From an uncultured Actinomycetes bacterium (lineage in GTDB: Bacteria > Actinomycetota > Thermoleophilia > UBA2241): a stretch of DNA of 64,000 nucleotides. A model generated the notes under the pieces. It did no database searches. It was not told where the DNA came from and worked only from the letters and a program-made list of their open reading frames with translations. The stretch lies in the NCBI GenBank assembly GCA_963767005.1, contig CAVYCN010000019.1, positions 96,001-160,000 on the forward strand, given 5' to 3'. This document shows, piece by piece, positions 1-64,000 of this stretch; the first letter of the stretch is position 1, and every line of letters starts with the position of its first letter. The translations under genes and the position numbers were made by a program.

Positions 1-2527
1 GCTCGGCCACGGCGTCGACCGACAGGCTGCGCGCCTCGCACTGCCGGGTGTCGTTGATCAGCACGGTGTGCAGCACCTGGTCGTGGGAGAGGATCGCGTT
101 CGCCGAGATCTCGGTCACCGCGTTCACCAGGAACTGGAAGAGGTTCTGGTACTGGCGGAACGTGAAGTTGTGGCTGCCGAAGCTGCTGTTCAGCATGTCG
201 AGGTTGGCGACAAGCGCGCGCGAGTCGACGCCCTCGACTGCGAGAGCGCGCTGGAAACGGCCGATCGCCTCGCACATGCGCTCCAGCGACCAGCGCGTGA
301 CGTAGGGCTCGATGCCCTCGGCCACGAGGTCGTCGAACAGCCGGTCGACCAGGCTCTCCACCCGGAACGACAGCCCCAGGGCGTCGAACTTCGGCTCGGC
401 GTAGTTGCCGTAGATCGACGGGATGCCGGCCGCGATGTGGCGCTTCTGGTAGATGTTCTCGGTCGAGGTCGAGGTCGCCGGGTCGAGGATGATCGCCTTG
501 AGCTCCTCGAGGACGGTCAGCGCGGCGTCGAGCAGGCGGTCCCGCCGCGCCGGCGCGGGATCACGCTGCCAGGCGGTGAGGGCCCGCTGGAACCGGCGCC
601 GGCTGCCGGCGTCGAGGGCGAGGTGCCGGGCCACCGCGTGGCCGACCTCGGGGGCGGCCAGCGAGTACTTGGCCGTAAGGAGCTGCACGGTGCGCACCAT
701 GAGCGCCACGCGGCGGCGCCCGCTGTCGTCGGGCGCGCCGCCGTCGGAAGGCGGCGCAAGCTCGGCGAGCAGCGCCGCCGGGTCGAGCCCGAGCCGTGCG
801 GCGAGCGCGTCGGGCGACAGGGCGGCGAGCCGGTCGATGAAGGCGTGGACGGCCTCGGCGTCGGTCGGGGGCGTGCCGTCGGGCAGCAGCGTGAGCAGGG
901 CCTCGTGCGGCCCCTGGGCCCACTCGCCCTCGTCGCGCACGGCCTCGAACGTGGTCTCCGAGACGTAGGGCGCAAGGCCCGCCGGGTCGAGCGTCAGCCA
1001 GTAGCGCAGCACCTCGCGGCTGAAGTCGACCATGCGGTTCGACGACTCGGCGTGCAACTGCTTGCGCAGGAAGTGCACGAGCGAGTCGTGACGCCCGCAG
1101 AGCTCGTCCACACCGGTCGACACGGTACGCAGCTCGCCCTCGGCCCCGACCTCGTTGAAGAACACCGGCAGCGTCCGCAGGAGCTGCTTGGCGACGAAGT
1201 AGATGGGCCTGATATCGGCGTTCAGGAAGCGCGTGACGTCGCGCTGGAACAGGTCGGTGTCGGCGATGTACACGCCGCCCAGCTTGAGCTGCACGTTGAG
1301 GGCCGCCGCGAGGCGCTCGTAGAGCGCCGGGTTGGACTCGATGATGCGCAGCCAGCAGCGGATCTTGGGCAGGTGGTACGGGTTGACCATGGTCGCCCAG
1401 TCGTCGGTCGCGCCACGGATCTCGGGGTACTGGAAGCGCCACGACAGCACGTCGGCGACGAGGTGGTCGACGGCCTTCACGTTGGAGGCCTCGCCGATCG
1501 CCTCACCGATCGCCTCGTAGCACTTGAAGCGCATCAGCAGGAACTGGTTGTCGCGGTCGCGGAAGAAGGCGGTCAACCGGCTCAGGATCATGTCGACGTC
1601 CATGCCACGGTCGGGCCGCAGCATCTGTTTGACGACGTCGAGCAGCTCGACCATGGCCTCCTTCTGGCGGTAGCCGAGCACGTCGTCCTTCAAGAAGAAG
1701 AGGCACACCGCGAAGCGATCCTCGATGTTGCGCACGTCGAACAGGCGGCCGATGGCGCGCTCGAGCAGCTCAGAGAAGAGCGGCAGGTCGGGCGAGACGA
1801 GCTCCTCGCCGGGCGCCTCGTCGGCGGCGCAGATGAGCTCGAGCAGGCGGCCTCCGGCGAGGAACTCGAAGTGCGCGGCGACGTCGGCGGGATCGGTCAG
1901 GCCGGCGACCTGCACGGTCGCCCAGCTCGGCACGTCGAGGCGCTCCTCGAGACGCCGGTAACCGGCCAGCAGCACGCCGCGGTGGAGCTCGCCGAACACC
2001 CCGGCCAGAGCGGGGCGCCGCGCGACGCGCTCGACGACGTCGCGCAGCAGCGCGTCGCGCTCGAGGAAGGCCGCGGTCTGACGCGGCAGCAACGCCTCGA
2101 GGGTCGCGCCGACCGCCGCCAGACCGGCGTCGTAGGCCTCGCCGTGCGGCCCCCTGAGGGCGCCGACGCACCAGAGCAGCAGCGTGCGCAGCAGCAGCGA
2201 GAACTGCTCGGGCGTGAGCGCCGAGTCGAGCAGCCCGAGCACGAGCTCGGCGAGCAGCTCGAAGAGCGCGGCGCGGTCGTCGGCGCCCTCGAAGTGGGCC
2301 CAGTTGCGCAGCAGGGTGACCTGGAAGCCGTCGATCAGCAGGTCGGCGTTGCGGTAGTCGTGGAAGTACTCGCCCATGGTCTCGGCGAGCGCGGCGCGCA
2401 CGCCGTACAGGCCGTCGACCGCCCGCAACAGCGGCAGGTAACGCTCGGGGATGACGACGTCCTGCGCCGTGCTCGCGAGGTTCGCGCGCAGCGCGTCGGA
2501 GTCGAAGGGCACGACCGGTCTACTCAT
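1..2527 (-). CDS. Large PEP/pyruvate-binding domain (pyruvate phosphate dikinase-like) family protein, N-terminal ~840 aa, runs off the window edge
   Basis: Own translation from ATG 2527 (MSRPVVPFDSDALRANLAST...) stays open to the window end and includes ENIYQKRHIAAGIPSIYGNYAEPKFDALG, which I recall from long PPDK-like proteins of anaerobes. Absent from the ORF track because no stop lies in the window. Confidence 0.6.
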   Translation of the reverse strand, partial: MSRPVVPFDSDALRANLASTAQDVVIPERYLPLLRAVDGLYGVRAALAETMGEYFHDYRNADLLIDGFQVTLLRNWAHFEGADDRAALFELLAELVLGLLDSALTPEQFSLLLRTLLLWCVGALRGPHGEAYDAGLAAVGATLEALLPRQTAAFLERDALLRDVVERVARRPALAGVFGELHRGVLLAGYRRLEERLDVPSWATVQVAGLTDPADVAAHFEFLAGGRLLELICAADEAPGEELVSPDLPLFSELLERAIGRLFDVRNIEDRFAVCLFFLKDDVLGYRQKEAMVELLDVVKQMLRPDRGMDVDMILSRLTAFFRDRDNQFLLMRFKCYEAIGEAIGEASNVKAVDHLVADVLSWRFQYPEIRGATDDWATMVNPYHLPKIRCWLRIIESNPALYERLAAALNVQLKLGGVYIADTDLFQRDVTRFLNADIRPIYFVAKQLLRTLPVFFNEVGAEGELRTVSTGVDELCGRHDSLVHFLRKQLHAESSNRMVDFSREVLRYWLTLDPAGLAPYVSETTFEAVRDEGEWAQGPHEALLTLLPDGTPPTDAEAVHAFIDRLAALSPDALAARLGLDPAALLAELAPPSDGGAPDDSGRRRVALMVRTVQLLTAKYSLAAPEVGHAVARHLALDAGSRRRFQRALTAWQRDPAPARRDRLLDAALTVLEELKAIILDPATSTSTENIYQKRHIAAGIPSIYGNYAEPKFDALGLSFRVESLVDRLFDDLVAEGIEPYVTRWSLERMCEAIGRFQRALAVEGVDSRALVANLDMLNSSFGSHNFTFRQYQNLFQFLVNAVTEISANAILSHDQVLHTVLINDTRQCEARSLSVDAVAE

Positions 2528-2720
2528 GGCATCTCAGATGATACCTGCTCACCGCCGCGGTCGCGGTGTGCGGCGCCGGCCGGGCGGCGGGGCGTGCAGC
2601 GGGCGTCACCCGCGCGCCTCGGGGTCGGGGGCTGACACCCCGAGGCGCGCGGGCGACCGTTCGCCGGCGTCGTCGATGTCGACGGACGAGCGCGTTCGTG
2701 CGGCGCTCGTCCCCGGCGCT

Positions 2721-4502
2721 CTAGCGCTCTCGCAGCTCGCGAGTGGCGGCCTCGTCGATCGCACCGTCCTTGATGACGACGCCGTAGACGTCCCTCGCCC
2801 GCTCGCAGGAGATGCGCTGCTCGAGCACGTCGTGCAGGACTCGCTCGGCGCTGCGCTCGCGCGGCGAACCGTAGCCGCCTCCGCCACAGCACTTCGAGAC
2901 GATCGCCTCTCCGGGGGCGACCGTCACCAGCCCCAGGCCACGGGTGGGCGCCGCGACGACCTCGCCGCTAGCCAGCCGCCGCCACGCCCCGGCGGGGCCG
3001 CCGGACCCGCCGCCGCGGACACCCTCGGCCGGGTACATCGTGCCGTCGTTCACATAGAAGACCTCGACGTCGGTGCCGACGGCTTCCATGACGGTCATCG
3101 CCCCGGGCGATCCGCATGTTCGACCGGCGCCCTCGCTGTCGGGGATGAGGCGCTGCTCCAGGACTCTGATGGGGAAGGAGATCTCGTCGATCTCGGTGCT
3201 GTCGAGCATGCCCATGCCCAGCGTGACGATGTCGGTCGACGTGAGCCAGCCGTCGGCGTACGGAGTGGCCGCGCCGCCGGTCAGGCCGTGCAGGAAGACC
3301 TCGTTGACGAACGGGGCGCCGTCCTTGCGCGGATCGTTGCCCGAGATCACCCCGACGGCGGGCGGGAGCAGCAGGCCGTACTCGGCCCGCCCCATGCCGT
3401 CGCCGAGCTCCGCCATGGCGTGCGCCACGGCGTTGGCGACACGGTCGACGAGGTCGGTCGTGCAGGCGGAGCAGCTGAACGGGTGCCGGGTGATGCCGAC
3501 GATGCAGTTCTCGCGAAGATGCACACGGATGCGGCGCTGGCTGCCGCCGTTGAACGGCACGTCGGCACAGATGCCGCAGAAGACACCCGCCATCGCCCCG
3601 GCGAGCGAGGACGACTCGCTCAGGTTGAGCCCGAACGGCTGATTGTCGATATTGTCGCGCAGGTCGACGTCGATCATCGCCTCAGCGGGGTCGACCTGCA
3701 CGGTCACGTTGACGGGAAGGTCGTCGAGGCCGGGCACCGGGTCGTGGTGGCCGTGCACCGTCACTGTGCCGCCGGCGAGGCCCTTGATCGCCTCGGCCAT
3801 GACCTGCTCGCTGTAGTGGAACCACTGGTCGACGAAGTCGTCGAGCGCCTTCCAGCCGACCTCGCGGCCGAACTCGAGGATCTCGCGCTCACCGATGCGT
3901 GCCGAGCCGATCAGGGCCAGATAGTCGCCCCACCACTGCTCGGGCACACGGATGCGCAGCTTGCACATCCGGATGACGTCTTCGATGTCCTTGTAGTCGC
4001 TCTGCACCTTGACGCACGGGAAGATCAACGCGCCTTCCTCGTAGACGTCTTTGGCGGTGCTGAAGTACGTGGTCGGCACCGAGTTGCCGCAGTCCGCCTG
4101 GTGCCCCTTGACGAGCGACGTGAAGCGATGCACGCCCTGCTCGTCGAAGATGGGGACGAGCACCGACCAGTCCGCCGCGTGCGTGTTGCCGTGGTAGGGA
4201 GAGTTGTTGAGGAAGGCGTCGCCTGGCTTAAGGTCGGGCTGCGCCTCGAGCAGGGCCTCACCCAGGAGGTGGCTGTTCATGACGTGGAGCGGCTCCGCTT
4301 CGGCCATGGCCAACAGGCTGCCGTCGGCCGACAGCAGGCAGCACGAGAAGTCCTTGGCGGTGTTCAGCACGCCGGACCGGGCCGACCGCAGGAGCGTGTT
4401 GGTCATGCGCGTGACGATGCCGTTCATGCGGCTGTTCATGATCGCGAGCTGGACGCCGTTGAGCCGAGTCCTGGTCTCCGGCGTGGCCGCCTCTGGATTC
4501 AT
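2721..4502 (-). CDS. Hydantoinase B / 5-oxoprolinase beta subunit family
   Basis: LRSARSGVLNTAKDFSC, NSPYHGNTHAAD, GHQADCG, CGGGGYG motifs; GGAGG upstream of ATG 4502. Confidence 0.9.
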   Translation of the reverse strand: MNPEAATPETRTRLNGVQLAIMNSRMNGIVTRMTNTLLRSARSGVLNTAKDFSCCLLSADGSLLAMAEAEPLHVMNSHLLGEALLEAQPDLKPGDAFLNNSPYHGNTHAADWSVLVPIFDEQGVHRFTSLVKGHQADCGNSVPTTYFSTAKDVYEEGALIFPCVKVQSDYKDIEDVIRMCKLRIRVPEQWWGDYLALIGSARIGEREILEFGREVGWKALDDFVDQWFHYSEQVMAEAIKGLAGGTVTVHGHHDPVPGLDDLPVNVTVQVDPAEAMIDVDLRDNIDNQPFGLNLSESSSLAGAMAGVFCGICADVPFNGGSQRRIRVHLRENCIVGITRHPFSCSACTTDLVDRVANAVAHAMAELGDGMGRAEYGLLLPPAVGVISGNDPRKDGAPFVNEVFLHGLTGGAATPYADGWLTSTDIVTLGMGMLDSTEIDEISFPIRVLEQRLIPDSEGAGRTCGSPGAMTVMEAVGTDVEVFYVNDGTMYPAEGVRGGGSGGPAGAWRRLASGEVVAAPTRGLGLVTVAPGEAIVSKCCGGGGYGSPRERSAERVLHDVLEQRISCERARDVYGVVIKDGAIDEAATRELRER

Positions 4503-4531
4503 TCCGACCTCCACCTTGTCGCCGCCCATGA

Positions 4532-6607
4532 TCAGCGTCCCGTCGTGTCGTCGTGGCTCAGCAGCAGGTTCCCCAGCCGGGAGCGGACCGCGACGGCGCC
4601 GGGTTCGACGACGACCGTCGTGAGCGGTGACTCCACCAGCGCCGGCCCGGAGACCGGCTCGTCTTCGGCGAGGACGGAGAACTCGACCACCGGGGTCGAG
4701 ACGAGCCCCACGCCGGGGAACCAGGCCTGGCGAGCGCCGTGCTTCGGGACGGCGCCCTCGGCTCCGACCGCGGTCAGCTCGGTCTCGCGCAGGCGACACT
4801 CCGCCCGTGCCCGCCAGCCCACCACCTCGATGGGCGACTGCGGGTCGCTGACGGCGAACACCTCCTGATGGATGTCGTGAAAGCCCTGTCGCAGGGCGTC
4901 GACGTCGTTTGCGCCGGCGAAGCGATCCGCCTGCAGCACGACGGGCAGCTCCCAGATCTGGTCGGGGTAGCGCGTGTCGGCCGAGTAGCTGATCGAGGCG
5001 GACAGCGTGCCTTCGCCGGCGCCGTCGACGAAGGCCTGCGCCTTCTTCTCGAGGTCGCGGAGCACGGCGTTGACGCCGGTCAGATCGAACCCGTCGCTCG
5101 TCGTGACGAAGGTCGCCGCGTATTCGGCGGTGAGGTCGGACAGCAGCATGCCGACGGCGCTCAGGACTCCCCCGAACTGCGGGATGATGACGCGGTCGCA
5201 ACCGAGCCGCCGGCCGACGATGGACGCGTTCAAGCCGGCGGCGCCGCCGCCGCCGATCAGGACCGCCTCCGCCGGGTCGATGCCCTGGTCGATCGTGATC
5301 GCACCGATCGCCTGGACCATGTTCTCGGTCGCCACCTCGAGGACGGCGTAGGCCGTCTCGCAGACGTCGAGCCCGAGGCGCACCCCGAGGTCGGCGAGCG
5401 CCTGGCGCGACGACCCCGCGTCCAACTTCATGGCGCCGCCCAGGAAGTAGTCCGAGTCGAGGTAGCCCAGTACGAGGCACGCGTCGGTCACGGTCGGCTC
5501 CGTGCCACCGCGCCCGTAGCAGATGGGGCCGGGGTCGGCCCCCGCGCTGCGCGGGCCGACGTGCAGCAGACCGTGCTGGTCGACCCAGGCGATGCTGCCG
5601 CCGCCGGCCCCCACGCTGCGCACGTCGACCGAGGGGAAGCCGGTCATGTGGCCCACGAACCGCGGCCCGATCCAGGTCTCCACGGTCGTCGGGATGCGGC
5701 CCCTCTGCACGACGCTGACGTCGTAGGTGGTGCCCCCCGTGTCGGCCACGACGACGGTCTTGTGGCCGGTCTCCGACGCGGCGATGCTGCGCCCGGCGAT
5801 AGGCGCCATCGCCGGGCCGGAGTTCAGGGCGTGGATCGGCGCGTCGGCCACCTCGCGCGCATCGGCCACGCCCCCGTTCGACGTCGACACCAGCAGCCTG
5901 CCGGCGAACCCCGCCTCTCTGAGGCGTTGCTCGAGACCGTGGAGGTACTCGCTCATCACCGGCTTGAGCGAGGCGTCGATCACGGTGGCCGACGCCCTGC
6001 GGTACTCCCTGAGGATCGGATTGAGCTTGTGCGACAGCGTGCAGGAGATGCCGGGCGCGTGCTCGGCCAGCAGCTCACCCACGCGCAGCTCGTGAGCGGG
6101 ATTGATGGTCGAGAAGAGCAGGCAGACGCCGACGGCCTCTACCCCGCGCTCCCGCAGCCCGGCGATGATCCTCACCGTCTCCTCTTCGTCGAGCGCGCGC
6201 ACGATCTCGCCGTCGTAGGCGATGCGTTCGGGGATCTCGAAGGTGAGCGAACGCGGCACGTAGGGCTCGGGAAACTCCTGGAAGGCGTCGAACGGCTTCT
6301 CCTTGCCGCCCTCCCGATTCACCAGTATCTCGGGGTGCCCCCAGGTCGTGAAGAACGCGGTCCTCGCCACCGTCCCGGTGACGACCGCGTTGATCGCTCG
6401 CGTCGTGCCGTGGATCAGCATCTCGCAGCGCGAGAGCAGCTCCTGCTGCGTCGTGCCGAGCTGCTTCGCGGCGCTCTCGACCACGTCCAGCACCCCGACG
6501 ATCGGGTCGTGTGGCGTCGTGGGCGCCTTGAACTGATGCAGCTTCCCGGCGTCGTCCTCCACCGCGAGATCGGTGAAGGTCCCTCCAGTGTCGATCGCAA
6601 ACCGCAT
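4532..6607 (-). CDS. Hydantoinase A / oxoprolinase alpha subunit family (ATP-binding)
   Basis: IDTGGTFTD, DTGGTTYD, SVGAGGGS, SAGADPGP, GGGAAGL motifs; GAGGAGG RBS. Confidence 0.92.
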   Translation of the reverse strand: MRFAIDTGGTFTDLAVEDDAGKLHQFKAPTTPHDPIVGVLDVVESAAKQLGTTQQELLSRCEMLIHGTTRAINAVVTGTVARTAFFTTWGHPEILVNREGGKEKPFDAFQEFPEPYVPRSLTFEIPERIAYDGEIVRALDEEETVRIIAGLRERGVEAVGVCLLFSTINPAHELRVGELLAEHAPGISCTLSHKLNPILREYRRASATVIDASLKPVMSEYLHGLEQRLREAGFAGRLLVSTSNGGVADAREVADAPIHALNSGPAMAPIAGRSIAASETGHKTVVVADTGGTTYDVSVVQRGRIPTTVETWIGPRFVGHMTGFPSVDVRSVGAGGGSIAWVDQHGLLHVGPRSAGADPGPICYGRGGTEPTVTDACLVLGYLDSDYFLGGAMKLDAGSSRQALADLGVRLGLDVCETAYAVLEVATENMVQAIGAITIDQGIDPAEAVLIGGGGAAGLNASIVGRRLGCDRVIIPQFGGVLSAVGMLLSDLTAEYAATFVTTSDGFDLTGVNAVLRDLEKKAQAFVDGAGEGTLSASISYSADTRYPDQIWELPVVLQADRFAGANDVDALRQGFHDIHQEVFAVSDPQSPIEVVGWRARAECRLRETELTAVGAEGAVPKHGARQAWFPGVGLVSTPVVEFSVLAEDEPVSGPALVESPLTTVVVEPGAVAVRSRLGNLLLSHDDTTGR

Positions 6608-6642
6608 TCGTGCGCCTCCTCAGGCAGCAGCGCGCGCTGCCC

Positions 6643-8130
6643 CTATTCGAGCTCCGCCATCACGTTCGCACCGTTGTCTCCGACCTGTCCCGCGCGGACC
6701 AGCCACTCCTTGTCCTTGCTCGCAGCCTTTGACAACAGGATCGCGCCACCCACGGCGACCCAGACTCCGACCAGAGGCAGTGCCCACGCCCCGGGCCCGG
6801 TCGGCAGCGGGACGAACGACTTCCACAACACGTAGAGGACCACGCCACCGGCGACCACCGGCATGACGGCGTGCTTCCAGACGTTGAACTCACTTCTTCT
6901 CTCGACAAAGTAGTACTTCACAACACCGGCGCAGGCAAACACGTAAATACACACAGTTCCTAACGTGAATACCAGTCCGTACACGTAGTATCCATTTGTG
7001 GTGCCAAAACCGATGCCTAGGACAAGACCGGCGATCGTCCCGATGATCCACTGCGGATAGAGGATCTTTGTCGGTACCTTGTTCTTCGCGACGGTAGCCC
7101 AGCTGTTCGGCAAGACTCCTGACCGCGCCATGCCGTACAGCATCCTGTTACAGGCCGTGCCGGCAGACAATGTCGCCCCGAGACACGAGTTGATGAGGGC
7201 GACCAGAATGAGCCACCACAACGGTCCCCAGAACTTATGCGCGAGAGTGAGACCAGGGAGAACCGCCGCCGAGCTGAACTCCTTTATGTTGTCGATGCCG
7301 TAGCCGGTGAGAAGGCCGTACGACGTGAGAACCACGAACGCGACCAGAAAGACGACCGCCATCCACATCGCGCGCGGCACCATGTGGCGAGGGTTGCGCG
7401 TCTCTTCCGCGATCGGGGCTACCGTTTCCCACGTCGTGTAGATGAACACGGCGAACACCAGCGCCAGGAACAGGGTGTGCGCGTTGGGAGCCGAGGCGGG
7501 GCTGAACGGCCGCAGACTGACCCCGCCCTTGCCTGGGTCGGCTATCCCCCACAGCGCCAGCAGAAGCAGGAGGGACATCTCACCGGCGCCGAGGATGGCT
7601 GCCGTCTTGACGGACAGGGAGATGCCGCGGCTCGCCGCGTACAGCACGCCGCCCATGAAGACCAGATACCAGGCCCACCACGGAATGTTGACGTTGGCCG
7701 CGTTGAGGACTTCGAGGTGCAGGACACCGCTGAGCATGAGACAGACGCCGGCGCCCGCGATGATCATGGCGCCCAGGTAGAGCCACGTCGCCATGAAGCC
7801 CCAATAGGGGTTCAGCGACCGGCTCACATACGCGTAGAAACCACTTGCCGACGGCAGGTGCTTGGCGAGCTGACTCGATGAGAGCGCCACGAGCAGCATC
7901 AGGATGCCGCCCATCACCATGGCGAACGGCGCGGCCAGCCCGGCGTTGATGGCGATGAACTGCACGATGAACATGACGCTGAGGGTCGGACCGGAAGATG
8001 TGATGGCGGTGATGACGGAGCCACCCAGCCCGATGGCTCCAGCCCGCAGTTCCGTCGTGACAACCGGTACTTCGTGCTCACCCGTCGTCTTCACAGCGGT
8101 GAGTGGTCGCGTCAGATCCTCTGTGTCCAT
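6643..8130 (-). CDS. APC-family amino acid permease
   Basis: 495 aa with about 12 hydrophobic segments, PSASGFYAY, WETVAPIAEETRNP; AGGAGG RBS. Confidence 0.9.
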   Translation of the reverse strand: MDTEDLTRPLTAVKTTGEHEVPVVTTELRAGAIGLGGSVITAITSSGPTLSVMFIVQFIAINAGLAAPFAMVMGGILMLLVALSSSQLAKHLPSASGFYAYVSRSLNPYWGFMATWLYLGAMIIAGAGVCLMLSGVLHLEVLNAANVNIPWWAWYLVFMGGVLYAASRGISLSVKTAAILGAGEMSLLLLLALWGIADPGKGGVSLRPFSPASAPNAHTLFLALVFAVFIYTTWETVAPIAEETRNPRHMVPRAMWMAVVFLVAFVVLTSYGLLTGYGIDNIKEFSSAAVLPGLTLAHKFWGPLWWLILVALINSCLGATLSAGTACNRMLYGMARSGVLPNSWATVAKNKVPTKILYPQWIIGTIAGLVLGIGFGTTNGYYVYGLVFTLGTVCIYVFACAGVVKYYFVERRSEFNVWKHAVMPVVAGGVVLYVLWKSFVPLPTGPGAWALPLVGVWVAVGGAILLSKAASKDKEWLVRAGQVGDNGANVMAELE

Positions 8131-8450
8131 TGCTACCTCCTATGCGACGTAGTCCGTAGCTATGCGAAACAGCACGCCATGTGTGGCGGAGACGCTGGTG
8201 GTTGCCGAGGGCACCGCGGACAAGGGACAGTCTGGGCGCAGCTCACCGGCAACGGCCGGTGATCCCCATACGGCCGGGTACGACGACACGCGCTGCTCCA
8301 GAGCGCTTGAACCCCCCTCTCTCTCGATCGGCGCGGCCGCCGGCACTCATCCGACGCCTCCCCCAACGGTGCGGGCCGGTGATCGGTCGCTACAGCCGCT
8401 CGAGCATAGAGCTCCGATGCCCTTCGGCATTGTGTCCACTACGTCGCGGC

Positions 8451-8501
8451 ATCGTATACGAAGTGTATGGAGAAGCTATTCTGTGGAGAGTGCGCTGTCA
8501 A
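8451..8501 (-). promoter_or_regulatory. sigma70-type promoter plus direct-repeat operator (site A)
   Basis: Minus strand: TTGACA-17 nt-TAGCTT followed by TCCATAC-ACTT-CGTATAC. Confidence 0.75.
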
Positions 8502-8564
8502 GGGCGTGTCACGAGAACGACCGCGCGACGAACCGCGCGGAGATCGGGCTCCAGGGGCGGCGGG

Positions 8565-9236
8565 TCAGTAGGCATCCGTCCTCACGTCCGCGGCAACCTC
8601 GTAGCGCATCCCGGTCGCGGCGCGGATATCGTCGACGGTGTAGCCGCGGGCGGTCTCGCTGAGCACGAAACCCGCGCCGGGCGAGCGCCGAAAGAGCGCG
8701 CGCTCGGTGATGATCACGTCGCACTCCCCCACGCCCGTGAGCGGCAGAGTGCACCGCTGGACGAGCTTCGGCGATCCGTCCTTGGCGCAGTGCTCCGTGA
8801 GCACGTAGACGCGCCGTGCGCCGGCGACCAGGTCCATCGCCCCGCCCATGCCGATCTTGCGGCCGGGCATCTCGTAGTTGGCGATGTTGCCGTCCGCGTC
8901 GACCTGGAGCGTGCCGATCATGGTGGCGTCGATGTGCCCCCCGCGGATCATGGCAAAGGACACGGCGCTGTCGACGTAGCACCCGCCGGGCAGGAGGGTC
9001 ACCGGCAGGTTGCCGGCGTTCCTGCGGTCCGGCTCCTCGGTCCCGGGCGGCGACACCGGGCCGGCCCTGACGATGCCGTTCTCGGCCTGGATCACCACGT
9101 CGTGCCCGCCGGGCAGGTAGTTGGCGACCAGCATCGGGATGCCGGCGCCGAGATTGATCACGTCGCCGTCGTGCAGCTCGGCCGCCGCCCGCGCGGCGAT
9201 GACGCACCTGCTGTCAGCCGCTGGCTCCACGTGCAT
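8565..9236 (-). CDS. 3-oxoacid CoA-transferase subunit B (family I)
   Basis: INLGAGIP, QAENG (catalytic Glu position), IRGGHID, GMGGAMDL. Confidence 0.9.
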   Translation of the reverse strand: MHVEPAADSRCVIAARAAAELHDGDVINLGAGIPMLVANYLPGGHDVVIQAENGIVRAGPVSPPGTEEPDRRNAGNLPVTLLPGGCYVDSAVSFAMIRGGHIDATMIGTLQVDADGNIANYEMPGRKIGMGGAMDLVAGARRVYVLTEHCAKDGSPKLVQRCTLPLTGVGECDVIITERALFRRSPGAGFVLSETARGYTVDDIRAATGMRYEVAADVRTDAY

Positions 9237-9933
9237 GGGGACCTCCTTTCGCCGGTCCGGCGGCTGCGGCCGTAGCGGCGCTCGCGCGCACGACCGCGTC
9301 GACGAAGATCCCACAGGTCTGGATGCGCTCGGGGTCGAGCTCGCCGGGGCAGCAGACATGGTCGACCTCGGCGATGACGTACTCGGCGCAGCTCGCGACG
9401 ATCGGCGCGTAGTTGCGAGCGGTCCCGCGATGGCACAGGTTGCCGACCGTGTCGCCGGCGTGCGCCCGCACGAGACCGACGTCGACGCGCACCGCCCGCT
9501 CCCAGAAGTAGGTCGTGCCGTCGATCGTCACGTGCTCCTTGCCTTCGGCCACGGCAGTGCCCACCCCGGTGGGCGTCAGAAAACCACCGAGGCCGGCCCC
9601 GCCGCAGCGCAACATCTCGATGAGATTGCCCTGCGGCACCCATACAAGCTCGAGCAGCCCCCGCTCCACCGCCCCCGTCACGGCGGGGGTGTAGCCGAGG
9701 TGGCAGCAGTAGAGCCTGGCGACCTTGCCGGCCAACACGAGCTCGACGATGCCGTCGTCGCCGAACCCGGCGTCGTTGGCGTAGATCGTGAGGTCGCCGA
9801 CGTCGCTGTCGCGCAGCGCCCGGATCAGCGTGAGCGGGGCGCCCTGGCCCAGGAACCCGCCGATCGCCAGCGTCATGCCGGAAGCCACCCGCGACACGGC
9901 GGCGTCGAGCGAGAGCACCTTGTTGCAAGCCAT
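9214..9933 (-). CDS. 3-oxoacid CoA-transferase subunit A (family I)
   Basis: GMTLAIGGFLGQGAP, PQGNLIEMLRCGGAGLGGFLTPTGVGT, GNL..RGTARNY. Confidence 0.9.
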   Translation of the reverse strand: MACNKVLSLDAAVSRVASGMTLAIGGFLGQGAPLTLIRALRDSDVGDLTIYANDAGFGDDGIVELVLAGKVARLYCCHLGYTPAVTGAVERGLLELVWVPQGNLIEMLRCGGAGLGGFLTPTGVGTAVAEGKEHVTIDGTTYFWERAVRVDVGLVRAHAGDTVGNLCHRGTARNYAPIVASCAEYVIAEVDHVCCPGELDPERIQTCGIFVDAVVRASAATAAAAGPAKGGPHARGASG

Positions 9934-10230
9934 CCTCAACCCCCCTCGCCGTCGACTCCCGAAAGCAGAGTCCCGGCCGCGCCGCCAGGCCTGCGCGTCC
10001 GCGCCGGACCACGTCACGTCGAGCACGTCGATGAGGCGCGCCAAGCCCTTCGCCAGACCCTCCGCGGTCCGCTCGTCGGCGTCGATCCCGATCGTGATCG
10101 CGGTCCTCTGCTCCTCGATGTTGCGAGCCGTAAAGTGCTCGATGTTCACACCGCGACGCGCGACCTGCCCGGCGACACGGGCAAGGACCGCCGGGCGGTT
10201 AAGGACGAGAGCTCGCAGACAGACCCTCAC
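9934..10230 (-). CDS. ACT-domain (IlvN-like) small protein; reads in frame into CoA-transferase A
   Basis: GTG 10230 with AAGGGGAG RBS; LVLNRPAVLARVAGQVARRGVNIE...LARLIDVLDV resembles the IlvN/IlvH ACT domain; own stop is missing, so the 3' end is approximate. Confidence 0.65.
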
Positions 10231-11152
10231 GGCTCCCCTTCCACTTCGGTCGTGTCGGTCGCCGTGACCGGGAAGCAAGCCTCCATCGCGTCGAGGTAGG
10301 CCCATTGCTCGGCGATCGCGGCACGTGTGGCGTCAGGTCGAACGCGTCGGACCTGAAGCGGCCCTGGCGCGAGACGTAGTCTTCGAGGGCCGTCCCATCG
10401 GGCCGCGCGTTGATGCGGAACCGGCGGCCCGCGAAGACCTCGTAAAGCGGGAACAGGCCGCAGCCCACCGCCAGCCGACCAGGTCGACGCCCTCGGCCGG
10501 CTCGGACTTCCAGCCGGTCGGGCAGGGCGAGAGCATCACCAGGAAGCGAAAGCCGCGCAGCCGGCGGGCGAGCCGTACCTTGCGCAGCAAGTCCTCGCGG
10601 TGGGCCAGCGACAGCGTCGCCGCGTAGGGGACCCGGTGCGCTGCCAACATCGCCATGATGTCCTTCTTGGGCTCGGCCTTGCCGTCGGCGTCGTGCTGGT
10701 CTTCGCGCCCGGCGGCGTCGCGCTGGAGCGCTGCCCGCCGGTGTTGCCGTAGATCTCGTTGTCGTAGCAGATGTAGATCATGTCCTCGTTGCGCTCGGCG
10801 GCCGCCGACAGAGTCGCCATGCCGATGTCGTACGTGCCGCCGTCGCCGGCCCAGCAGACCGTCGGCGCCGTCTCATCGTTCATCGCGCGCACGCGCGCGA
10901 CCCCGGTGGCCACCGACGGCGAGCTGGCGAAGGTCGTGGCGACGGCGGGCACGCCGAAGGCGGTGGTCGGGAAATAGCCGGGCGTGACCGACGCGCAGCA
11001 GGCAGGGACGATCATCGTCGGCCGCTCGGCGCCCAGCGCCTCGTCGAGCCATTGCAGGCCGAGCGACATGCCGCAGCCCGCGCAGTCCCGTTGCCGGAGC
11101 GCCGCAGCGCGTCGTCGCTGCGAGGCCGGACGCCGTCGCCCGCGCCGCTCAT
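10227..11152 (-). CDS. porB: 2-oxoacid:ferredoxin oxidoreductase beta subunit (frameshifted)
   Basis: CAGCG, TPP motif WAGDGGTYDIG...YDNEIYGNTGGQRSS, SPCPTGW, spread over several frames. Confidence 0.85.
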
Positions 11153-12324
11153 GGGACCACCTCCCCGACGAAGACCGCATCGGCCGCGGCGGCGCGGTCG
11201 TCGAGGTCATCGAGGATGCCCTCGATGACCGCGGGCGCCACGTCGCTGCCGCCGAGTCCCACGATGTAGTCCTGGAGCAGCACGTCGGGCCGCGCGCCGA
11301 GGCTCGTGGCGATCTCGGCCCAGAAGATGCCGCCGGAGCCCGGCGAGTGGTTGCGGTCGAGCACCGCCACGCGCCGCGCCGAGCCGAGCGCCGTGACGAA
11401 GGCCCGCCTCAGGAAGGGCCGGAAGAGCTTGAGCCTTACCAGGCCGACTTTCTCGCCGGCCGCCCGCCGCGCCGCGACGACCTCTCTGGCGGTCTCGGCC
11501 ATCGTGTTGCAGGCGACGAGCACCACGTCGGCGTCCTCCGTGTGCTCCGCCGAGAAGGCCGCGGCCGGCCGGCGGCCGAAGACCTGCTCGAACTCGTCGA
11601 GCGCGTCGGACATCGCCTCGGGCACCCTGTCCATGGCCGCCTGGATCTCGGCTCGCTGCCGCTGCGTGTCGTGCGGCCAGGTCATGCCGCCGTACATCCT
11701 CGGGTGGGCGAAGTCGAGCCGATGCGGCAGGTCGAGCGGCGGCAGGTACTCGTCGACCAGCTCCTGCTCGGGCAGGTCGACGACCATCTGCGTGTGCGAC
11801 AGCAGAAAGCCGTCCTGCGCGACCAGCGCCGGCAGGAGCACCCGGTGGTCCTCGGCCACCCGGAAGGCGACCAGGATCGTGTCGACCAGGTCCTGGTGCG
11901 AGTCGCAGTAGAACTGCAGCCATGGCGCATCCCGCAGGGCGAGGCTGTCGCCCTGGTCGATCCAGATGTTCCACGGCGGGCCCAGCGTGCGGTTGGAGGC
12001 GACCATCACGATCGGCAGGCGGTAGTAGCCCGCCGCGAAGACGTTCTCGGTCATGTAGAGGAGCCCGTTGGAGGAGCTCGCCGTGAACGAGCGGGCACCC
12101 GCCAGCGAGCCGCCGATGCAGACGCCCATGGCGCTGTGCTCGGACTCGACCGGCACGACGCTGCCCTTGGCGAAGGAGTGCGCCATGAGGTACTCGATGA
12201 TCTCGGTCTGCGGCGTGATGGGATAGACGCCCGAGCAGCAGCCGCGCGCGCCGCGGTTGGCCTCGCCCGCCGCCGCCAGCGCATAGCCGGCGGCGTTATT
12301 GCCGGTGACGTAGGCGCGGCTCAT
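11149..12324 (-). CDS. porA: 2-oxoacid:ferredoxin oxidoreductase alpha subunit
   Basis: TGNNAAGYA, YPITPQTE, VESEHSAM, TASSSNGLLYM, GLGGSD. Confidence 0.9.
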   Translation of the reverse strand: MSRAYVTGNNAAGYALAAAGEANRGARGCCSGVYPITPQTEIIEYLMAHSFAKGSVVPVESEHSAMGVCIGGSLAGARSFTASSSNGLLYMTENVFAAGYYRLPIVMVASNRTLGPPWNIWIDQGDSLALRDAPWLQFYCDSHQDLVDTILVAFRVAEDHRVLLPALVAQDGFLLSHTQMVVDLPEQELVDEYLPPLDLPHRLDFAHPRMYGGMTWPHDTQRQRAEIQAAMDRVPEAMSDALDEFEQVFGRRPAAAFSAEHTEDADVVLVACNTMAETAREVVAARRAAGEKVGLVRLKLFRPFLRRAFVTALGSARRVAVLDRNHSPGSGGIFWAEIATSLGARPDVLLQDYIVGLGGSDVAPAVIEGILDDLDDRAAAADAVFVGEVVP

Positions 12325-14550
12325 CCGGCCACCGCCGTGACGCCGTCCTCCATGACGATGGCCCCGCGAGGACACTGCGCGACGCACAGACCCGCAGCCC
12401 TTGCAGTACTCGTAGTCGAACACGTAACCGCCCTCCCTGTCGAGGCAGACGACTCCCTCGGGGCAGTAGGCCACGCACGTGTCGCACTCGTTGCAGGCGC
12501 CACAGCTCAGGCAGCGGTCGGCTTCGGCGACCGTCGCGTCCTCGCCGGCCCGTCGACCAGGCCGCGGCGGACCTCGAGGAAGCTGTGCCGCCGCTCGTCG
12601 AGGGGCGCCAGGGCGCCTCTGTGCTGCGGGCTGCGGGGGAAGCGCGCGAAGTCGACCACGTCGGTTCCGGCGAGCTCGTGCGGCTCCGCGGGGGCGAGCT
12701 CGCGGCCGGCCAGCAGCGCGTCGATGCACGCGGCCGCCAGCCGGCCGCTGCCCACGCCCGCCGCCACGGTGCCCTCGGCGACGGCGAGGTCGCCGGCGAC
12801 GAAGAGCGGCGCGTCCGTGCTCGCGTCGGCGACGCGGCCGTCCACGATCTCGGCGCCCTCGGGCAGGACGGACAGGTCCGCCGCCTGCCCGAGCGCCAGC
12901 AGCACGCGATCGCAGGGCACCTCGGCGAGGCGTCGCCCTCGAGGGGGACGGCGCGACGCCGACCGGACTCATCGGGCTCCCCGAGCCGCATGCGCCGGCA
13001 GACCAGGACGAGCCCGTCGTCGGCCTTGTCGAGCCGGACGGGCGCCTGGAGCTCGTCGAGCTCGATGCCTTCTTCGAGCGCCTCGTCGACCTCTTCGGCG
13101 ATCGCCGGCATCTCCGCGCGGGTGCGGCGATAGACCACGCGCACCTGTCGCGCGCCGAGACGCGCCGCGCAGCGCGCGGCGTCCATCGCCGTGTTGCCGC
13201 CACCCAGCACGACGACGCTGGCGCCGCGCACCGACGCCCTGCCCTTGCGGGCGCCGTCGAGGAACTCGAGGCCCTGCACGACCCTGCCGCCGGGCACGCT
13301 GCCCAGATCGAGCGCGGGCTGCTCTGCAGCCCGGTCGCCACGAGCACGGCGGCGTACTCACGGCGCAACCGGCCAAGACCCTCGCGATCGACGGCACGAC
13401 CGACCTCGACCTCGACCCCATGACGCACGATGAAGTCGATCTCGCGGTCGAGCACGTCGCGCGGCAGTCGATACGGCGGGATGCCGCGACGCAGCAGGCC
13501 GCCCGTCTCGTCGGCCGCCTCGAAGACCGTCACCCGGTAGCCGGCGCGCGCGAGGTGATAGGCGGCGCTCAGCCCGGCCGGGCCCGAGCCGACGACGGCG
13601 ACGCGTTCGAGCCGCGACGGTCCGCACGTTCGCGGCCACGTGCCCCGTTGGGCGACCGCGCGCTCGATCTCGCGCACGTTCACCGCCTCGTCGAGCTGCG
13701 AGCGGTTGCAGGCGGCCATGCACGGCGCCGGGCAGACGCGGCCGCAGATGCCCGGGAACGGCGTCGTGTGCAGCAGGGTCGCCAGGGCGCCGTCGCAGTC
13801 CCCGCGGACCGCCGCCTGCACGAAGCCGCGCACGTCGTTGCCCGCGGGACAGGCCGCGTCGCAGCGCGCCGCCAGCCGGCGGCCGCGCGGCCGGCGCGAG
13901 GCCCACTCTCCCGTACGGGTCGTGGGAAGGCCGCCCACATCCTCGTCGAGAAACCCCACGGCGGCGGTGCGGCGAGCGCGACGGCCGGCGGACCGCAGCG
14001 GCCCGGCAGCTCCTGCGCTGCACCTCGTCGAACGCCGCCCGTGCGGCGGCGAGGTTTCCGCCGGCGAACCGCGCCTCGCGCAGGGCGGCCTCGACGTCCG
14101 CGAGCGCGAGGCCCAGCAGCTTGGCCACGGCGCCGAGGATCGTCGTGTTGACGATCGGCAGGGCGGTGGTCCCGAGATGGTTGGCGGCGGCGATGGCGTC
14201 GGCGTCGACCGTGGCCACGCGCCGGCCCGGGAAGAGCGTCGCGAAGGCGCCGGGCGGCCGCGGCGTGTTGAGCATCAGCCACCCCCCGGGCTTCAGCCCC
14301 GCGGCGACCGGCGGGGCGATCAGCGACGGTCGATGACGACGACGTGGTCGGGCTCCGCGATGGGCAGGTGCGCCGTGATCTCGTTCGCGTCGACCCGGAC
14401 GAAGGACTGCACCGGGGCCCCCGCGCGCTCGGCGCCGTAGACGCCGAACGCCTGCACGTAGTCGCCCCGCAGAAAGTAGGCGCCGGCGATCAGCTTCGCG
14501 AGCGTGACGCCGCCGCGACCGCCGCGACCCTGGATCACGATCTCGAGCAT
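12321..14550 (-). CDS. Apparent fusion of OFOR gamma subunit, GltD-like FAD/NAD(P) oxidoreductase and 2x[4Fe-4S] delta domain (frameshifted)
   Basis: GRGGRGGVT / YGAERAGAPV (gamma); CPAGNDV, GICGRVCPAPC, GSGPAGL, GGGNTAMD (GltD); CLSCGACNECDTCVAYCP and CKGCG..CP (ferredoxin). Confidence 0.75.
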
Positions 14551-14557
14551 GGCCCGA

Positions 14558-15475
14558 TCACCTCGCCGCGTAGACCGGGTAGCACCAGCGCCGGTAGGCG
14601 GTAGCTTGCCGCGCACCACGGCGGCGTAGAGGTCGCTCACCGCCGCCGTCACCGGCCCCGCTCGTCCGTCGCCCACGGTGCGGTGGTCGATCTCGTAGAC
14701 GGGCGTGATCTCGGCCGCCGTCCCGCACAGGAAGACCTCGTCGGAGACGTAGAGCTCGCTGCGGTTCACCGACCGCTCGACGACCTCGAGACCGAGCTCC
14801 GCCACGGCCAGCTCCATCACGCACTCCCGGGTGATGCCGGCCAGCAGGTCGTCGCCGGCAGCCGGCGTGACCAGGGGCCATCCTGGACCAGGAAGATGTT
14901 CTCGCCCGTGCCCTCGGCCACGTGGCCGGACGCCGTCAGCGTCAGGGCTTCGTCGAAGCCGTTGGCCATGGCCTCGTATCGCGCGAGGGCCATGGCGGAG
15001 TACATGCCGCCGATCTTGGCCCGCGCCGGCGCGACGTTGCCTTCGGGACGCCGCCAGGAGCTCACGCAGCAGCGGATGCCGCCGGCGGCGAGGTACCGGC
15101 CCATCGGCACGTAGAAGATGACCAGGCTGTCCTCGAGGTCGGCCCGCCACACGCCGATCGCTTCGTGCTCTTGAAGACGATGGGACGCAGGTGCACGTCG
15201 ACCCTGACGCCGTCCCGCGCCAGGAGCGCCACGCTGATCGCGCAGAGCTCGTCCTCGGAATGCGGCAGCGCCATGTCGTAGAATCCAGCGGAACGATGGA
15301 GGCGGGAGTAGTGGCGATCGGCGCGGAACAGATAGAGCTCCTCGGTGTCGGCGTCCCAGTAGGCGCGGATGCCCTCGAACACGCTCGTGCCGTAGTTGAG
15401 AGCATGGCTTTCGATGCCGAACGTCAGCCCTCCGAGGGCGACGAACCGACCATCCAGAAACGCCGATACCTCCAT
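14558..15475 (-). CDS. ilvE: Branched-chain amino acid aminotransferase, class IV (frameshifted)
   Basis: ALNYGTSVFEGIRAY, ARAKIGGMY, VAEGTGENIF, LAGITR, FLCGTAAEITPV. Confidence 0.88.
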
Positions 15476-15501
15476 GACCCTCCTCGCCGTGCGCATGCCG
15501 A

Positions 15502-15538
15502 TTGACGCAAAGAGTAACTGTATATATCAATGTGTCAA
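15502..15538. promoter_or_regulatory. Overlapping divergent promoters of ilvE and gntR with an AT-rich candidate operator
   Basis: TTGACG on + (15502) and TTGACA on - (15538) flank GTAACTGTATATATCAAT. Confidence 0.6.
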
Positions 15539-15603
15539 GCCGGGCCCTGGCGTGCGTTCGAACGCAGGTGGCGGGCATCCGTCGACGAGGGGAGCGAAGC
15601 GCG

Positions 15604-16354
15604 ATGAGATCTTCCAGAGATCCCTCGGCGTTCTCGTCGGCCGTGCCCCCGGCACCGGTGAGCGCGGTGAGTCCGAGCGACCTCACCGCCGCCCTGATCC
15701 GCGGCATGATCTACTCGGGCGAGCTCACGCCCGGCGATTGGCTGCCGCCCGGTCGCGAGCTGGCCGACCACCTGGGCATCTCTGTGCTCACGCTGAGAGT
15801 GGCGCTGAAGTCGCTCGAGGGCGCCGGCTTCATCGTGGCACGAGCAGAGGAGCGCACGGCGGATCGCGCGTGGTCGACATCGAGACCCTCACCCGCTGCT
15901 GGACCGATTGGATGCGCGACAAGGTGCACGACATCGACGACCTCTGGGAGTTCCGCGAGATCGTCGAGGCGAACATCGCCTCGCTCGCGGCCGGGCATCG
16001 CAGCGCCGCAGAGCTGCATGCCATCGAGGCGGCCTGGGCGGCGGCGGCCACCGACAGCCACGCCGCGTTCCTGCGCTGGAACGCCGTGTTCCACGACGCG
16101 CTCGCGACGGCGTCGCACAGCTGGCGCCTGACCGAAGCCATGCTCGCCGTGCGCCGCGAACTCTTCCTGCCGGTAGCGCTCGCTACTGCGCAAGCATCGG
16201 GCCGAAGAGCTGCGCGATTCGCACACCCAGATCCTCGAAGCGATGCGTCTGCGCCGGCCGGCGCGGGCCGCCGACGCCATGCGCAGTCACCTGGCCAACA
16301 CCCGTCGATGGCGACGACGTGCTGGCCGAGACGCTCGGCGCACGGCGCCTGTAG
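15604..16354 (+). CDS. GntR (FadR-type) transcriptional regulator (frameshifted)
   Basis: GELTPGDWLPPGRELADHLGISVLTLRVALKSLE wHTH; FCD-like DLWEFREIVE...FHDALA...AMRSHL. Confidence 0.8.
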
Positions 16355-16390
16355 GCCGCGCGGTCGGCGCCGCCGTCAGACGGCGGCGGG

Positions 16391-17091
16391 CTACCTGGTC
16401 GTCGCCGCTCCGCGCCCGCCCCGACCCCCTGCGAAGATGCGCGCATCGAGGGCGACACAGCCCCGGGCCAAAGCGATCCGGGGTTCAAGTCGATCTCGGC
16501 GATCTCGGTGTGACGACCAGAAGGTCGCCGATCCTGACGAGACGTCGGCGACCGCGTCGCGGTGAACCGGCGGCTGGCCGCGGAAGCCTCGAGCGGCCGC
16601 GCGGCGGCAGCTCGGTGGCGTCTCCAGGCCGTCTGGGCGTCGCAACGACGCGACGCGGAACACAACGTCGGCCAGCAGCTCGGCCAACACGCCGCCCAGC
16701 CCGCCATCACCGTCGGCCCGAAGGTGGCGTCGCGCACGGCGCCAACGATCGACTCGCGACCGCCGAAGACGTGGCCGGCCACGAGGACGCCGTCGATACG
16801 CGCACCCGGCAGCGCGTGCTCACGGCGCAGCCGAGCGTGGCCAGGCCCGCTCGCAGCCCCGTCTCGTCGCTCAGACCGATGACCACGCCGCCGGCGACGG
16901 TCTTGTGGACCACGTCGCGGGAGATGACCTTCAGGACGACCGGGTAGCCGATGCGCGCGGCGATGCCGGCAACGGCCTCGGCGGCAGAGCCCATGCCGTG
17001 CTCGACGCAGGAGATGCCGCAGAGCAGAAGGAGCGCGGCGGCTTCCGGCTCCAGCAGCATGCTCGTCGAGCTGCTCCGCGGTGACGCTCAC
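16391..17091 (-). CDS. ADP-forming acyl-CoA synthetase beta (ATP-grasp) subunit (frameshifted)
   Basis: LLEPEAAALL, IGYPVVLKVISRDVVHKT..GGV, GAVRDATFGPTVMAG, EIAEIDLNP. Confidence 0.78.
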
Positions 17092-18480
17092 GATCCCACC
17101 TCCGCTCCCCGTCGTTTCTCCGCATACCAGCAGCCGGCGGCGATCGCCCGCATCGCCCGCTCCGGCGATGGGAAGACGCGGGCACGCCCAGCCGCTGCAT
17201 CCTGCGCCGTTCGACCTGTTCGACGGCGCCGCCGCCGTAGTACGCGGCGCAGACGGCGGCCCGCGGACTTCGGCGGCCAGCTCGGCGGCCAGCTCCGCCG
17301 CCCCCGGGACCGGGTCGCCGAAGATCAGCAGGATCGTGTCGACGAACCCGGCGGCGTCGGCCAGCCGCGCCGCCGTGCGGAACTGGTCCACACCGATCGT
17401 CGCCAGGTCGAGCGGATTGGCGAACGAGCCCCACTCGGCGAGGTCCATGCCCCTGAGCCCCGCGACGAGGTCGGGCGGCAGGACGGGCAGGACGAGGCCG
17501 TGCGCGTCGCCCACGTCGGCGGCGAGCGCGCAGCTACCGCCGGACGAGGAGACGACGAGCACCCTGCGCGCCCGGTAACGGGCGCACGCTCGCGAGGATC
17601 TTGGCGGCGTCGTAGAAGGATTCGGAATCGTCGGCCGCGCCACGCCGTACTCGCGGCGGGCCCGCTCGAACACCTGATCGGAGCCGGCGAGCGACCCGGT
17701 GTGCGAGGCGACGGCCTCGCGGCCGCGCTGCGAGCGCCCGCACTTGGACACAGCGAGCGGCTTCTTCAAGGCCACGCTCCTGGCGGCCGCCACGAAGCGC
17801 GGACCGTCGGACACGCCCTCGAGGTACAGGGCCACGGCCCGCGTGTCGTCGTCGTCGGCCAGCAGGTCCGCACCGCGTCCGCCTGCGCAGATGTCGGCCT
17901 GGTTGCCGAGACTGATCGAGGCACTGACGCCGAGGCCGTCGTCCTGGGCCCAGTCGGTGATCACGCCGCCACGACCGTGCCGCTCTGCCCGACCACCGCG
18001 AGGGGCCCGTGCTCGGTCGTCGCCCGGCCAGAACACGGCGCACAACCGGTTGGGCCCGTACGACACGCCCTGGATGTTGAGCCCGAACAGGCGCAGGCCG
18101 CGCTCGCGCGCGATGGCCACGAGCTCCCTGTCGAACTCGGGCTTGCCGGAGACTGACTCGCGCCCGCCGGCGCTGATCACGATCGCTCCGGCCGCTCCCT
18201 TGTCGGCGGCCTCGTGCAGGACGCCCGGCACGAACCGGGCTCGCGCGGCGATCACCACGAGGTCGATCTCGCCGGGGATGTCCGTGACCGCGGGGTAGCA
18301 CGTGAGGCCCGACACCTTCTCGGCCCTGGGGTTGACCGGGAAAACCTCGCCGGTGAACCCCCCGGCCAGGATCGACGGCACCAGCACGCCGCTGAACTTG
18401 CTCGGGTCCTGCGACGCACCGACCACGGCGACGCGTCGCGCCTTCAGCATCCGCCAGATGGCGTCCGTGTCACCCACCAC
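17088..18480 (-). CDS. ADP-forming acyl-CoA synthetase alpha (CoA-binding) subunit (frameshifted)
   Basis: VAVVGASQDPSK, FPVNP, SLGNQAD, AVASHTGSLAG (phospho-His), SSSGG, NPLDL. Confidence 0.85.
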
Positions 18481-18537
18481 GCTCTCCTTCACTCGTGCAC
18501 AGTCCGAAACGGAAGAGGACGCCCCCGTTCATCACGA

Positions 18538-19912
18538 TCACCGCAGCAGCTCGAGCGCGACCTGCTCGACGAAGAACGCCTCGAACGCCAGGTCGGCCAC
18601 CGCGATGCGCTCGTCGACGTTGTGGCAGCGCGGCCACACGTCCTTGTAGCTCTCCACGACGTGCGGATCGAAGTTGTGGGCGACGACGTCGGGGAAGGCG
18701 CGCGCAGCCAGCGCGAGTCGGTGAACCCGACGCAGTGCGTGTTGCCCAGGACGGCGCCCGGCACGTGGCGCTCGAGCACCGCGCGCACGGCCTCCGAAAG
18801 CGGCGACGGGTACGGCGAGGCGTTGCCGCGCACGACGTTGATCCATTCGAGCTCCCACTCGGCCTCGACGCCCTGTAGCGCGGCATACACCATGGCCTGG
18901 ACGCGGCCTCGTCGTCGCCGGCCAGCGTGCGGCAGTCCACGCCGAGCTCCACCCCCTGTGGTCGGAAAGACGTTCACTCCCCCGGGTTGTCGGACCGCAC
19001 GGTGGTGACCGAGAACGCAAAGCCGTACAGCGGCTCGATCATGGCGGCCAGGCCGGGTTCGCGATCCGCCAGCTCGTCGAGGGCGGCGCGCGCCCGCGCG
19101 GGGTCGCGCAGGCGGGCGCGCAGGTCGGGATGCCGGCGACCAGGTACCCGACGAGGTCGCGCGACTGATCGACGACCTCGACCGGCAGCTCGCAGGCGGC
19201 GAGCGCCGCGGCCACGCGTGCGGCGGCGAGCACGGCGTTGCCCTGCCGCAGCGGCACCGAGCCGTGACCGGCGCGGCCGTGCACGACGATGCGGAACTGG
19301 GCCGCGCCCTTCTCGCCGCTCTGCAGCAGGAAGAGGCGGCGATCGCCGCACGGCACGTAGGCGCCGTCTCCCTCGTTCAGGACGTAGTCGCAGCGCAGGA
19401 GATCGGGGCGCTGCTCGAGCAGCCAGCGCACCCCGCCACCGGTGCGGCGCTTGCCCACCGTCGGCCGTGCAGGCATAGGTGACCGTGCCGGCGAAGGGCG
19501 CGCCAGTGGCGGCCAGGCGCCGCACGGCGACGGCGTTGGCCGCCACGAGGTTCTTGATATCCACGGCCCCGCGGCCCCAGACGTAGCCGTCCTTCACGAG
19601 GCCCGAGAACGGCGGGACCTGCCAGTCGGCCGGGTCAGCCGGCACGACGTCTTCGTGGGCCAGCAGCAGGAGGGTCGGCCCCGGCCTGCTGCCCTCGAGC
19701 CGGCAGACGAAGCTGGCTCGCCCAGGCTCGCCGACGACCTCGCCCTGCAGCCCGTGCCCACGAAACCACTCGGCCATGAACGTCGCCACGGCCGTCTCGT
19801 TGCCCGGCGGGTTGCTCGTGTCGATCTGGATGAGCCGGCTGAGCAGGTGGGCCGACTCGCGCTCCAGGTCGGCCATCAGCGCCGGGTCGAGGCCGATGGT
19901 CGTGGTGGTCAT
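18538..19912 (-). CDS. M20/M25/M40 family metallo-hydrolase (frameshifted)
   Basis: IDTSNPPGNE, AHEDVVP, WGRGAVDIKN, NEG, GHGSVP, GFTDSR, HNVDERI. Confidence 0.85.
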
Positions 19913-21418
19913 GTCACACCTCCGAAGCGTCGGCCGGCGGCTGCGAGCGACTCTCCGCGCGAGGCGTGGCTGGTTGCCCAGTCCGGCGCCGCGACGCGGG
20001 TGGCCGCGGCATGGTCGCGCACGTACTGCTTGATGCGCTGCACCACGTCGGACGGCGCGCCGTACGCGAAGGGCCCGCTCCAGGATCTCCTCAACCCTGG
20101 CGTGGGCGCGCGCCAGCATCGTGTACTCGTCGCCGGTGCGACCCCGTGTGGTTGAAGGAGCCGCCGTAGTAGTGCTCGCCCGCCTGCACGGCGCGCCTGG
20201 TGTGCGTCTCGCCGAGGAACGAGCCGCCCGGGCCGATCTTCTCGATGATCTCGTAGGCCAGGGTCGCATCGTCGACCACGATCTCGGTGGAGAGGCGCTG
20301 CGCCATCTCCCAGATGTCGTGATCGATCACGACCTGCTCGTAGCTGTGGTGGGCGGCGTTGTCGAGCGGGCCGCCCATGGTCACGAAATCGGCCTCGCTC
20401 TGGGCCAGGATGAGGATCGCCATGGCCTTTTCGATGCCCGCCTGGACGTCGGGCCACTGCGAGTCGCTGTACCCGCCCATGCGCGTCGTCGGTAGGCCGT
20501 AGTACCTGGCCAGCGCCATCTCGCCGCTGCTGATCAGGCAGGTCTCCGCCGCGCCCATCGACAGGTAGCCGGTGCGCATGTTCATGAGGGAGCCGGTCGG
20601 AGCGTGCAGGACCTTCGCTCCCGGCCAGATCGTGTTGGCCAGCGTGCACAAAAAGAGCGTCTCGGCATCACCCAGCAGCAGGTTGGCAGCCACCACGTCG
20701 CCGGCGTGGCGACCCCGGCGATCGGCATGGGGCAGACGTCGACCGGACAGTGCCGCCCGACGACGTGCATGATGATGTCGCCCTCGCGCGCGCCCAGCAC
20801 GAGCGGCGTGGTTGTGTTGATCTCGGCCCACGTGCCGGGAGCGCTGTCGAGGCTGTCGGTGCCGGCCGCCACCATCGCGAGATCGAGCGACGTGCGGGCG
20901 TCGCCGACGTTGCCTGGCGCGCAGAGACTGAGCTTGCCGGTGACGGCCAGCACGAGCCCGAGCGTGTCGGCCACGTCGATCTCGGCCGGCACGTCGCTCG
21001 ACGGGTACTGGATGGCGACCGTGAACTCGGCGCCGGGCAGCGCGTTGGTCACCCGGCAGAGATCGATCACGTCCTGGCGGCGGGGCGGGCGGAACTCGTG
21101 AGCGCCGTAGTCGAGCATCTTCGGCATCTTCACGCGCACGCCGGCGTGCTGCCTACCGTCGGGGACGGTGAACCGCGACCCGCCCGGGCGCACGAGCTCG
21201 AAGGTCCGCGGGAGCTGAGCCATCGCCTCCTCGACCATGGCGGCGGGCAGACGCACCACGTCGGTCTGCCCCAGCGCCTTGGCGCCGGCGCGCTCGAGCA
21301 CCTCTCGGCAGCGGTCGTTCTCGACGCGCACGCCGACGTTCTCGAGGACCCTCAGCGACTCGGCGTGGATCCGGTCGAGCGCCTTCTCGTCGAGCAGGGA
21401 CACGGCCTTGGTCGCCAT
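19909..21418 (-). CDS. mttB: MttB-superfamily corrinoid methyltransferase, non-pyrrolysine (frameshifted)
   Basis: RIHAESLRVLENVGV, TTPL, SDSQWPDVQAGIEKAM, EQVVIDHD, IGPGGSFLGETHT; no in-frame TAG at the Pyl-equivalent position. Confidence 0.85.
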
Positions 21419-21438
21419 CTCGTCGCACGCTCCCCTTG

Positions 21439-22720
21439 TCAGCGGCCGCGAGCGCCGTCGCCCACCGCGGCGGTCGCGAGGGCGAGGCCCTGGGCCGCCA
21501 TGCGGCCGAGCGCACGCTGCCAGGCGGCCACGACCTCGCCCAGCACGCCGTCGTCCATCGGCGTCGAGAGGTTCATGCTGCCGCGCGGCGCGATGTAGAG
21601 GCCTTCCTCGAGGCAGGCGCGATGGAAGGCCAGCGGCGCCGCCGAGTTCACCTGCAGCAGCGAGCCGTAGTTGTGCACGCGTACGTCGAGGCCGGCGGCG
21701 TCGGCCGCGTCGTTGAGCAGGCGCGACAGGCTGTCGCCGAAGCCGTTGATGCGGTCGCAGGCTGCCGTGTCGAGCATGTCGAGGCTGACGCAGCCCGCGG
21801 CCAGGCACAGGGGGCTGCCGTTCATGGTGCCGTGGGCCGACAGCGGCTCGGGGATGCGCGGGTCGAAGATCCGCATGACCTCTTCCTTGCCCCCGTAGGC
21901 GCCCAGCGGCATGCCGCCGGCGATCGTCTTGCCGACCGTTGTGAGATCGGCCTCGATGCCGTGCTCCGCCTGCCAGCCGCCGGGGTGCAGGCGAACGGTG
22001 ATCGTCTCGTCGAGGATGAGCAGAGCGCCGTGCTCGTGCGCGAGTCGCAGCGCGGCGCGGATGAACTCGGGGTCGCCGGGCTCGAGGATGTGGCCCAGGA
22101 TCGGCTCGAGCAGGATGGCGACTGTTGGGGCCGTGCGCCTGCATCAGCTCCTCGAGATGGGCGACGTCGTTGAAGCGCACGAAGTGGCACATGCCGGCGA
22201 GCGCCTGGGGGATGCCCATCGGGACAACGCCGGCGCCGTCAGGGTGAGCCTCGTCGGCGCCGCTCAGGGAGACCTGGTCCCAGCTACCGTGGTAGCCGTT
22301 GGCGGGCATGATGATGTCGTCGCGGCCGGTGAACGCGCGCGCCCCTCGCACGGCCATCATGACCGCCTCGGTGGCCGAGTTGGTGAAGCGCACGAGGTCG
22401 ATCGAGGGCGTCCGCGAGCAGAGCCGCTCGGCGAGCTCACCCTGCAGGGCGATAGGCGCGGGCATGGCCGCGGCCAGACCGTGGGGTGCCGTGCGCGTCA
22501 TGGCCTCGACGATGCGCGGATGCGCGTGGCCGTGGACCAGGGCGGTGTAGTTGTTGATCAGGTCGATGTAGGCGTTGCCGTCGACGTCCCAGAGGCGGCA
22601 GCCCTCGCCCCGCTCGATGCCGATCGGGAACGGATCGTAATGGGTCACCGTCCTCGTGTTGGCGCCGGGCATCACCTTCGCCAGCCGCTCGAAGAGCTCG
22701 CGTGATCTGTCGTCTCTCAT
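21439..22720 (-). CDS. Class-III PLP aminotransferase (GSA-aminomutase-like) (frameshifted)
   Basis: WDVDGNAYIDL, RFTNSATEA, YHGSWD, LILDETIT, GKTIAGGMPLGA, HGTMNGSP. Confidence 0.85.
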
Positions 22721-22801
22721 CTGCCTCTCCTGCACGATCGGGGCTTGGCGTAGTGGGCAAGCGCAACGCGCCGGTCACCGACTTGCCCGCCCGCGGGGGC
22801 T

Positions 22802-22851
22802 GGATGCGTATCGTATGCAATCAGCATACCGAGCGCGGTGATGGCGGTCAA
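22802..22851 (-). promoter_or_regulatory. Internal sigma70-type promoter plus operator (site B)
   Basis: Minus strand: TTGACC-17 nt-TATGCT then TGCATAC-GATA-CGCATCC. Confidence 0.7.
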
Positions 22852-23883
22852 CGGAAGATGAACCCTTCCCCGACGGGGTCGTCGGGGTCGACGAAGAAGG
22901 TGGCCGTACCGGTAAGGAAGGCCGCGCCCGTGACCTCGGGCACGACGGCCCGGTGACGACCGACGCCTGAGCGCGCGACGACGGACACGGCGAAGCACGT
23001 GCCGAGGATGCTCTCGATGACGATGGTCTCGCCGTCGCCGAGCTGGCCGGCATCATGCAGCAGGGCGGCCCGGGCGCTGACCCCCGTGCCGGTCGGCGAG
23101 CGGTCGACCTCGCCCTCGGCAAAGACGCAGACGTGCCTGCTGTGGTGGCGCTCGTCGGCCGGCGGGCCGGTGAAGATGACGCCGTAGAGGAAGCCCAGGT
23201 CGGGGGCGTTCGGGTCGTCGATCGTGAGCTGGGCCGCGACCGCCTGCTTGACCAGCTTTCCCACACAGACCAGGCGATCGTGCTGGCCTGGCACCAGCGA
23301 CAGGCCGAGGTCGGCCGCGTCGCAGAAGGCGTAGTAGGCGCCGCCGAAGGCGACGTCGCAGACCGTCGTGCCGATGCCCTCGAGCCTCACGTCGACGCCG
23401 CGCCGGTAGACGAACGACGGCACGTTGGCGAAGCTCACCGTGTGCACGGTCCCGCCCGCCGCCGTCGCGCGGGCCACCACGAGACCGGCCGGCGTGTCGG
23501 TTCTCACCGAGCGACTCGGCGCCCTCGCCGGCCGCGACCATGCCCGTCTCCAGGAGCACCTTCGTGAAGCCGATGATGCCGTGCCCGCACATGGTGCTGA
23601 AGCCCTCGTTGTGCAGGAACAGCACGCCGCAGTCGCTACCCTCCGTCACCGGGGCGGTCGGGATCGCGCCGTACATGTCGGCATGACCGCGCGGCTCCCA
23701 CATCAGCGTCCGCCGCAGGCCGTCGAGATGCTCCTGGGCGTAGCGACGTTTGGCGAGCATCGTGTCGCCCGGGATCGGCGGCAGCCCCTCGACGATCACC
23801 CGCAGGGGCTCGCCGGCGGCGTGCACGTCGATGGTCCGCAGGACCGGTGAACCCCCGGGTACGTGCGGCGTGACCTGCGCCAT
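22848..23883 (-). CDS. Proline racemase superfamily, Cys/Thr type (trans-3-hydroxy-L-proline dehydratase-like); one frameshift near 23510
   Basis: [28 protein letters not shown] (Cys), DRSPTGTG (Thr in place of the second Cys). Confidence 0.85.
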
Positions 23884-25268
23884 CAGCCGTAGAAGGGCGG
23901 ATCGCGGAACTGCAGCCCCATTGCTTCCAGACCTGCCCTTGCCTCTTCGTATGCCGCGCGGATCTCCGGGCCGGGGCGCCGCGTCGCTACCTCGTAGCAG
24001 TCCTGATAGCGCAGACCGAGCGGCGGGTCCTTGAGCTTGTCCTCGTAGGCGTCGAGCAGCCGCAGGACGATCGCGTTGACCTCGGCCCGGGGCAGACCGA
24101 CCACGGACCGCCCGACCTCGGCGGCAAGCAACGGCTCCGCCGGCGAGACGTGATCGGGGTGCGTGGCGCGCGCGGCGGGGCCGGCCTCGACGCTGCCGCC
24201 GCTCACCACGCAGGTTGCGGCCATCGCCGCCGCCTCGTACAGGCTCATCGTCGTCCCGGGCCCGGCCGCGTAGACACCCGACTCGAGACAGGGCACGTCG
24301 CTATGGGTGGTGACCGCCTGCATCGCCACCGACCGCACCCAGATGACGTCGCGGCCGGCGACGGACTGCGTCTCGAAGTGCGTCACGTACGGGTGCTGGA
24401 CGGCGGCCTGAAGGACGAGCAGCGCGAAGAAGTGATAGGCGGCGAGCGTGATCGCACAGCCGGCCGGACCACCCGCGTAGCCGCCGATCACCTGCCCGGT
24501 GCCGCCCAGCACGTGGCGACCCTGCGAGCGTGCGAACGCGACCCGGCTCAGATTGTCGAAGTCGATCTTGAGCTCGGCGATGTTGCCGATCTCGGTCACG
24601 TCGTGGCTGCCGGCGAGGGCGCCGCCGGCGATGTTCCCCTGCGCCTTGACGCCGGTCGGCACGAGGTTGGAGATGCCCAGACCGGGGCGCCCGGCGGCGT
24701 GGCGCGCCGCCTCCCGCGTCATGGCGACCGTGCGCAGGCACCCCTCGACCTCGAGAGGGCTGCCGGCGACGACCGGCAGGCCGTCGATCTGCGCCATCGC
24801 CGGCGAGGCGACGGCGTCGATGTGGGGCAGCTCGCAATAGGCTTGCGTGAGGCTCGCGAAGACGTCGTCGCTGGTGACCGCCGCGCCGCAGGCGCCGAGC
24901 GAGAAGAACGGCTCGATCGCGCTCTCGGGGCGGCGGGTCGGGATCGCCCTGGCCTGCTGCCCCTCGCCCAGGACGACGCCGCGCGGCGCTTCGGCCAGCG
25001 CCTGGTCGAGCTCGAGCTCGTCGAACGCGACCACTCGCTCGGTGTCGACGCAGTAGACCCCGACGCGCAGGAACAGCTCGCGGCCGGCCTGCCAGACGCG
25101 TTCGGCGAGGTCGTCGTCACTCGGGATCGGCGTCTCGGGCGTGTAGACGATCCCGTGCTTCTTGACGAGCTCGCGGACCGCCGGGATGAAGCGCTTGAGG
25201 TCGAAGTCGCCCTGGTTACAGATCTCGCCGCTCACGGCGCGGCGGTAGAAGTCGACGCTCGAGAGCAT
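23883..25268 (-). CDS. mtmB: MtmB-family (monomethylamine methyltransferase-like) protein, non-pyrrolysine
   Basis: 461 aa; [52 protein letters not shown] motifs; TCC (Ser) at the apparent Pyl site. Confidence 0.82.
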
Positions 25269-25274
25269 CCGCCA

Positions 25275-25926
25275 TCAGCTCCTCTGGCGCCGGGCCAGGG
25301 CGACGGCGTCGGCCGCCGTCTCTCCGTAGCCGTCGGCCCCGATCTCGCGCGCCCACTCCGCGGTGACGGCCGCACCGCCGACCATGACGAAGAAGTCGTC
25401 CCTCCTGCCCGCCGCGGCCAGATGCTCGAGGACCTCGCGCTGCTGCGGGATGGTCGTCGACATGAGGGCGCACACGGCGATCACCTCGGCGCGCGCATCG
25501 CCGGCGGCCGAGACAAAGCGCGACGCGGGAACATCGACGCCGAGGTCGACCACCTCGAACCCCGAGGCCTTCAGCATAGTGGCGACGATGTTCTTGCCGA
25601 GCGAGTGGATGTCGCCCTTGACGGTGCCGATCACGACCTTGCCCCTGGCGTCGGCGCGCGTGGCGCCCTCGAGCAGCGGCTCGACCAGGTCCATGCCGGC
25701 CTGCCAGGCTTCGGCCGCGAGCATCATCTCGGGCAGGTAGACCTCTTCGCGACGGAACTGCTCGCCGACCTCGCGGATGCCGGCCACGAGCCCGTCGTCG
25801 AGCAGGGCGCGCGGCGCAAGACCGGCCTCGAGACCCTCCCGTACGAGCGCCGGCACCCGGTCGAAGTCGGCCTCGACGAAGGCCGCCACGATGCGGCAAC
25901 CCCCGCTCGGCCTGCGCATCACTCAT
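25275..25926 (-). CDS. Corrinoid (B12-binding) methyltransferase cognate protein; frameshift near the 5' end
   Basis: YLPEMMLAAEA, GTVKGDIHSLGKNIV (DxHxxG), DLGVDVP, ALMSTT, MVGGAAVT, IGADGY. Confidence 0.92.
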
Positions 25927-26100
25927 ACCGTACCTTCCTGTCGTTCCGTCACGTCGAGGTCAGGGGTCCCGCCGGCCCAGTGCAGACACCGGCCAGCAGC
26001 GGTCGGCCGCAGTCGCGGCCGCCGGCCAGGGTCCACGAGGCGCCGCTCCACGAGCGTCGCCGGGGAGTCCGAGTACTTCCCGTGAGGCCTTCGTGTCGCT

Positions 26101-28018
<1,918 letters not shown>

Positions 28019-28022
<4 letters not shown>

Positions 28023-28909
28023 ATCACTGCCAACCGGCTCAGCTCGTCGCCGGCGAGGACCCGCGACAGGGCATCGGCGGTGAGGTTGAGTGACACGGCC
28101 AGGCACGTGATGCCGAGCGCCGGCAGCATGGTGCCCCACGGCGCCACGGTGATCAGGGCACGGTTCTCGGCCACCATCAGCCCCCAGTCCGGCGTCGGCG
28201 GCTGCACGCCGAGGCCGAGGAAGCTGAGCGTGGCGACGAACAGGATGCCGTAGGTGAGCCGCAGGCCGAACTCGGCGAGGGTCGGCCCCGAGACGTTGGG
28301 CAGCACCTCGCGGAAGATGATCGACAGGTCCCGTTCGCCGCGCGCCTGCGCGGACAGGACATAGGGGTTGACGATCACCGACTGGGCCGTGCCGCGCACC
28401 ACCCGCCCCATGCCCGGCGCGTACACGAGCGCGACGACAGTGATCAGCACCGTATCGGAGGAGCCGACCGCGCCGATGATCACGAGCACGATGAGCAGCG
28501 GCGGCAGGGTGAGCATCACGTCGAACACCTTGGAGATCACGACGTCGGGCCAGCGGCCCCAGTAGGCGGCGAACAGGCCGAGGCTGCCGCCGACGATGAG
28601 CGAGAGCGTCACGGCGACGAGCGGGATGAGCAGCACGGTCACGCCGCCGTGCAGGAAACGGCTCAGGACGTCGCGCCCGAGGGCGTCGGTACCGAACCAG
28701 TGCGCCGCCGACGAGGGCGAGCCCGGAGCGCCGGCGTCGTAGTTCGTGCCGGGCCCGAAGAAGCGGCCGAGCACGATGAGCCCGATCATGAAGGCGCCCA
28801 GGCCGATGCCGATCTTGCCTTCCGTGGTCTGCAGCACGCCGCGGAGCACGCTGCGCCGCGGTGCGACGCTCGCCACGGAAGCGGCGGCCGATGATTCTGC
28901 AATGCTCAT
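28019..28909 (-). CDS. Peptide ABC transporter permease (DppC/OppC-like)
   Basis: HWFGTDALGRDVLSR, LSFLGLGVQPPTPDWG. Confidence 0.92.
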
Positions 28910-28912
28910 CTC

Positions 28913-29953
28913 TCAGCCGTTCCTGAGTCGGGGGTTGTAGAAGGTCACAAGGACGTCGGCGGCGACTCCGATGGCGATGAAGAGGACGCCACAGAGCATC
29001 GCGACCGCCTGGACCACGAGCAGATCGCCGTCGGCGATGGACTGGACGAGCAGCGTGCCCATGCCCGGGAAGCCGAACACGTTCTCGACGATGATGACAC
29101 CACCGACGAGCCAGATCAGGTCGAGGGCCACGGCGTTGATGATCGGGCCCGAGGCGTTCGGCATGAGGTGCTTGTAGACGATGGTGCGACGCGACAGTCC
29201 GCGCAGGACCGCCGCGCGCGCGTAGGGTGTCGTCATCGTCTCGCGCACGGAGACCTGCGTGAGCCGCGAGATGTGCGGCAGCAGCGAGATCACCAGCGTG
29301 GTGGTCGGCAGGATGAAGGCCTGGATCTTGCCGGACACCCCCCCGAACGACATGCCGGTGCTGTCGACCGGTGTCAGGCCGAGCTTCACGGACAGCGCGT
29401 AGATCAACACGATGCCGATGACGAAGACCGGGATCGCGGCCACCGACACGTTCATGATGGAGAGGCTGAGCTCGCGCACCCGCGAGCCGGGTCTGGCAAG
29501 GTAGACGCCGAAGGCGATCGCGATCGGCAGGGCGACGATGATCGAGGTCAGCGCCAGGATGAACGTATTGACGAACTTCGGCATGACGATGCCGCTCACG
29601 GGATCGTTCGTGACCGCCGACGTGCCCCAGTCGCCGTGCAGGAACCCGACGAGCCACTGCTCGTACTGCACGATCACCGGCCGGTCGAGCCCGTGCGCGC
29701 GGTTGAAGTCGGAGAGCTGCTGCGGCGTGGCCTGGCGACCGAGGACGCGGCGCGCCACGTTGATGCCCAGCACGTGCGTCGAGGCGAAGACGATCAGCGA
29801 GATCAGCAGCAGCGTGACCAGGGCGGGAATGAGGCGCGACCGCACGAGCAGCCACGCCACCGACGCCGCACCCCCCCTGCCGGGGGGTGCGGCGAACGCT
29901 TCGGTGGAAGCCAGCGCCGCCTCGGGTAGAGACGGTTCCGAACCTTCCGTCAT
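28913..29953 (-). CDS. Peptide ABC transporter permease (DppB/OppB-like)
   Basis: GLDRPVIVQY, GDWGTS, ARAAVLRGLS, VENVFGFPGMG. Confidence 0.92.
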   Translation of the reverse strand: MTEGSEPSLPEAALASTEAFAAPPGRGGAASVAWLLVRSRLIPALVTLLLISLIVFASTHVLGINVARRVLGRQATPQQLSDFNRAHGLDRPVIVQYEQWLVGFLHGDWGTSAVTNDPVSGIVMPKFVNTFILALTSIIVALPIAIAFGVYLARPGSRVRELSLSIMNVSVAAIPVFVIGIVLIYALSVKLGLTPVDSTGMSFGGVSGKIQAFILPTTTLVISLLPHISRLTQVSVRETMTTPYARAAVLRGLSRRTIVYKHLMPNASGPIINAVALDLIWLVGGVIIVENVFGFPGMGTLLVQSIADGDLLVVQAVAMLCGVLFIAIGVAADVLVTFYNPRLRNG

Positions 29954-31572
29954 GCGTAGAACCCGCACTGCCGGAAGTCGAGCATGGAGAACGTCCAGGG
30001 TACGACCCTGGTGCCGACCCTCGAGGTCCAGAGGCGATTGAGGTAGGCGGGGATCATCTCGCCGCTGCCGCCGTCACCGGAGGCCATCCATTCGCAGCAC
30101 TCGGTGGTCGCCGCCGTGAGCGCGTCGCCGGTCGACGCGTACGCCTTGGTGAGCAGCGCGTCCATCTTGGCGCTCTTCCACTTGGACTCGTTCCACGGCG
30201 CGCTGCTCTGGCAGTTGAGCGCCATGGTCTCGACGGGATGACGCCGGTTCCAGTCGTCGACGCAGAACGGATCCTTCATCCACACCGTGTCCCAATAGGT
30301 GTCGGCCGGGATCTGCTTGACGGTGATGCGGAAGGGCGAGCCCTTGGTCGCGGCCGCGAAGGCCAGGCTGAAGTTGGCGTGCAGCGCGTCGCCGGGGGCC
30401 TTCAGGTTCAGGTCGATGCCGCTGGCGTAGCCGGCCTCGGTCATGAGCTGGGTCGCCTTGGCGCGATCCATCTTCGTCGTCGCGATCAGCGTGTCGTTCA
30501 TGAACGGGTCGTCCATCGCGACCCAGGCGTCGGGCGACGCGAACCCCTGCCCGCCGTAGGCGATGTTGATGACGTTGTCGCGGTCGATCGAGAGCTTGAG
30601 GGCCTGGCGCACCCGGGGGTCGCTGAACGGCTTGGTCGTACAGTCGCACACGACGCAGTACGTGATGCCCTTCTCGTAGGGGTTGACCTGCAGCTTGGAG
30701 TTGGCCTTGACCACGGCGAGCTGGTCGAACGAGACCTGGGTCACGCTCGCCGCGCCCGACGCGACCGACTGCAGCTTGGTCGACTCTTCGGGGTCCTGGA
30801 TGCCGCGCACGGTGTCGACGATCGGATAGCCCGTCATCCAGTAGGCCGGGTTCTTGTCGACCTCGAAGGACTGACCTTCGTTGTAGAACTTGAGCTTGAA
30901 CGGGCCGGTCCCGATCCCCTTGGCGTAGTCGGCTTCCTTGCTGTTCGCCTTGACGAGGTAGCACTGCTGGTTGGACAGCGCCAGCAGCAGGAGCGAGTCG
31001 GGGCGCTTGAGCTTGAGCTTGAGCGTCAGGTCGTCGACGACGACGACGCCGTTCTTGTCGATGCTCGAGTCGAGACGCTGCATCATGCCCGAGCCGCCCT
31101 CGGGCGACATGATCCGCTCGATCGACCAGGCGGCGTCCTTCGCCGTGAACGGCGTGCCGTCGTGCCAGGTGACGTTGGGGCGCAGATGGAAGGTGTACTC
31201 CGTGAGCTCGGGATTGACGTCCCAGGTCTGCGCCAGGCGCGGCACCGGCTGGAACTTGAAGTCGTAGGACACAAGACCTTCGCGCAGCATGCCCTCGAGC
31301 GCGTCCTGGCCGTCGTCGATGTTCTTGAGCGGATCGAGGCCGTCCTTGGGGAACAGCTGATCGGTCGCGAACGTGAAGACCCCGCCGCGCTTGATGGCCC
31401 TCGACGAGGCCGTCGGCGCGGCGCCCGTCCCTGAACCGCTGCTCCCGCAAGCGGCCAGCAGGCCGGAGCTTGCGAGCCCCGCTCCCAGGCCGACGACAGC
31501 GCCGGCCTGCAGCAGTTGACGCCGCGTCAGGCGTACGCCCAGGGGGCCTTCTGCTTCACCTCGTGACTTCAC
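29950..31572 (-). CDS. Family-5 ABC substrate-binding lipoprotein with Tat signal
   Basis: LTRRQLLQ twin-arginine motif, LLAAC lipobox, WHDGTPFTAKD, GTGPFKL, PFSDPRVRQAL. Confidence 0.92.
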   Translation of the reverse strand: MKSRGEAEGPLGVRLTRRQLLQAGAVVGLGAGLASSGLLAACGSSGSGTGAAPTASSRAIKRGGVFTFATDQLFPKDGLDPLKNIDDGQDALEGMLREGLVSYDFKFQPVPRLAQTWDVNPELTEYTFHLRPNVTWHDGTPFTAKDAAWSIERIMSPEGGSGMMQRLDSSIDKNGVVVVDDLTLKLKLKRPDSLLLLALSNQQCYLVKANSKEADYAKGIGTGPFKLKFYNEGQSFEVDKNPAYWMTGYPIVDTVRGIQDPEESTKLQSVASGAASVTQVSFDQLAVVKANSKLQVNPYEKGITYCVVCDCTTKPFSDPRVRQALKLSIDRDNVINIAYGGQGFASPDAWVAMDDPFMNDTLIATTKMDRAKATQLMTEAGYASGIDLNLKAPGDALHANFSLAFAAATKGSPFRITVKQIPADTYWDTVWMKDPFCVDDWNRRHPVETMALNCQSSAPWNESKWKSAKMDALLTKAYASTGDALTAATTECCEWMASGDGGSGEMIPAYLNRLWTSRVGTRVVPWTFSMLDFRQCGFYA

Positions 31573-31806
31573 TGGTTACCTCCCTGTCGTCGTCGTGCTC
31601 GGGGACGATGTGTGGGGAACGGGCCGGGACCCTGGAACGAACCTGTGCGCTCCCCCCGGATGCGCGGACCGCGCCGGAAGCTCGTCGCGCCACCTGCGGC
31701 GGCGCCTTCTGCTACCCGGCCGCGGGGTCGGCTCACGTCATGGACCCTCCTTTGCGGAATGTCTGAACGGCTGCGGCTTGCCGGGCCTGTGTGGCGTACA
31801 CTTCTG

Positions 31807-31844
31807 GTATGCGCAGAGTATGCGTAGCCCTCCGTGGTCGTCAA
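31807..31844 (-). promoter_or_regulatory. sigma70-type promoter plus operator (site C), in the divergent region
   Basis: Minus strand: TTGACG-16 nt-CATACT, overlapped by CGCATAC-TCTG-CGCATAC. Confidence 0.7.
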
Positions 31845-31914
31845 GAACGTCGTGCAGCGAGGTTCGCGGGACCTCCTGATCGGACCGGGGCGCGGCGTCG
31901 CGAAAGGAGAGACC

Positions 31915-32829
31915 GTGGGTGAGAAGGTCGGGTTCATCGGGCTCGGTATCATGGGCCGGCCGATGGCGAGGAACCTGCTGAAGGCCGGTCACGACCTCGT
32001 GGTGCTCGACGTCGACCCGCGCGCCGTGGCGGCGCTGGTCGCCGACGGGGCCCGGGGTGCCGCGTCGCCGGCCGAGGTGACCGACCGCGCGCCGTGGGTC
32101 GTCACGATGCTGCCCGGCGGGCCGGCGGTCGAGGAGGTCGTCCTGGGGGCCGACGGGGTGCTCACCGCCGCCCGGGCGGACACCGTGCTGGTCGACATGA
32201 GCAGCACGTCGCCCGGCACCGCCAGGACCGTCGCCGCGGCCCTCGAGGCGCGCGGCGCCTCGTCCCTCGACGCTCCGGTCAGCGGCGGCGAGCCGGGCGC
32301 GGTGTCCGGTGAGCTCGTGATCATGGCCGGAGGGCAGCCCGACGTGTTCGCGGCGGCCGCGCCGCTCTTCGCGGCGCTCGGAAAGCGCGCCGTGCTGGTC
32401 GGACCGAGCGGCGCCGGCCAGACCGCGAAGCTGGTCAACCAGCTCCTCGTCGCCGCCCACCTCGAAGCCATGGCGGAGGGCCTCGCGCTGGCCTCGAGCG
32501 CGCACGTCGACCCGCGCCTGGTCCTGGAAGCGATCAGCGGCGGGCTCGCCGATTCGGCCGTGCTCGCCGCCAAGGGTCCGCTGCTCCTCGCTCGCGACTT
32601 CGCGCCCGGCGCCAGGATCGAGATCCATCGCAAGGACATGAAGAACGTGCTCGCCGCGGCCCGCGACCTGGGGCTGACGCTGCCGGTCGCAGAGCTGCTC
32701 GAGGTCATGTTCGACACGCTGGTCGGACAGGGCAAGGGTGGGCTCGACCACGTCGCGCTGGCGCAGGTCGTCGAGGCCATGAACGGCATCGAGATCGGCG
32801 GCGCCGGCAGGCTCGGCTACCTCCCTTGA
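31915..32829 (+). CDS. Beta-hydroxyacid dehydrogenase family (2-hydroxy-3-oxopropionate reductase / 3-hydroxyisobutyrate dehydrogenase-like)
   Basis: GFIGLGIMGRPMA, DAPVSGG, GAGQTAKLVNQ, HRKDM; AAGGAG RBS. Confidence 0.9.
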   Translation: MGEKVGFIGLGIMGRPMARNLLKAGHDLVVLDVDPRAVAALVADGARGAASPAEVTDRAPWVVTMLPGGPAVEEVVLGADGVLTAARADTVLVDMSSTSPGTARTVAAALEARGASSLDAPVSGGEPGAVSGELVIMAGGQPDVFAAAAPLFAALGKRAVLVGPSGAGQTAKLVNQLLVAAHLEAMAEGLALASSAHVDPRLVLEAISGGLADSAVLAAKGPLLLARDFAPGARIEIHRKDMKNVLAAARDLGLTLPVAELLEVMFDTLVGQGKGGLDHVALAQVVEAMNGIEIGGAGRLGYLP

Positions 32830-32876
32830 CAGCCTCCGGCTTGCCACCTACGATGTGCATACACACCGTATACGAT
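32826..32876 (+). promoter_or_regulatory. gntR promoter plus operator (site D)
   Basis: TTGACA-17 nt-TACGAT then TGCATAC-ACAC-CGTATAC; 18 of 21 nt identical to site A. Confidence 0.78.
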
Positions 32877-32955
32877 TCCGCCAGCGAGGTGATTGTGTAC
32901 GTCCCTGCCCATCATCGTCCCGTCAACGTCCCTCCGCCCGAAAGGTCTTGCTGAC

Positions 32956-33624
32956 ATGGCCAGGAGCATGGCTTCCGCAGGCAACGCCGGTCAGTACGAG
33001 CGCGCCAGCGACACGGCGCTGCGGGAGTTGCGCCGGATGATCATCACGCTGGAGCTCGCCCCCGGCGAGGCCATCACCGAGGAGAGCCTGGGCGCCCGCC
33101 TGAAGTGCTCGCGCACGCCGATCAGAGAGGCGCTGCAGCAGCTCGTGCGCGAGCACCTCGTGGTCGCCACGCCTCACCGCGGGGTGTCGGTGGCGACGCT
33201 CAACCTGACCGACTTCTTCGCCATGCTCGAAGCCACCGAGGCGGTCGACGCGACCCTCATGCGGCTGGCCGCCGAGCGGCTGACCGACGAGCAGATCGCC
33301 GAGCTCGACGAGCTCCTGCGACAGTCCGACGAGGCCGAGGCGGCCGGCGACTTCGAGCAGGTCGTGGAGCTCGACTTCCAGTTCCACAGCGTCATCGCGA
33401 CCGGCTCGTCCAATCACTTCCTGATCGAGTTCCACGACACCCTCCACCGTCTCTCGACGCGCTTCGTGTTCCTCGGCTTCAGGCGCGCCGGCACGGCGGC
33501 CGGCGCGATCGAGGATCACCGCGTGATGCTCGAAGCGCTCCGCGCCCGCGACGCCGACCGCGCCGAGAGTGCCGCACGCGCGCACTGCCGTCACGCCCGC
33601 GAGCGCATGATGGCCGGGCTCTGA
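32956..33624 (+). CDS. GntR family regulator (wHTH plus FCD)
   Basis: LAPGEAITEESLGARLKCSRTPIREALQQL; LDFQFH, EDHRVMLEAL. Confidence 0.9.
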   Translation: MARSMASAGNAGQYERASDTALRELRRMIITLELAPGEAITEESLGARLKCSRTPIREALQQLVREHLVVATPHRGVSVATLNLTDFFAMLEATEAVDATLMRLAAERLTDEQIAELDELLRQSDEAEAAGDFEQVVELDFQFHSVIATGSSNHFLIEFHDTLHRLSTRFVFLGFRRAGTAAGAIEDHRVMLEALRARDADRAESAARAHCRHARERMMAGL

Positions 33625-33766
33625 GACCGTCCGCGGCCGGCCCCGTCAGGTCCTAGAAGCGGCGGGGCGTGCCCGCTTCTGTCCACCGTTGCCACAGGCC
33701 AACGCGACCGGGGAGATCAGACCGTGAAGAGACGCCATCTGGGACTTCGCAGACTCTCAGCAGTGG

Positions 33767-34681
33767 ATGGAGCGCACCAGCAAGTTCCCGCCCCTCGTGA
33801 TCACGGTGGCGGTCAACGGCGGCATCCAGGGCAAGGAGAGCCACCCGGCGCTGCCCGAGCTGCCCGAGGAGATCGCCGAGCAGGCTCACGAGGCCTACCA
33901 GGCCGGCGCTTCGGTCGTCCACATCCACGGCCGCGACCTCGCCGACTTCACCAACTGCACCGAAGATCCCGAGGTCTATCGCCAGATCAACGGCCTGGTG
34001 CGGGCGAAGTGCCCGCAGATCATCATCAACAACACGACCGGCGGCGGACCGACCACGACCATGGAGGCCCGCATCGCCTGTCTCGACGCACTGCCCGAGA
34101 TGGCCTCGCTCAACCTCGGCCCCGACATGGAGCGCTTCGAGCTGGCGGCCCGCAAGCCCCCGCTGCCCCACCCGCGCGAGGCCGTGCTGGTCGACATGTG
34201 CATGCCGTTCACCTACGGCTTCATCGACCGGCTCGCCACGGTGATGCTCGACAAGGGGATCAAGCCCGAGCTCGAGATGTACCACCCGGGCGAGTACTGG
34301 GTCAGCCGCGGCCTCATCGCGCGCGGGCTGATCAAGCCGCCCTACGCCCACCAGTTCGTCATGGGCGTGCAGACGTGCAGCTATCCGACCCCCTGGAACG
34401 TGCTGGAGATGCTGCGCGAGCTGCCCGACGATTCGCTCTTCACGGTCGCCAGCATCGGCAAGTTCCAGTGGCCGCTGGCCGCGCTCGGCATCATCCTCGG
34501 CGGCAACGTGCGGGTCGGCCTCGAGGATAACCTCTACCTGTCCCGCGGCGTGAAGCTCAAGGGCAACGGCGAGGCCGTCGAGAAGGTCGTGCGTCTGGCC
34601 CGCGAGCTCGGCCGCGAGGTCGCCACGCCGGCGCAGGCCCGCGAGATCTACGGCCTGTCCCCCACGCCGAGCACCTACTGA
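33767..34681 (+). CDS. Beta-keto acid cleavage enzyme (BKACE/DUF849, Kce-like)
   Basis: VITVAVNG, AGASVVHIHGR (HxH), TTGG, PEMASLN, KPELEMY, RVGLEDN. Confidence 0.9.
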   Translation: MERTSKFPPLVITVAVNGGIQGKESHPALPELPEEIAEQAHEAYQAGASVVHIHGRDLADFTNCTEDPEVYRQINGLVRAKCPQIIINNTTGGGPTTTMEARIACLDALPEMASLNLGPDMERFELAARKPPLPHPREAVLVDMCMPFTYGFIDRLATVMLDKGIKPELEMYHPGEYWVSRGLIARGLIKPPYAHQFVMGVQTCSYPTPWNVLEMLRELPDDSLFTVASIGKFQWPLAALGIILGGNVRVGLEDNLYLSRGVKLKGNGEAVEKVVRLARELGREVATPAQAREIYGLSPTPSTY

Positions 34682-34736
34682 GAGGTCACACGCGCGCGCA
34701 GGGCGCTCGCTCGAGATCACGAGAGGGAGACGGGGC

Positions 34737-35771
34737 ATGAAGGCGCTGGTCAAGACGAAGCCCGGGCCTGGGCTCGAGCTCATCGACGTAGCCGTCCCCG
34801 AGGTCGGTCGCGACGACGTGCTCATCCGCATCCTGAAGACGGCCATCTGCGGCACCGACGTGCACATCTACGAGTGGGACGAGTGGGCCCGGCGCACGGT
34901 GCCGGTGCCGCTGGTCGTCGGCCACGAGTTCGTCGGCGTGATCCACGAGCTGGGCAGCGACGTGCGCGGCCTGCAGCTCGGTGAGCTGGTCACCGGCGAG
35001 GGGCACATCGTGTGCGGTCACTGCCGCAACTGCCGGGCCGGCCGCCGCCACCTCTGCGTCAACACGATCAGCATCGGCGCGACCCGCGACGGCGCCTTCG
35101 CCGAGTACCTGGTGCTGCCGTCGTCGAACATCTGGGCCGCCGACCCCGCCATCCCGCTCGACGTGCTGGCGATCTGCGACCCGCTCGGCAACGCGGCCCA
35201 CACGGCCCTGTCGTTCGACCTCGTCGGCGAGGACGTGCTCATCACGGGCGCCGGCCCGGTCGGCTGCCTGGCCGCCGCGATCGTGCGCCACGTCGGCGCG
35301 CGGCACGTCGTCGTCTCCGACATCAACCCCGACCGTCTCGACCTGGCGAAGACGATGGGCGCGTCCCTCGTGCTCGACGCCCGCCGTCAGCAGCCGACGC
35401 GACGCCTTTGCGATGCTCGGCATGACCGAGGGCTTCGACGTCGGCCTCGAGATGTCGGGCAGCCCCGACGCGCTGCGCGGCATGCTCGCCGTCGATGTGC
35501 CACGGCGGGCGCATCGCGCCTGCTCGGATTCCTCGAGGGCGAGAGCGCGATCGACTGGGAGCGCGTCATCTTCGGCGGCCTCACGCTCAAGGGCATCTAC
35601 GGCCGCCAGATGTACGAGACCTGGTACAAGATGACGGCGATGCTGCAGAGCGGCCTCGACGTCTCCCCGGTCATCACCCACCGCTTCGCCTTCACGGAGT
35701 ACGAGACCGCTTTCGACATGATGCTGTCCGGTCGCTCCGGGAAGGTCATCCTCGACTGGGCGACCGCGTGA
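34737..35771 (+). CDS. tdh: L-threonine 3-dehydrogenase (compensating frameshifts ~35395-35520)
   Basis: [54 protein letters not shown]. Confidence 0.92.
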
Positions 35772-35800
35772 ACGCCGCCCTCCGCGCCTAGGAGCACGCC

Positions 35801-36999
<1,199 letters not shown>

Positions 37000-37003
<4 letters not shown>

Positions 37004-38198
37004 GGCTCGCCGAACGAGTCTCCCGCCTGGGCACCGAGACCGCCTTTGCCGTCTCGGCCGAGGCGGCCGCCTACGCCGCCGCCGGCCACACGGTCTACCC
37101 GTTCCACATCGGCGACATGAACCTGGCGACGCCCGCCAACATCCAGGAGGCGGCCCTGCGCGCCATGCGCGACGGCAAGACCGGTTACTGCCCGAACGGC
37201 GGCATCGCGCCGCTGCGCGAGGCGCTGGCCGCCGAGGTCTCGCGCACCCACGGCGTCACCTACGGCGCCGACAACGTGGCCGTGCAGCCGGGCGGCAAGC
37301 CGGTCATCGAGAAGTTCCTGCTGAACCTGGTCGACCCCGGCGAAGAGGTGCTGTACCCCAGCCCCGGCTTTCCCATCTACGAGTCGCAGATCGAGTTTCT
37401 CGGCGCCCGGGCCGTGCCCTACGGCTTCCGGCCCGGCCCCGACAACTTCCTGCTCGACTTCGCCGCCATCGAGCGCGCCGTCACAGCGCGCACCCGCGCC
37501 ATCATCGTCAACGACCTGCACAACCCGACCGGCGCGGTCAGCCCGCGCGGCGAGCTCGAGGCGCTCGCGGATCTCTGCCTGCGGCACGACCTCGCGGTCC
37601 TTGCCGACGAGGCCTACTGGGACATCCGCTACTCGGGCGAGCCGCTCTCGATCGCCGCCCTGCCGGGTATGGCGGAGCGCACGGTCATCCTCTACACCTT
37701 CTCCAAGAAGTTCGCCATGACCGGATGGCGTCTGGGCGCCGCCATCGGCCCGCAGCGACGTGATCGCGGCGATCGCCACGCTCAACGTCAACCAGGAAAG
37801 CTGCACCAACCACTTCGTCCAGCACGCCGGGGTCGAGGCCCTGACCGGCGACCAGTCGGGCGCGGCCCACATTCTACAGACGCTGCGCCGAGCGCCGCGA
37901 CGTGGCGGTCGCCGCGCTCAACGCGATCCCCGGCGTGACCTGCTACTCGCCCGACGCCACGTTCTACCTGTTCCCCGACGTCACCGAGCTGATGGAGCGG
38001 GTCGGCGCGGCGAGCTACGACGAGTTCCGTCTCGCTGCCCTGCGCAGCACGGGCTGCTCGTTCTGCACGCGCCTGCACTTCGGCCGCGCGCTCCCCGGCG
38101 AGACACGGCGCTACGTGCGCATCGCCTACTCGGGCATCGACGCCGACCAGATCGAGGAGGGGCTCGGCCGTCTCCGAGACTGGGCGGCCAGAGGCTGA
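37000..38198 (+). CDS. Class I/II PLP aminotransferase (frameshifted)
   Basis: [45 protein letters not shown]. Confidence 0.88.
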
Positions 38199-38217
38199 CC
38201 GACACGATCACTGAGCT

Positions 38218-38456
38218 GTCGCGCCGGCTCGTCTCGTCTGGCGCTGCCCCCAGCGCCCAGAGAGCCGGCGTGGCCCAAGGGAGGTCCCGGCGTCACGGCC
38301 TTCCTGGTGGGGGAAGCGGCCACGCCCGCCAAGGGCGAGGCCGCTTTCCCCTCACTGCCACCCTTGTCCGCCTCGTCCCACGAACGGGCGCCCCGACGAG
38401 CCGCCTCGTGTCGCAGGCGCCGGACCGCGCCGCGCGCGGCCCTTGCCGCGCGGCGC
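38218..38456. terminator. Cluster of three GC-rich hairpins between convergent genes
   Basis: GCGCCGGCTC..GAGCCGGCGT; GGGGAAGCGGCC..GGCCGCTTTCCCC; GCGCGGC-CCTT-GCCGCGC; no U tract. Confidence 0.4.
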
Positions 38457-38464
38457 CCCGACCT

Positions 38465-41158
38465 CTAGCGCGAGACCAAACGACGTACCTCGGCGGCCGT
38501 GGCAACCCTGAGGGCGCGCGCGGCCAGGCGGCGGGCGCCGGCGCGGCCGGCGCGGCGCACCGCCTGCTTGGCGAGCGCCATGCGCGCCGGCGCCATCGAC
38601 AGGGCGTCGACGCCCAGGCCGAGCAGCAGCGGGACGGCCTGCGGGTCGCCGGCGATCTCGCCGCAGACCGCGACCGGCCGGCCGGCGCCGGCCGCCGCCC
38701 GCGTCACCTCCGCGATCAGGCGCAGCACGGCCGGGTGCAGGGCGTCGCCGAGGCCGGCGACCGCGGCGTTGCCGCGCTCCGCGGCCAGGACGTACTGGGT
38801 GAGGTCGTTGGTGCCGATCGAGAAGAAGTCGACGTGCGGCGCGAAGGCCGCGGCGAGCAGGGCGGCGGCCGGTACCTCGATCATCACGCCGACCTCGAGG
38901 CGGAGCGGCACGGCGACGGCGGCGGCCGCTAGATCGGCGCGCGCCTCCTCTACGAGCGCGCGCACGCGCAACACCTCGTCGACGCCGGTGACCATGGGCA
39001 GTAGCAGTCGTAGCGGATGGTCGGCGGCCACACGCAACGCGGCGCGCAGCTGACCGGTCAGCAGCTCGGGCCGGCGCAGGCCGAGACGGACGCCGCGCAA
39101 CCCCAGGAACGGGTTGTCCTCGTGAGCGGCGGGCAGGTACGGCAGCGACTTGTCGGCGCCCGCGTCGAGCGTGCGCAGCACGAGCGGGCGCCCGCCGAGG
39201 GCGGCGGCGATGGCCCGGTAGGCGCGCTCCTGCTCGTCCTCGGTCGGCAGGTGGTCGGCACGCAGGAAGAGGAACTCGGTCCGCAGCAGGCCGACGCCGT
39301 CGGCGCCGGCCGCCAGGGCCGCGGCGACCTCGCCGGGCTCACCCAGGTTGGCTTCGACCGGCACGGTCAGGCCGTCGCGCGTGACGGCCGGCTCGGCGGC
39401 GCGTGCGGTGGCGGCTGCCGCGGCGGCGGCGCGCCGCGAGCGGCGCGCCGCCGCCGCGCGCCAGACCGCCGCCGGCGGATCGACCGTGAGCGTGCCCGCG
39501 TCGCCGTCGAGCACGACCGGCGTGCCGTTCGCCACCGCGAGCAGCGCCGGCCCGCAGCCCATCACGGCCGGCACGCCGAGCGCCCGGGCGAGGATCGCGC
39601 CGTGCGAGGTGGGCCCGCCGCCGGCGCAGGCCACGCCGAGCACGTCGTCGCCCAGCGCCGCCGCCTGCGCCGGCGAGAGGTCGGGCGCGAGCACGACGAC
39701 GGCGCGCGACCGACCAGCCGGCTCGCTGCCGCGGCCGCTGGGCTCGCCGCCCGGCGTCTCGCCCAGGTGACGCAGGACCTGGCCGGCGACCTGCCGCAGG
39801 TCGGCGCCGCGGGCGCGCAGGTAGGGGTCGTCGAGCGCGTCCCACGCGGCGGCGGCCTGGGCGGCGGCCGCCGCCCAGGCCGCCGCCGCGCCCGTACCCT
39901 CGCCGAGCACGGCGGCCCGCGCCGGGCCGAGCAGCGCCTCGTCGTCGAGCAGCAGCAGGTGAGCGTCGAAGATCGCGCCGTGCGCCGCGCCGGCGCGCGC
40001 GGCGACCGACTCGCGGGCGCCGCGCAGCTCGGCGCGCGTCGCGGCCAGCGCCGCCTGCAGACGGTCCCACTCGGCGCGCGGGTCGCCCACGCTCGAGGCG
40101 CTGGCCGGTGCCTCGAGCGTGGGCGCGGCGAGCCACCGCGCCGGGCCGATGGCGACACCCGGGGCTGCGGGAAGACCCTGCAGCACCTTGCCGCGCTCCG
40201 GAGGCGACGCGGCGCCCGGCTCGAGCGGCGCCGCGGTCCCCAGGTCCGAAGCCGGCGCGACCCCCGGTTCAGACGACGCGGGCGCGTCCGGCCCCGGAGC
40301 CCCCGTGCTCGGGCCCACGGCCGGCCCCCGGGGCGGCCCTCCGGGCGCGCCGGCCACGCGATCGCCGAAGTCGTCGTCGGCCAGGGCGCGCAGGGCCGCC
40401 AGGGCGACGGCCGCCTCGACGCCGCGCGCCCGCAGCACGAGCTCGTGACCGCGCGAGGCGCCGAGTGTCGCCACCGCGCTCAGGCTGCGCGCGCTGACGG
40501 GCCCGCGGCCGGCGGTGACGTCCTCGACGGTCACGTCGGCGTCGAAGCCGGCCGCCGTGCGCACGAGGCGGGCGACCGGCCGCGCGTGCAGGCCGAGCGG
40601 ACTGTGTACGACGATCCGCAGTGCCTGCTCCCCTTCAGGCTCCTTGTCGCCGGCCGGCGTGCCGGCTCCCGCAGCACCCGCGTCCCGTCCCCGAGGGCCG
40701 CCCGACGGAGCCGTCGGGCCCGCGGTCGGCGCGTCGCCGGCCGGCACGACGGGCGCGAGCTGGGCCGTCTTGCCGGCCAGACCGGCGGCGGCCTCGGCCG
40801 CGACGGCCACGAGCGAGCCGCCGGCCGCCGCCGCCACGGCGGCCGCCACGGCCCCCTCGACAAGCGGCGCAGCGCTGAGCAGCACCTTGGCGCGCCGGCG
40901 CTCGTCGAGCAGCTCGAGGGCGAGCTCGGCCGACAGCACGGCGCTGCCCAGGTCCATGAGCACGAGCACGCCGTCGTCGGACCAGGCCGCGTCGATCGCG
41001 CGGGCCACGAGCGCCGCGTCGGTGCCGAGCGGCCGTTCGGGCAGGTCGAGGCCGCCGGCCGCCGCGATGCGCAGGTCGGGGCCGGCCATCTGCGCGGCGA
41101 GCTCGGCGGCGCCCTCGGCGAGCCGGGCGCTGTGGCTCACCAGGACGAGGCCGATCAC
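38465..41158 (-). CDS. dhaM: Multidomain PTS phosphotransfer protein: DhaM(EIIA) + HPr + full Enzyme I
   Basis: IGLVLVSHS, MDLGSA (DhaM); GLHARP (HPr); PTSHGAILAR, GLLRTEFLF, IGTNDLTQY, CGE (EI). Confidence 0.9.
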   Translation of the reverse strand: MIGLVLVSHSARLAEGAAELAAQMAGPDLRIAAAGGLDLPERPLGTDAALVARAIDAAWSDDGVLVLMDLGSAVLSAELALELLDERRRAKVLLSAAPLVEGAVAAAVAAAAGGSLVAVAAEAAAGLAGKTAQLAPVVPAGDAPTAGPTAPSGGPRGRDAGAAGAGTPAGDKEPEGEQALRIVVHSPLGLHARPVARLVRTAAGFDADVTVEDVTAGRGPVSARSLSAVATLGASRGHELVLRARGVEAAVALAALRALADDDFGDRVAGAPGGPPRGPAVGPSTGAPGPDAPASSEPGVAPASDLGTAAPLEPGAASPPERGKVLQGLPAAPGVAIGPARWLAAPTLEAPASASSVGDPRAEWDRLQAALAATRAELRGARESVAARAGAAHGAIFDAHLLLLDDEALLGPARAAVLGEGTGAAAAWAAAAAQAAAAWDALDDPYLRARGADLRQVAGQVLRHLGETPGGEPSGRGSEPAGRSRAVVVLAPDLSPAQAAALGDDVLGVACAGGGPTSHGAILARALGVPAVMGCGPALLAVANGTPVVLDGDAGTLTVDPPAAVWRAAAARRSRRAAAAAAATARAAEPAVTRDGLTVPVEANLGEPGEVAAALAAGADGVGLLRTEFLFLRADHLPTEDEQERAYRAIAAALGGRPLVLRTLDAGADKSLPYLPAAHEDNPFLGLRGVRLGLRRPELLTGQLRAALRVAADHPLRLLLPMVTGVDEVLRVRALVEEARADLAAAAVAVPLRLEVGVMIEVPAAALLAAAFAPHVDFFSIGTNDLTQYVLAAERGNAAVAGLGDALHPAVLRLIAEVTRAAAGAGRPVAVCGEIAGDPQAVPLLLGLGVDALSMAPARMALAKQAVRRAGRAGARRLAARALRVATAAEVRRLVSR

Positions 41159-41802
41159 GGCGACTCGGGCAGCAGCGCCGCGGCCGCCCGCAGCAAGAGC
41201 CACGACGACGTCGCGCCGGGGTCCTGCGTGCCGGCGCTGCGCTCGCCCAGGTAGCTCGCCCTGCCCTTGCGGGCCACGAGCGGCACGGTCGCCAGCATGC
41301 CGCGCTCGGCGCCGGAGGCCGTCGCGCGCAGGGCCGCGCGCCCGGGCAGGCCGGCGGTGACAGCGTCCTGGAGCGCCTCGACCGCCGGCAGCAGGGCGTC
41401 GACCATGGTCTTGTCGCCGGCCTCGGCCTTGCCGCGCTCGCGCACGCCGGCCACACCGGCCGCGAGCGCAGTCGCAAGCCCGGCGACATCGAGCTCCTCG
41501 GCGGCGCCGGCGGCCGTCGCCATCCGCAGGAACAGCGTGCCGTAGAGCGGTCCCGCGGCACCGCCGACCGTCGACACGAGCGTCATGCCGACCGTCTTGA
41601 GCAACGCGCCGACGCCCCCCGCGGCGTCCGCCGCGGCGAGCTTGACCAGCACGGCCTGCATGCCGCGGTCCATGTTGATGCCGTGGTCGGCGTCGCCGAT
41701 CGCGGCGTCGAGCGCGGTGAGCTCGTCGCGGTGCTCGGCCACGGCGGCTGCGAAGGCCCGTATCCAGGCCGCGACGGCGGCCGCGTCGATCGTCTCGCTC
41801 AC
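41155..41802 (-). CDS. dhaL: Dihydroxyacetone kinase ADP-binding subunit
   Basis: LDAAIGDADHG.NM.RG, GGAAGPLYG, GDKTMVDAL, KGRASYLGERS, DPGATS. Confidence 0.95.
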   Translation of the reverse strand: MSETIDAAAVAAWIRAFAAAVAEHRDELTALDAAIGDADHGINMDRGMQAVLVKLAAADAAGGVGALLKTVGMTLVSTVGGAAGPLYGTLFLRMATAAGAAEELDVAGLATALAAGVAGVRERGKAEAGDKTMVDALLPAVEALQDAVTAGLPGRAALRATASGAERGMLATVPLVARKGRASYLGERSAGTQDPGATSSWLLLRAAAALLPESP

Positions 41803-41911
41803 GTGCCCGGCCCCCGACCTGTGAGCCGCCGCAGACCCGTCGTCCGACCGCGGATCACGCGTACCGCCGCCGCCCCGCGAACGGTCGCGAGCGGCCTTGC
41901 CCGACCGCCCA

Positions 41912-42913
41912 TCACGCGCCCCACCGCAGGCCGGGGGTCGCGACCGGCGCGTCCCAGAGCTCGGTGAGCTCGTCGTCGAGGCGCAGCAGGGTGACCGAGC
42001 AGCCCGCCATGTCGAGCGCCGTCATGTACGGGCCGACGAGGTTGCGCGCGATCACGAGGCCGCGCTCGGCGAGCAGCCGGTCGAGCTCGCGATAGACGAC
42101 GTAGAGCTCCATGAGCGGGGTCGCGCCGAGGCCGTTGACGAAGGCCAGCACGCGGTCGCCGGAGCGAAACGGCAGATCGTCGAGGACGGCCGCGGCGAGC
42201 TCGGCGACGACGGCGGCGGCCGGCTGCGCCGGCCGCCGCTCCCGCCCCGGCTCGCCGTGGATGCCCACGCCGAGCTCGATCTCGCCGGGCCCCAGGTCGA
42301 ACGTCGGCGCGCCGACCATCGGCACCGTGCACGAGGTGAGCGCGACGCCCATGCTGCGCGCCGCGGCGTTGACGCGCCGGCAGAGGGCGGCGACCTCGCT
42401 CAGGCTGCGCCCGCGCTCGGCCGCCGCCCCGCAGATCTTCTCGGCCAGCACCGTGGCGCCCACGCCGCGGCGGCCGGCGGTGTGCAGGCTGTCCCGCACG
42501 GCCACGTCGTCGTCGATCACCACCGACTCGACCTGCCGGCCCGCGTCGCGGGCGAGCTCGGCGGCCATCTCGAAGTTCATCACGTCGCCCGTGTAGTTCT
42601 TGACGATGAGCAGCGCGCCGGCGCCGCCGTCGACCGCCTCGACGGCGGCCAGCACCTGGTCGGGCGTGGGCGAGGTGAAGACCTGGCCCGGGCAGGCGGC
42701 GTCGAGCATGCCCGGGCCGACGAAGCCGGCGTGCATCGGCTCGTGGCCCGAGCCGCCGCCCGAGACGAGCGCCACCTTGCCGGCCACCGGCGCGTCGGAG
42801 CGCACGACGAAGTCGGGTGCGTACTGCACGCGCAGCCTGTCGCGATGGGCGGCGGCGAGGCCCTCGAGCGCCTCGCGCACGACATCCTCGGGCCGGTTGA
42901 TGAGCTTCTTCAT
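41912..42913 (-). CDS. dhaK: Dihydroxyacetone kinase substrate-binding subunit
   Basis: [38 protein letters not shown]. Confidence 0.95.
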
Positions 42914-43029
42914 CGCGACTCTCCTGTCGACGGCCGCGCGCGCGGCGGCGGGCGCATGCGCAGCACGCGCCCGCCTGTCGGTTTACTTGGAAGCGCGGTC
43001 CGCCGTCAAGAAGGGACGCGGCCGCGGAG

Positions 43030-45196
43030 TCAGCCGCGGATGAAGACTCCGGGTGGGCGCCTGAACCGGGAGCTCGGCATGTCCGTCGTGCGCTCGGCCG
43101 GGAACGGGCGCGGCATGTCGGGATCCCACTTCGTGAAGAGCCGCAGCCGGCGCCGCTCGGCCCAGGGGCCGACGAACAGCAGCAGGGCGACGCCGACCGC
43201 GCCGCCCGACGCCGGCAGGAGCGGCAGGCCCAGGCCGTGCGGCGTGCTCCCGCCGCCCTCGCCGCCGCCCGCTCGTCCGGAGGCCTTGAACGCGTAGCCC
43301 GACACGGTCTGTGCCGAGTTCCCGGCGGCGCCGGAGCCCGCGACCGCGGCCGGCGAGCTGCGCCGCCGGTGCCGCCGGCGCCGGTGACGGAGCCGTTGGT
43401 GTCGGTCGAGCCGCTGCCACGCCGCTGCCCGTGCCTTGGCCGGACCCGCTGCCGGTGCCGCCCCCCACGCCGCCGCCCGTGCCCGAGCCGCCGCCGGCGC
43501 CTGGGTCGTTGCCGCTCGCCGTGCCGTTGCTGTTCTTGCGGTCGCCGCTCGCGCCACCGCCGCCCGAGCCGCTCGACTTGCTCGGCGTAGGGCTCATACG
43601 CCGTGGTGAGCGATCGCAGCTCGGGAGCGAAGGCGCCACCGGCCGAGAATGAGATGATGTAGGCGATGCTCTTGCCGACCGTGAGGGGTGGGAACTCGAT
43701 GGTCTCGACCACGGACCCGGCCACCGTGCCCGGCCCGACGCGAAACGACGTCTTCAGCGTTCAGGAAGCTCCCACCGTCGATGGTGTACGACACGCTGAC
43801 GTTGCTGGTCGGGACGGGCCCGAGCACGCACCGTACGCTCAGCAACTGCTTGCGGCCGGCGCGACCCAGATCGGAGCCCGGCCAGCCGCACCGATCCGCG
43901 CTACCTACCGTCCCGATCGTGACTACCCTCTGCTCGCCGGGATCTGCGACCACAAGGCTCCCGGCATTCGTGTCGCTCGATGGGCGCGACCTGCGACAGC
44001 GACGCCGGCGACGAGAGCGAGGCCGTGAACCCCGTGGACAGCGCCGAGCCGGTGACGAAGTCGGCGAACACGCGATGCCCGGCAGGCGGGTCGTTCGCGC
44101 CGGTCGCCACGCCGAGCACGCGAGGGTATCGCAAGCCGGCGTCGGCGATCCAGATCACGCCGTCGCCGCCGAAGCTGCCGAGCGCACAGGTCGGAGCTTG
44201 CAGCGTGTAGCCACCCGAGCTCGAGAACCGCCACGCGACGCTCGCCGCGCTGAAGCCACCGTTCTGCGCCGAGGCGTCGTAGTCGGCCGCGCGCACGACG
44301 ATCACCCGCGCCGCCTGCCGGTCACAGATCAGCATGTCGCCGTGTGCCGCGTCGAGCCGCTGGACCGACGTCGGGGTCTCGAGCTGATCGGCTCCGCAAT
44401 GCCCGACGCGCCGCTGCCGTACTGCCACACGATGCTCAGCGCGCTGAAGCCGGCGTCGGAGCCGGCACCCGTGTAATCGGCCGCGCGCACCACGATCACG
44501 CGGTGATTGGCGGTGTCGCAGATCGCGACGTTGCCGTAGCGCGTGAAGTCGCTCCCGGTCGCACCCGCTATGGGCAGCCACTCCGCCGACGTCGGCGAGT
44601 CGAGGTGGTCCACGCCACTGCCGGGCAGATCGGTGGAGCCGTACTGCCACACCACCTGGTCGCTTGCGCTCGCATCGATGATGAAGATCCGGTCTGCGCC
44701 CTCATCGCAGATCAGGACGAGCCCGTCGCGGACATCGCCGCCCGAGGCCGTCACGCTGCCCCCGGTGAGCGAGCGCGCCGACACCGGCGCGCTCGCACTG
44801 CCGGGGACCCTGTACGACCAGACGAGCGAACCGCTGGGGGAGAACTCCGCGACCAGATGGTTCGCCGGATCGGCGACCAGCATGTCGCCGCCGCTCAGCG
44901 CCTGAGCGCTGACGGGGTCGGGCTGCGCAACGCCGAGCTGCTCGATAGCCGGGGGAGGTGGCACCGATCGCCGCGAGCTCGCCGATCGTGGCGGCGAGGC
45001 CGCCGCCGCTCAGCTTGACGACGCCGTTGTCCTTGACGACCTGGAACGGCTTGCCGCCCGCGCCCTGCTTGAAGGCCACCGGGGCTGCCGCCGAGGCGAC
45101 GGTGGGCACCGTCGCGACGACCACGGCCCCGATGGCCAGGCAGAGCGCGGCGGCGCCGATCGTGTGACGCATCACGGGTCCGAAGTACCCCCCCAT
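43030..45196 (-). CDS. Secreted/cell-surface beta-propeller (NHL/PQQ-like repeat) protein with Gly-rich linker and C-terminal membrane anchor (frameshifted; boundaries approximate)
   Basis: Signal peptide (AAALCLAIGAVVV..ASA), repeated GDMLV/I.D...RVIVVRAADY and V/IVWQYG units, GGGSG tract, LLPASGGAVGVALLLFVG..RRRLR. Confidence 0.55.
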
Positions 45197-45225
45197 TCTC
45201 AGGCGCAGCGGGATTTCGCGCCGAC

Positions 45226-45258
45226 GTGACAGTGCGCTGTATTTCTAATAGTATAACG
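45226..45258 (+). promoter_or_regulatory. modA1 promoter overlapped by a ModE-like box
   Basis: GTGACA-17 nt-TAGTAT; CGCTGTAT-N8-GTATAACG at 45235-45258. Confidence 0.65.
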
Positions 45259-45412
45259 CCCTGCCGACTCCCAAAGCCGAGGCCGGCACGGCCGGTCGCA
45301 CGGGTCGTGTCCGCTCAGTGGACAGAGCGACGAGCCACGCCGCGAGGGAAGCGAGCAGGGGCCGCTCCACGAGGAGCGACCTGGACAGTGGTCACGCAAG
45401 GAGGGGACTCAC

Positions 45413-46513
45413 ATGAAGCGCAGGTCATGGGTGCTGCTGGCCGTCGCCGCGACGGCCATGATGGTGCTCGGCGCGGGCGCAAGCCCGGCGTCGGCCGCCA
45501 CGCAGCCCAAGTTCACCGTCTTCGCCGCCGCCTCACTCTACAAGGCGTTCCCGGCGATGGTGGCACCGTTCAAGGCCAGGTTCCCGCAGTACAAGCACGT
45601 GAAGTTCGTCTTCAACTTCGCGGGGACCAATGACTTGGCGACCCAGATCCAGAACGGCGCCTACGCCGACATCTTCGCGGGCGCCAGCACCAAGTACAGC
45701 GACCAGCTGCTGTCGCCCACCGTCTACCTCAACACACCGCGCCTGTTCTGTCAGAACACGCTGTGCGTCATCGTGCCCAACGTGAAGGGTCACAAGGTCA
45801 AGAGCCTGGCCGACCTCGCCACGCCGAAGATGGAGATCGCGGTCGGCACCTGGGGTACGAACGGCGTCCCGATCGGTACCTATACGCAGACGGTCCTGAC
45901 CAACCTCAACGCCGATCCCGCCCTCAACGACGCGACCTTCGCGACCGACGTCGACAACAACGCCACGGAGTACGGCGCCGTCGTCGCCAACGTGAACATG
46001 GTCACCGCCCTCGTCGTGCTCAACGAGGTCGACGCCGGCTTCGTCTACTACAGCGACAAGGTGGCCGCGGCCAACAAGGCCATCCAGATCTCGATCCCCT
46101 TCGCCTACCAGTCGAACCCCCTGCCGACCTACCCCATCGCCACGGTCAAGGGCAGCACCAAGGTCACCATGGGCAACCGCTTCATCAAGTTCGTGCTCGG
46201 CGCCAGGGGCCACGCCATCCTCAAGCGCTGGGGGTTCCTCGCCCGGCCGGTGCCGATCGTCTCCTCACTCTCGGCGACGTCCGGCGCAGCAGGGTCGACC
46301 GTGACCATCACCGGCACCAACTTCGGCAGTAACAAGACGGGCTACGTGCCGGGCGTGGTGAAGTTCGGGACCACCGTGGCGACCACCACGGCGTGGACTA
46401 CGACCTCGATCACGGCCACGGTGCCGGCCAGCCTCACGGCAGCCACGTACAAGGTCACGGTCACCGCCGATGGCCAGGTCTCGAAGGCGACGACCTTCAC
46501 GGTGACCCCGTAG
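45413..46513 (+). CDS. modA: Molybdate-binding protein ModA fused to a C-terminal IPT/TIG-like domain
   Basis: VFAAASL, FNFAGT..LATQIQNGA.ADIFAGA, VPIGTY, VDAGFVYYSD; tail PIVSSLSATSGAAGSTVTITGTNFG..VKFG..SITATVP. Confidence 0.88.
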   Translation: MKRRSWVLLAVAATAMMVLGAGASPASAATQPKFTVFAAASLYKAFPAMVAPFKARFPQYKHVKFVFNFAGTNDLATQIQNGAYADIFAGASTKYSDQLLSPTVYLNTPRLFCQNTLCVIVPNVKGHKVKSLADLATPKMEIAVGTWGTNGVPIGTYTQTVLTNLNADPALNDATFATDVDNNATEYGAVVANVNMVTALVVLNEVDAGFVYYSDKVAAANKAIQISIPFAYQSNPLPTYPIATVKGSTKVTMGNRFIKFVLGARGHAILKRWGFLARPVPIVSSLSATSGAAGSTVTITGTNFGSNKTGYVPGVVKFGTTVATTTAWTTTSITATVPASLTAATYKVTVTADGQVSKATTFTVTP

Positions 46514-46556
46514 GGATCTCCGCACGGCGGCATCGTCTGCGACAGCACACGGTCCA

Positions 46557-46581
46557 GCCCCTCAGTCCGCACCTGAGGGGC
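46557..46581. other. Perfect 9-bp hairpin downstream of modA1
   Basis: GCCCCTCAG-TCCGCAC-CTGAGGGGC. Confidence 0.5.
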
Positions 46582-46670
46582 GGCGGCAGGCAGTCACGCG
46601 CGGCCTGCTGAAAGGCGCGGCGGCGGCGATCACGGGGATCGCCGCCGCCGCGCTGCTTCTGTTCATCGGC

Positions 46671-47396
46671 ATGCCCGTGCTCGCCATCTTCCTGCGGGTG
46701 CCGCTGTCGACCCTGCTCTCCCAGTTCCACTCGCAAGTGGCCCTCGACGCGCTGCGCGTCAGCATGAAGACAAGCCTCATCTCGCTGGCCTTCATGGTGC
46801 TGGCCGGCACGCCGGTGGCCCACCTGCTGGCCCGGCGGCGGTTCGCCGGACGGGCCGTGGTCATCACCCTGATCGAGGTCCCGCTCGTCCTGCCGCCGGC
46901 GGTGGCCGGCATCGCGCTCTTCGCGGCGTTCGGGCGCACGGGCCTGGTCGGGACCTACATCGCCGCGCACGGCATCCGCATACCGTTCACCTGGATCGCC
47001 GTGGTCATGTCGCAGTCGTTCGTGGCGATGCCGTTCTACGTGCGCCAGGTGATCGCGTCGTTCGGCGCCGTCGACCAGCAGCTCGTGGGCGCCTCGCGGA
47101 CACTCGGCGCGGGCGCGTTCCGCTCGTTCTTCCGCATCGAGGTGCCGCTGGCGCGGCAGGGCCTCGCCGCCGGCGCGGCTCTGGCCTGGGCCCGGGCGCT
47201 CGGCGAGTTCGGGGCGACCGCCCTGTTCGCCGGCGGCTTCGTCCAGGGTGTCACCCAGACGCTGCCCCTGGCGATCTACGCGCAGTTCCAGGGTGCGAAC
47301 ATCACATCCTGCCTGGCCATGTCGGCGTTCCTCGTCGCCGTCAGCTTCGCCGTGCTGGTCACCACCAAGATCCTCCTGAGCTGGCGGGAGATGTGA
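46671..47396 (+). CDS. modB: Molybdate ABC permease (true start probably further upstream)
   Basis: PLVLPPAVAGIAL, FVAMPFYV, WARALGEFGAT, TQTLPLAIY. Confidence 0.9.
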   Translation: MPVLAIFLRVPLSTLLSQFHSQVALDALRVSMKTSLISLAFMVLAGTPVAHLLARRRFAGRAVVITLIEVPLVLPPAVAGIALFAAFGRTGLVGTYIAAHGIRIPFTWIAVVMSQSFVAMPFYVRQVIASFGAVDQQLVGASRTLGAGAFRSFFRIEVPLARQGLAAGAALAWARALGEFGATALFAGGFVQGVTQTLPLAIYAQFQGANITSCLAMSAFLVAVSFAVLVTTKILLSWREM

Positions 47397-48586
47397 GCCT
47401 CGTGACCGCCCCCGACGACCTGCTTCACATCGAGATCAGGCACCGCCTGCGGCGCTTCGAGCTCGATGTGAGCTTCGCCGCGGGGCATGAGACCCTGGCG
47501 CTCGTCGGGCCCTCCGGCGCCGGCAAGACGTCGGTGCTGCGCGCTGTCGCCGGGCTGTACAAGCCCGACCACGCGCGCATCGAGCTCAGCGGTCGCACGC
47601 TCATCGACACCGAACGGCACGTGAACCTGCCACCGGAGAGCCGCCGGGTCGGCATGATGTTCCAGGATGGCGCGCTGTTCCCGCACCTCTCGATCGCCCG
47701 CAACGTCGCCTACGGCCTGCGGCCGCGGCCGCGCCGACGTCGCGAGCGTCGCGCCCGCATCGACGAGCTGCTCGCCCGCTACGGCATCGCCGAGCTGCGC
47801 GACGCGCGCCCGGGCCGGGTGTCGGGCGGCGAGCGTCAGCGAGCCGCCCTCGCGCGCGCCGTCGCCACCACCCCCGACATCCTGCTGCTCGACGAGCCGC
47901 TGTCGGCGCTCGACTCGGTGACCAAGGCGCGGGTGTCGCGCGAGCTCGCTCAGTGGCTCGCCGAGCTGGGCCTGCCGACCATCCTCGTGTCGCACGACTA
48001 CGCCGACGTGGCCGGCCTCGCCGATCGCATCGCCGTGATCGACGCCGGCCGCATCGTGCAGACCGGCACGGCGGCCGACCTGCAGCGCGCGCCGGCCTCG
48101 CCGTTCGTCGCCGCCTTCGTCGCCACCAACTACTTCAGGGGCACGGCGCGCAGGGACGGCGACCTGACCGTGGTCGACCTTGCCCAGGGCAGGCGTTTCG
48201 TCTGCACCGCACCGGCCGGCGGCGACGTCGCGCTCGTCGTCGACCCGTGGGCCGTGCGCCTGGCGCGCGCCGGGGGCGAACCGGCCGCGGCCGACACGGT
48301 CGTGGACCCGACGGGAACGGTCGGTCCGACCCGTGTGGCGACAGCGGTGGCGGCTACGGCGGCGTCGCTCAACGTCGTGCAGGGGACCGTCGCCCAGCTC
48401 GTCCGGATGGGCGGCGTAGTCCGCGTCACCCTGAGCTCCGACCCGCCGGTCGTCGCCGAGCTGCCGGCGGAACGGGCGGACGCTCTGGGCCTCACGCGCG
48501 GTGCGCTCGTCGTCGCGACCTGGTCGCCCGAGGCCGCCCGACTGGTCGCAGCGGACGGCCCTGCCGCGGTGTCGGGCGACCGATAG
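47393..48586 (+). CDS. modC: Molybdate ABC ATPase with TOBE-like C-terminus
   Basis: GPSGAGKT, VSGGERQR, LLLDEPLSALD. Confidence 0.88.
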   Translation: MSLVTAPDDLLHIEIRHRLRRFELDVSFAAGHETLALVGPSGAGKTSVLRAVAGLYKPDHARIELSGRTLIDTERHVNLPPESRRVGMMFQDGALFPHLSIARNVAYGLRPRPRRRRERRARIDELLARYGIAELRDARPGRVSGGERQRAALARAVATTPDILLLDEPLSALDSVTKARVSRELAQWLAELGLPTILVSHDYADVAGLADRIAVIDAGRIVQTGTAADLQRAPASPFVAAFVATNYFRGTARRDGDLTVVDLAQGRRFVCTAPAGGDVALVVDPWAVRLARAGGEPAAADTVVDPTGTVGPTRVATAVAATAASLNVVQGTVAQLVRMGGVVRVTLSSDPPVVAELPAERADALGLTRGALVVATWSPEAARLVAADGPAAVSGDR

Positions 48587-48634
48587 GCGGCGCGGCCCGC
48601 GTCGCCGGCCGCGCGCGGCGCAGCCGCGGGCACC

Positions 48635-49693
<1,059 letters not shown>

Positions 49694-49731
49694 CGCCGCA
49701 CCCCCGCGCGTGTCGATGCGACCCGCACGGC

Positions 49732-50592
49732 TCAGCGACCGCCGAACCAGTGGCCGCGCAGGGCGACGAGCACGGCCAGCGACACCGCGAGCAAGACGAG
49801 GCTGAGGGCGATCGCCGCGCCCTGGTCGTTCTGCAGGGCGACGTAGACAGCGAGCGGCATGGTCTGCGTGCTCCCCGGCAGGTTGCCGGCGAAGGTGATG
49901 GTCGCGCCGAACTCGCCGAGCGCACGCGCCCAGCACAGCGCGACGCCCGCGCCGAGCGTCGGCGCCACGAGCGGCACCGTCACGCGCCGGAAGGTCGTCC
50001 AGCGGCCGGCCCCGAGGGTCGAGGCCGCGTCCTCGTAGCGCTGGCCCAGCGACCGCAGGCCGGCCTCGACCGTCACGACCAGGAAGGGCATGGCGACGAA
50101 GGTCTCGGCGAGGATGGCGGCGGTCGTCGAGAAAGGGATCGTGATCCCGAACCAGCGGTACAGCCACTCGCCGACCAGGCCGAAGCGGCCGAAGGCAAGC
50201 AGCAGGGCGACGCCGCCGACCACCGGCGGCATCACCATCGGCAGCGTCACCACGGCGCGCGCCACGGTGCGACCGGGGAACGGCACGCGGGCGAACACCC
50301 AGGCGAGCGGCACGCCCAGCACACACGACAGCGCGACGGCCGCCACCGAGCAGACGAGCGAGAGCCGGAGCGCCGTCAGCACGCCGGGCTGGACGAGATC
50401 GCCGGGGATCTCGCGCCACGGGGCGCGCACGACGAGGCCGATCACCGGCAGCGTGAGGAACGCGAGCGCCGCCACCGCGAGTGGCGTGAAGCCGAAGGGT
50501 GCGCGCCGCAGCGACCGGTGCCGGACGGCGGCGGGCCGGCCGGCGGCGACCGGCGCTCCCGACCCGGGCGCCTGCCCCCCGGAGAGCTCCAC
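49732..50592 (-). CDS. modB: Second molybdate ABC permease
   Basis: LPMVMPPVVGGVAL, WARALGEFGATITFAGN. Confidence 0.92.
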   Translation of the reverse strand: MELSGGQAPGSGAPVAAGRPAAVRHRSLRRAPFGFTPLAVAALAFLTLPVIGLVVRAPWREIPGDLVQPGVLTALRLSLVCSVAAVALSCVLGVPLAWVFARVPFPGRTVARAVVTLPMVMPPVVGGVALLLAFGRFGLVGEWLYRWFGITIPFSTTAAILAETFVAMPFLVVTVEAGLRSLGQRYEDAASTLGAGRWTTFRRVTVPLVAPTLGAGVALCWARALGEFGATITFAGNLPGSTQTMPLAVYVALQNDQGAAIALSLVLLAVSLAVLVALRGHWFGGR

Positions 50593-50613
50593 GGTCAGCT
50601 CCCTCCACTCAGT

Positions 50614-51438
50614 TCACTGCGCCGACGGTGGCCCGAAGCCGGCGCCGGCCAGCAGCGCCTGGGCCTGCGATCCAAGCACGAACGCCATGAACTGCTGCGC
50701 GGCCGTCGCGTTCTTGGTCGCCTTGACGACCGCGATCGGGTAGCTCGCCACCGCCTGCGCGGCGGCAGGCAGGCCGATCGTCGTCACCTGGCTCCCGGCG
50801 CTCCTGGCGTCGGTCACGTACACGAAGCCCGCGTCGGCGTTCCCCGTCGACACCGACGTCAGGATCGAGGTCACATCGAGCGCCTCGGAGGCGACGTTCT
50901 TGAGGACCTTGCCCGAGTAGCCCACGCCGTACAGCGCGTCGAGGTTGCCCAGCACCGTGCGCGTGTACGTGCCGATCGGCACCGTCGCGTCGCCGATGAC
51001 GAGCTTGATGCCGGGCGTGGTCAGGTCGCGCAGCGAATGGATGTGCGCCGGGTCGCACGCCGGCACGACCACGACGAGCTTGTTGGTGGCGAAGGTCCGC
51101 GGCGTGTCGATCAGGCCCTTGCCGGCGAGCTTGGTCCCGTACTTGGTGCTGGCGCCGGCGAAGACGTCGGCCGGCGCGCCCTGCTCTATCTGGGTGGTCA
51201 GGGTGTCGGTGCCGGCAAAGTTGAAGGCGAACGCCACGCCCGGGTGAGTCTTCTGGAAGTCCGCCGCGATCTGAGGGAAGACCTTGTTCAGCGAGGCCGC
51301 AGCGAACACGGTGAGCTTGACGGGGCTCGCGCTCGCACCCGAGCCCGACCCGGATGAGCCGCAGCCAGCCGCGATCAGGCCGACGGCGAGCACGAGCAAC
51401 GCGATGAGAGCGTGCAGGACTGGATGCTTGACTGGCAT
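50614..51438 (-). CDS. modA: Second molybdate-binding protein (lipoprotein)
   Basis: IAAGC lipobox, VFAAASL, QIEQGAPADVFAGA, VPIGTY, DAGFVYVTD; AGGAGG RBS. Confidence 0.92.
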   Translation of the reverse strand: MPVKHPVLHALIALLVLAVGLIAAGCGSSGSGSGASASPVKLTVFAAASLNKVFPQIAADFQKTHPGVAFAFNFAGTDTLTTQIEQGAPADVFAGASTKYGTKLAGKGLIDTPRTFATNKLVVVVPACDPAHIHSLRDLTTPGIKLVIGDATVPIGTYTRTVLGNLDALYGVGYSGKVLKNVASEALDVTSILTSVSTGNADAGFVYVTDARSAGSQVTTIGLPAAAQAVASYPIAVVKATKNATAAQQFMAFVLGSQAQALLAGAGFGPPSAQ

Positions 51439-51525
51439 GAAGACGGTCCCTCCTAGCGCGCAGTCCGCGTCGCCCCCAAAGGGGCCGGCCGGCGCCCGAT
51501 CTGACGTCGGCGCCACGGCCGCGCG

Positions 51526-51549
51526 CGTTGTACGGAAGGCAGTATAGCG
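51526..51549. promoter_or_regulatory. ModE-like box upstream of modA2
   Basis: CGTTGTAC-N8-GTATAGCG, same layout as the box at 45235. Confidence 0.62.
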
Positions 51550-51583
51550 CGGACGTCAAACGCCGGGCCGCCCCGCCGCGGCG

Positions 51584-52469
51584 TCACCGACCCACGAGGC
51601 CAGAGAGGGCCGCGGGGAGCTCGGCGCGCGGCACGACGACGTCGGCGGCGTCGCGCGCGGCGGCATCGCCCTCGACCACGGCGATCCCGAGGCCGGCCCA
51701 GCGCAGCATGCCGGCGTCGGGGGCGCCGTCGCCGCAGGCGACGGCGCCCGCCGGCGACACGCCGAGCCGGGCGCACAGCCGCGCCAGGGCCCCGGCCTTG
51801 TCGGCGGCGGGGTGGTGCACCTCGTAGCGGCCGCCGGGCGCGGGGCTCACGGCCACGTCCGGACGTCCGAGAACCAGCTCGTCGAGCAGGCCGACGAGCT
51901 TCGACGGCACCCCGCCGACGACCAGCCGCGTCACCGCGACCCCTTCGAGCGCCGCTGCCAGGTCGGGCTGCACACGTGTGGTTGCGCGCGGAGCCGAGCG
52001 TCGCGCCCGCGAGCGCCGCGACCGACCGCGTGCTCACGAACGAATCACGGCGCGCTCGCCTCGCCGGCATCCCGTCCGCGTTGATCTCCTGCTCCCAGCG
52101 CGCGTCGTCGACGTAGGCCGTGACCGAGGCGCCGGCACGAAGCAGCGCCGCGGTGAGCGCGGCCGCGACGCCGGGCGGCAGGTCGAGCCGCTCGAGCCAG
52201 CGGCCGTCGTCGAGGTCGGCCAGGACGGCGCCATGGTAGGCGATGGCGTAGCCGCCGGCCAGCCCGAGGCGCTGCGCCCCCGCGCGAGTGGCCCCGACCG
52301 TCCGTCCTGTGCACAGGACGATCCGCAGGCCCGCCGCGCTCAGGGCGGCGAGCGCCGCGACGATCCCCGGATACGGCTCGCCGGCCTCGTCGACCAGCGT
52401 GCCGTCGAGGTCGCAGGCGGCCAGCGCGTGCGCGCCGGTCGGCCCCTCGGCTCCGCCGCCCGCGCTCAC
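51584..52469 (-). CDS. Cof-type HAD family hydrolase (frameshifted)
   Basis: CDLDGTL, LCTGR, YHGA, DKAGAL, CGDGAPDAGML. Confidence 0.8.
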
Positions 52470-53641
52470 GGCGCGGTCTCGAGTACCCGCCGCGCGACGA
52501 GCACGGCCGGCTCCCCGATAAGGCGCTCGACCGTGGCGGCCAGCGCCCGGGCCGCTCCCAGCCGGGCGCGAGCCGCGGCCTGGCCGTCGGGCTGCCCGTC
52601 GAGGTCGCGCAGCTTCGCCGCGAGGCGCTCGTCGAGGTCGATCACGACCGTGCCCCGGAGCAGCTTGTCGGCGAGGTAGAGCACCTCTGCCTCGCCGGGC
52701 AGCGGGTCGGGCGACGGCGTCAGCGACCGCCCCTCCCTCTCATTCTCAGCCTCTACCTGAGCGTGAAGGTCGATGTGACGGGCGACCAGGGGCGCGAGCC
52801 GGCGATAGCCGAGCTCGCGCAGCCGCGCGGCGCCGGCGGCGGCGTGATCAGGCTGCAAACGGGCGATATCGTGGAGCAGCGCTGCGGCCAGCAGGAGCTC
52901 CGTCTGCAGGCAGAGTCCGTGCTCGTTCAGTCGCCGCGCGAGCGTCATTGCCACGGCCGCGACCGCCCGCGAGTGGTCCACGACCGCCGGCGGCAGGCTC
53001 GCGTCGGCGAGGAGGTCCAGGCAGCGCTGCTCGTCGGGCAGCACCTCGAAGGCGACCTCGTCGCGGGCACGGCTGTAGTCGGCCGGCCGGTCGAGGTCGA
53101 TCAGCGTGCCGGGATCGCCTGTCTCGACCTCGAGGGCGGCGGCGTCATGGGAGCCGAGCAGGTCGCGCAGCCCGCCGCGCGGCTCGTCGCCCAGGTCGGC
53201 AGGCAGACTGGCGCGGGCGATCAGCGGCGGGTGGCCGCGGCGGCCGGCGAAGACCGGATAGACCACCGGCGCCGGTCGCGCGAGCGCGGCCCGGGCGAGC
53301 CGCCCGACCGTCTCTGAGCGCACGAGAGCGCAGTCGACCGGCAGCAGGAAGACGCGCTCGACGCCGGCGTCGAGGCTCGCGAGGCCGGTGGCGACCGACG
53401 AGAACATGCCGCGCCGCCAGTCGGGGTTGAGGGCGGTCGGCACGCCGAGCGCCTGCGCGGCGGCGGCCACCTCGTCGGCGCGCCAGCCCACGACGACGCG
53501 CACGTCGTCGATGCCGACTCCGGCAAAGACGGCGACGGCGCGGGCGAGCACGCTGCTCTCGCCGAGGGGCAGCAGCGGCTTGAGCTCGCCCATGCGCGAC
53601 GAGCGGCCGGCGGCCAGCACGACGGCGGCGAGCCGGCTCAC
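52466..53641 (-). CDS. MocA-like nucleotidyltransferase fused to an HD domain (DVU_1551-like)
   Basis: VVLAAGRSSRMG..KPLL, GMFSSV, LPVDC, RGHPPLI; HS..VA, AALLHDIAR, HA..GA, YLADK. Confidence 0.85.
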   Translation of the reverse strand: MSRLAAVVLAAGRSSRMGELKPLLPLGESSVLARAVAVFAGVGIDDVRVVVGWRADEVAAAAQALGVPTALNPDWRRGMFSSVATGLASLDAGVERVFLLPVDCALVRSETVGRLARAALARPAPVVYPVFAGRRGHPPLIARASLPADLGDEPRGGLRDLLGSHDAAALEVETGDPGTLIDLDRPADYSRARDEVAFEVLPDEQRCLDLLADASLPPAVVDHSRAVAAVAMTLARRLNEHGLCLQTELLLAAALLHDIARLQPDHAAAGAARLRELGYRRLAPLVARHIDLHAQVEAENEREGRSLTPSPDPLPGEAEVLYLADKLLRGTVVIDLDERLAAKLRDLDGQPDGQAAARARLGAARALAATVERLIGEPAVLVARRVLETAP

Positions 53642-53682
53642 CGAAGGACGACTCCCGCGGCACTGGTCGCCGTCCCCACGGC

Positions 53683-54729
53683 CTAGCTGCCCGCGCCGGC
53701 CCGCACCTGGATCATCTCGGCCACGATGCTGACGGCGAGCTCGGCCGGCGTCTCGGCGCCGATCGGCAGGCCGATCGGCGCGTGCAGGCGAGCGAGGTCG
53801 TCGTCGCTGAAGCCCTTCGCGCGCAGAGCCTCGGCGATGCGCCGCACCTTCGTGCGGCTGGACATGAGGCCCACGTAGCGCGCCGGCGTACGCAGCGCCT
53901 GCTCGAGCACGGTCACGTCGTGCGTGTGGCCGCGGGTCACGATGACGATGTAGCTCTGCTCGTCGACCGGCCGGCGCGAGAGGACAGCCGTCGAACGACG
54001 CGATCAGCTCGACCTGGGCGCCGGGGAACCGGTCGGGCGCGGCGAACTCCTCGCGGTCGTCGAGCACGAGGACCCGCCAGCCGGCGTTCGCCGCCACCGG
54101 GGCGAGCGGCGCGACCGACGTGCCCGGCGCCGCAGATGATCGCCGTGAGCCGGCGGATCGAACGCCTCGACCACGACCTCGCGAGCCGTCGGGCAGACGC
54201 GGCCGTGCCGTGGCATGGCGATCTTGCCGACGGTCTTGCGCAGCGTGCCGGCGTCGCACGGGGCGGCGCCGACGACCGTGCCGTCTTCGTGCAGCAGGCA
54301 GTGCTCGACGGCGCCGCCGTCGGCCGCCGGCAGGACGGTGAACAGCCAGGCGCGCCGGCGCGCGGCCTCGGCCGCGCGCATCGCCTCGCAGACCTCGGCC
54401 AGCGTCGGATCGCCGGGCGCCATGTAGGCGATCAGCACCTCGGCGCTGCCGCCGCAGACCATCTCGTCGGCGCTGTCGACGTCCCTGCCGCGCAGGCGAA
54501 AGGCCGACGTCTCGGAGCGACCGCGGTCGAGCACCTCGGCCGCCTGGCGCATCATGGTGGCCTCGAGCAGGCCGCCGCCGATCGTGCCGGCGATCGAGCC
54601 GTCGCGGCGCACCAGCATCTCGGCGCCGGCGGCGCGCGGCGTCGAGCCCTGGTCGCTCACCAGGCGCACCAGCGCCAGGTCGTGGCCGGCCCGCAGCTCC
54701 GCCAGCACCTCGTCGACGATCTCCCTCAT
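53683..54729 (-). CDS. xdhC: XdhC-family molybdoenzyme maturation factor (frameshifted)
   Basis: GSTPRAAGAEM, GTIGGGLLE, MVCGG, VTRGHTHD, YVGLMSSR, APIGLPIGAETPAELAVSI. Confidence 0.88.
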
Positions 54730-56146
54730 CTGACCTCTCTCGTGTCGTTTCCGTCTGCGGCCCGTTGTGACGGGCCGCGTCGCTCGTCGAGCAGGCGCCG
54801 CTTGGCGGTGCCGTCGCCGCCGCTCCAGGGTGGCTCGGCCACCGTGACCGCGACGTGCAGCCGCCCGCTCGCACGGGCGGCGGCGAGCGCGGGCGCGCGC
54901 TCGAGGGCGGCGGCGGCGCGGCGGCAGACCGCCGCGCCGCCGCCGCCCTCGAGCGCGATCTCGACCGCAAGCCGCTCGCCGTCCTCATCGTCGCCCAAGC
55001 GCGCCCGAAAGTCGAGCACGCCGGGAAGCGCGAACAGCGCCTCGTCGAGGTCGGCCAGGGCGAGGCGTCCGCCGCCGGGCAGCGGCGCGACGTCGGCCAG
55101 GCGCGCCCGCACCGGCCCGAGACGGCGCAGCGCCGAGCCGCACGGGCAGGTCCCGGGCAGGAGCCGCCCCAGGTCGCCGGTGCGGTAGCGGATCAGCGGC
55201 ATGGCCTCGCGCGTGAGCGTGGTGAAGACGACCTCACCCTCCTCGCCGTCCGGCAGCGGCCGTCCGCTCGCGGGTTCGACCACCTCGAACAGCAGGTCGG
55301 CCGCGCGCAGGTGCAGGCCCTCATGCGCCTCGCACTCGACGCCGCCGCCGAGCCCCGTCTCGGTCGTGCCGTAGTGGTCGAACACGCGGCAGCCCCACGC
55401 CTGCTCGATCGCGGCCACGAGCGCACGCGGCGCCTGGTCGGTGCTCAGCAGCACGGTGCGCGGCGCGACCGCCCGGCCCGCGGCCGCGGCGCGCCGCGCC
55501 AGGGCGAGCACCTGCACGGGGATGCCGACGACGACGGTGACCCGCTCGCGCTCCAGATGGTCGAGCGCGTCGCCTGCGTCGTGCACCGGTCCGTGCAGGA
55601 CGGGCGTCGCGCCGAGGCGTTCCAGCCCGAGCCGCAACAGGTCGCCCACCCCGCCGGGCCGCTCGTAGGGCAGCAGCACACCGACGCGGTCGCCGGGCCG
55701 GGCGAGCACCGACATCCCGTGACAGAAGAAGTCGACGGTGAGCTCCAGGTCGGCGACGCTGAAGCGCAGCCGCTTGGGCGGGCCGCTCGTGCCCGACGTC
55801 GGCAGGCTCACGATGCGCTCGACCGCGGTCGCCGGCACGCAGAGCATCCGGTCGCCGTGCTCGCGGATGTCGGCGGCCGTCGTAAACGGCAGCGCGGCGA
55901 GGTCGTCGAGCTCGAGGCTCGCCGCCTCGACCCCGGCGAGTCGCGTGGCGTAGAAGGGACTGCCGGCCTGCGCCAGGGCGACCGTCACGCGCAGGGCCAT
56001 GCGCTGATGGCGGCGCATGGCCACGGGGTCCAGGAGGCCGTCCGCGATGCGCTCGAGGGCGCCGCCGGCAGCGGCCGTCCCGGCCGCACGCCGCCGGCGG
56101 CGCGAGCCGCAGCCCACGCGTCGAGCGGCGTGAGCCGGACGCTCAC
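54726..56146 (-). CDS. Phenylacetate-CoA ligase-like AMP-dependent ligase (DVU_1553-like; 5' frameshifts)
   Basis: LPFTT, TSGTSGPPKR, HYGTTETGLGGGVEC, MPLIRYRTGD, CPCGS. Confidence 0.85.
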
Positions 56147-57672
56147 GTCCGCCCGCCGGCCAGCCCGCGCCCGCGCGTGTCGGTCAGGTTGAAGGCGCAG
56201 AACGGCAGCAGCACGCCGTCGGTACGCATGACGTGCAGGTAGCAGTGCGAGAGCCGGTCGAGATCGAGCGTCCAGGCGTCCTGGAAGGCCATGCCGCTCA
56301 GGCTGAACGTGTTGCCGCGCACCTGGCGCAGGATCTCGTCCCACTCCTCTGACCGGGCGGGGCCTTCGACGCCCGGCTGGTCGGCGGCAACGCCCGAGCG
56401 GTCGGCCGCGACGCGCGGCGGCGTCGACCAGCGGCCGGCGACGAGCGCCGCCTTGCGCTCGGGCGCAAGCGCGTCGCCGGAGCCGCAACACGACGACGAG
56501 GGCGTCGTCTCGGCCGGCGCCGGCGTGCAACAGGATGACGCGGGCGCGGCGTCGACCTCGGCCGGCGCGGGGCCGCAACACGAAGATGAGGGTTGCGCTT
56601 CGACCGCAGCCGGCGCGGGGCCGCAGCACGAGGCGGGCTCGTGGCGGCGCAGCCGCACGAGGCGGCCGTCGGGCCGGCGCAGGTACTCGGCCTGGAACGA
56701 GCAGAGCGCGTGCTCGCAGTCGCCCGGCCTGAAGTCGTCGAGCGCGATCGCGCCGCGCGACTGCTCGACCAGGGCACGCATGACGTCGGGCAGGGTGACG
56801 CGGCGCTCGTCGTCGGGCCGGAAGCGACCGTCGTAGCGGCCCAGGTGGGCGAGCGGCTGCACATGGACGCCGCGCACCACGGGCAGGTTCGCGAGGGCGA
56901 AGTCGAGGATCGCCCCGAGGGCGTCGAGGTTGACCCCGGCGGCCACCGTCGGCACCAGGACGACGCCGAGGCCGGCCGCGCCGCAGGCCTCGATCGCGCG
57001 ACGCTTGTCGGCGGCGAGCGGGGCGCCGCGCAGCGCCAGGTACGGCGCGTCGTCGAGCCCGTCGAACTGCAGGAAGACCGTCGAGAGGCCGGCGGCGGCG
57101 AGGGTCGCGGCGTAGCCGGGCGCGCGCGCCAGGCGCAGGCCGTTGGTGTTCAACTGGATGAACGAGAAGCCGTGGTCGCGACCCCGGGCGACGATCGCCG
57201 GCAGGTCGTCGCGCACGGTCGGCTCGCCGCCCGAGAGCTGCACGTTGCAGCCGGGCGCCGTCTCGACCAGGCGGCGATACCAGTCGTCGACCGTGGCGAG
57301 GCTCGGATCGCCGTCGGCGACGCCGGCGGCCGCATAGCAGACCGGGCACGACAGGTCGCAGCGCGCCGTGACCTCGAGCAGGACGCAGCACACCCCCTGG
57401 GCGTGCTCGGTGCAGGTGCCGCAGCTCGCCGGGCAGGCGGCCGGCGCCGGGTCGACGGGGGCGCCGGCCGCAAGGCCACGCCACGCGTCGTAGTCGGGAG
57501 GTCCACGCCAGATCAGCGCCCGCGTGACGCCGTGCTCGGGACAGCGGCGCTCGAGGTACACCTCGTCGCCGGCGCGGTCGAGCCGCCCCGGCACGCGCGC
57601 GAGGCACACCGGGCACACAGTCGCCGTCGAGCCGGCGAGGACGCCGGTCGCGGAGGCACCGCGGCAGGTCAT
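56143..57672 (-). CDS. trsS: Radical SAM protein, TrsS (DVU_1554)-like
   Basis: VCPVC..CPEHG, CPASCGTC..H, EVTARCDLSCPVCYA (CxxxCxxC), QLSGGEPT, MAFQDAWTLDLDRL..C, PFCAFN. Confidence 0.8.
   Translation of the reverse strand: MTCRGASATGVLAGSTATVCPVCLARVPGRLDRAGDEVYLERRCPEHGVTRALIWRGPPDYDAWRGLAAGAPVDPAPAACPASCGTCTEHAQGVCCVLLEVTARCDLSCPVCYAAAGVADGDPSLATVDDWYRRLVETAPGCNVQLSGGEPTVRDDLPAIVARGRDHGFSFIQLNTNGLRLARAPGYAATLAAAGLSTVFLQFDGLDDAPYLALRGAPLAADKRRAIEACGAAGLGVVLVPTVAAGVNLDALGAILDFALANLPVVRGVHVQPLAHLGRYDGRFRPDDERRVTLPDVMRALVEQSRGAIALDDFRPGDCEHALCSFQAEYLRRPDGRLVRLRRHEPASCCGPAPAAVEAQPSSSCCGPAPAEVDAAPASSCCTPAPAETTPSSSCCGSGDALAPERKAALVAGRWSTPPRVAADRSGVAADQPGVEGPARSEEWDEILRQVRGNTFSLSGMAFQDAWTLDLDRLSHCYLHVMRTDGVLLPFCAFNLTDTRGRGLAGGRT
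56476..56640 (-). repeat. Four imperfect intragenic repeats encoding P-x-(S)-S-C-C-[GT]-x units
   Basis: Cys-Cys codons at 56623-56628, 56575-56580, 56527-56532 and 56485-56490 (periods 48, 48, 42 nt). Confidence 0.85.
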
Positions 57673-58094
57673 GGAGCGAGCAGGCCGCGCGCCGCGAGCA
57701 GCTGGGCGGCCTCCTCGTAGGTACGGCTCACGATCGCCGGGCAGGTCGTGAAGCGCGCCATGGGGTCGCCTTTCAGGATGTCGTCGCACTCGAGCGTGCC
57801 GTACTCGTCCTCGAACCACTCGACGAGCTGCCTGGTGAGCTCGCCGTCGACCGGCGCCGAGCTGCGCAGCGCCATGGCGAGCAGGCCACCGGTGAGCGCG
57901 CCGCAGGTGCGACCCGCGAACAGGCCGAGGCAGAGCGCACCCACGGCGTCGACCATCTGGGCGTTCTCGGCGCCGGTCTCGTCGAGCGCCATCTGCACCA
58001 TGATCTGCGTGCAGCAGCGCCCGGACAGGCCGAGCTCGTTCACGCGGCGAGCCACGTCGTCGCTGGCCGGCCGACCGAGACTGCCGTCGCTCAT
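57669..58094 (-). CDS. C-GCAxxG-C-C family redox protein (DVU_1555-like)
   Basis: GRCCTQI, TCGALTGG, YGTLECDDIL, TCPAIV. Confidence 0.82.
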   Translation of the reverse strand: MSDGSLGRPASDDVARRVNELGLSGRCCTQIMVQMALDETGAENAQMVDAVGALCLGLFAGRTCGALTGGLLAMALRSSAPVDGELTRQLVEWFEDEYGTLECDDILKGDPMARFTTCPAIVSRTYEEAAQLLAARGLLAP

Positions 58095-58828
58095 GTCGCG
58101 TCCTCTCCTCTTCGCACCGTGCGTCCGTCGCAGCGGGCGACACACAGATAGTAGCCGAGACCACCCCCGCCGCGCAGCACTGCCGGCACGGTCGTACGGG
58201 CGCTCGCCGTAGCCGCATGGGCGCTCGGCGCGCGCGTGCCGAGCGCGCCGCTGCCGGCCAGGTCCCACACCAGCCGGGCGAGCACGCTCGAATGGTCCTC
58301 CCACGCCTCGACCACGAACCCCCGCTCCGTCAGCAGGCGCCGCGCGGCGTCGGGGTCGCGGCGCCGGAACAGGTCGTTCACGAGCAGCCGGCCGCCGGGG
58401 CGCAGCACGCGGACCCACTCGGCGACGGCCGCGCCGGGGTCGTCGAGGAGCGACAGCACGCACTCGGCAAGGACGGCGTCGACGCTCGCGTCGGCGAGCG
58501 GCAGGCGCGCGGCGGAGCCCTCGCGCAGGTCGAGGCCGGGACAGCGCTCGCGTCCCTGCCGCAGGAGCGCCGCCGACACGTCGACGCCGACGACGCGCAG
58601 GCCGAGGCGGTGAGCGAGGTGCTCGGCGGTGACGCCATCGCCGCAGCCGACATCGAGCACGACCGCGCCGCGCGGCAGGCGGGCCAGAGCGAGGCCCCGC
58701 TCGGTCAGCTCGAGGCCGCCGGGGTGGCGACAGCCGCCGGTCAGACCGGGCAGCCCGTCGCCCACACAGACCAGGGGCGCCGTGAGCCCGCAGCCGACCC
58801 CGGCGGACGTCGCCCCCGCACCGCTCAC
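58091..58828 (-). CDS. Class I SAM-dependent methyltransferase (DVU_1556-like)
   Basis: HPGGLELT, VLDVGCGDG, AECVLSL, RVLRPGG, GYYL. Confidence 0.85.
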   Translation of the reverse strand: MSGAGATSAGVGCGLTAPLVCVGDGLPGLTGGCRHPGGLELTERGLALARLPRGAVVLDVGCGDGVTAEHLAHRLGLRVVGVDVSAALLRQGRERCPGLDLREGSAARLPLADASVDAVLAECVLSLLDDPGAAVAEWVRVLRPGGRLLVNDLFRRRDPDAARRLLTERGFVVEAWEDHSSVLARLVWDLAGSGALGTRAPSAHAATASARTTVPAVLRGGGGLGYYLCVARCDGRTVRRGEDAT

Positions 58829-59631
58829 CGCTGGCGCGCTCCCGCGCTGCGCCGCTCGGTCTCCGCCGCGCCCGTCCGCGGGCAGCGGCAGTAGACCTTG
58901 CGCACGTAGGGCTTCATGCCCGGCGTCGCGGCGCCGTGGCGCACGACCCGCTCGATCATGGTCGCGTCGATCGGCACGATGCCGGCGAGCACGTCGACCG
59001 GCAGGTGCGAGAAGGCCTCGGGCACGAGCGGCGTGCTCGGCCCCAGCACCAGGGTGCGGACCCGCGGAGCGGTCGCCGCGAGAAGGTCTTCGATGCTGTC
59101 GTTCAGGATCGCGGTCGCCGTCACGATCAGCGCGTCGGCCCACGAGCCGAGCAGCCCGCGGAAGCGTGCGGGGTCGCCCATGCCGAGCGACGAGTCGATC
59201 ACCTCGAGCTCGGCGCCGAGCCCCGGCAGCGTGCCGGCGAGCGGCGGGAAGTAGCCCACCATGCAGACGCGCGTGCCGGGCCCGATCTCGAGCAGCCGCA
59301 GCGAGCGCGACAGCGGCATGCCGCCGTCGTCGTCGAAGCCGCTCGCGCGCTCGCGGTTCAGGGCGTTCACCGTCGCGAGGCCGATGCTGCGCTGGAACGG
59401 ATCGTCGCTCAGCAGGCGCTCGAGCAGCTCGGCGGCGGGCTCGCCTTCGACGTCGTGGTAGTGATTGGCGAAGGAGCGGGTCTCGCGGCCCTCGAGCCAG
59501 GTGAACGACAGGCCCAGGCCACCGTCGCCGGTCGTCACCACGGTGTAGCCGAGGCCCACGGTGAGCGCCGTCACCGTGGTCGCCTGAGCCAGCGGCAGCG
59601 CGGTCTCGTAGAGCCGTTGCGTCAGCAGCAT
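58825..59631 (-). CDS. DUF364-like Rossmann-fold (putative metal-chelation) protein
   Basis: VGLGYTVV, SIGLATVNAL, MVGYFPP, TATAILNDSIE, LGPSTPL. Confidence 0.75.
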   Translation of the reverse strand: MLLTQRLYETALPLAQATTVTALTVGLGYTVVTTGDGGLGLSFTWLEGRETRSFANHYHDVEGEPAAELLERLLSDDPFQRSIGLATVNALNRERASGFDDDGGMPLSRSLRLLEIGPGTRVCMVGYFPPLAGTLPGLGAELEVIDSSLGMGDPARFRGLLGSWADALIVTATAILNDSIEDLLAATAPRVRTLVLGPSTPLVPEAFSHLPVDVLAGIVPIDATMIERVVRHGAATPGMKPYVRKVYCRCPRTGAAETERRSAGARQR

Positions 59632-59638
59632 CGGCCGC

Positions 59639-62210
59639 TCACTTGTCCTCGAGCGCAAGTTCGACCTCGCGCATCTGGCCGGTGGCGAGCTCCTCGGAGA
59701 CGAGGGCGAGGCCGTGCTCGAGGCAGGTCGGCAGCGTCACCGGAAAGCCGGCCACCAGGTACGAGAGGCTCACCGTGCGCGGCTCGAGCTCGTGGTCGCC
59801 GGCCGCGCAGCGAAAGCGCGGCCGCTCGTCCGGCTCGAAGGCGGCCAGCTCGGGCCAGGGCGGCGGCACGACCTCCATGCGATGGCTGTAGGCGCTCACG
59901 ACCTCGAAGCGCTCGCCGGCCGCGGCGTACTCCACCCAGTAGGTCACGCGACCGATCGTGCGAAAGCCGAGCAGCCGGCCGGTCGCCGGGTCGGCGAAGC
60001 GCCGTCCCGTGGCCTCGGAGTGGGCGATCACCTGATGGACCTCTTCGGGGCGGATGAAGCGCTGTTCGAGCAGGTCCTCGACTCTCGGCCGAGATGCACG
60101 AGCCGCTCGCGCCAGGCGCCATCGCTCGCGCCTGCTCGCCCCAGAGGTCGGCCAGCAGGCGGCGCTTGAGGAGCGCGCGCGCCTCGGCCCGCTGCGTGAG
60201 CAGCGGGCCGCGGCGCCGCGCGCGCTCGTCGTAGTCGTCGCCGAAGAGCAGGTCGAGCAGGTGGACGGTCGGCTTGCCGCGCTCGACGAAGCGGTCGCGG
60301 CACATCGCGCAGTAGGCGAGAAAGTCGGTCTCCGACGTGCCCACGCGACGGTCGGCGATGAGGTCGGCCATCTCGCGGTTCGCGTAGAGCTGCAGGCCGC
60401 CGAAGCCGCAGCACTCGGTGCGCTCGCGCGACAGGCCGAGCTCCTCGATCTCCGCACCGCAGGCCGCGAGCAGCTCGCGCACGGCGGCCTGCACGCCGGT
60501 CTGGTAGCGCGCCGTGCAGGAGTCGTGCACGGCCAAGCGGCGCCCCGCCGCCGCGCCGGCCGCGCCGGCCGGCAGCCCGACGTCGCGCAGGACCTCCCAC
60601 AGGGACACCGTCTCGATGCCGGGCAGGTGGGCCGCGAAGACCGTCTCGCAGGTCGGGCAGGCGAGGATCACGCGCGGCGTGCCGAGGCTCTCGAGCTGCG
60701 CGCGCAGGCCGGCCAGGGCGGCGTCGAAGACGCCGCCCTGGCCGGCCCAGTCGGCCGGCGCGCCGCAGCAGTTCAGCACCAGGCCGGTGGCCGGCGAGAA
60801 GCGCTCACGCAGGTGGGCGTAGACCCGTTCCACGCTGCGCGAATCGGAGGCCGCGAGCTGGCAGCCGGGAAAGAACACGGCCGCGCTCGCCTGCGTGCCC
60901 GGTGCGTGCCGCGCCAAGGCGAACTGGTCGCTGCGGGCGAGCTCGAGGTCGCGCAGCGCGCCGTCGAAGTGCGACGCCGGCATGCGCCCCTGGCGCACCA
61001 TCTCGCGGCGCGCGTCGTGGGTCACCTCGGCCATGTCCAGGTCGGTCGGGCAGACTTCGTAGCACAGACGGCACATGCTGCACGAGTCGATCATCTTGTT
61101 GAGCGAGCGCGTGCCGCGGCCCATCGTGACCGTGAGGTTGTTGTAGATGCGGCGCGCGTACAGCCCGGGGTGCGCGCCGAAGGCCTCGAGGTAGGGGCAG
61201 ACCTTGACGCACTGCAGGCACTCGCACTGCAGGCAGCGCGCGGCCTCGGCGACGGCCTCGGGACGCGAGTAGCCGGCGGCCGGGTCGGCCGGCTCGGCCG
61301 GCGCCCGCGGCTCGACGCCGTCGAGCTTCACGACCATGCGCGTGCCGTACGAACCGAAGTCGCCGCGCGAGCCGCCCAGCGACACCCGCTGGAGCTGCCG
61401 CTCGATCGACAGGGCGGCGCGACGGCCGTCGGCGATCGAACCGATCGGCGACCACGGCCCGTCGGGCCGTAGCATGCTGCCGCCGCAGTAGATGTCCGGT
61501 TTGCTGGTCGCCAGGGTGACGGGGTCGACGGCGATCCGTCCCTGCTCGTCGAGCTCATAACCCAGGGCGGCGCCGGCGTCGGCCTCGGCCGTGCCCATGG
61601 CCACGAAGATAGCGTCGACGCCGGGCGCGAGCTCAGCGAGGGCGTTGGGCTTCGTAGGGTACTCGAGGGCCACCCGCGTGAACGGCACGAACTCGGCGCC
61701 CGCCGCCATGACCACGGCGCAGTCGGCTTCGAGCTCGGCCGCCGGCAGGGCCTCGCCGGCAAGCTCGCGAGCGCGGCCGCCGGGACCGTCGCGCTCCTCG
61801 AAGATCACGACCGAGTAACCCTTACGGGCGAGCTCGTAGGCGCAGGACAGGCCGGCCAGACCGGCGCCGATCACGGCGATGCGGCCGGGCTTCTGGCGAC
61901 GGAACGTCGTGGCGGGCTTGGGCGGCTCACCGTAGGCCACGGCGGCGCGCTCGATGTCGCGCACGCGGATCGCGCCGCCCCGCTCGCCCCGCACGCAGGC
62001 CGCCTCACAGGGCGCGTCGCAGCAGCGCGCGATGACGTGCGGGAAGGGCACGGCCTGCGTGAACAGCCGGCGAGCCTCGGCGAAGCCGTCCCGTGCCGCC
62101 GCCGCCAGCAACTCCCTGGCGTCGACGTGCACCGGGCAGGCCGTCACGCAGGCGGCCGGCTGGTTCTGGATGCACTGCTCCTCGAGTTGCAGCAGCCTCT
62201 TCTGGTCCAT
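59639..62210 (-). CDS. FAD/NAD(P) oxidoreductase + 4Fe-4S dicluster + CCG domains (DVU_1558-like) with a DVU_1557-like C-terminal domain; frameshift near 60100
   Basis: CVTACPVH, IGAGLAG, CLQCECLQCVKVC, CSMCRLCYEVCP, FFPGCQL, CCG twice, YCAMCRD, AYSHRM, EELATGQMREVE..LEDK. Confidence 0.82.
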
Positions 62211-62376
62211 GACACATCCACTGTTACAGACATGGCCGGCCGGCGCACCTCCCGCGGGGGCACGCCGGCCGGCCGGAGCGCCGGCCGCCTGGCGGCGGCC
62301 GGCGCGGACTTACCGTGCCGCCGATCGACTTCGTCGTCGGCGCTCAGGCATGCGCGGCTTCGCTGCGTGCCTCGCC

Positions 62377-64000
62377 CTAGAAGGCCTGGATGTCGCGGTC
62401 CTTCATCGCCGCGAGGACCTTCTCGGGCAGGGCCGGCAGGTGCCGTACACGAGCCCCACAGGCGTCGTCGATCGCGTTGATGATCGCCACGTGCGGAGCG
62501 GTGAGCGGCGCCTCGCCGCAGCCCGATGCGCCGTAGGGGCCGAGCGGCCGCGGCGTCTCGAGATACAGCACCGTCAGGTCGTCGGTGACGTCCTTCGGGT
62601 AGGGGATGCCGCAGGCCCGCATGTTGGTGTGCTTCTTCAGGTCCTCGAAGTCCTCGGTCAGCGCGAGACCGATGCCCTGCGAGAGGCTGCCCCACATCTG
62701 GCCGTCGACGTTCAGCCGGCTGTTGATGACGCCCACGTCGGTGCAGATCAGCAGGTGGTCGACGTAGGTCTTGCCGGTCGCCTCTTCGACCGAGACCTGC
62801 GACATGAAGACGCTGTACATCCAGTTGGGGATCGGATGGCCCTGACCGGTCTTCGGGTCGATGAGCACGCCCATCGTCTGGGTCCAGTTGCCCTCGTAGC
62901 GCAGGTCGAGGCCCTCGGCCACCATCTCGTCGTGGGTGCGGTAGGTGCCGTCGCCCTTGGCCATGGCGGCGATGAGCTTCTCGCAGGCGTCCTTGATGGC
63001 GTTGCCGACCAGGACCTGCGAACGGCTGCCGCCGGCGCCGCCGCTGTCGGGGCAGTAGGCGGTGTCGTTCAGGTCGACGCTGATCTGGTCCATGGCGAGG
63101 CCGAGCGGACGCAGCGCTTCGTGCGCCGTGCCGAGCGTGCCGCCGTCGGAGCCCTGGCCGTGGTCCTCCCAGGTGTTGTAGATGCGCACCGTGTTGTCTG
63201 CCCGCAGCTCGGCCGCGGCGTTGGCCACGTCCTCGCCGTCGCCGCCGGCGCCGAAGATGCCGAGCGAGATGCCAATGCCGCGCTTGATGCCGGCGGGCGC
63301 GGGCTCGTCTTTCCAGGCCTTGGCCTTGTCCCAGTAGGGCTTGACCATGTCGAAGAGCTTCTTGAACGAGTAGACCTCGTACTCCTGGCCCCACGAGTAG
63401 GTCGCGCCGGGCTCGGCGAGGTTCCTGTAGCGCAGCTCGAACGGGTCCATGCCCATCTTGCGGGCGAGCTCGTCGACGATGCTCTCGCCGGCGAAGAAGG
63501 CCTGCGGCGAGCCCCAGGCGCGGAAGGGGGCGCCCCAGCCATGGTTCGTGCGCACCAGGTGGCCGTCGCCACGCATGTTGGGGATGTTGTAGCCGCCGCC
63601 GCAGAGCATGCCCTTCTGCACCAGGTTGTCGCCGAACTCCATGTACGGACCGTGGTCGCACCACCAGTGGTTCTCCATGGCGAGGAACTTGCCGTTCTCG
63701 TCGGCGGCGAGCTTGCAGTGGTACCAGTGCGGCGAGCGCTTGCCGGTGTAGGCGATGCTCATCCAGTAGTCGTACTTGAGGTAGACCGGCCGACCGGTCG
63801 CCATGTGGGCGGCGCCGAGCAGGGCCTCCATCGTCGGGCAGAACTTGTAACCGAAGGTGCCGCCCGTGTTGTTCTGCACCATGCGCAGGTTCTCGAGCTC
63901 GACACCGAGGCCCTCGTTGATCATCGCCGCGTGGAAGTTCAAGGCCACGCTCTTGGAGTGGATCGTGAGGCGGCCTTCCTCGTCGGTGTAGGCGAAGCCG
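62377..64000 (-). CDS. Mop-type molybdopterin aldehyde oxidoreductase (xanthine oxidase family), C-terminal part; starts beyond the window
   Basis: NNTGGTFGYK, TGKRSP, WGAPFRAWGSPQ, WEDHGQG, GGSRSQ, VDGQMWG, GASGCGE (catalytic Glu position). Confidence 0.9.
   Translation of the reverse strand, partial: GFAYTDEEGRLTIHSKSVALNFHAAMINEGLGVELENLRMVQNNTGGTFGYKFCPTMEALLGAAHMATGRPVYLKYDYWMSIAYTGKRSPHWYHCKLAADENGKFLAMENHWWCDHGPYMEFGDNLVQKGMLCGGGYNIPNMRGDGHLVRTNHGWGAPFRAWGSPQAFFAGESIVDELARKMGMDPFELRYRNLAEPGATYSWGQEYEVYSFKKLFDMVKPYWDKAKAWKDEPAPAGIKRGIGISLGIFGAGGDGEDVANAAAELRADNTVRIYNTWEDHGQGSDGGTLGTAHEALRPLGLAMDQISVDLNDTAYCPDSGGAGGSRSQVLVGNAIKDACEKLIAAMAKGDGTYRTHDEMVAEGLDLRYEGNWTQTMGVLIDPKTGQGHPIPNWMYSVFMSQVSVEEATGKTYVDHLLICTDVGVINSRLNVDGQMWGSLSQGIGLALTEDFEDLKKHTNMRACGIPYPKDVTDDLTVLYLETPRPLGPYGASGCGEAPLTAPHVAIINAIDDACGARVRHLPALPEKVLAAMKDRDIQAF

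Follow-up and report, generated by a model that had tools for sequence, protein, structure and literature searches.

GntR repressors acting on GTATAC boxes are already well known. Atu1419 of Agrobacterium fabrum, a VanR-group FCD protein, is described as binding a palindrome with a GTATAC core and as repressing its own gene (PMC7797058), and for DipR of Alcaligenes faecalis, a GntR/FadR repressor, a GWATAC motif is reported at every promoter of the catabolic cluster, including its own (PMC11472048). In Escherichia coli, several NanR dimers occupy closely spaced boxes, and tight binding is reported to need at least two boxes at a set spacing (PMC8012715). FadR groups with even palindromes, among them HypR, Bpet4349 and Arth_3541, were described by Suvorova et al. 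2015 (PMC4494728). Two sets of enzymes are also relevant here. MtgB, MtpB, MtcB and MtyB are described as pyrrolysine-free MttB proteins and MtqB as a pyrrolysine-free MtmB (PMC13080624, PMC13044021), the latter family having one demonstrated function as of PMC13044021. In a variant lysine fermentation, the BKACE enzyme Kce is linked to Kat, a HemL-like class III beta-transaminase (PMC3149608).

We analysed a window of 64,000 nucleotides from an uncultured actinobacterial genome, in which four promoters carry arrays of such boxes. Comparative sequence evidence makes it likely that the arrays are operators of a VanR-group GntR encoded at 32956. Because this kind of repressor is so familiar, the switch is unsurprising; the pathway that it would control is uncharacterised, and the value of the regulon is that it reveals which scattered genes go together. 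A literature search, with most subscription papers outside its scope, turned up nothing published on this regulator or its set of genes.

Box arrays at four promoters

All four 18-mers that the initial annotation had placed in this DNA, sites A-D, were found in the sequence with coordinates and strands as it gave them. The promoters are as follows.

8454..8501, (-): promoter A, TTGACA-17-TAGCTT; -35 at 8496-8501, weak -10 at 8473-8478; boxes CCATAC 8465-8470 and GTATAC 8454-8459
22802..22851, (-): promoter B, TTGACC-17-TATGCT; -35 at 22846-22851, -10 at 22823-22828; three boxes, GTATGC 22824-22829, GCATAC 22813-22818 and GCATCC 22802-22807
31796..31844, (-): promoter C, TTGACG-16-CATACT (alternative: -18-TACTCT); -35 at 31839-31844, -10 at 31817-31822; boxes GCATAC 31818-31823, GCATAC 31807-31812 and a weaker GTGTAC 31796-31801
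32826..32873, (+): promoter D (gntR), TTGACA-17-TACGAT; -35 at 32826-32831, -10 at 32849-32854; boxes GCATAC 32857-32862 and GTATAC 32868-32873

Each site is preceded by a TTGACN hexamer and lies, as had been claimed, on or just downstream of a sigma70-type -10. The description of the promoters as near-consensus fits B, C and D, the only three found by a consensus-promoter scan of 20-39 kb (0.6 +/- 0.9 expected), but is too strong for A, because its -10 matches at three of six positions only and does not pass the promoter scan. The pattern YGCATAC-N4-CGYATAC is exact at C and D and has one mismatch each at A and B. Two boxes were absent from the initial annotation: the GTATGC of B, inverted and 11 bp upstream, and the GTGTAC of C, 11 bp downstream. 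The leaders downstream of promoters A and C are long, but a search for riboswitches gave no Rfam match at gathering scores at positions 1-45000.

The direct repeat first proposed is probably not the right geometry. From sequence comparison, the motif is better read as two to four pseudo-palindromic GYATRC boxes, in both orientations, at an 11-bp pitch. Across 28 promoters, 32 box distances were 11 bp, 12 were 22 bp, three were 33 bp and nine took all other values, one 11-bp pair per site being there by construction. The GTATAC box shares letters with TATACT, a -10 word. That the same GntR reads a true head-to-tail direct repeat, as for NanR or MocR-type proteins, has perhaps a slim chance: A, C and D can be read as same-orientation repeats, and the FadR subfamily is reported to include direct-repeat binders (PMC4494728). 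Against it, promoter B and 18 others have GTATSC-N5-GTATAC, often then N5-GCAT, with the flanking boxes oppositely oriented (left G19/T18/A19/T18, right G16/C15/A15/T15; n=19); eight training sites have the 18-mer on the transcribed strand and seven have it on the other; and both Atu1419 and DipR are described as binding GTATAC as a palindrome.

That the repeats bind nothing, being by-products of -10 elements or copied promoter segments, is an explanation already largely refuted by conservation and one to which we give hardly any credence. The first box does often overlap the -10 (TAGTAT, CATACT), and A and D are indeed identical at 18 of 21 nucleotides, as had been noted. However, only five of 93 promoter-like sites in the genome contain at least one exact box, and in a comparison of four genera the spacers between boxes vary while the boxes themselves and their 11-bp pitch persist.

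Rarity, conservation and the probable regulator

The motif is rare in this genome: with one mismatch per half allowed, YGCATAC-N4-CGYATAC has seven matches in 3.44 Mb, four of which are A-D. Nor is the motif common at unrelated promoters, since sites D, C and A rank first to third among the 93 promoter-like sites (next score 9.6 versus 16.2). A matrix built from nine sites of other genera ranks A-D first to fourth in 3.4 Mb, the fifth match (18.1 bits) being intragenic and close in score to B (19.1). Because a pattern from the window was used to locate the relatives' training sites in the first place, only the location of these sites is independent.

In the relatives compared, which are kin, the sites head gntR, opp, acd-gntR and kce-at3-mttB units whose gene order differs (G007, G011, G017, G023, G028 and G033). 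Genomes left out of matrix training gave three sites in G079, three in G085 and one in G089, with one off-target match, resembling a plain -10, in each of the first two. The exact pattern occurs in eight of ten genomes with an orthologue of the GntR, at cluster promoters for 13 of 14 sites; G034 and G085, which have the orthologue, showed no exact match. Genomes without the orthologue matched in 11 of 79 cases, a reversed-pattern control in 12 of 79. In metagenomes the motif is found at 11 of 12 close kce orthologues (eight distinct sequences among these 11 sites) versus none of 60 distant ones, and the surroundings of paralogous mtmB genes (eight loci, 131 kb) gave no match of at least 12 bits. 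Promoter D is conserved upstream of gntR in G011 and G007, and G011 also has a candidate distal site. Promoter B is almost the same as the one ahead of kce at locus L151. Site A is the least tested member, because no orthologous promoter was found among the relatives fetched, and its motif support is confined to this genome. Regulon content varies: G023 has no mtmB match, and G007 and G011 retain only gntR-kce-tdh. As judged from these comparisons, the proposed regulon appears to have survived the feasible tests: its motif is rare elsewhere, tracks orthologous operons through rearrangement and co-occurs with this GntR.

The proposed regulator is as follows.

32956..33624, (+): GntR repressor, 222 aa, wHTH plus FCD domain (VanR group); PF00392 55 bits, PF07729 93 bits

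Both scores exceed their cut-offs, as expected of the VanR group. The best PDB matches are 7XP0, 6Z74 and 4P9F; the second of these belongs to what we take to be the Atu1419 series, in agreement with the residue numbers. Together with the 222-aa length, these matches would fit a six-helix effector domain. The recognition helix S52-R53-T54-P55-x-R57-E58 is invariant, including the Arg expected to read the G of the box. Residues E42, R53, T54 and R57, to which the DNA contacts reported for Atu1419 (Glu34, Arg45, Thr46 and Arg49) map, are invariant in nine of nine orthologues, as are D140, H144, H188 and H210, the counterparts of its reported zinc ligands Asn137, His141, His192 and His214, which supply the three His plus Asn/Asp of a zinc site. 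In the alignment, the protein retains the Atu1419 residues that read ATGTATACAT. Its N-terminal arm is short, variable and not conserved among orthologues. A genome-contig scan with this single query returned only two close relatives, and in a profile search of 1.84 billion proteins the matches, 297 of them at E <= 1e-30, tailed off gradually, the ten best having generic or no names.

Among nine GntR-domain matches in the genome, this protein is the only one with the SRTPxRE helix. The absence of the helix from the other eight bears on the idea, to which we would give a slimmer chance than to the direct repeat, that the arrays are bound by a different, unlinked regulator, with gntR as only one of several targets. 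Many GntR groups do use GTATAC cores (TGTATACA appears 183 times in the supplement of PMC4494728), and the orthologue-free genomes G018 and G021 have isolated strong matches. Yet orthologue-free genomes as a whole match at the control rate, seven of the 11 such sites checked being intragenic, and kce copies without a nearby gntR (G010, L153) have no site. We rejected a second GntR of the window as the regulator: it lacks the SRTPxRE helix, and no copy of it turned up in the clusters retrieved from G033, G028, G079 and G085, which retain the motif. ArgR came under consideration through the G018 match, which lies ahead of an argC-like gene; it was dropped, rather than excluded, after a crude search by motif failed to find argC in this genome.

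Sequence, phasing, conservation at orthologous promoters and co-occurrence with the regulator are the directly observed basis of our model, in which the GntR at 32956 would keep its own operon and three catabolic ones repressed as long as no inducer is bound. The arrays, each of two or three GYATRC boxes, lie over the -10 and the predicted start site, and each box would take one dimer, as the behaviour of Atu1419 and DipR suggests. By analogy with NanR, adjacent dimers on one helix face may bind cooperatively and block RNA polymerase.

Operons and a candidate pathway

The predicted operons and their surroundings are listed below.

33767..38198, (+): predicted rest of operon D; BKACE (kce) 33767-34681, threonine dehydrogenase 34737-35771, then glycine C-acetyltransferase and class I aminotransferase (frameshifted)
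22848..31572, (-): predicted operon C; family-5 ABC transporter (oppA 29950-31572, oppB, oppC, oppD/F), corrinoid protein 25275-25922, pyrrolysine-free MtmB homologue 23883-25268, proline-racemase-family enzyme with Cys/Thr motifs (frameshifted)
16400..22720, (-): predicted operon B; class III aminotransferase 21439-22720, pyrrolysine-free MttB homologue ~19975-21418, M20 hydrolase, ADP-forming acyl-CoA ligase alpha and beta
2721..8130, (-): predicted operon A; APC permease 6643-8130, hydantoinase/lactamase A 4532-6607 and B 2721-4529
31915..32829, (+): 2-hydroxy-3-oxopropionate reductase-like dehydrogenase, divergent from site C, without a clear promoter of its own
8565..16335: outside the regulon; second GntR/FCD gene on (+), ~15640-16335, frameshifted, divergent from an operon on (-), 8.6-15.5 kb, of branched-chain transaminase, 2-oxoacid oxidoreductase and CoA-transferase

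The initial annotation had treated 24 kb as one regulon. Its four operator promoters stand, but the stretch also encloses the second GntR with its own operon, whose intergenic site differs from the A-D motif. The dehydrogenase at 31915..32829 is a possible member, a 72% homologue lying within the L160 cluster. In this assembly, eight of the target genes carry frameshifts, and relatives have intact copies; the eight include all five genes of operon B, intact in G023. Assembly error or decay may account for the broken genes, which have four stops in 8501 aligned residues. Indel calls common to at least three orthologues number 26, two of them in base runs, and some are alignment noise.

The MtmB homologue is a 461-aa open frame without an in-frame amber, with Ser opposite chain position 202, which we take to be the amber/pyrrolysine position of pyrrolysine MtmB (monomethylamine methyltransferase). 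In the MttB orthologue of G023, MtgB residues Y97, R312, H348 and F356 align to V, T, a gap and A by pairwise alignment only, and an Arg lies one residue beyond the aligned position. Since the MtgB betaine-binding residues are missing at the aligned positions, a simple betaine substrate is weakened, and glycine betaine was rejected. Among the nearest structures of the operon B aminotransferase are omega/beta-transaminases, and kce adjoins the gene for this enzyme in 12 of 15 close loci and 18 of 65 distant ones. The BKACE (DUF849; PF05853, 285 bits) has the HxH, R and ED motifs, with H52, H54, R249, E253 and D254 invariant in ten of ten; it falls short of the model for lysine-fermentation Kce (NF052387, 241.6 bits versus a cut-off of 382). 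The proline-racemase-family enzyme has STMCGH and DRSPTG, whose Cys/Thr are presumably the catalytic pair of trans-3-hydroxy-L-proline dehydratase; it scores 356 bits versus 540 with NF045511, and its best PDB matches are 6R76 and 7QPO. Acetogenesis as the methyl sink was rejected, no acetyl-CoA synthase match being found in this genome.

Overall, the regulon likely joins pyrrolysine-free MttB and MtmB homologues, a beta-transaminase-like enzyme, a BKACE, an ADP-forming ligase and a lactamase. We tentatively propose, with somewhat more doubt than confidence, a pathway in which an N-methylated amino acid would be taken up in free, peptide or lactam form. Its demethylation would be carried out by the MttB and MtmB homologues via the corrinoid protein, the methyl group probably passing to tetrahydrofolate; the skeleton would then be transaminated at C3 and cleaved by the BKACE to acetoacetate and an acyl-CoA, the latter serving the ADP-forming ligase for making ATP. 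As the best single guess, we name a hydroxyproline-betaine-like compound, itself unlikely to be the exact substrate. A wider reading, which we consider doubtful, is that the arrays mark the bounds of an anaerobic pathway not yet described, present in uncultured Actinomycetota and using corrinoid methyltransferases of new specificity. Two pyrrolysine-free methyltransferases would remove the N-methyl groups of a beta-amino acid or of its lactam; the beta-transaminase, BKACE and ADP-forming ligase would ferment the skeleton. Up to four repressor dimers would stack along one DNA face, and the repressor may sense C1-folate, as Atu1419 does. Finding a pyrrolysine-free MtmB, an MttB without the known betaine motif and carbon-skeleton enzymes in one regulated unit narrows the substrate screen, and the repressor could be used as a ligand sensor to find the substrate. 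The strict 11-bp arrays, with up to four boxes, offer a clean test of cooperative GntR binding.

Comparison with described systems

Both methyltransferases belong to the same Pfam families as the MtgB-type proteins and MtqB, their intact copies are without an in-frame amber, and a corrinoid protein is encoded beside mtmB. Unlike those systems (MtqB being compared by description), both methyltransferases would share a regulon with a transaminase, a BKACE and an ADP-forming ligase. As with Kce and Kat, the BKACE is linked to a class III aminotransferase; in contrast to that pathway, the clusters showed no genes for lysine aminomutase. This BKACE has Ile in place of Glu14 of lysine Kce.

Neither this regulator nor its targets are among 36 rows examined in the supplement of Suvorova et al. 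(PMC4494728). The even-palindrome FadR groups of that study have TGTATACA, TGCATACA and TGTATGCA cores and SRTPxRE/SRIPxRE helices, as here; the weaker extra boxes 7-12 nt away are called half-sites there, whereas arrays of full boxes are found here. DipR, compared by description, also has a motif conserved across rearranged clusters, but single boxes per site and an aerobic dipicolinate monooxygenase cluster are reported for it (PMC11472048). With NanR the arrays share at least two boxes at fixed spacing, but neither its (GGTATA)3 direct repeats nor its 32-residue N-terminal extension is present. Atu1419 shows only distant similarity (E 6e-14); it is described as a tetramer on single 10-bp palindromes far apart, whereas two to four boxes abut at 11 bp here, and as controlling aromatic O-demethylation genes with methylene-tetrahydrofolate as effector (PMC7797058). 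Both are nevertheless wHTH plus FCD repressors, and autorepression and control of a folate-dependent demethylation step, described for Atu1419, are predicted here.

Putative operator arrays and promoters in the source genome

The initial annotation proposed that a direct repeat, YGCATAC-N4-CGYATAC, marks four near-consensus sigma70 promoters in the window and serves as the operator of a GntR protein. The promoters and the genes of their predicted operons are as follows.

A, 8454-8501 (-): promoter of a permease and hydantoinase A/B
B, 22802-22851 (-): promoter of a class III aminotransferase (at3), an MttB homologue, an M20 hydrolase and a two-subunit ADP-forming acyl-CoA ligase
C, 31796-31844 (-): promoter of a family-5 ABC transporter (opp), a corrinoid protein, an MtmB homologue and a proline-racemase-family gene
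D, 32826-32873 (+): promoter of gntR (32956-33624, +), a BKACE gene (kce), threonine dehydrogenase, glycine C-acetyltransferase and a class I aminotransferase
8565-16335: separate unit between operons B and A, with a second, frameshifted GntR gene and a divergent operon of a branched-chain transaminase, a 2-oxoacid oxidoreductase, an ACT protein and a CoA-transferase

All four 18-mers are present as described. In the 3.44-Mb source genome (about 71% G+C), the exact pattern has two matches, C and D; with one mismatch allowed per half there are seven, four of them A-D. Each site lies downstream of TTGACN, with a TANNNT-type hexamer 16-18 bp away. A consensus-promoter scan of 20-39 kb found B, C and D alone (0.6 expected); A has a perfect -35 but a -10 matching at three of six positions, and went unreported by this type of scan. 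Because the box itself resembles a -10 element, we used a promoter-matched control of 93 promoter-like intergenic sites. D (21.9), C (18.1) and A (16.2) headed this set, with the next score at 9.6 and any exact box at 5 of the 93, so that the motif is uncommon at other promoters. B falls outside the set because the gene caller overlooked its broken first gene.

The repeated unit is better described as GYATRC, a six-base pseudo-palindrome. Across 28 promoters, 32 pairs of boxes were spaced at 11 bp, 12 at 22 bp, 3 at 33 bp and 9 at any other distance; 14 held-out promoters gave 14, 8, 2 and 4, respectively. The search pattern itself entails one 11-bp pair per site, but not the pairs spaced at 22 and 33 bp. 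GTATSC-N5-GTATAC is common to 19 promoters, including B, and in 15-16 of these continues with N5-GCAT into a dyad-symmetric triple. The direct repeat first proposed makes up two-thirds of this triple.

In this assembly frameshifts split eight regulon genes, and the 10-kb bin over 14-24 kb has a coding density of 0.35, the lowest of 334 bins (median 0.89); either assembly error or decay may be the cause. Neither the regulator gene nor any of the four operators is broken. Within 10200-23500 there are about two dozen frameshifts, stop codons being almost absent, and orthologous genes in G028, G033, G085 and G089 are likewise frameshifted. Predicted 5' leaders are long at A (8131-8470, about 340 nt) and C (31573-31810, about 240 nt); an Rfam search of both gave no match.

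Conservation of the arrays within the family

A GntR orthologue occurs in 10 of 89 family genomes (50-89% identity). A matrix built from nine sites of other genera placed D, A, C and B at ranks 1-4 in the source genome (21.3-19.1 bits), followed by an intragenic match of 18.1 bits. Since the nine sites were initially found with a window-derived pattern, it is their location, not their sequence, that provides independent evidence. In G033, G028, G023 and G017 gene order is rearranged, and sites still head the kce-at3-mttB, opp and acd-gntR units. Site D is kept upstream of gntR in G011 and G007, where a search for close mttB, mtmB and oppA orthologues found none. For site A, no orthologous promoter was found among the relatives compared. 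hydA has close orthologues in G085 and G017 alone, inside the cluster in both; those of G085 continue from the site-bearing acd-gntR unit, and in G017 the upstream DNA falls outside the contig.

Held-out genomes G079 and G085 each yielded three promoter sites plus one match resembling a plain -10, and G089 yielded one site, while none was found in 131 kb surrounding paralogous mtmB genes at eight loci. Two exact 17-mer patterns matched in 8 of the 10 genomes with the orthologue, the exceptions being G034 and G085; of the 14 sites, 13 lie at promoters of the cluster. Among genomes lacking the orthologue they matched in 11 of 79 (reversed controls, 12 of 79), and 7 of 11 sites examined there are intragenic. 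In metagenomes, where 80 of 247 kce loci were kept and the test was limited to loci whose upstream sequence spans 120 bases or more, sites of 20-29 bits preceded 11 of 12 close kce orthologues, in 8 different sequences, and 0 of 60 distant ones. No site was found upstream of two kce copies lacking a nearby gntR (G010, L153), nor in a paralogous module of G023 (L263, G023:C51:55001-75000) comprising hydantoinase B/A, kce (63%), a 3-hydroxyacyl dehydrogenase, an ABC transporter and an ADP-forming ligase. As the compared genomes are kin, we claim no test statistic.

Several individual loci deserve mention. In G011 (C6:126907-127112), the gene corresponding to the large gene ending at window position 2512 directly adjoins the gntR promoter; therefore, a 30-kb block (2513-32825) was either inserted here or deleted in G011. 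At window positions 68-2512 (contig G000:C19), the C-terminal part of a 1407-aa protein lacks a Pfam match and shows 90% identity in G011. Also in G011, a two-box match of 20 bits (L125:10071-10088; G011:C5:334071) follows TTGACA and lies some 120 bp ahead of an APC permease, possibly a distal target of the regulon. In G010 (L140, C42), kce lies behind the same upstream gene as the gntR locus of G007, and promoter, operator and gntR are all absent. A strong match precedes an argC-like gene in G018 (L113, G018:C2:197578), a genome without the GntR orthologue; we take it to resemble an arginine-repressor box, and it may be one.

Enzymes of the probable regulon and a possible pathway

The BKACE reaction converts a beta-keto acid and acetyl-CoA to acetoacetate and acyl-CoA (parts of PMC12871164 and PMC4922564; bioRxiv 2023.02.15.528638, section 14). 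In G023 the aminotransferase is intact; near its N terminus a stretch is almost the same as in beta-phenylalanine aminotransferase 4AO9, and its best match is 6K8H. At close kce loci the aminotransferase is a neighbour of kce in 12 of 15. At the 65 distant loci, a class III aminotransferase occurs in 18, hydantoinase A/B in 12-14 and 3-hydroxyacyl dehydrogenase in 13. One of these, L199, additionally has permeases, a GntR and a GcvT-type flavoprotein, possibly an aerobic stand-in for the corrinoid enzymes.

In the simplest order of the predicted pathway, hydrolysis of a lactam or peptide would be followed by N-demethylation, transamination at C3, cleavage, and formation of ATP from the acyl-CoA. 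Alternatively, the transaminase might act on the aminoacyl-CoA product, like Kat (as described in part of PMC3149608). The MtmB homologue has no amber codon, as is the case for one MtmB-type enzyme, a quaternary-amine demethylase (excerpt of PMC13044021), and the MttB homologue lacks the motif of the glycine betaine methyltransferase MtgB. Methyl groups probably go to folate, since the source genome encodes a corrinoid activator as well as two pterin-binding proteins and a search of it for acetyl-CoA synthase gave no match. MtmB is dispensable, as its gene is absent in G023; the mttB orthologue was found in 8 of 89 genomes, and 7 of these also have the GntR match. The Cys/Thr racemase-family gene of the regulon, together with PutA adjoining the G033 cluster, hints at a hydroxyproline-like substrate, a reading that leaves BKACE unexplained.

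More broadly, four MtmB homologues are encoded in the source genome (among them G000:C3:80410-81756), and an in-frame TAG interrupts one of the four; 70 of 89 family genomes have such homologues, mostly without a stop. The binding protein (29950-31572) has AgaA as its best, weak PDB match (E 4e-33), and in relatives (L058:10588-12908) the transporter and corrinoid genes are separated by an opine-dehydrogenase-like gene and an M19 dipeptidase.

The regulator and known GntR systems

The regulator combines GntR and FCD domains. Residues by which Atu1419 contacts ATGTATACAT, as well as its zinc ligands (portions of PMC7797058; site as quoted in PMC9728974), have counterparts in the regulator at positions that do not vary in any of 9 orthologues. 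Its SRTPxRE helix is absent from the eight further GntR-domain matches of the genome. The second GntR has an intergenic site unlike the GYATRC arrays and partly conserved in G023. Elsewhere, a pair of HutC-type GntR genes on different contigs (G000:C9:21200 and C6:27698) is nearly identical in both coding and upstream DNA, reflecting either duplication or bin contamination.

Because the boxes sit over -10 to about +15, the GntR would repress the promoters by occlusion, and its dimers may bind the boxes cooperatively. Cooperative binding of several dimers on close boxes has a precedent in NanR (as covered in part of PMC8012715). Among 36 rows of the PMC4494728 supplement there are TGCATACA and TGTATGCA sites of regulators that carry the SRTPxRE-type helix; additional half-sites at a distance of 7-12 nt are described in section 17. 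DipR binds GWATAC at six promoters, its own included (excerpts of PMC11472048). The motif given for Streptomyces HypR in the corresponding part of PMC6608401 differs. It is highly probable that the regulon is real, and it belongs to a known class; what is new is the regulator itself, the strict phasing of its arrays and the pathway, as yet uncharacterised, that they outline.
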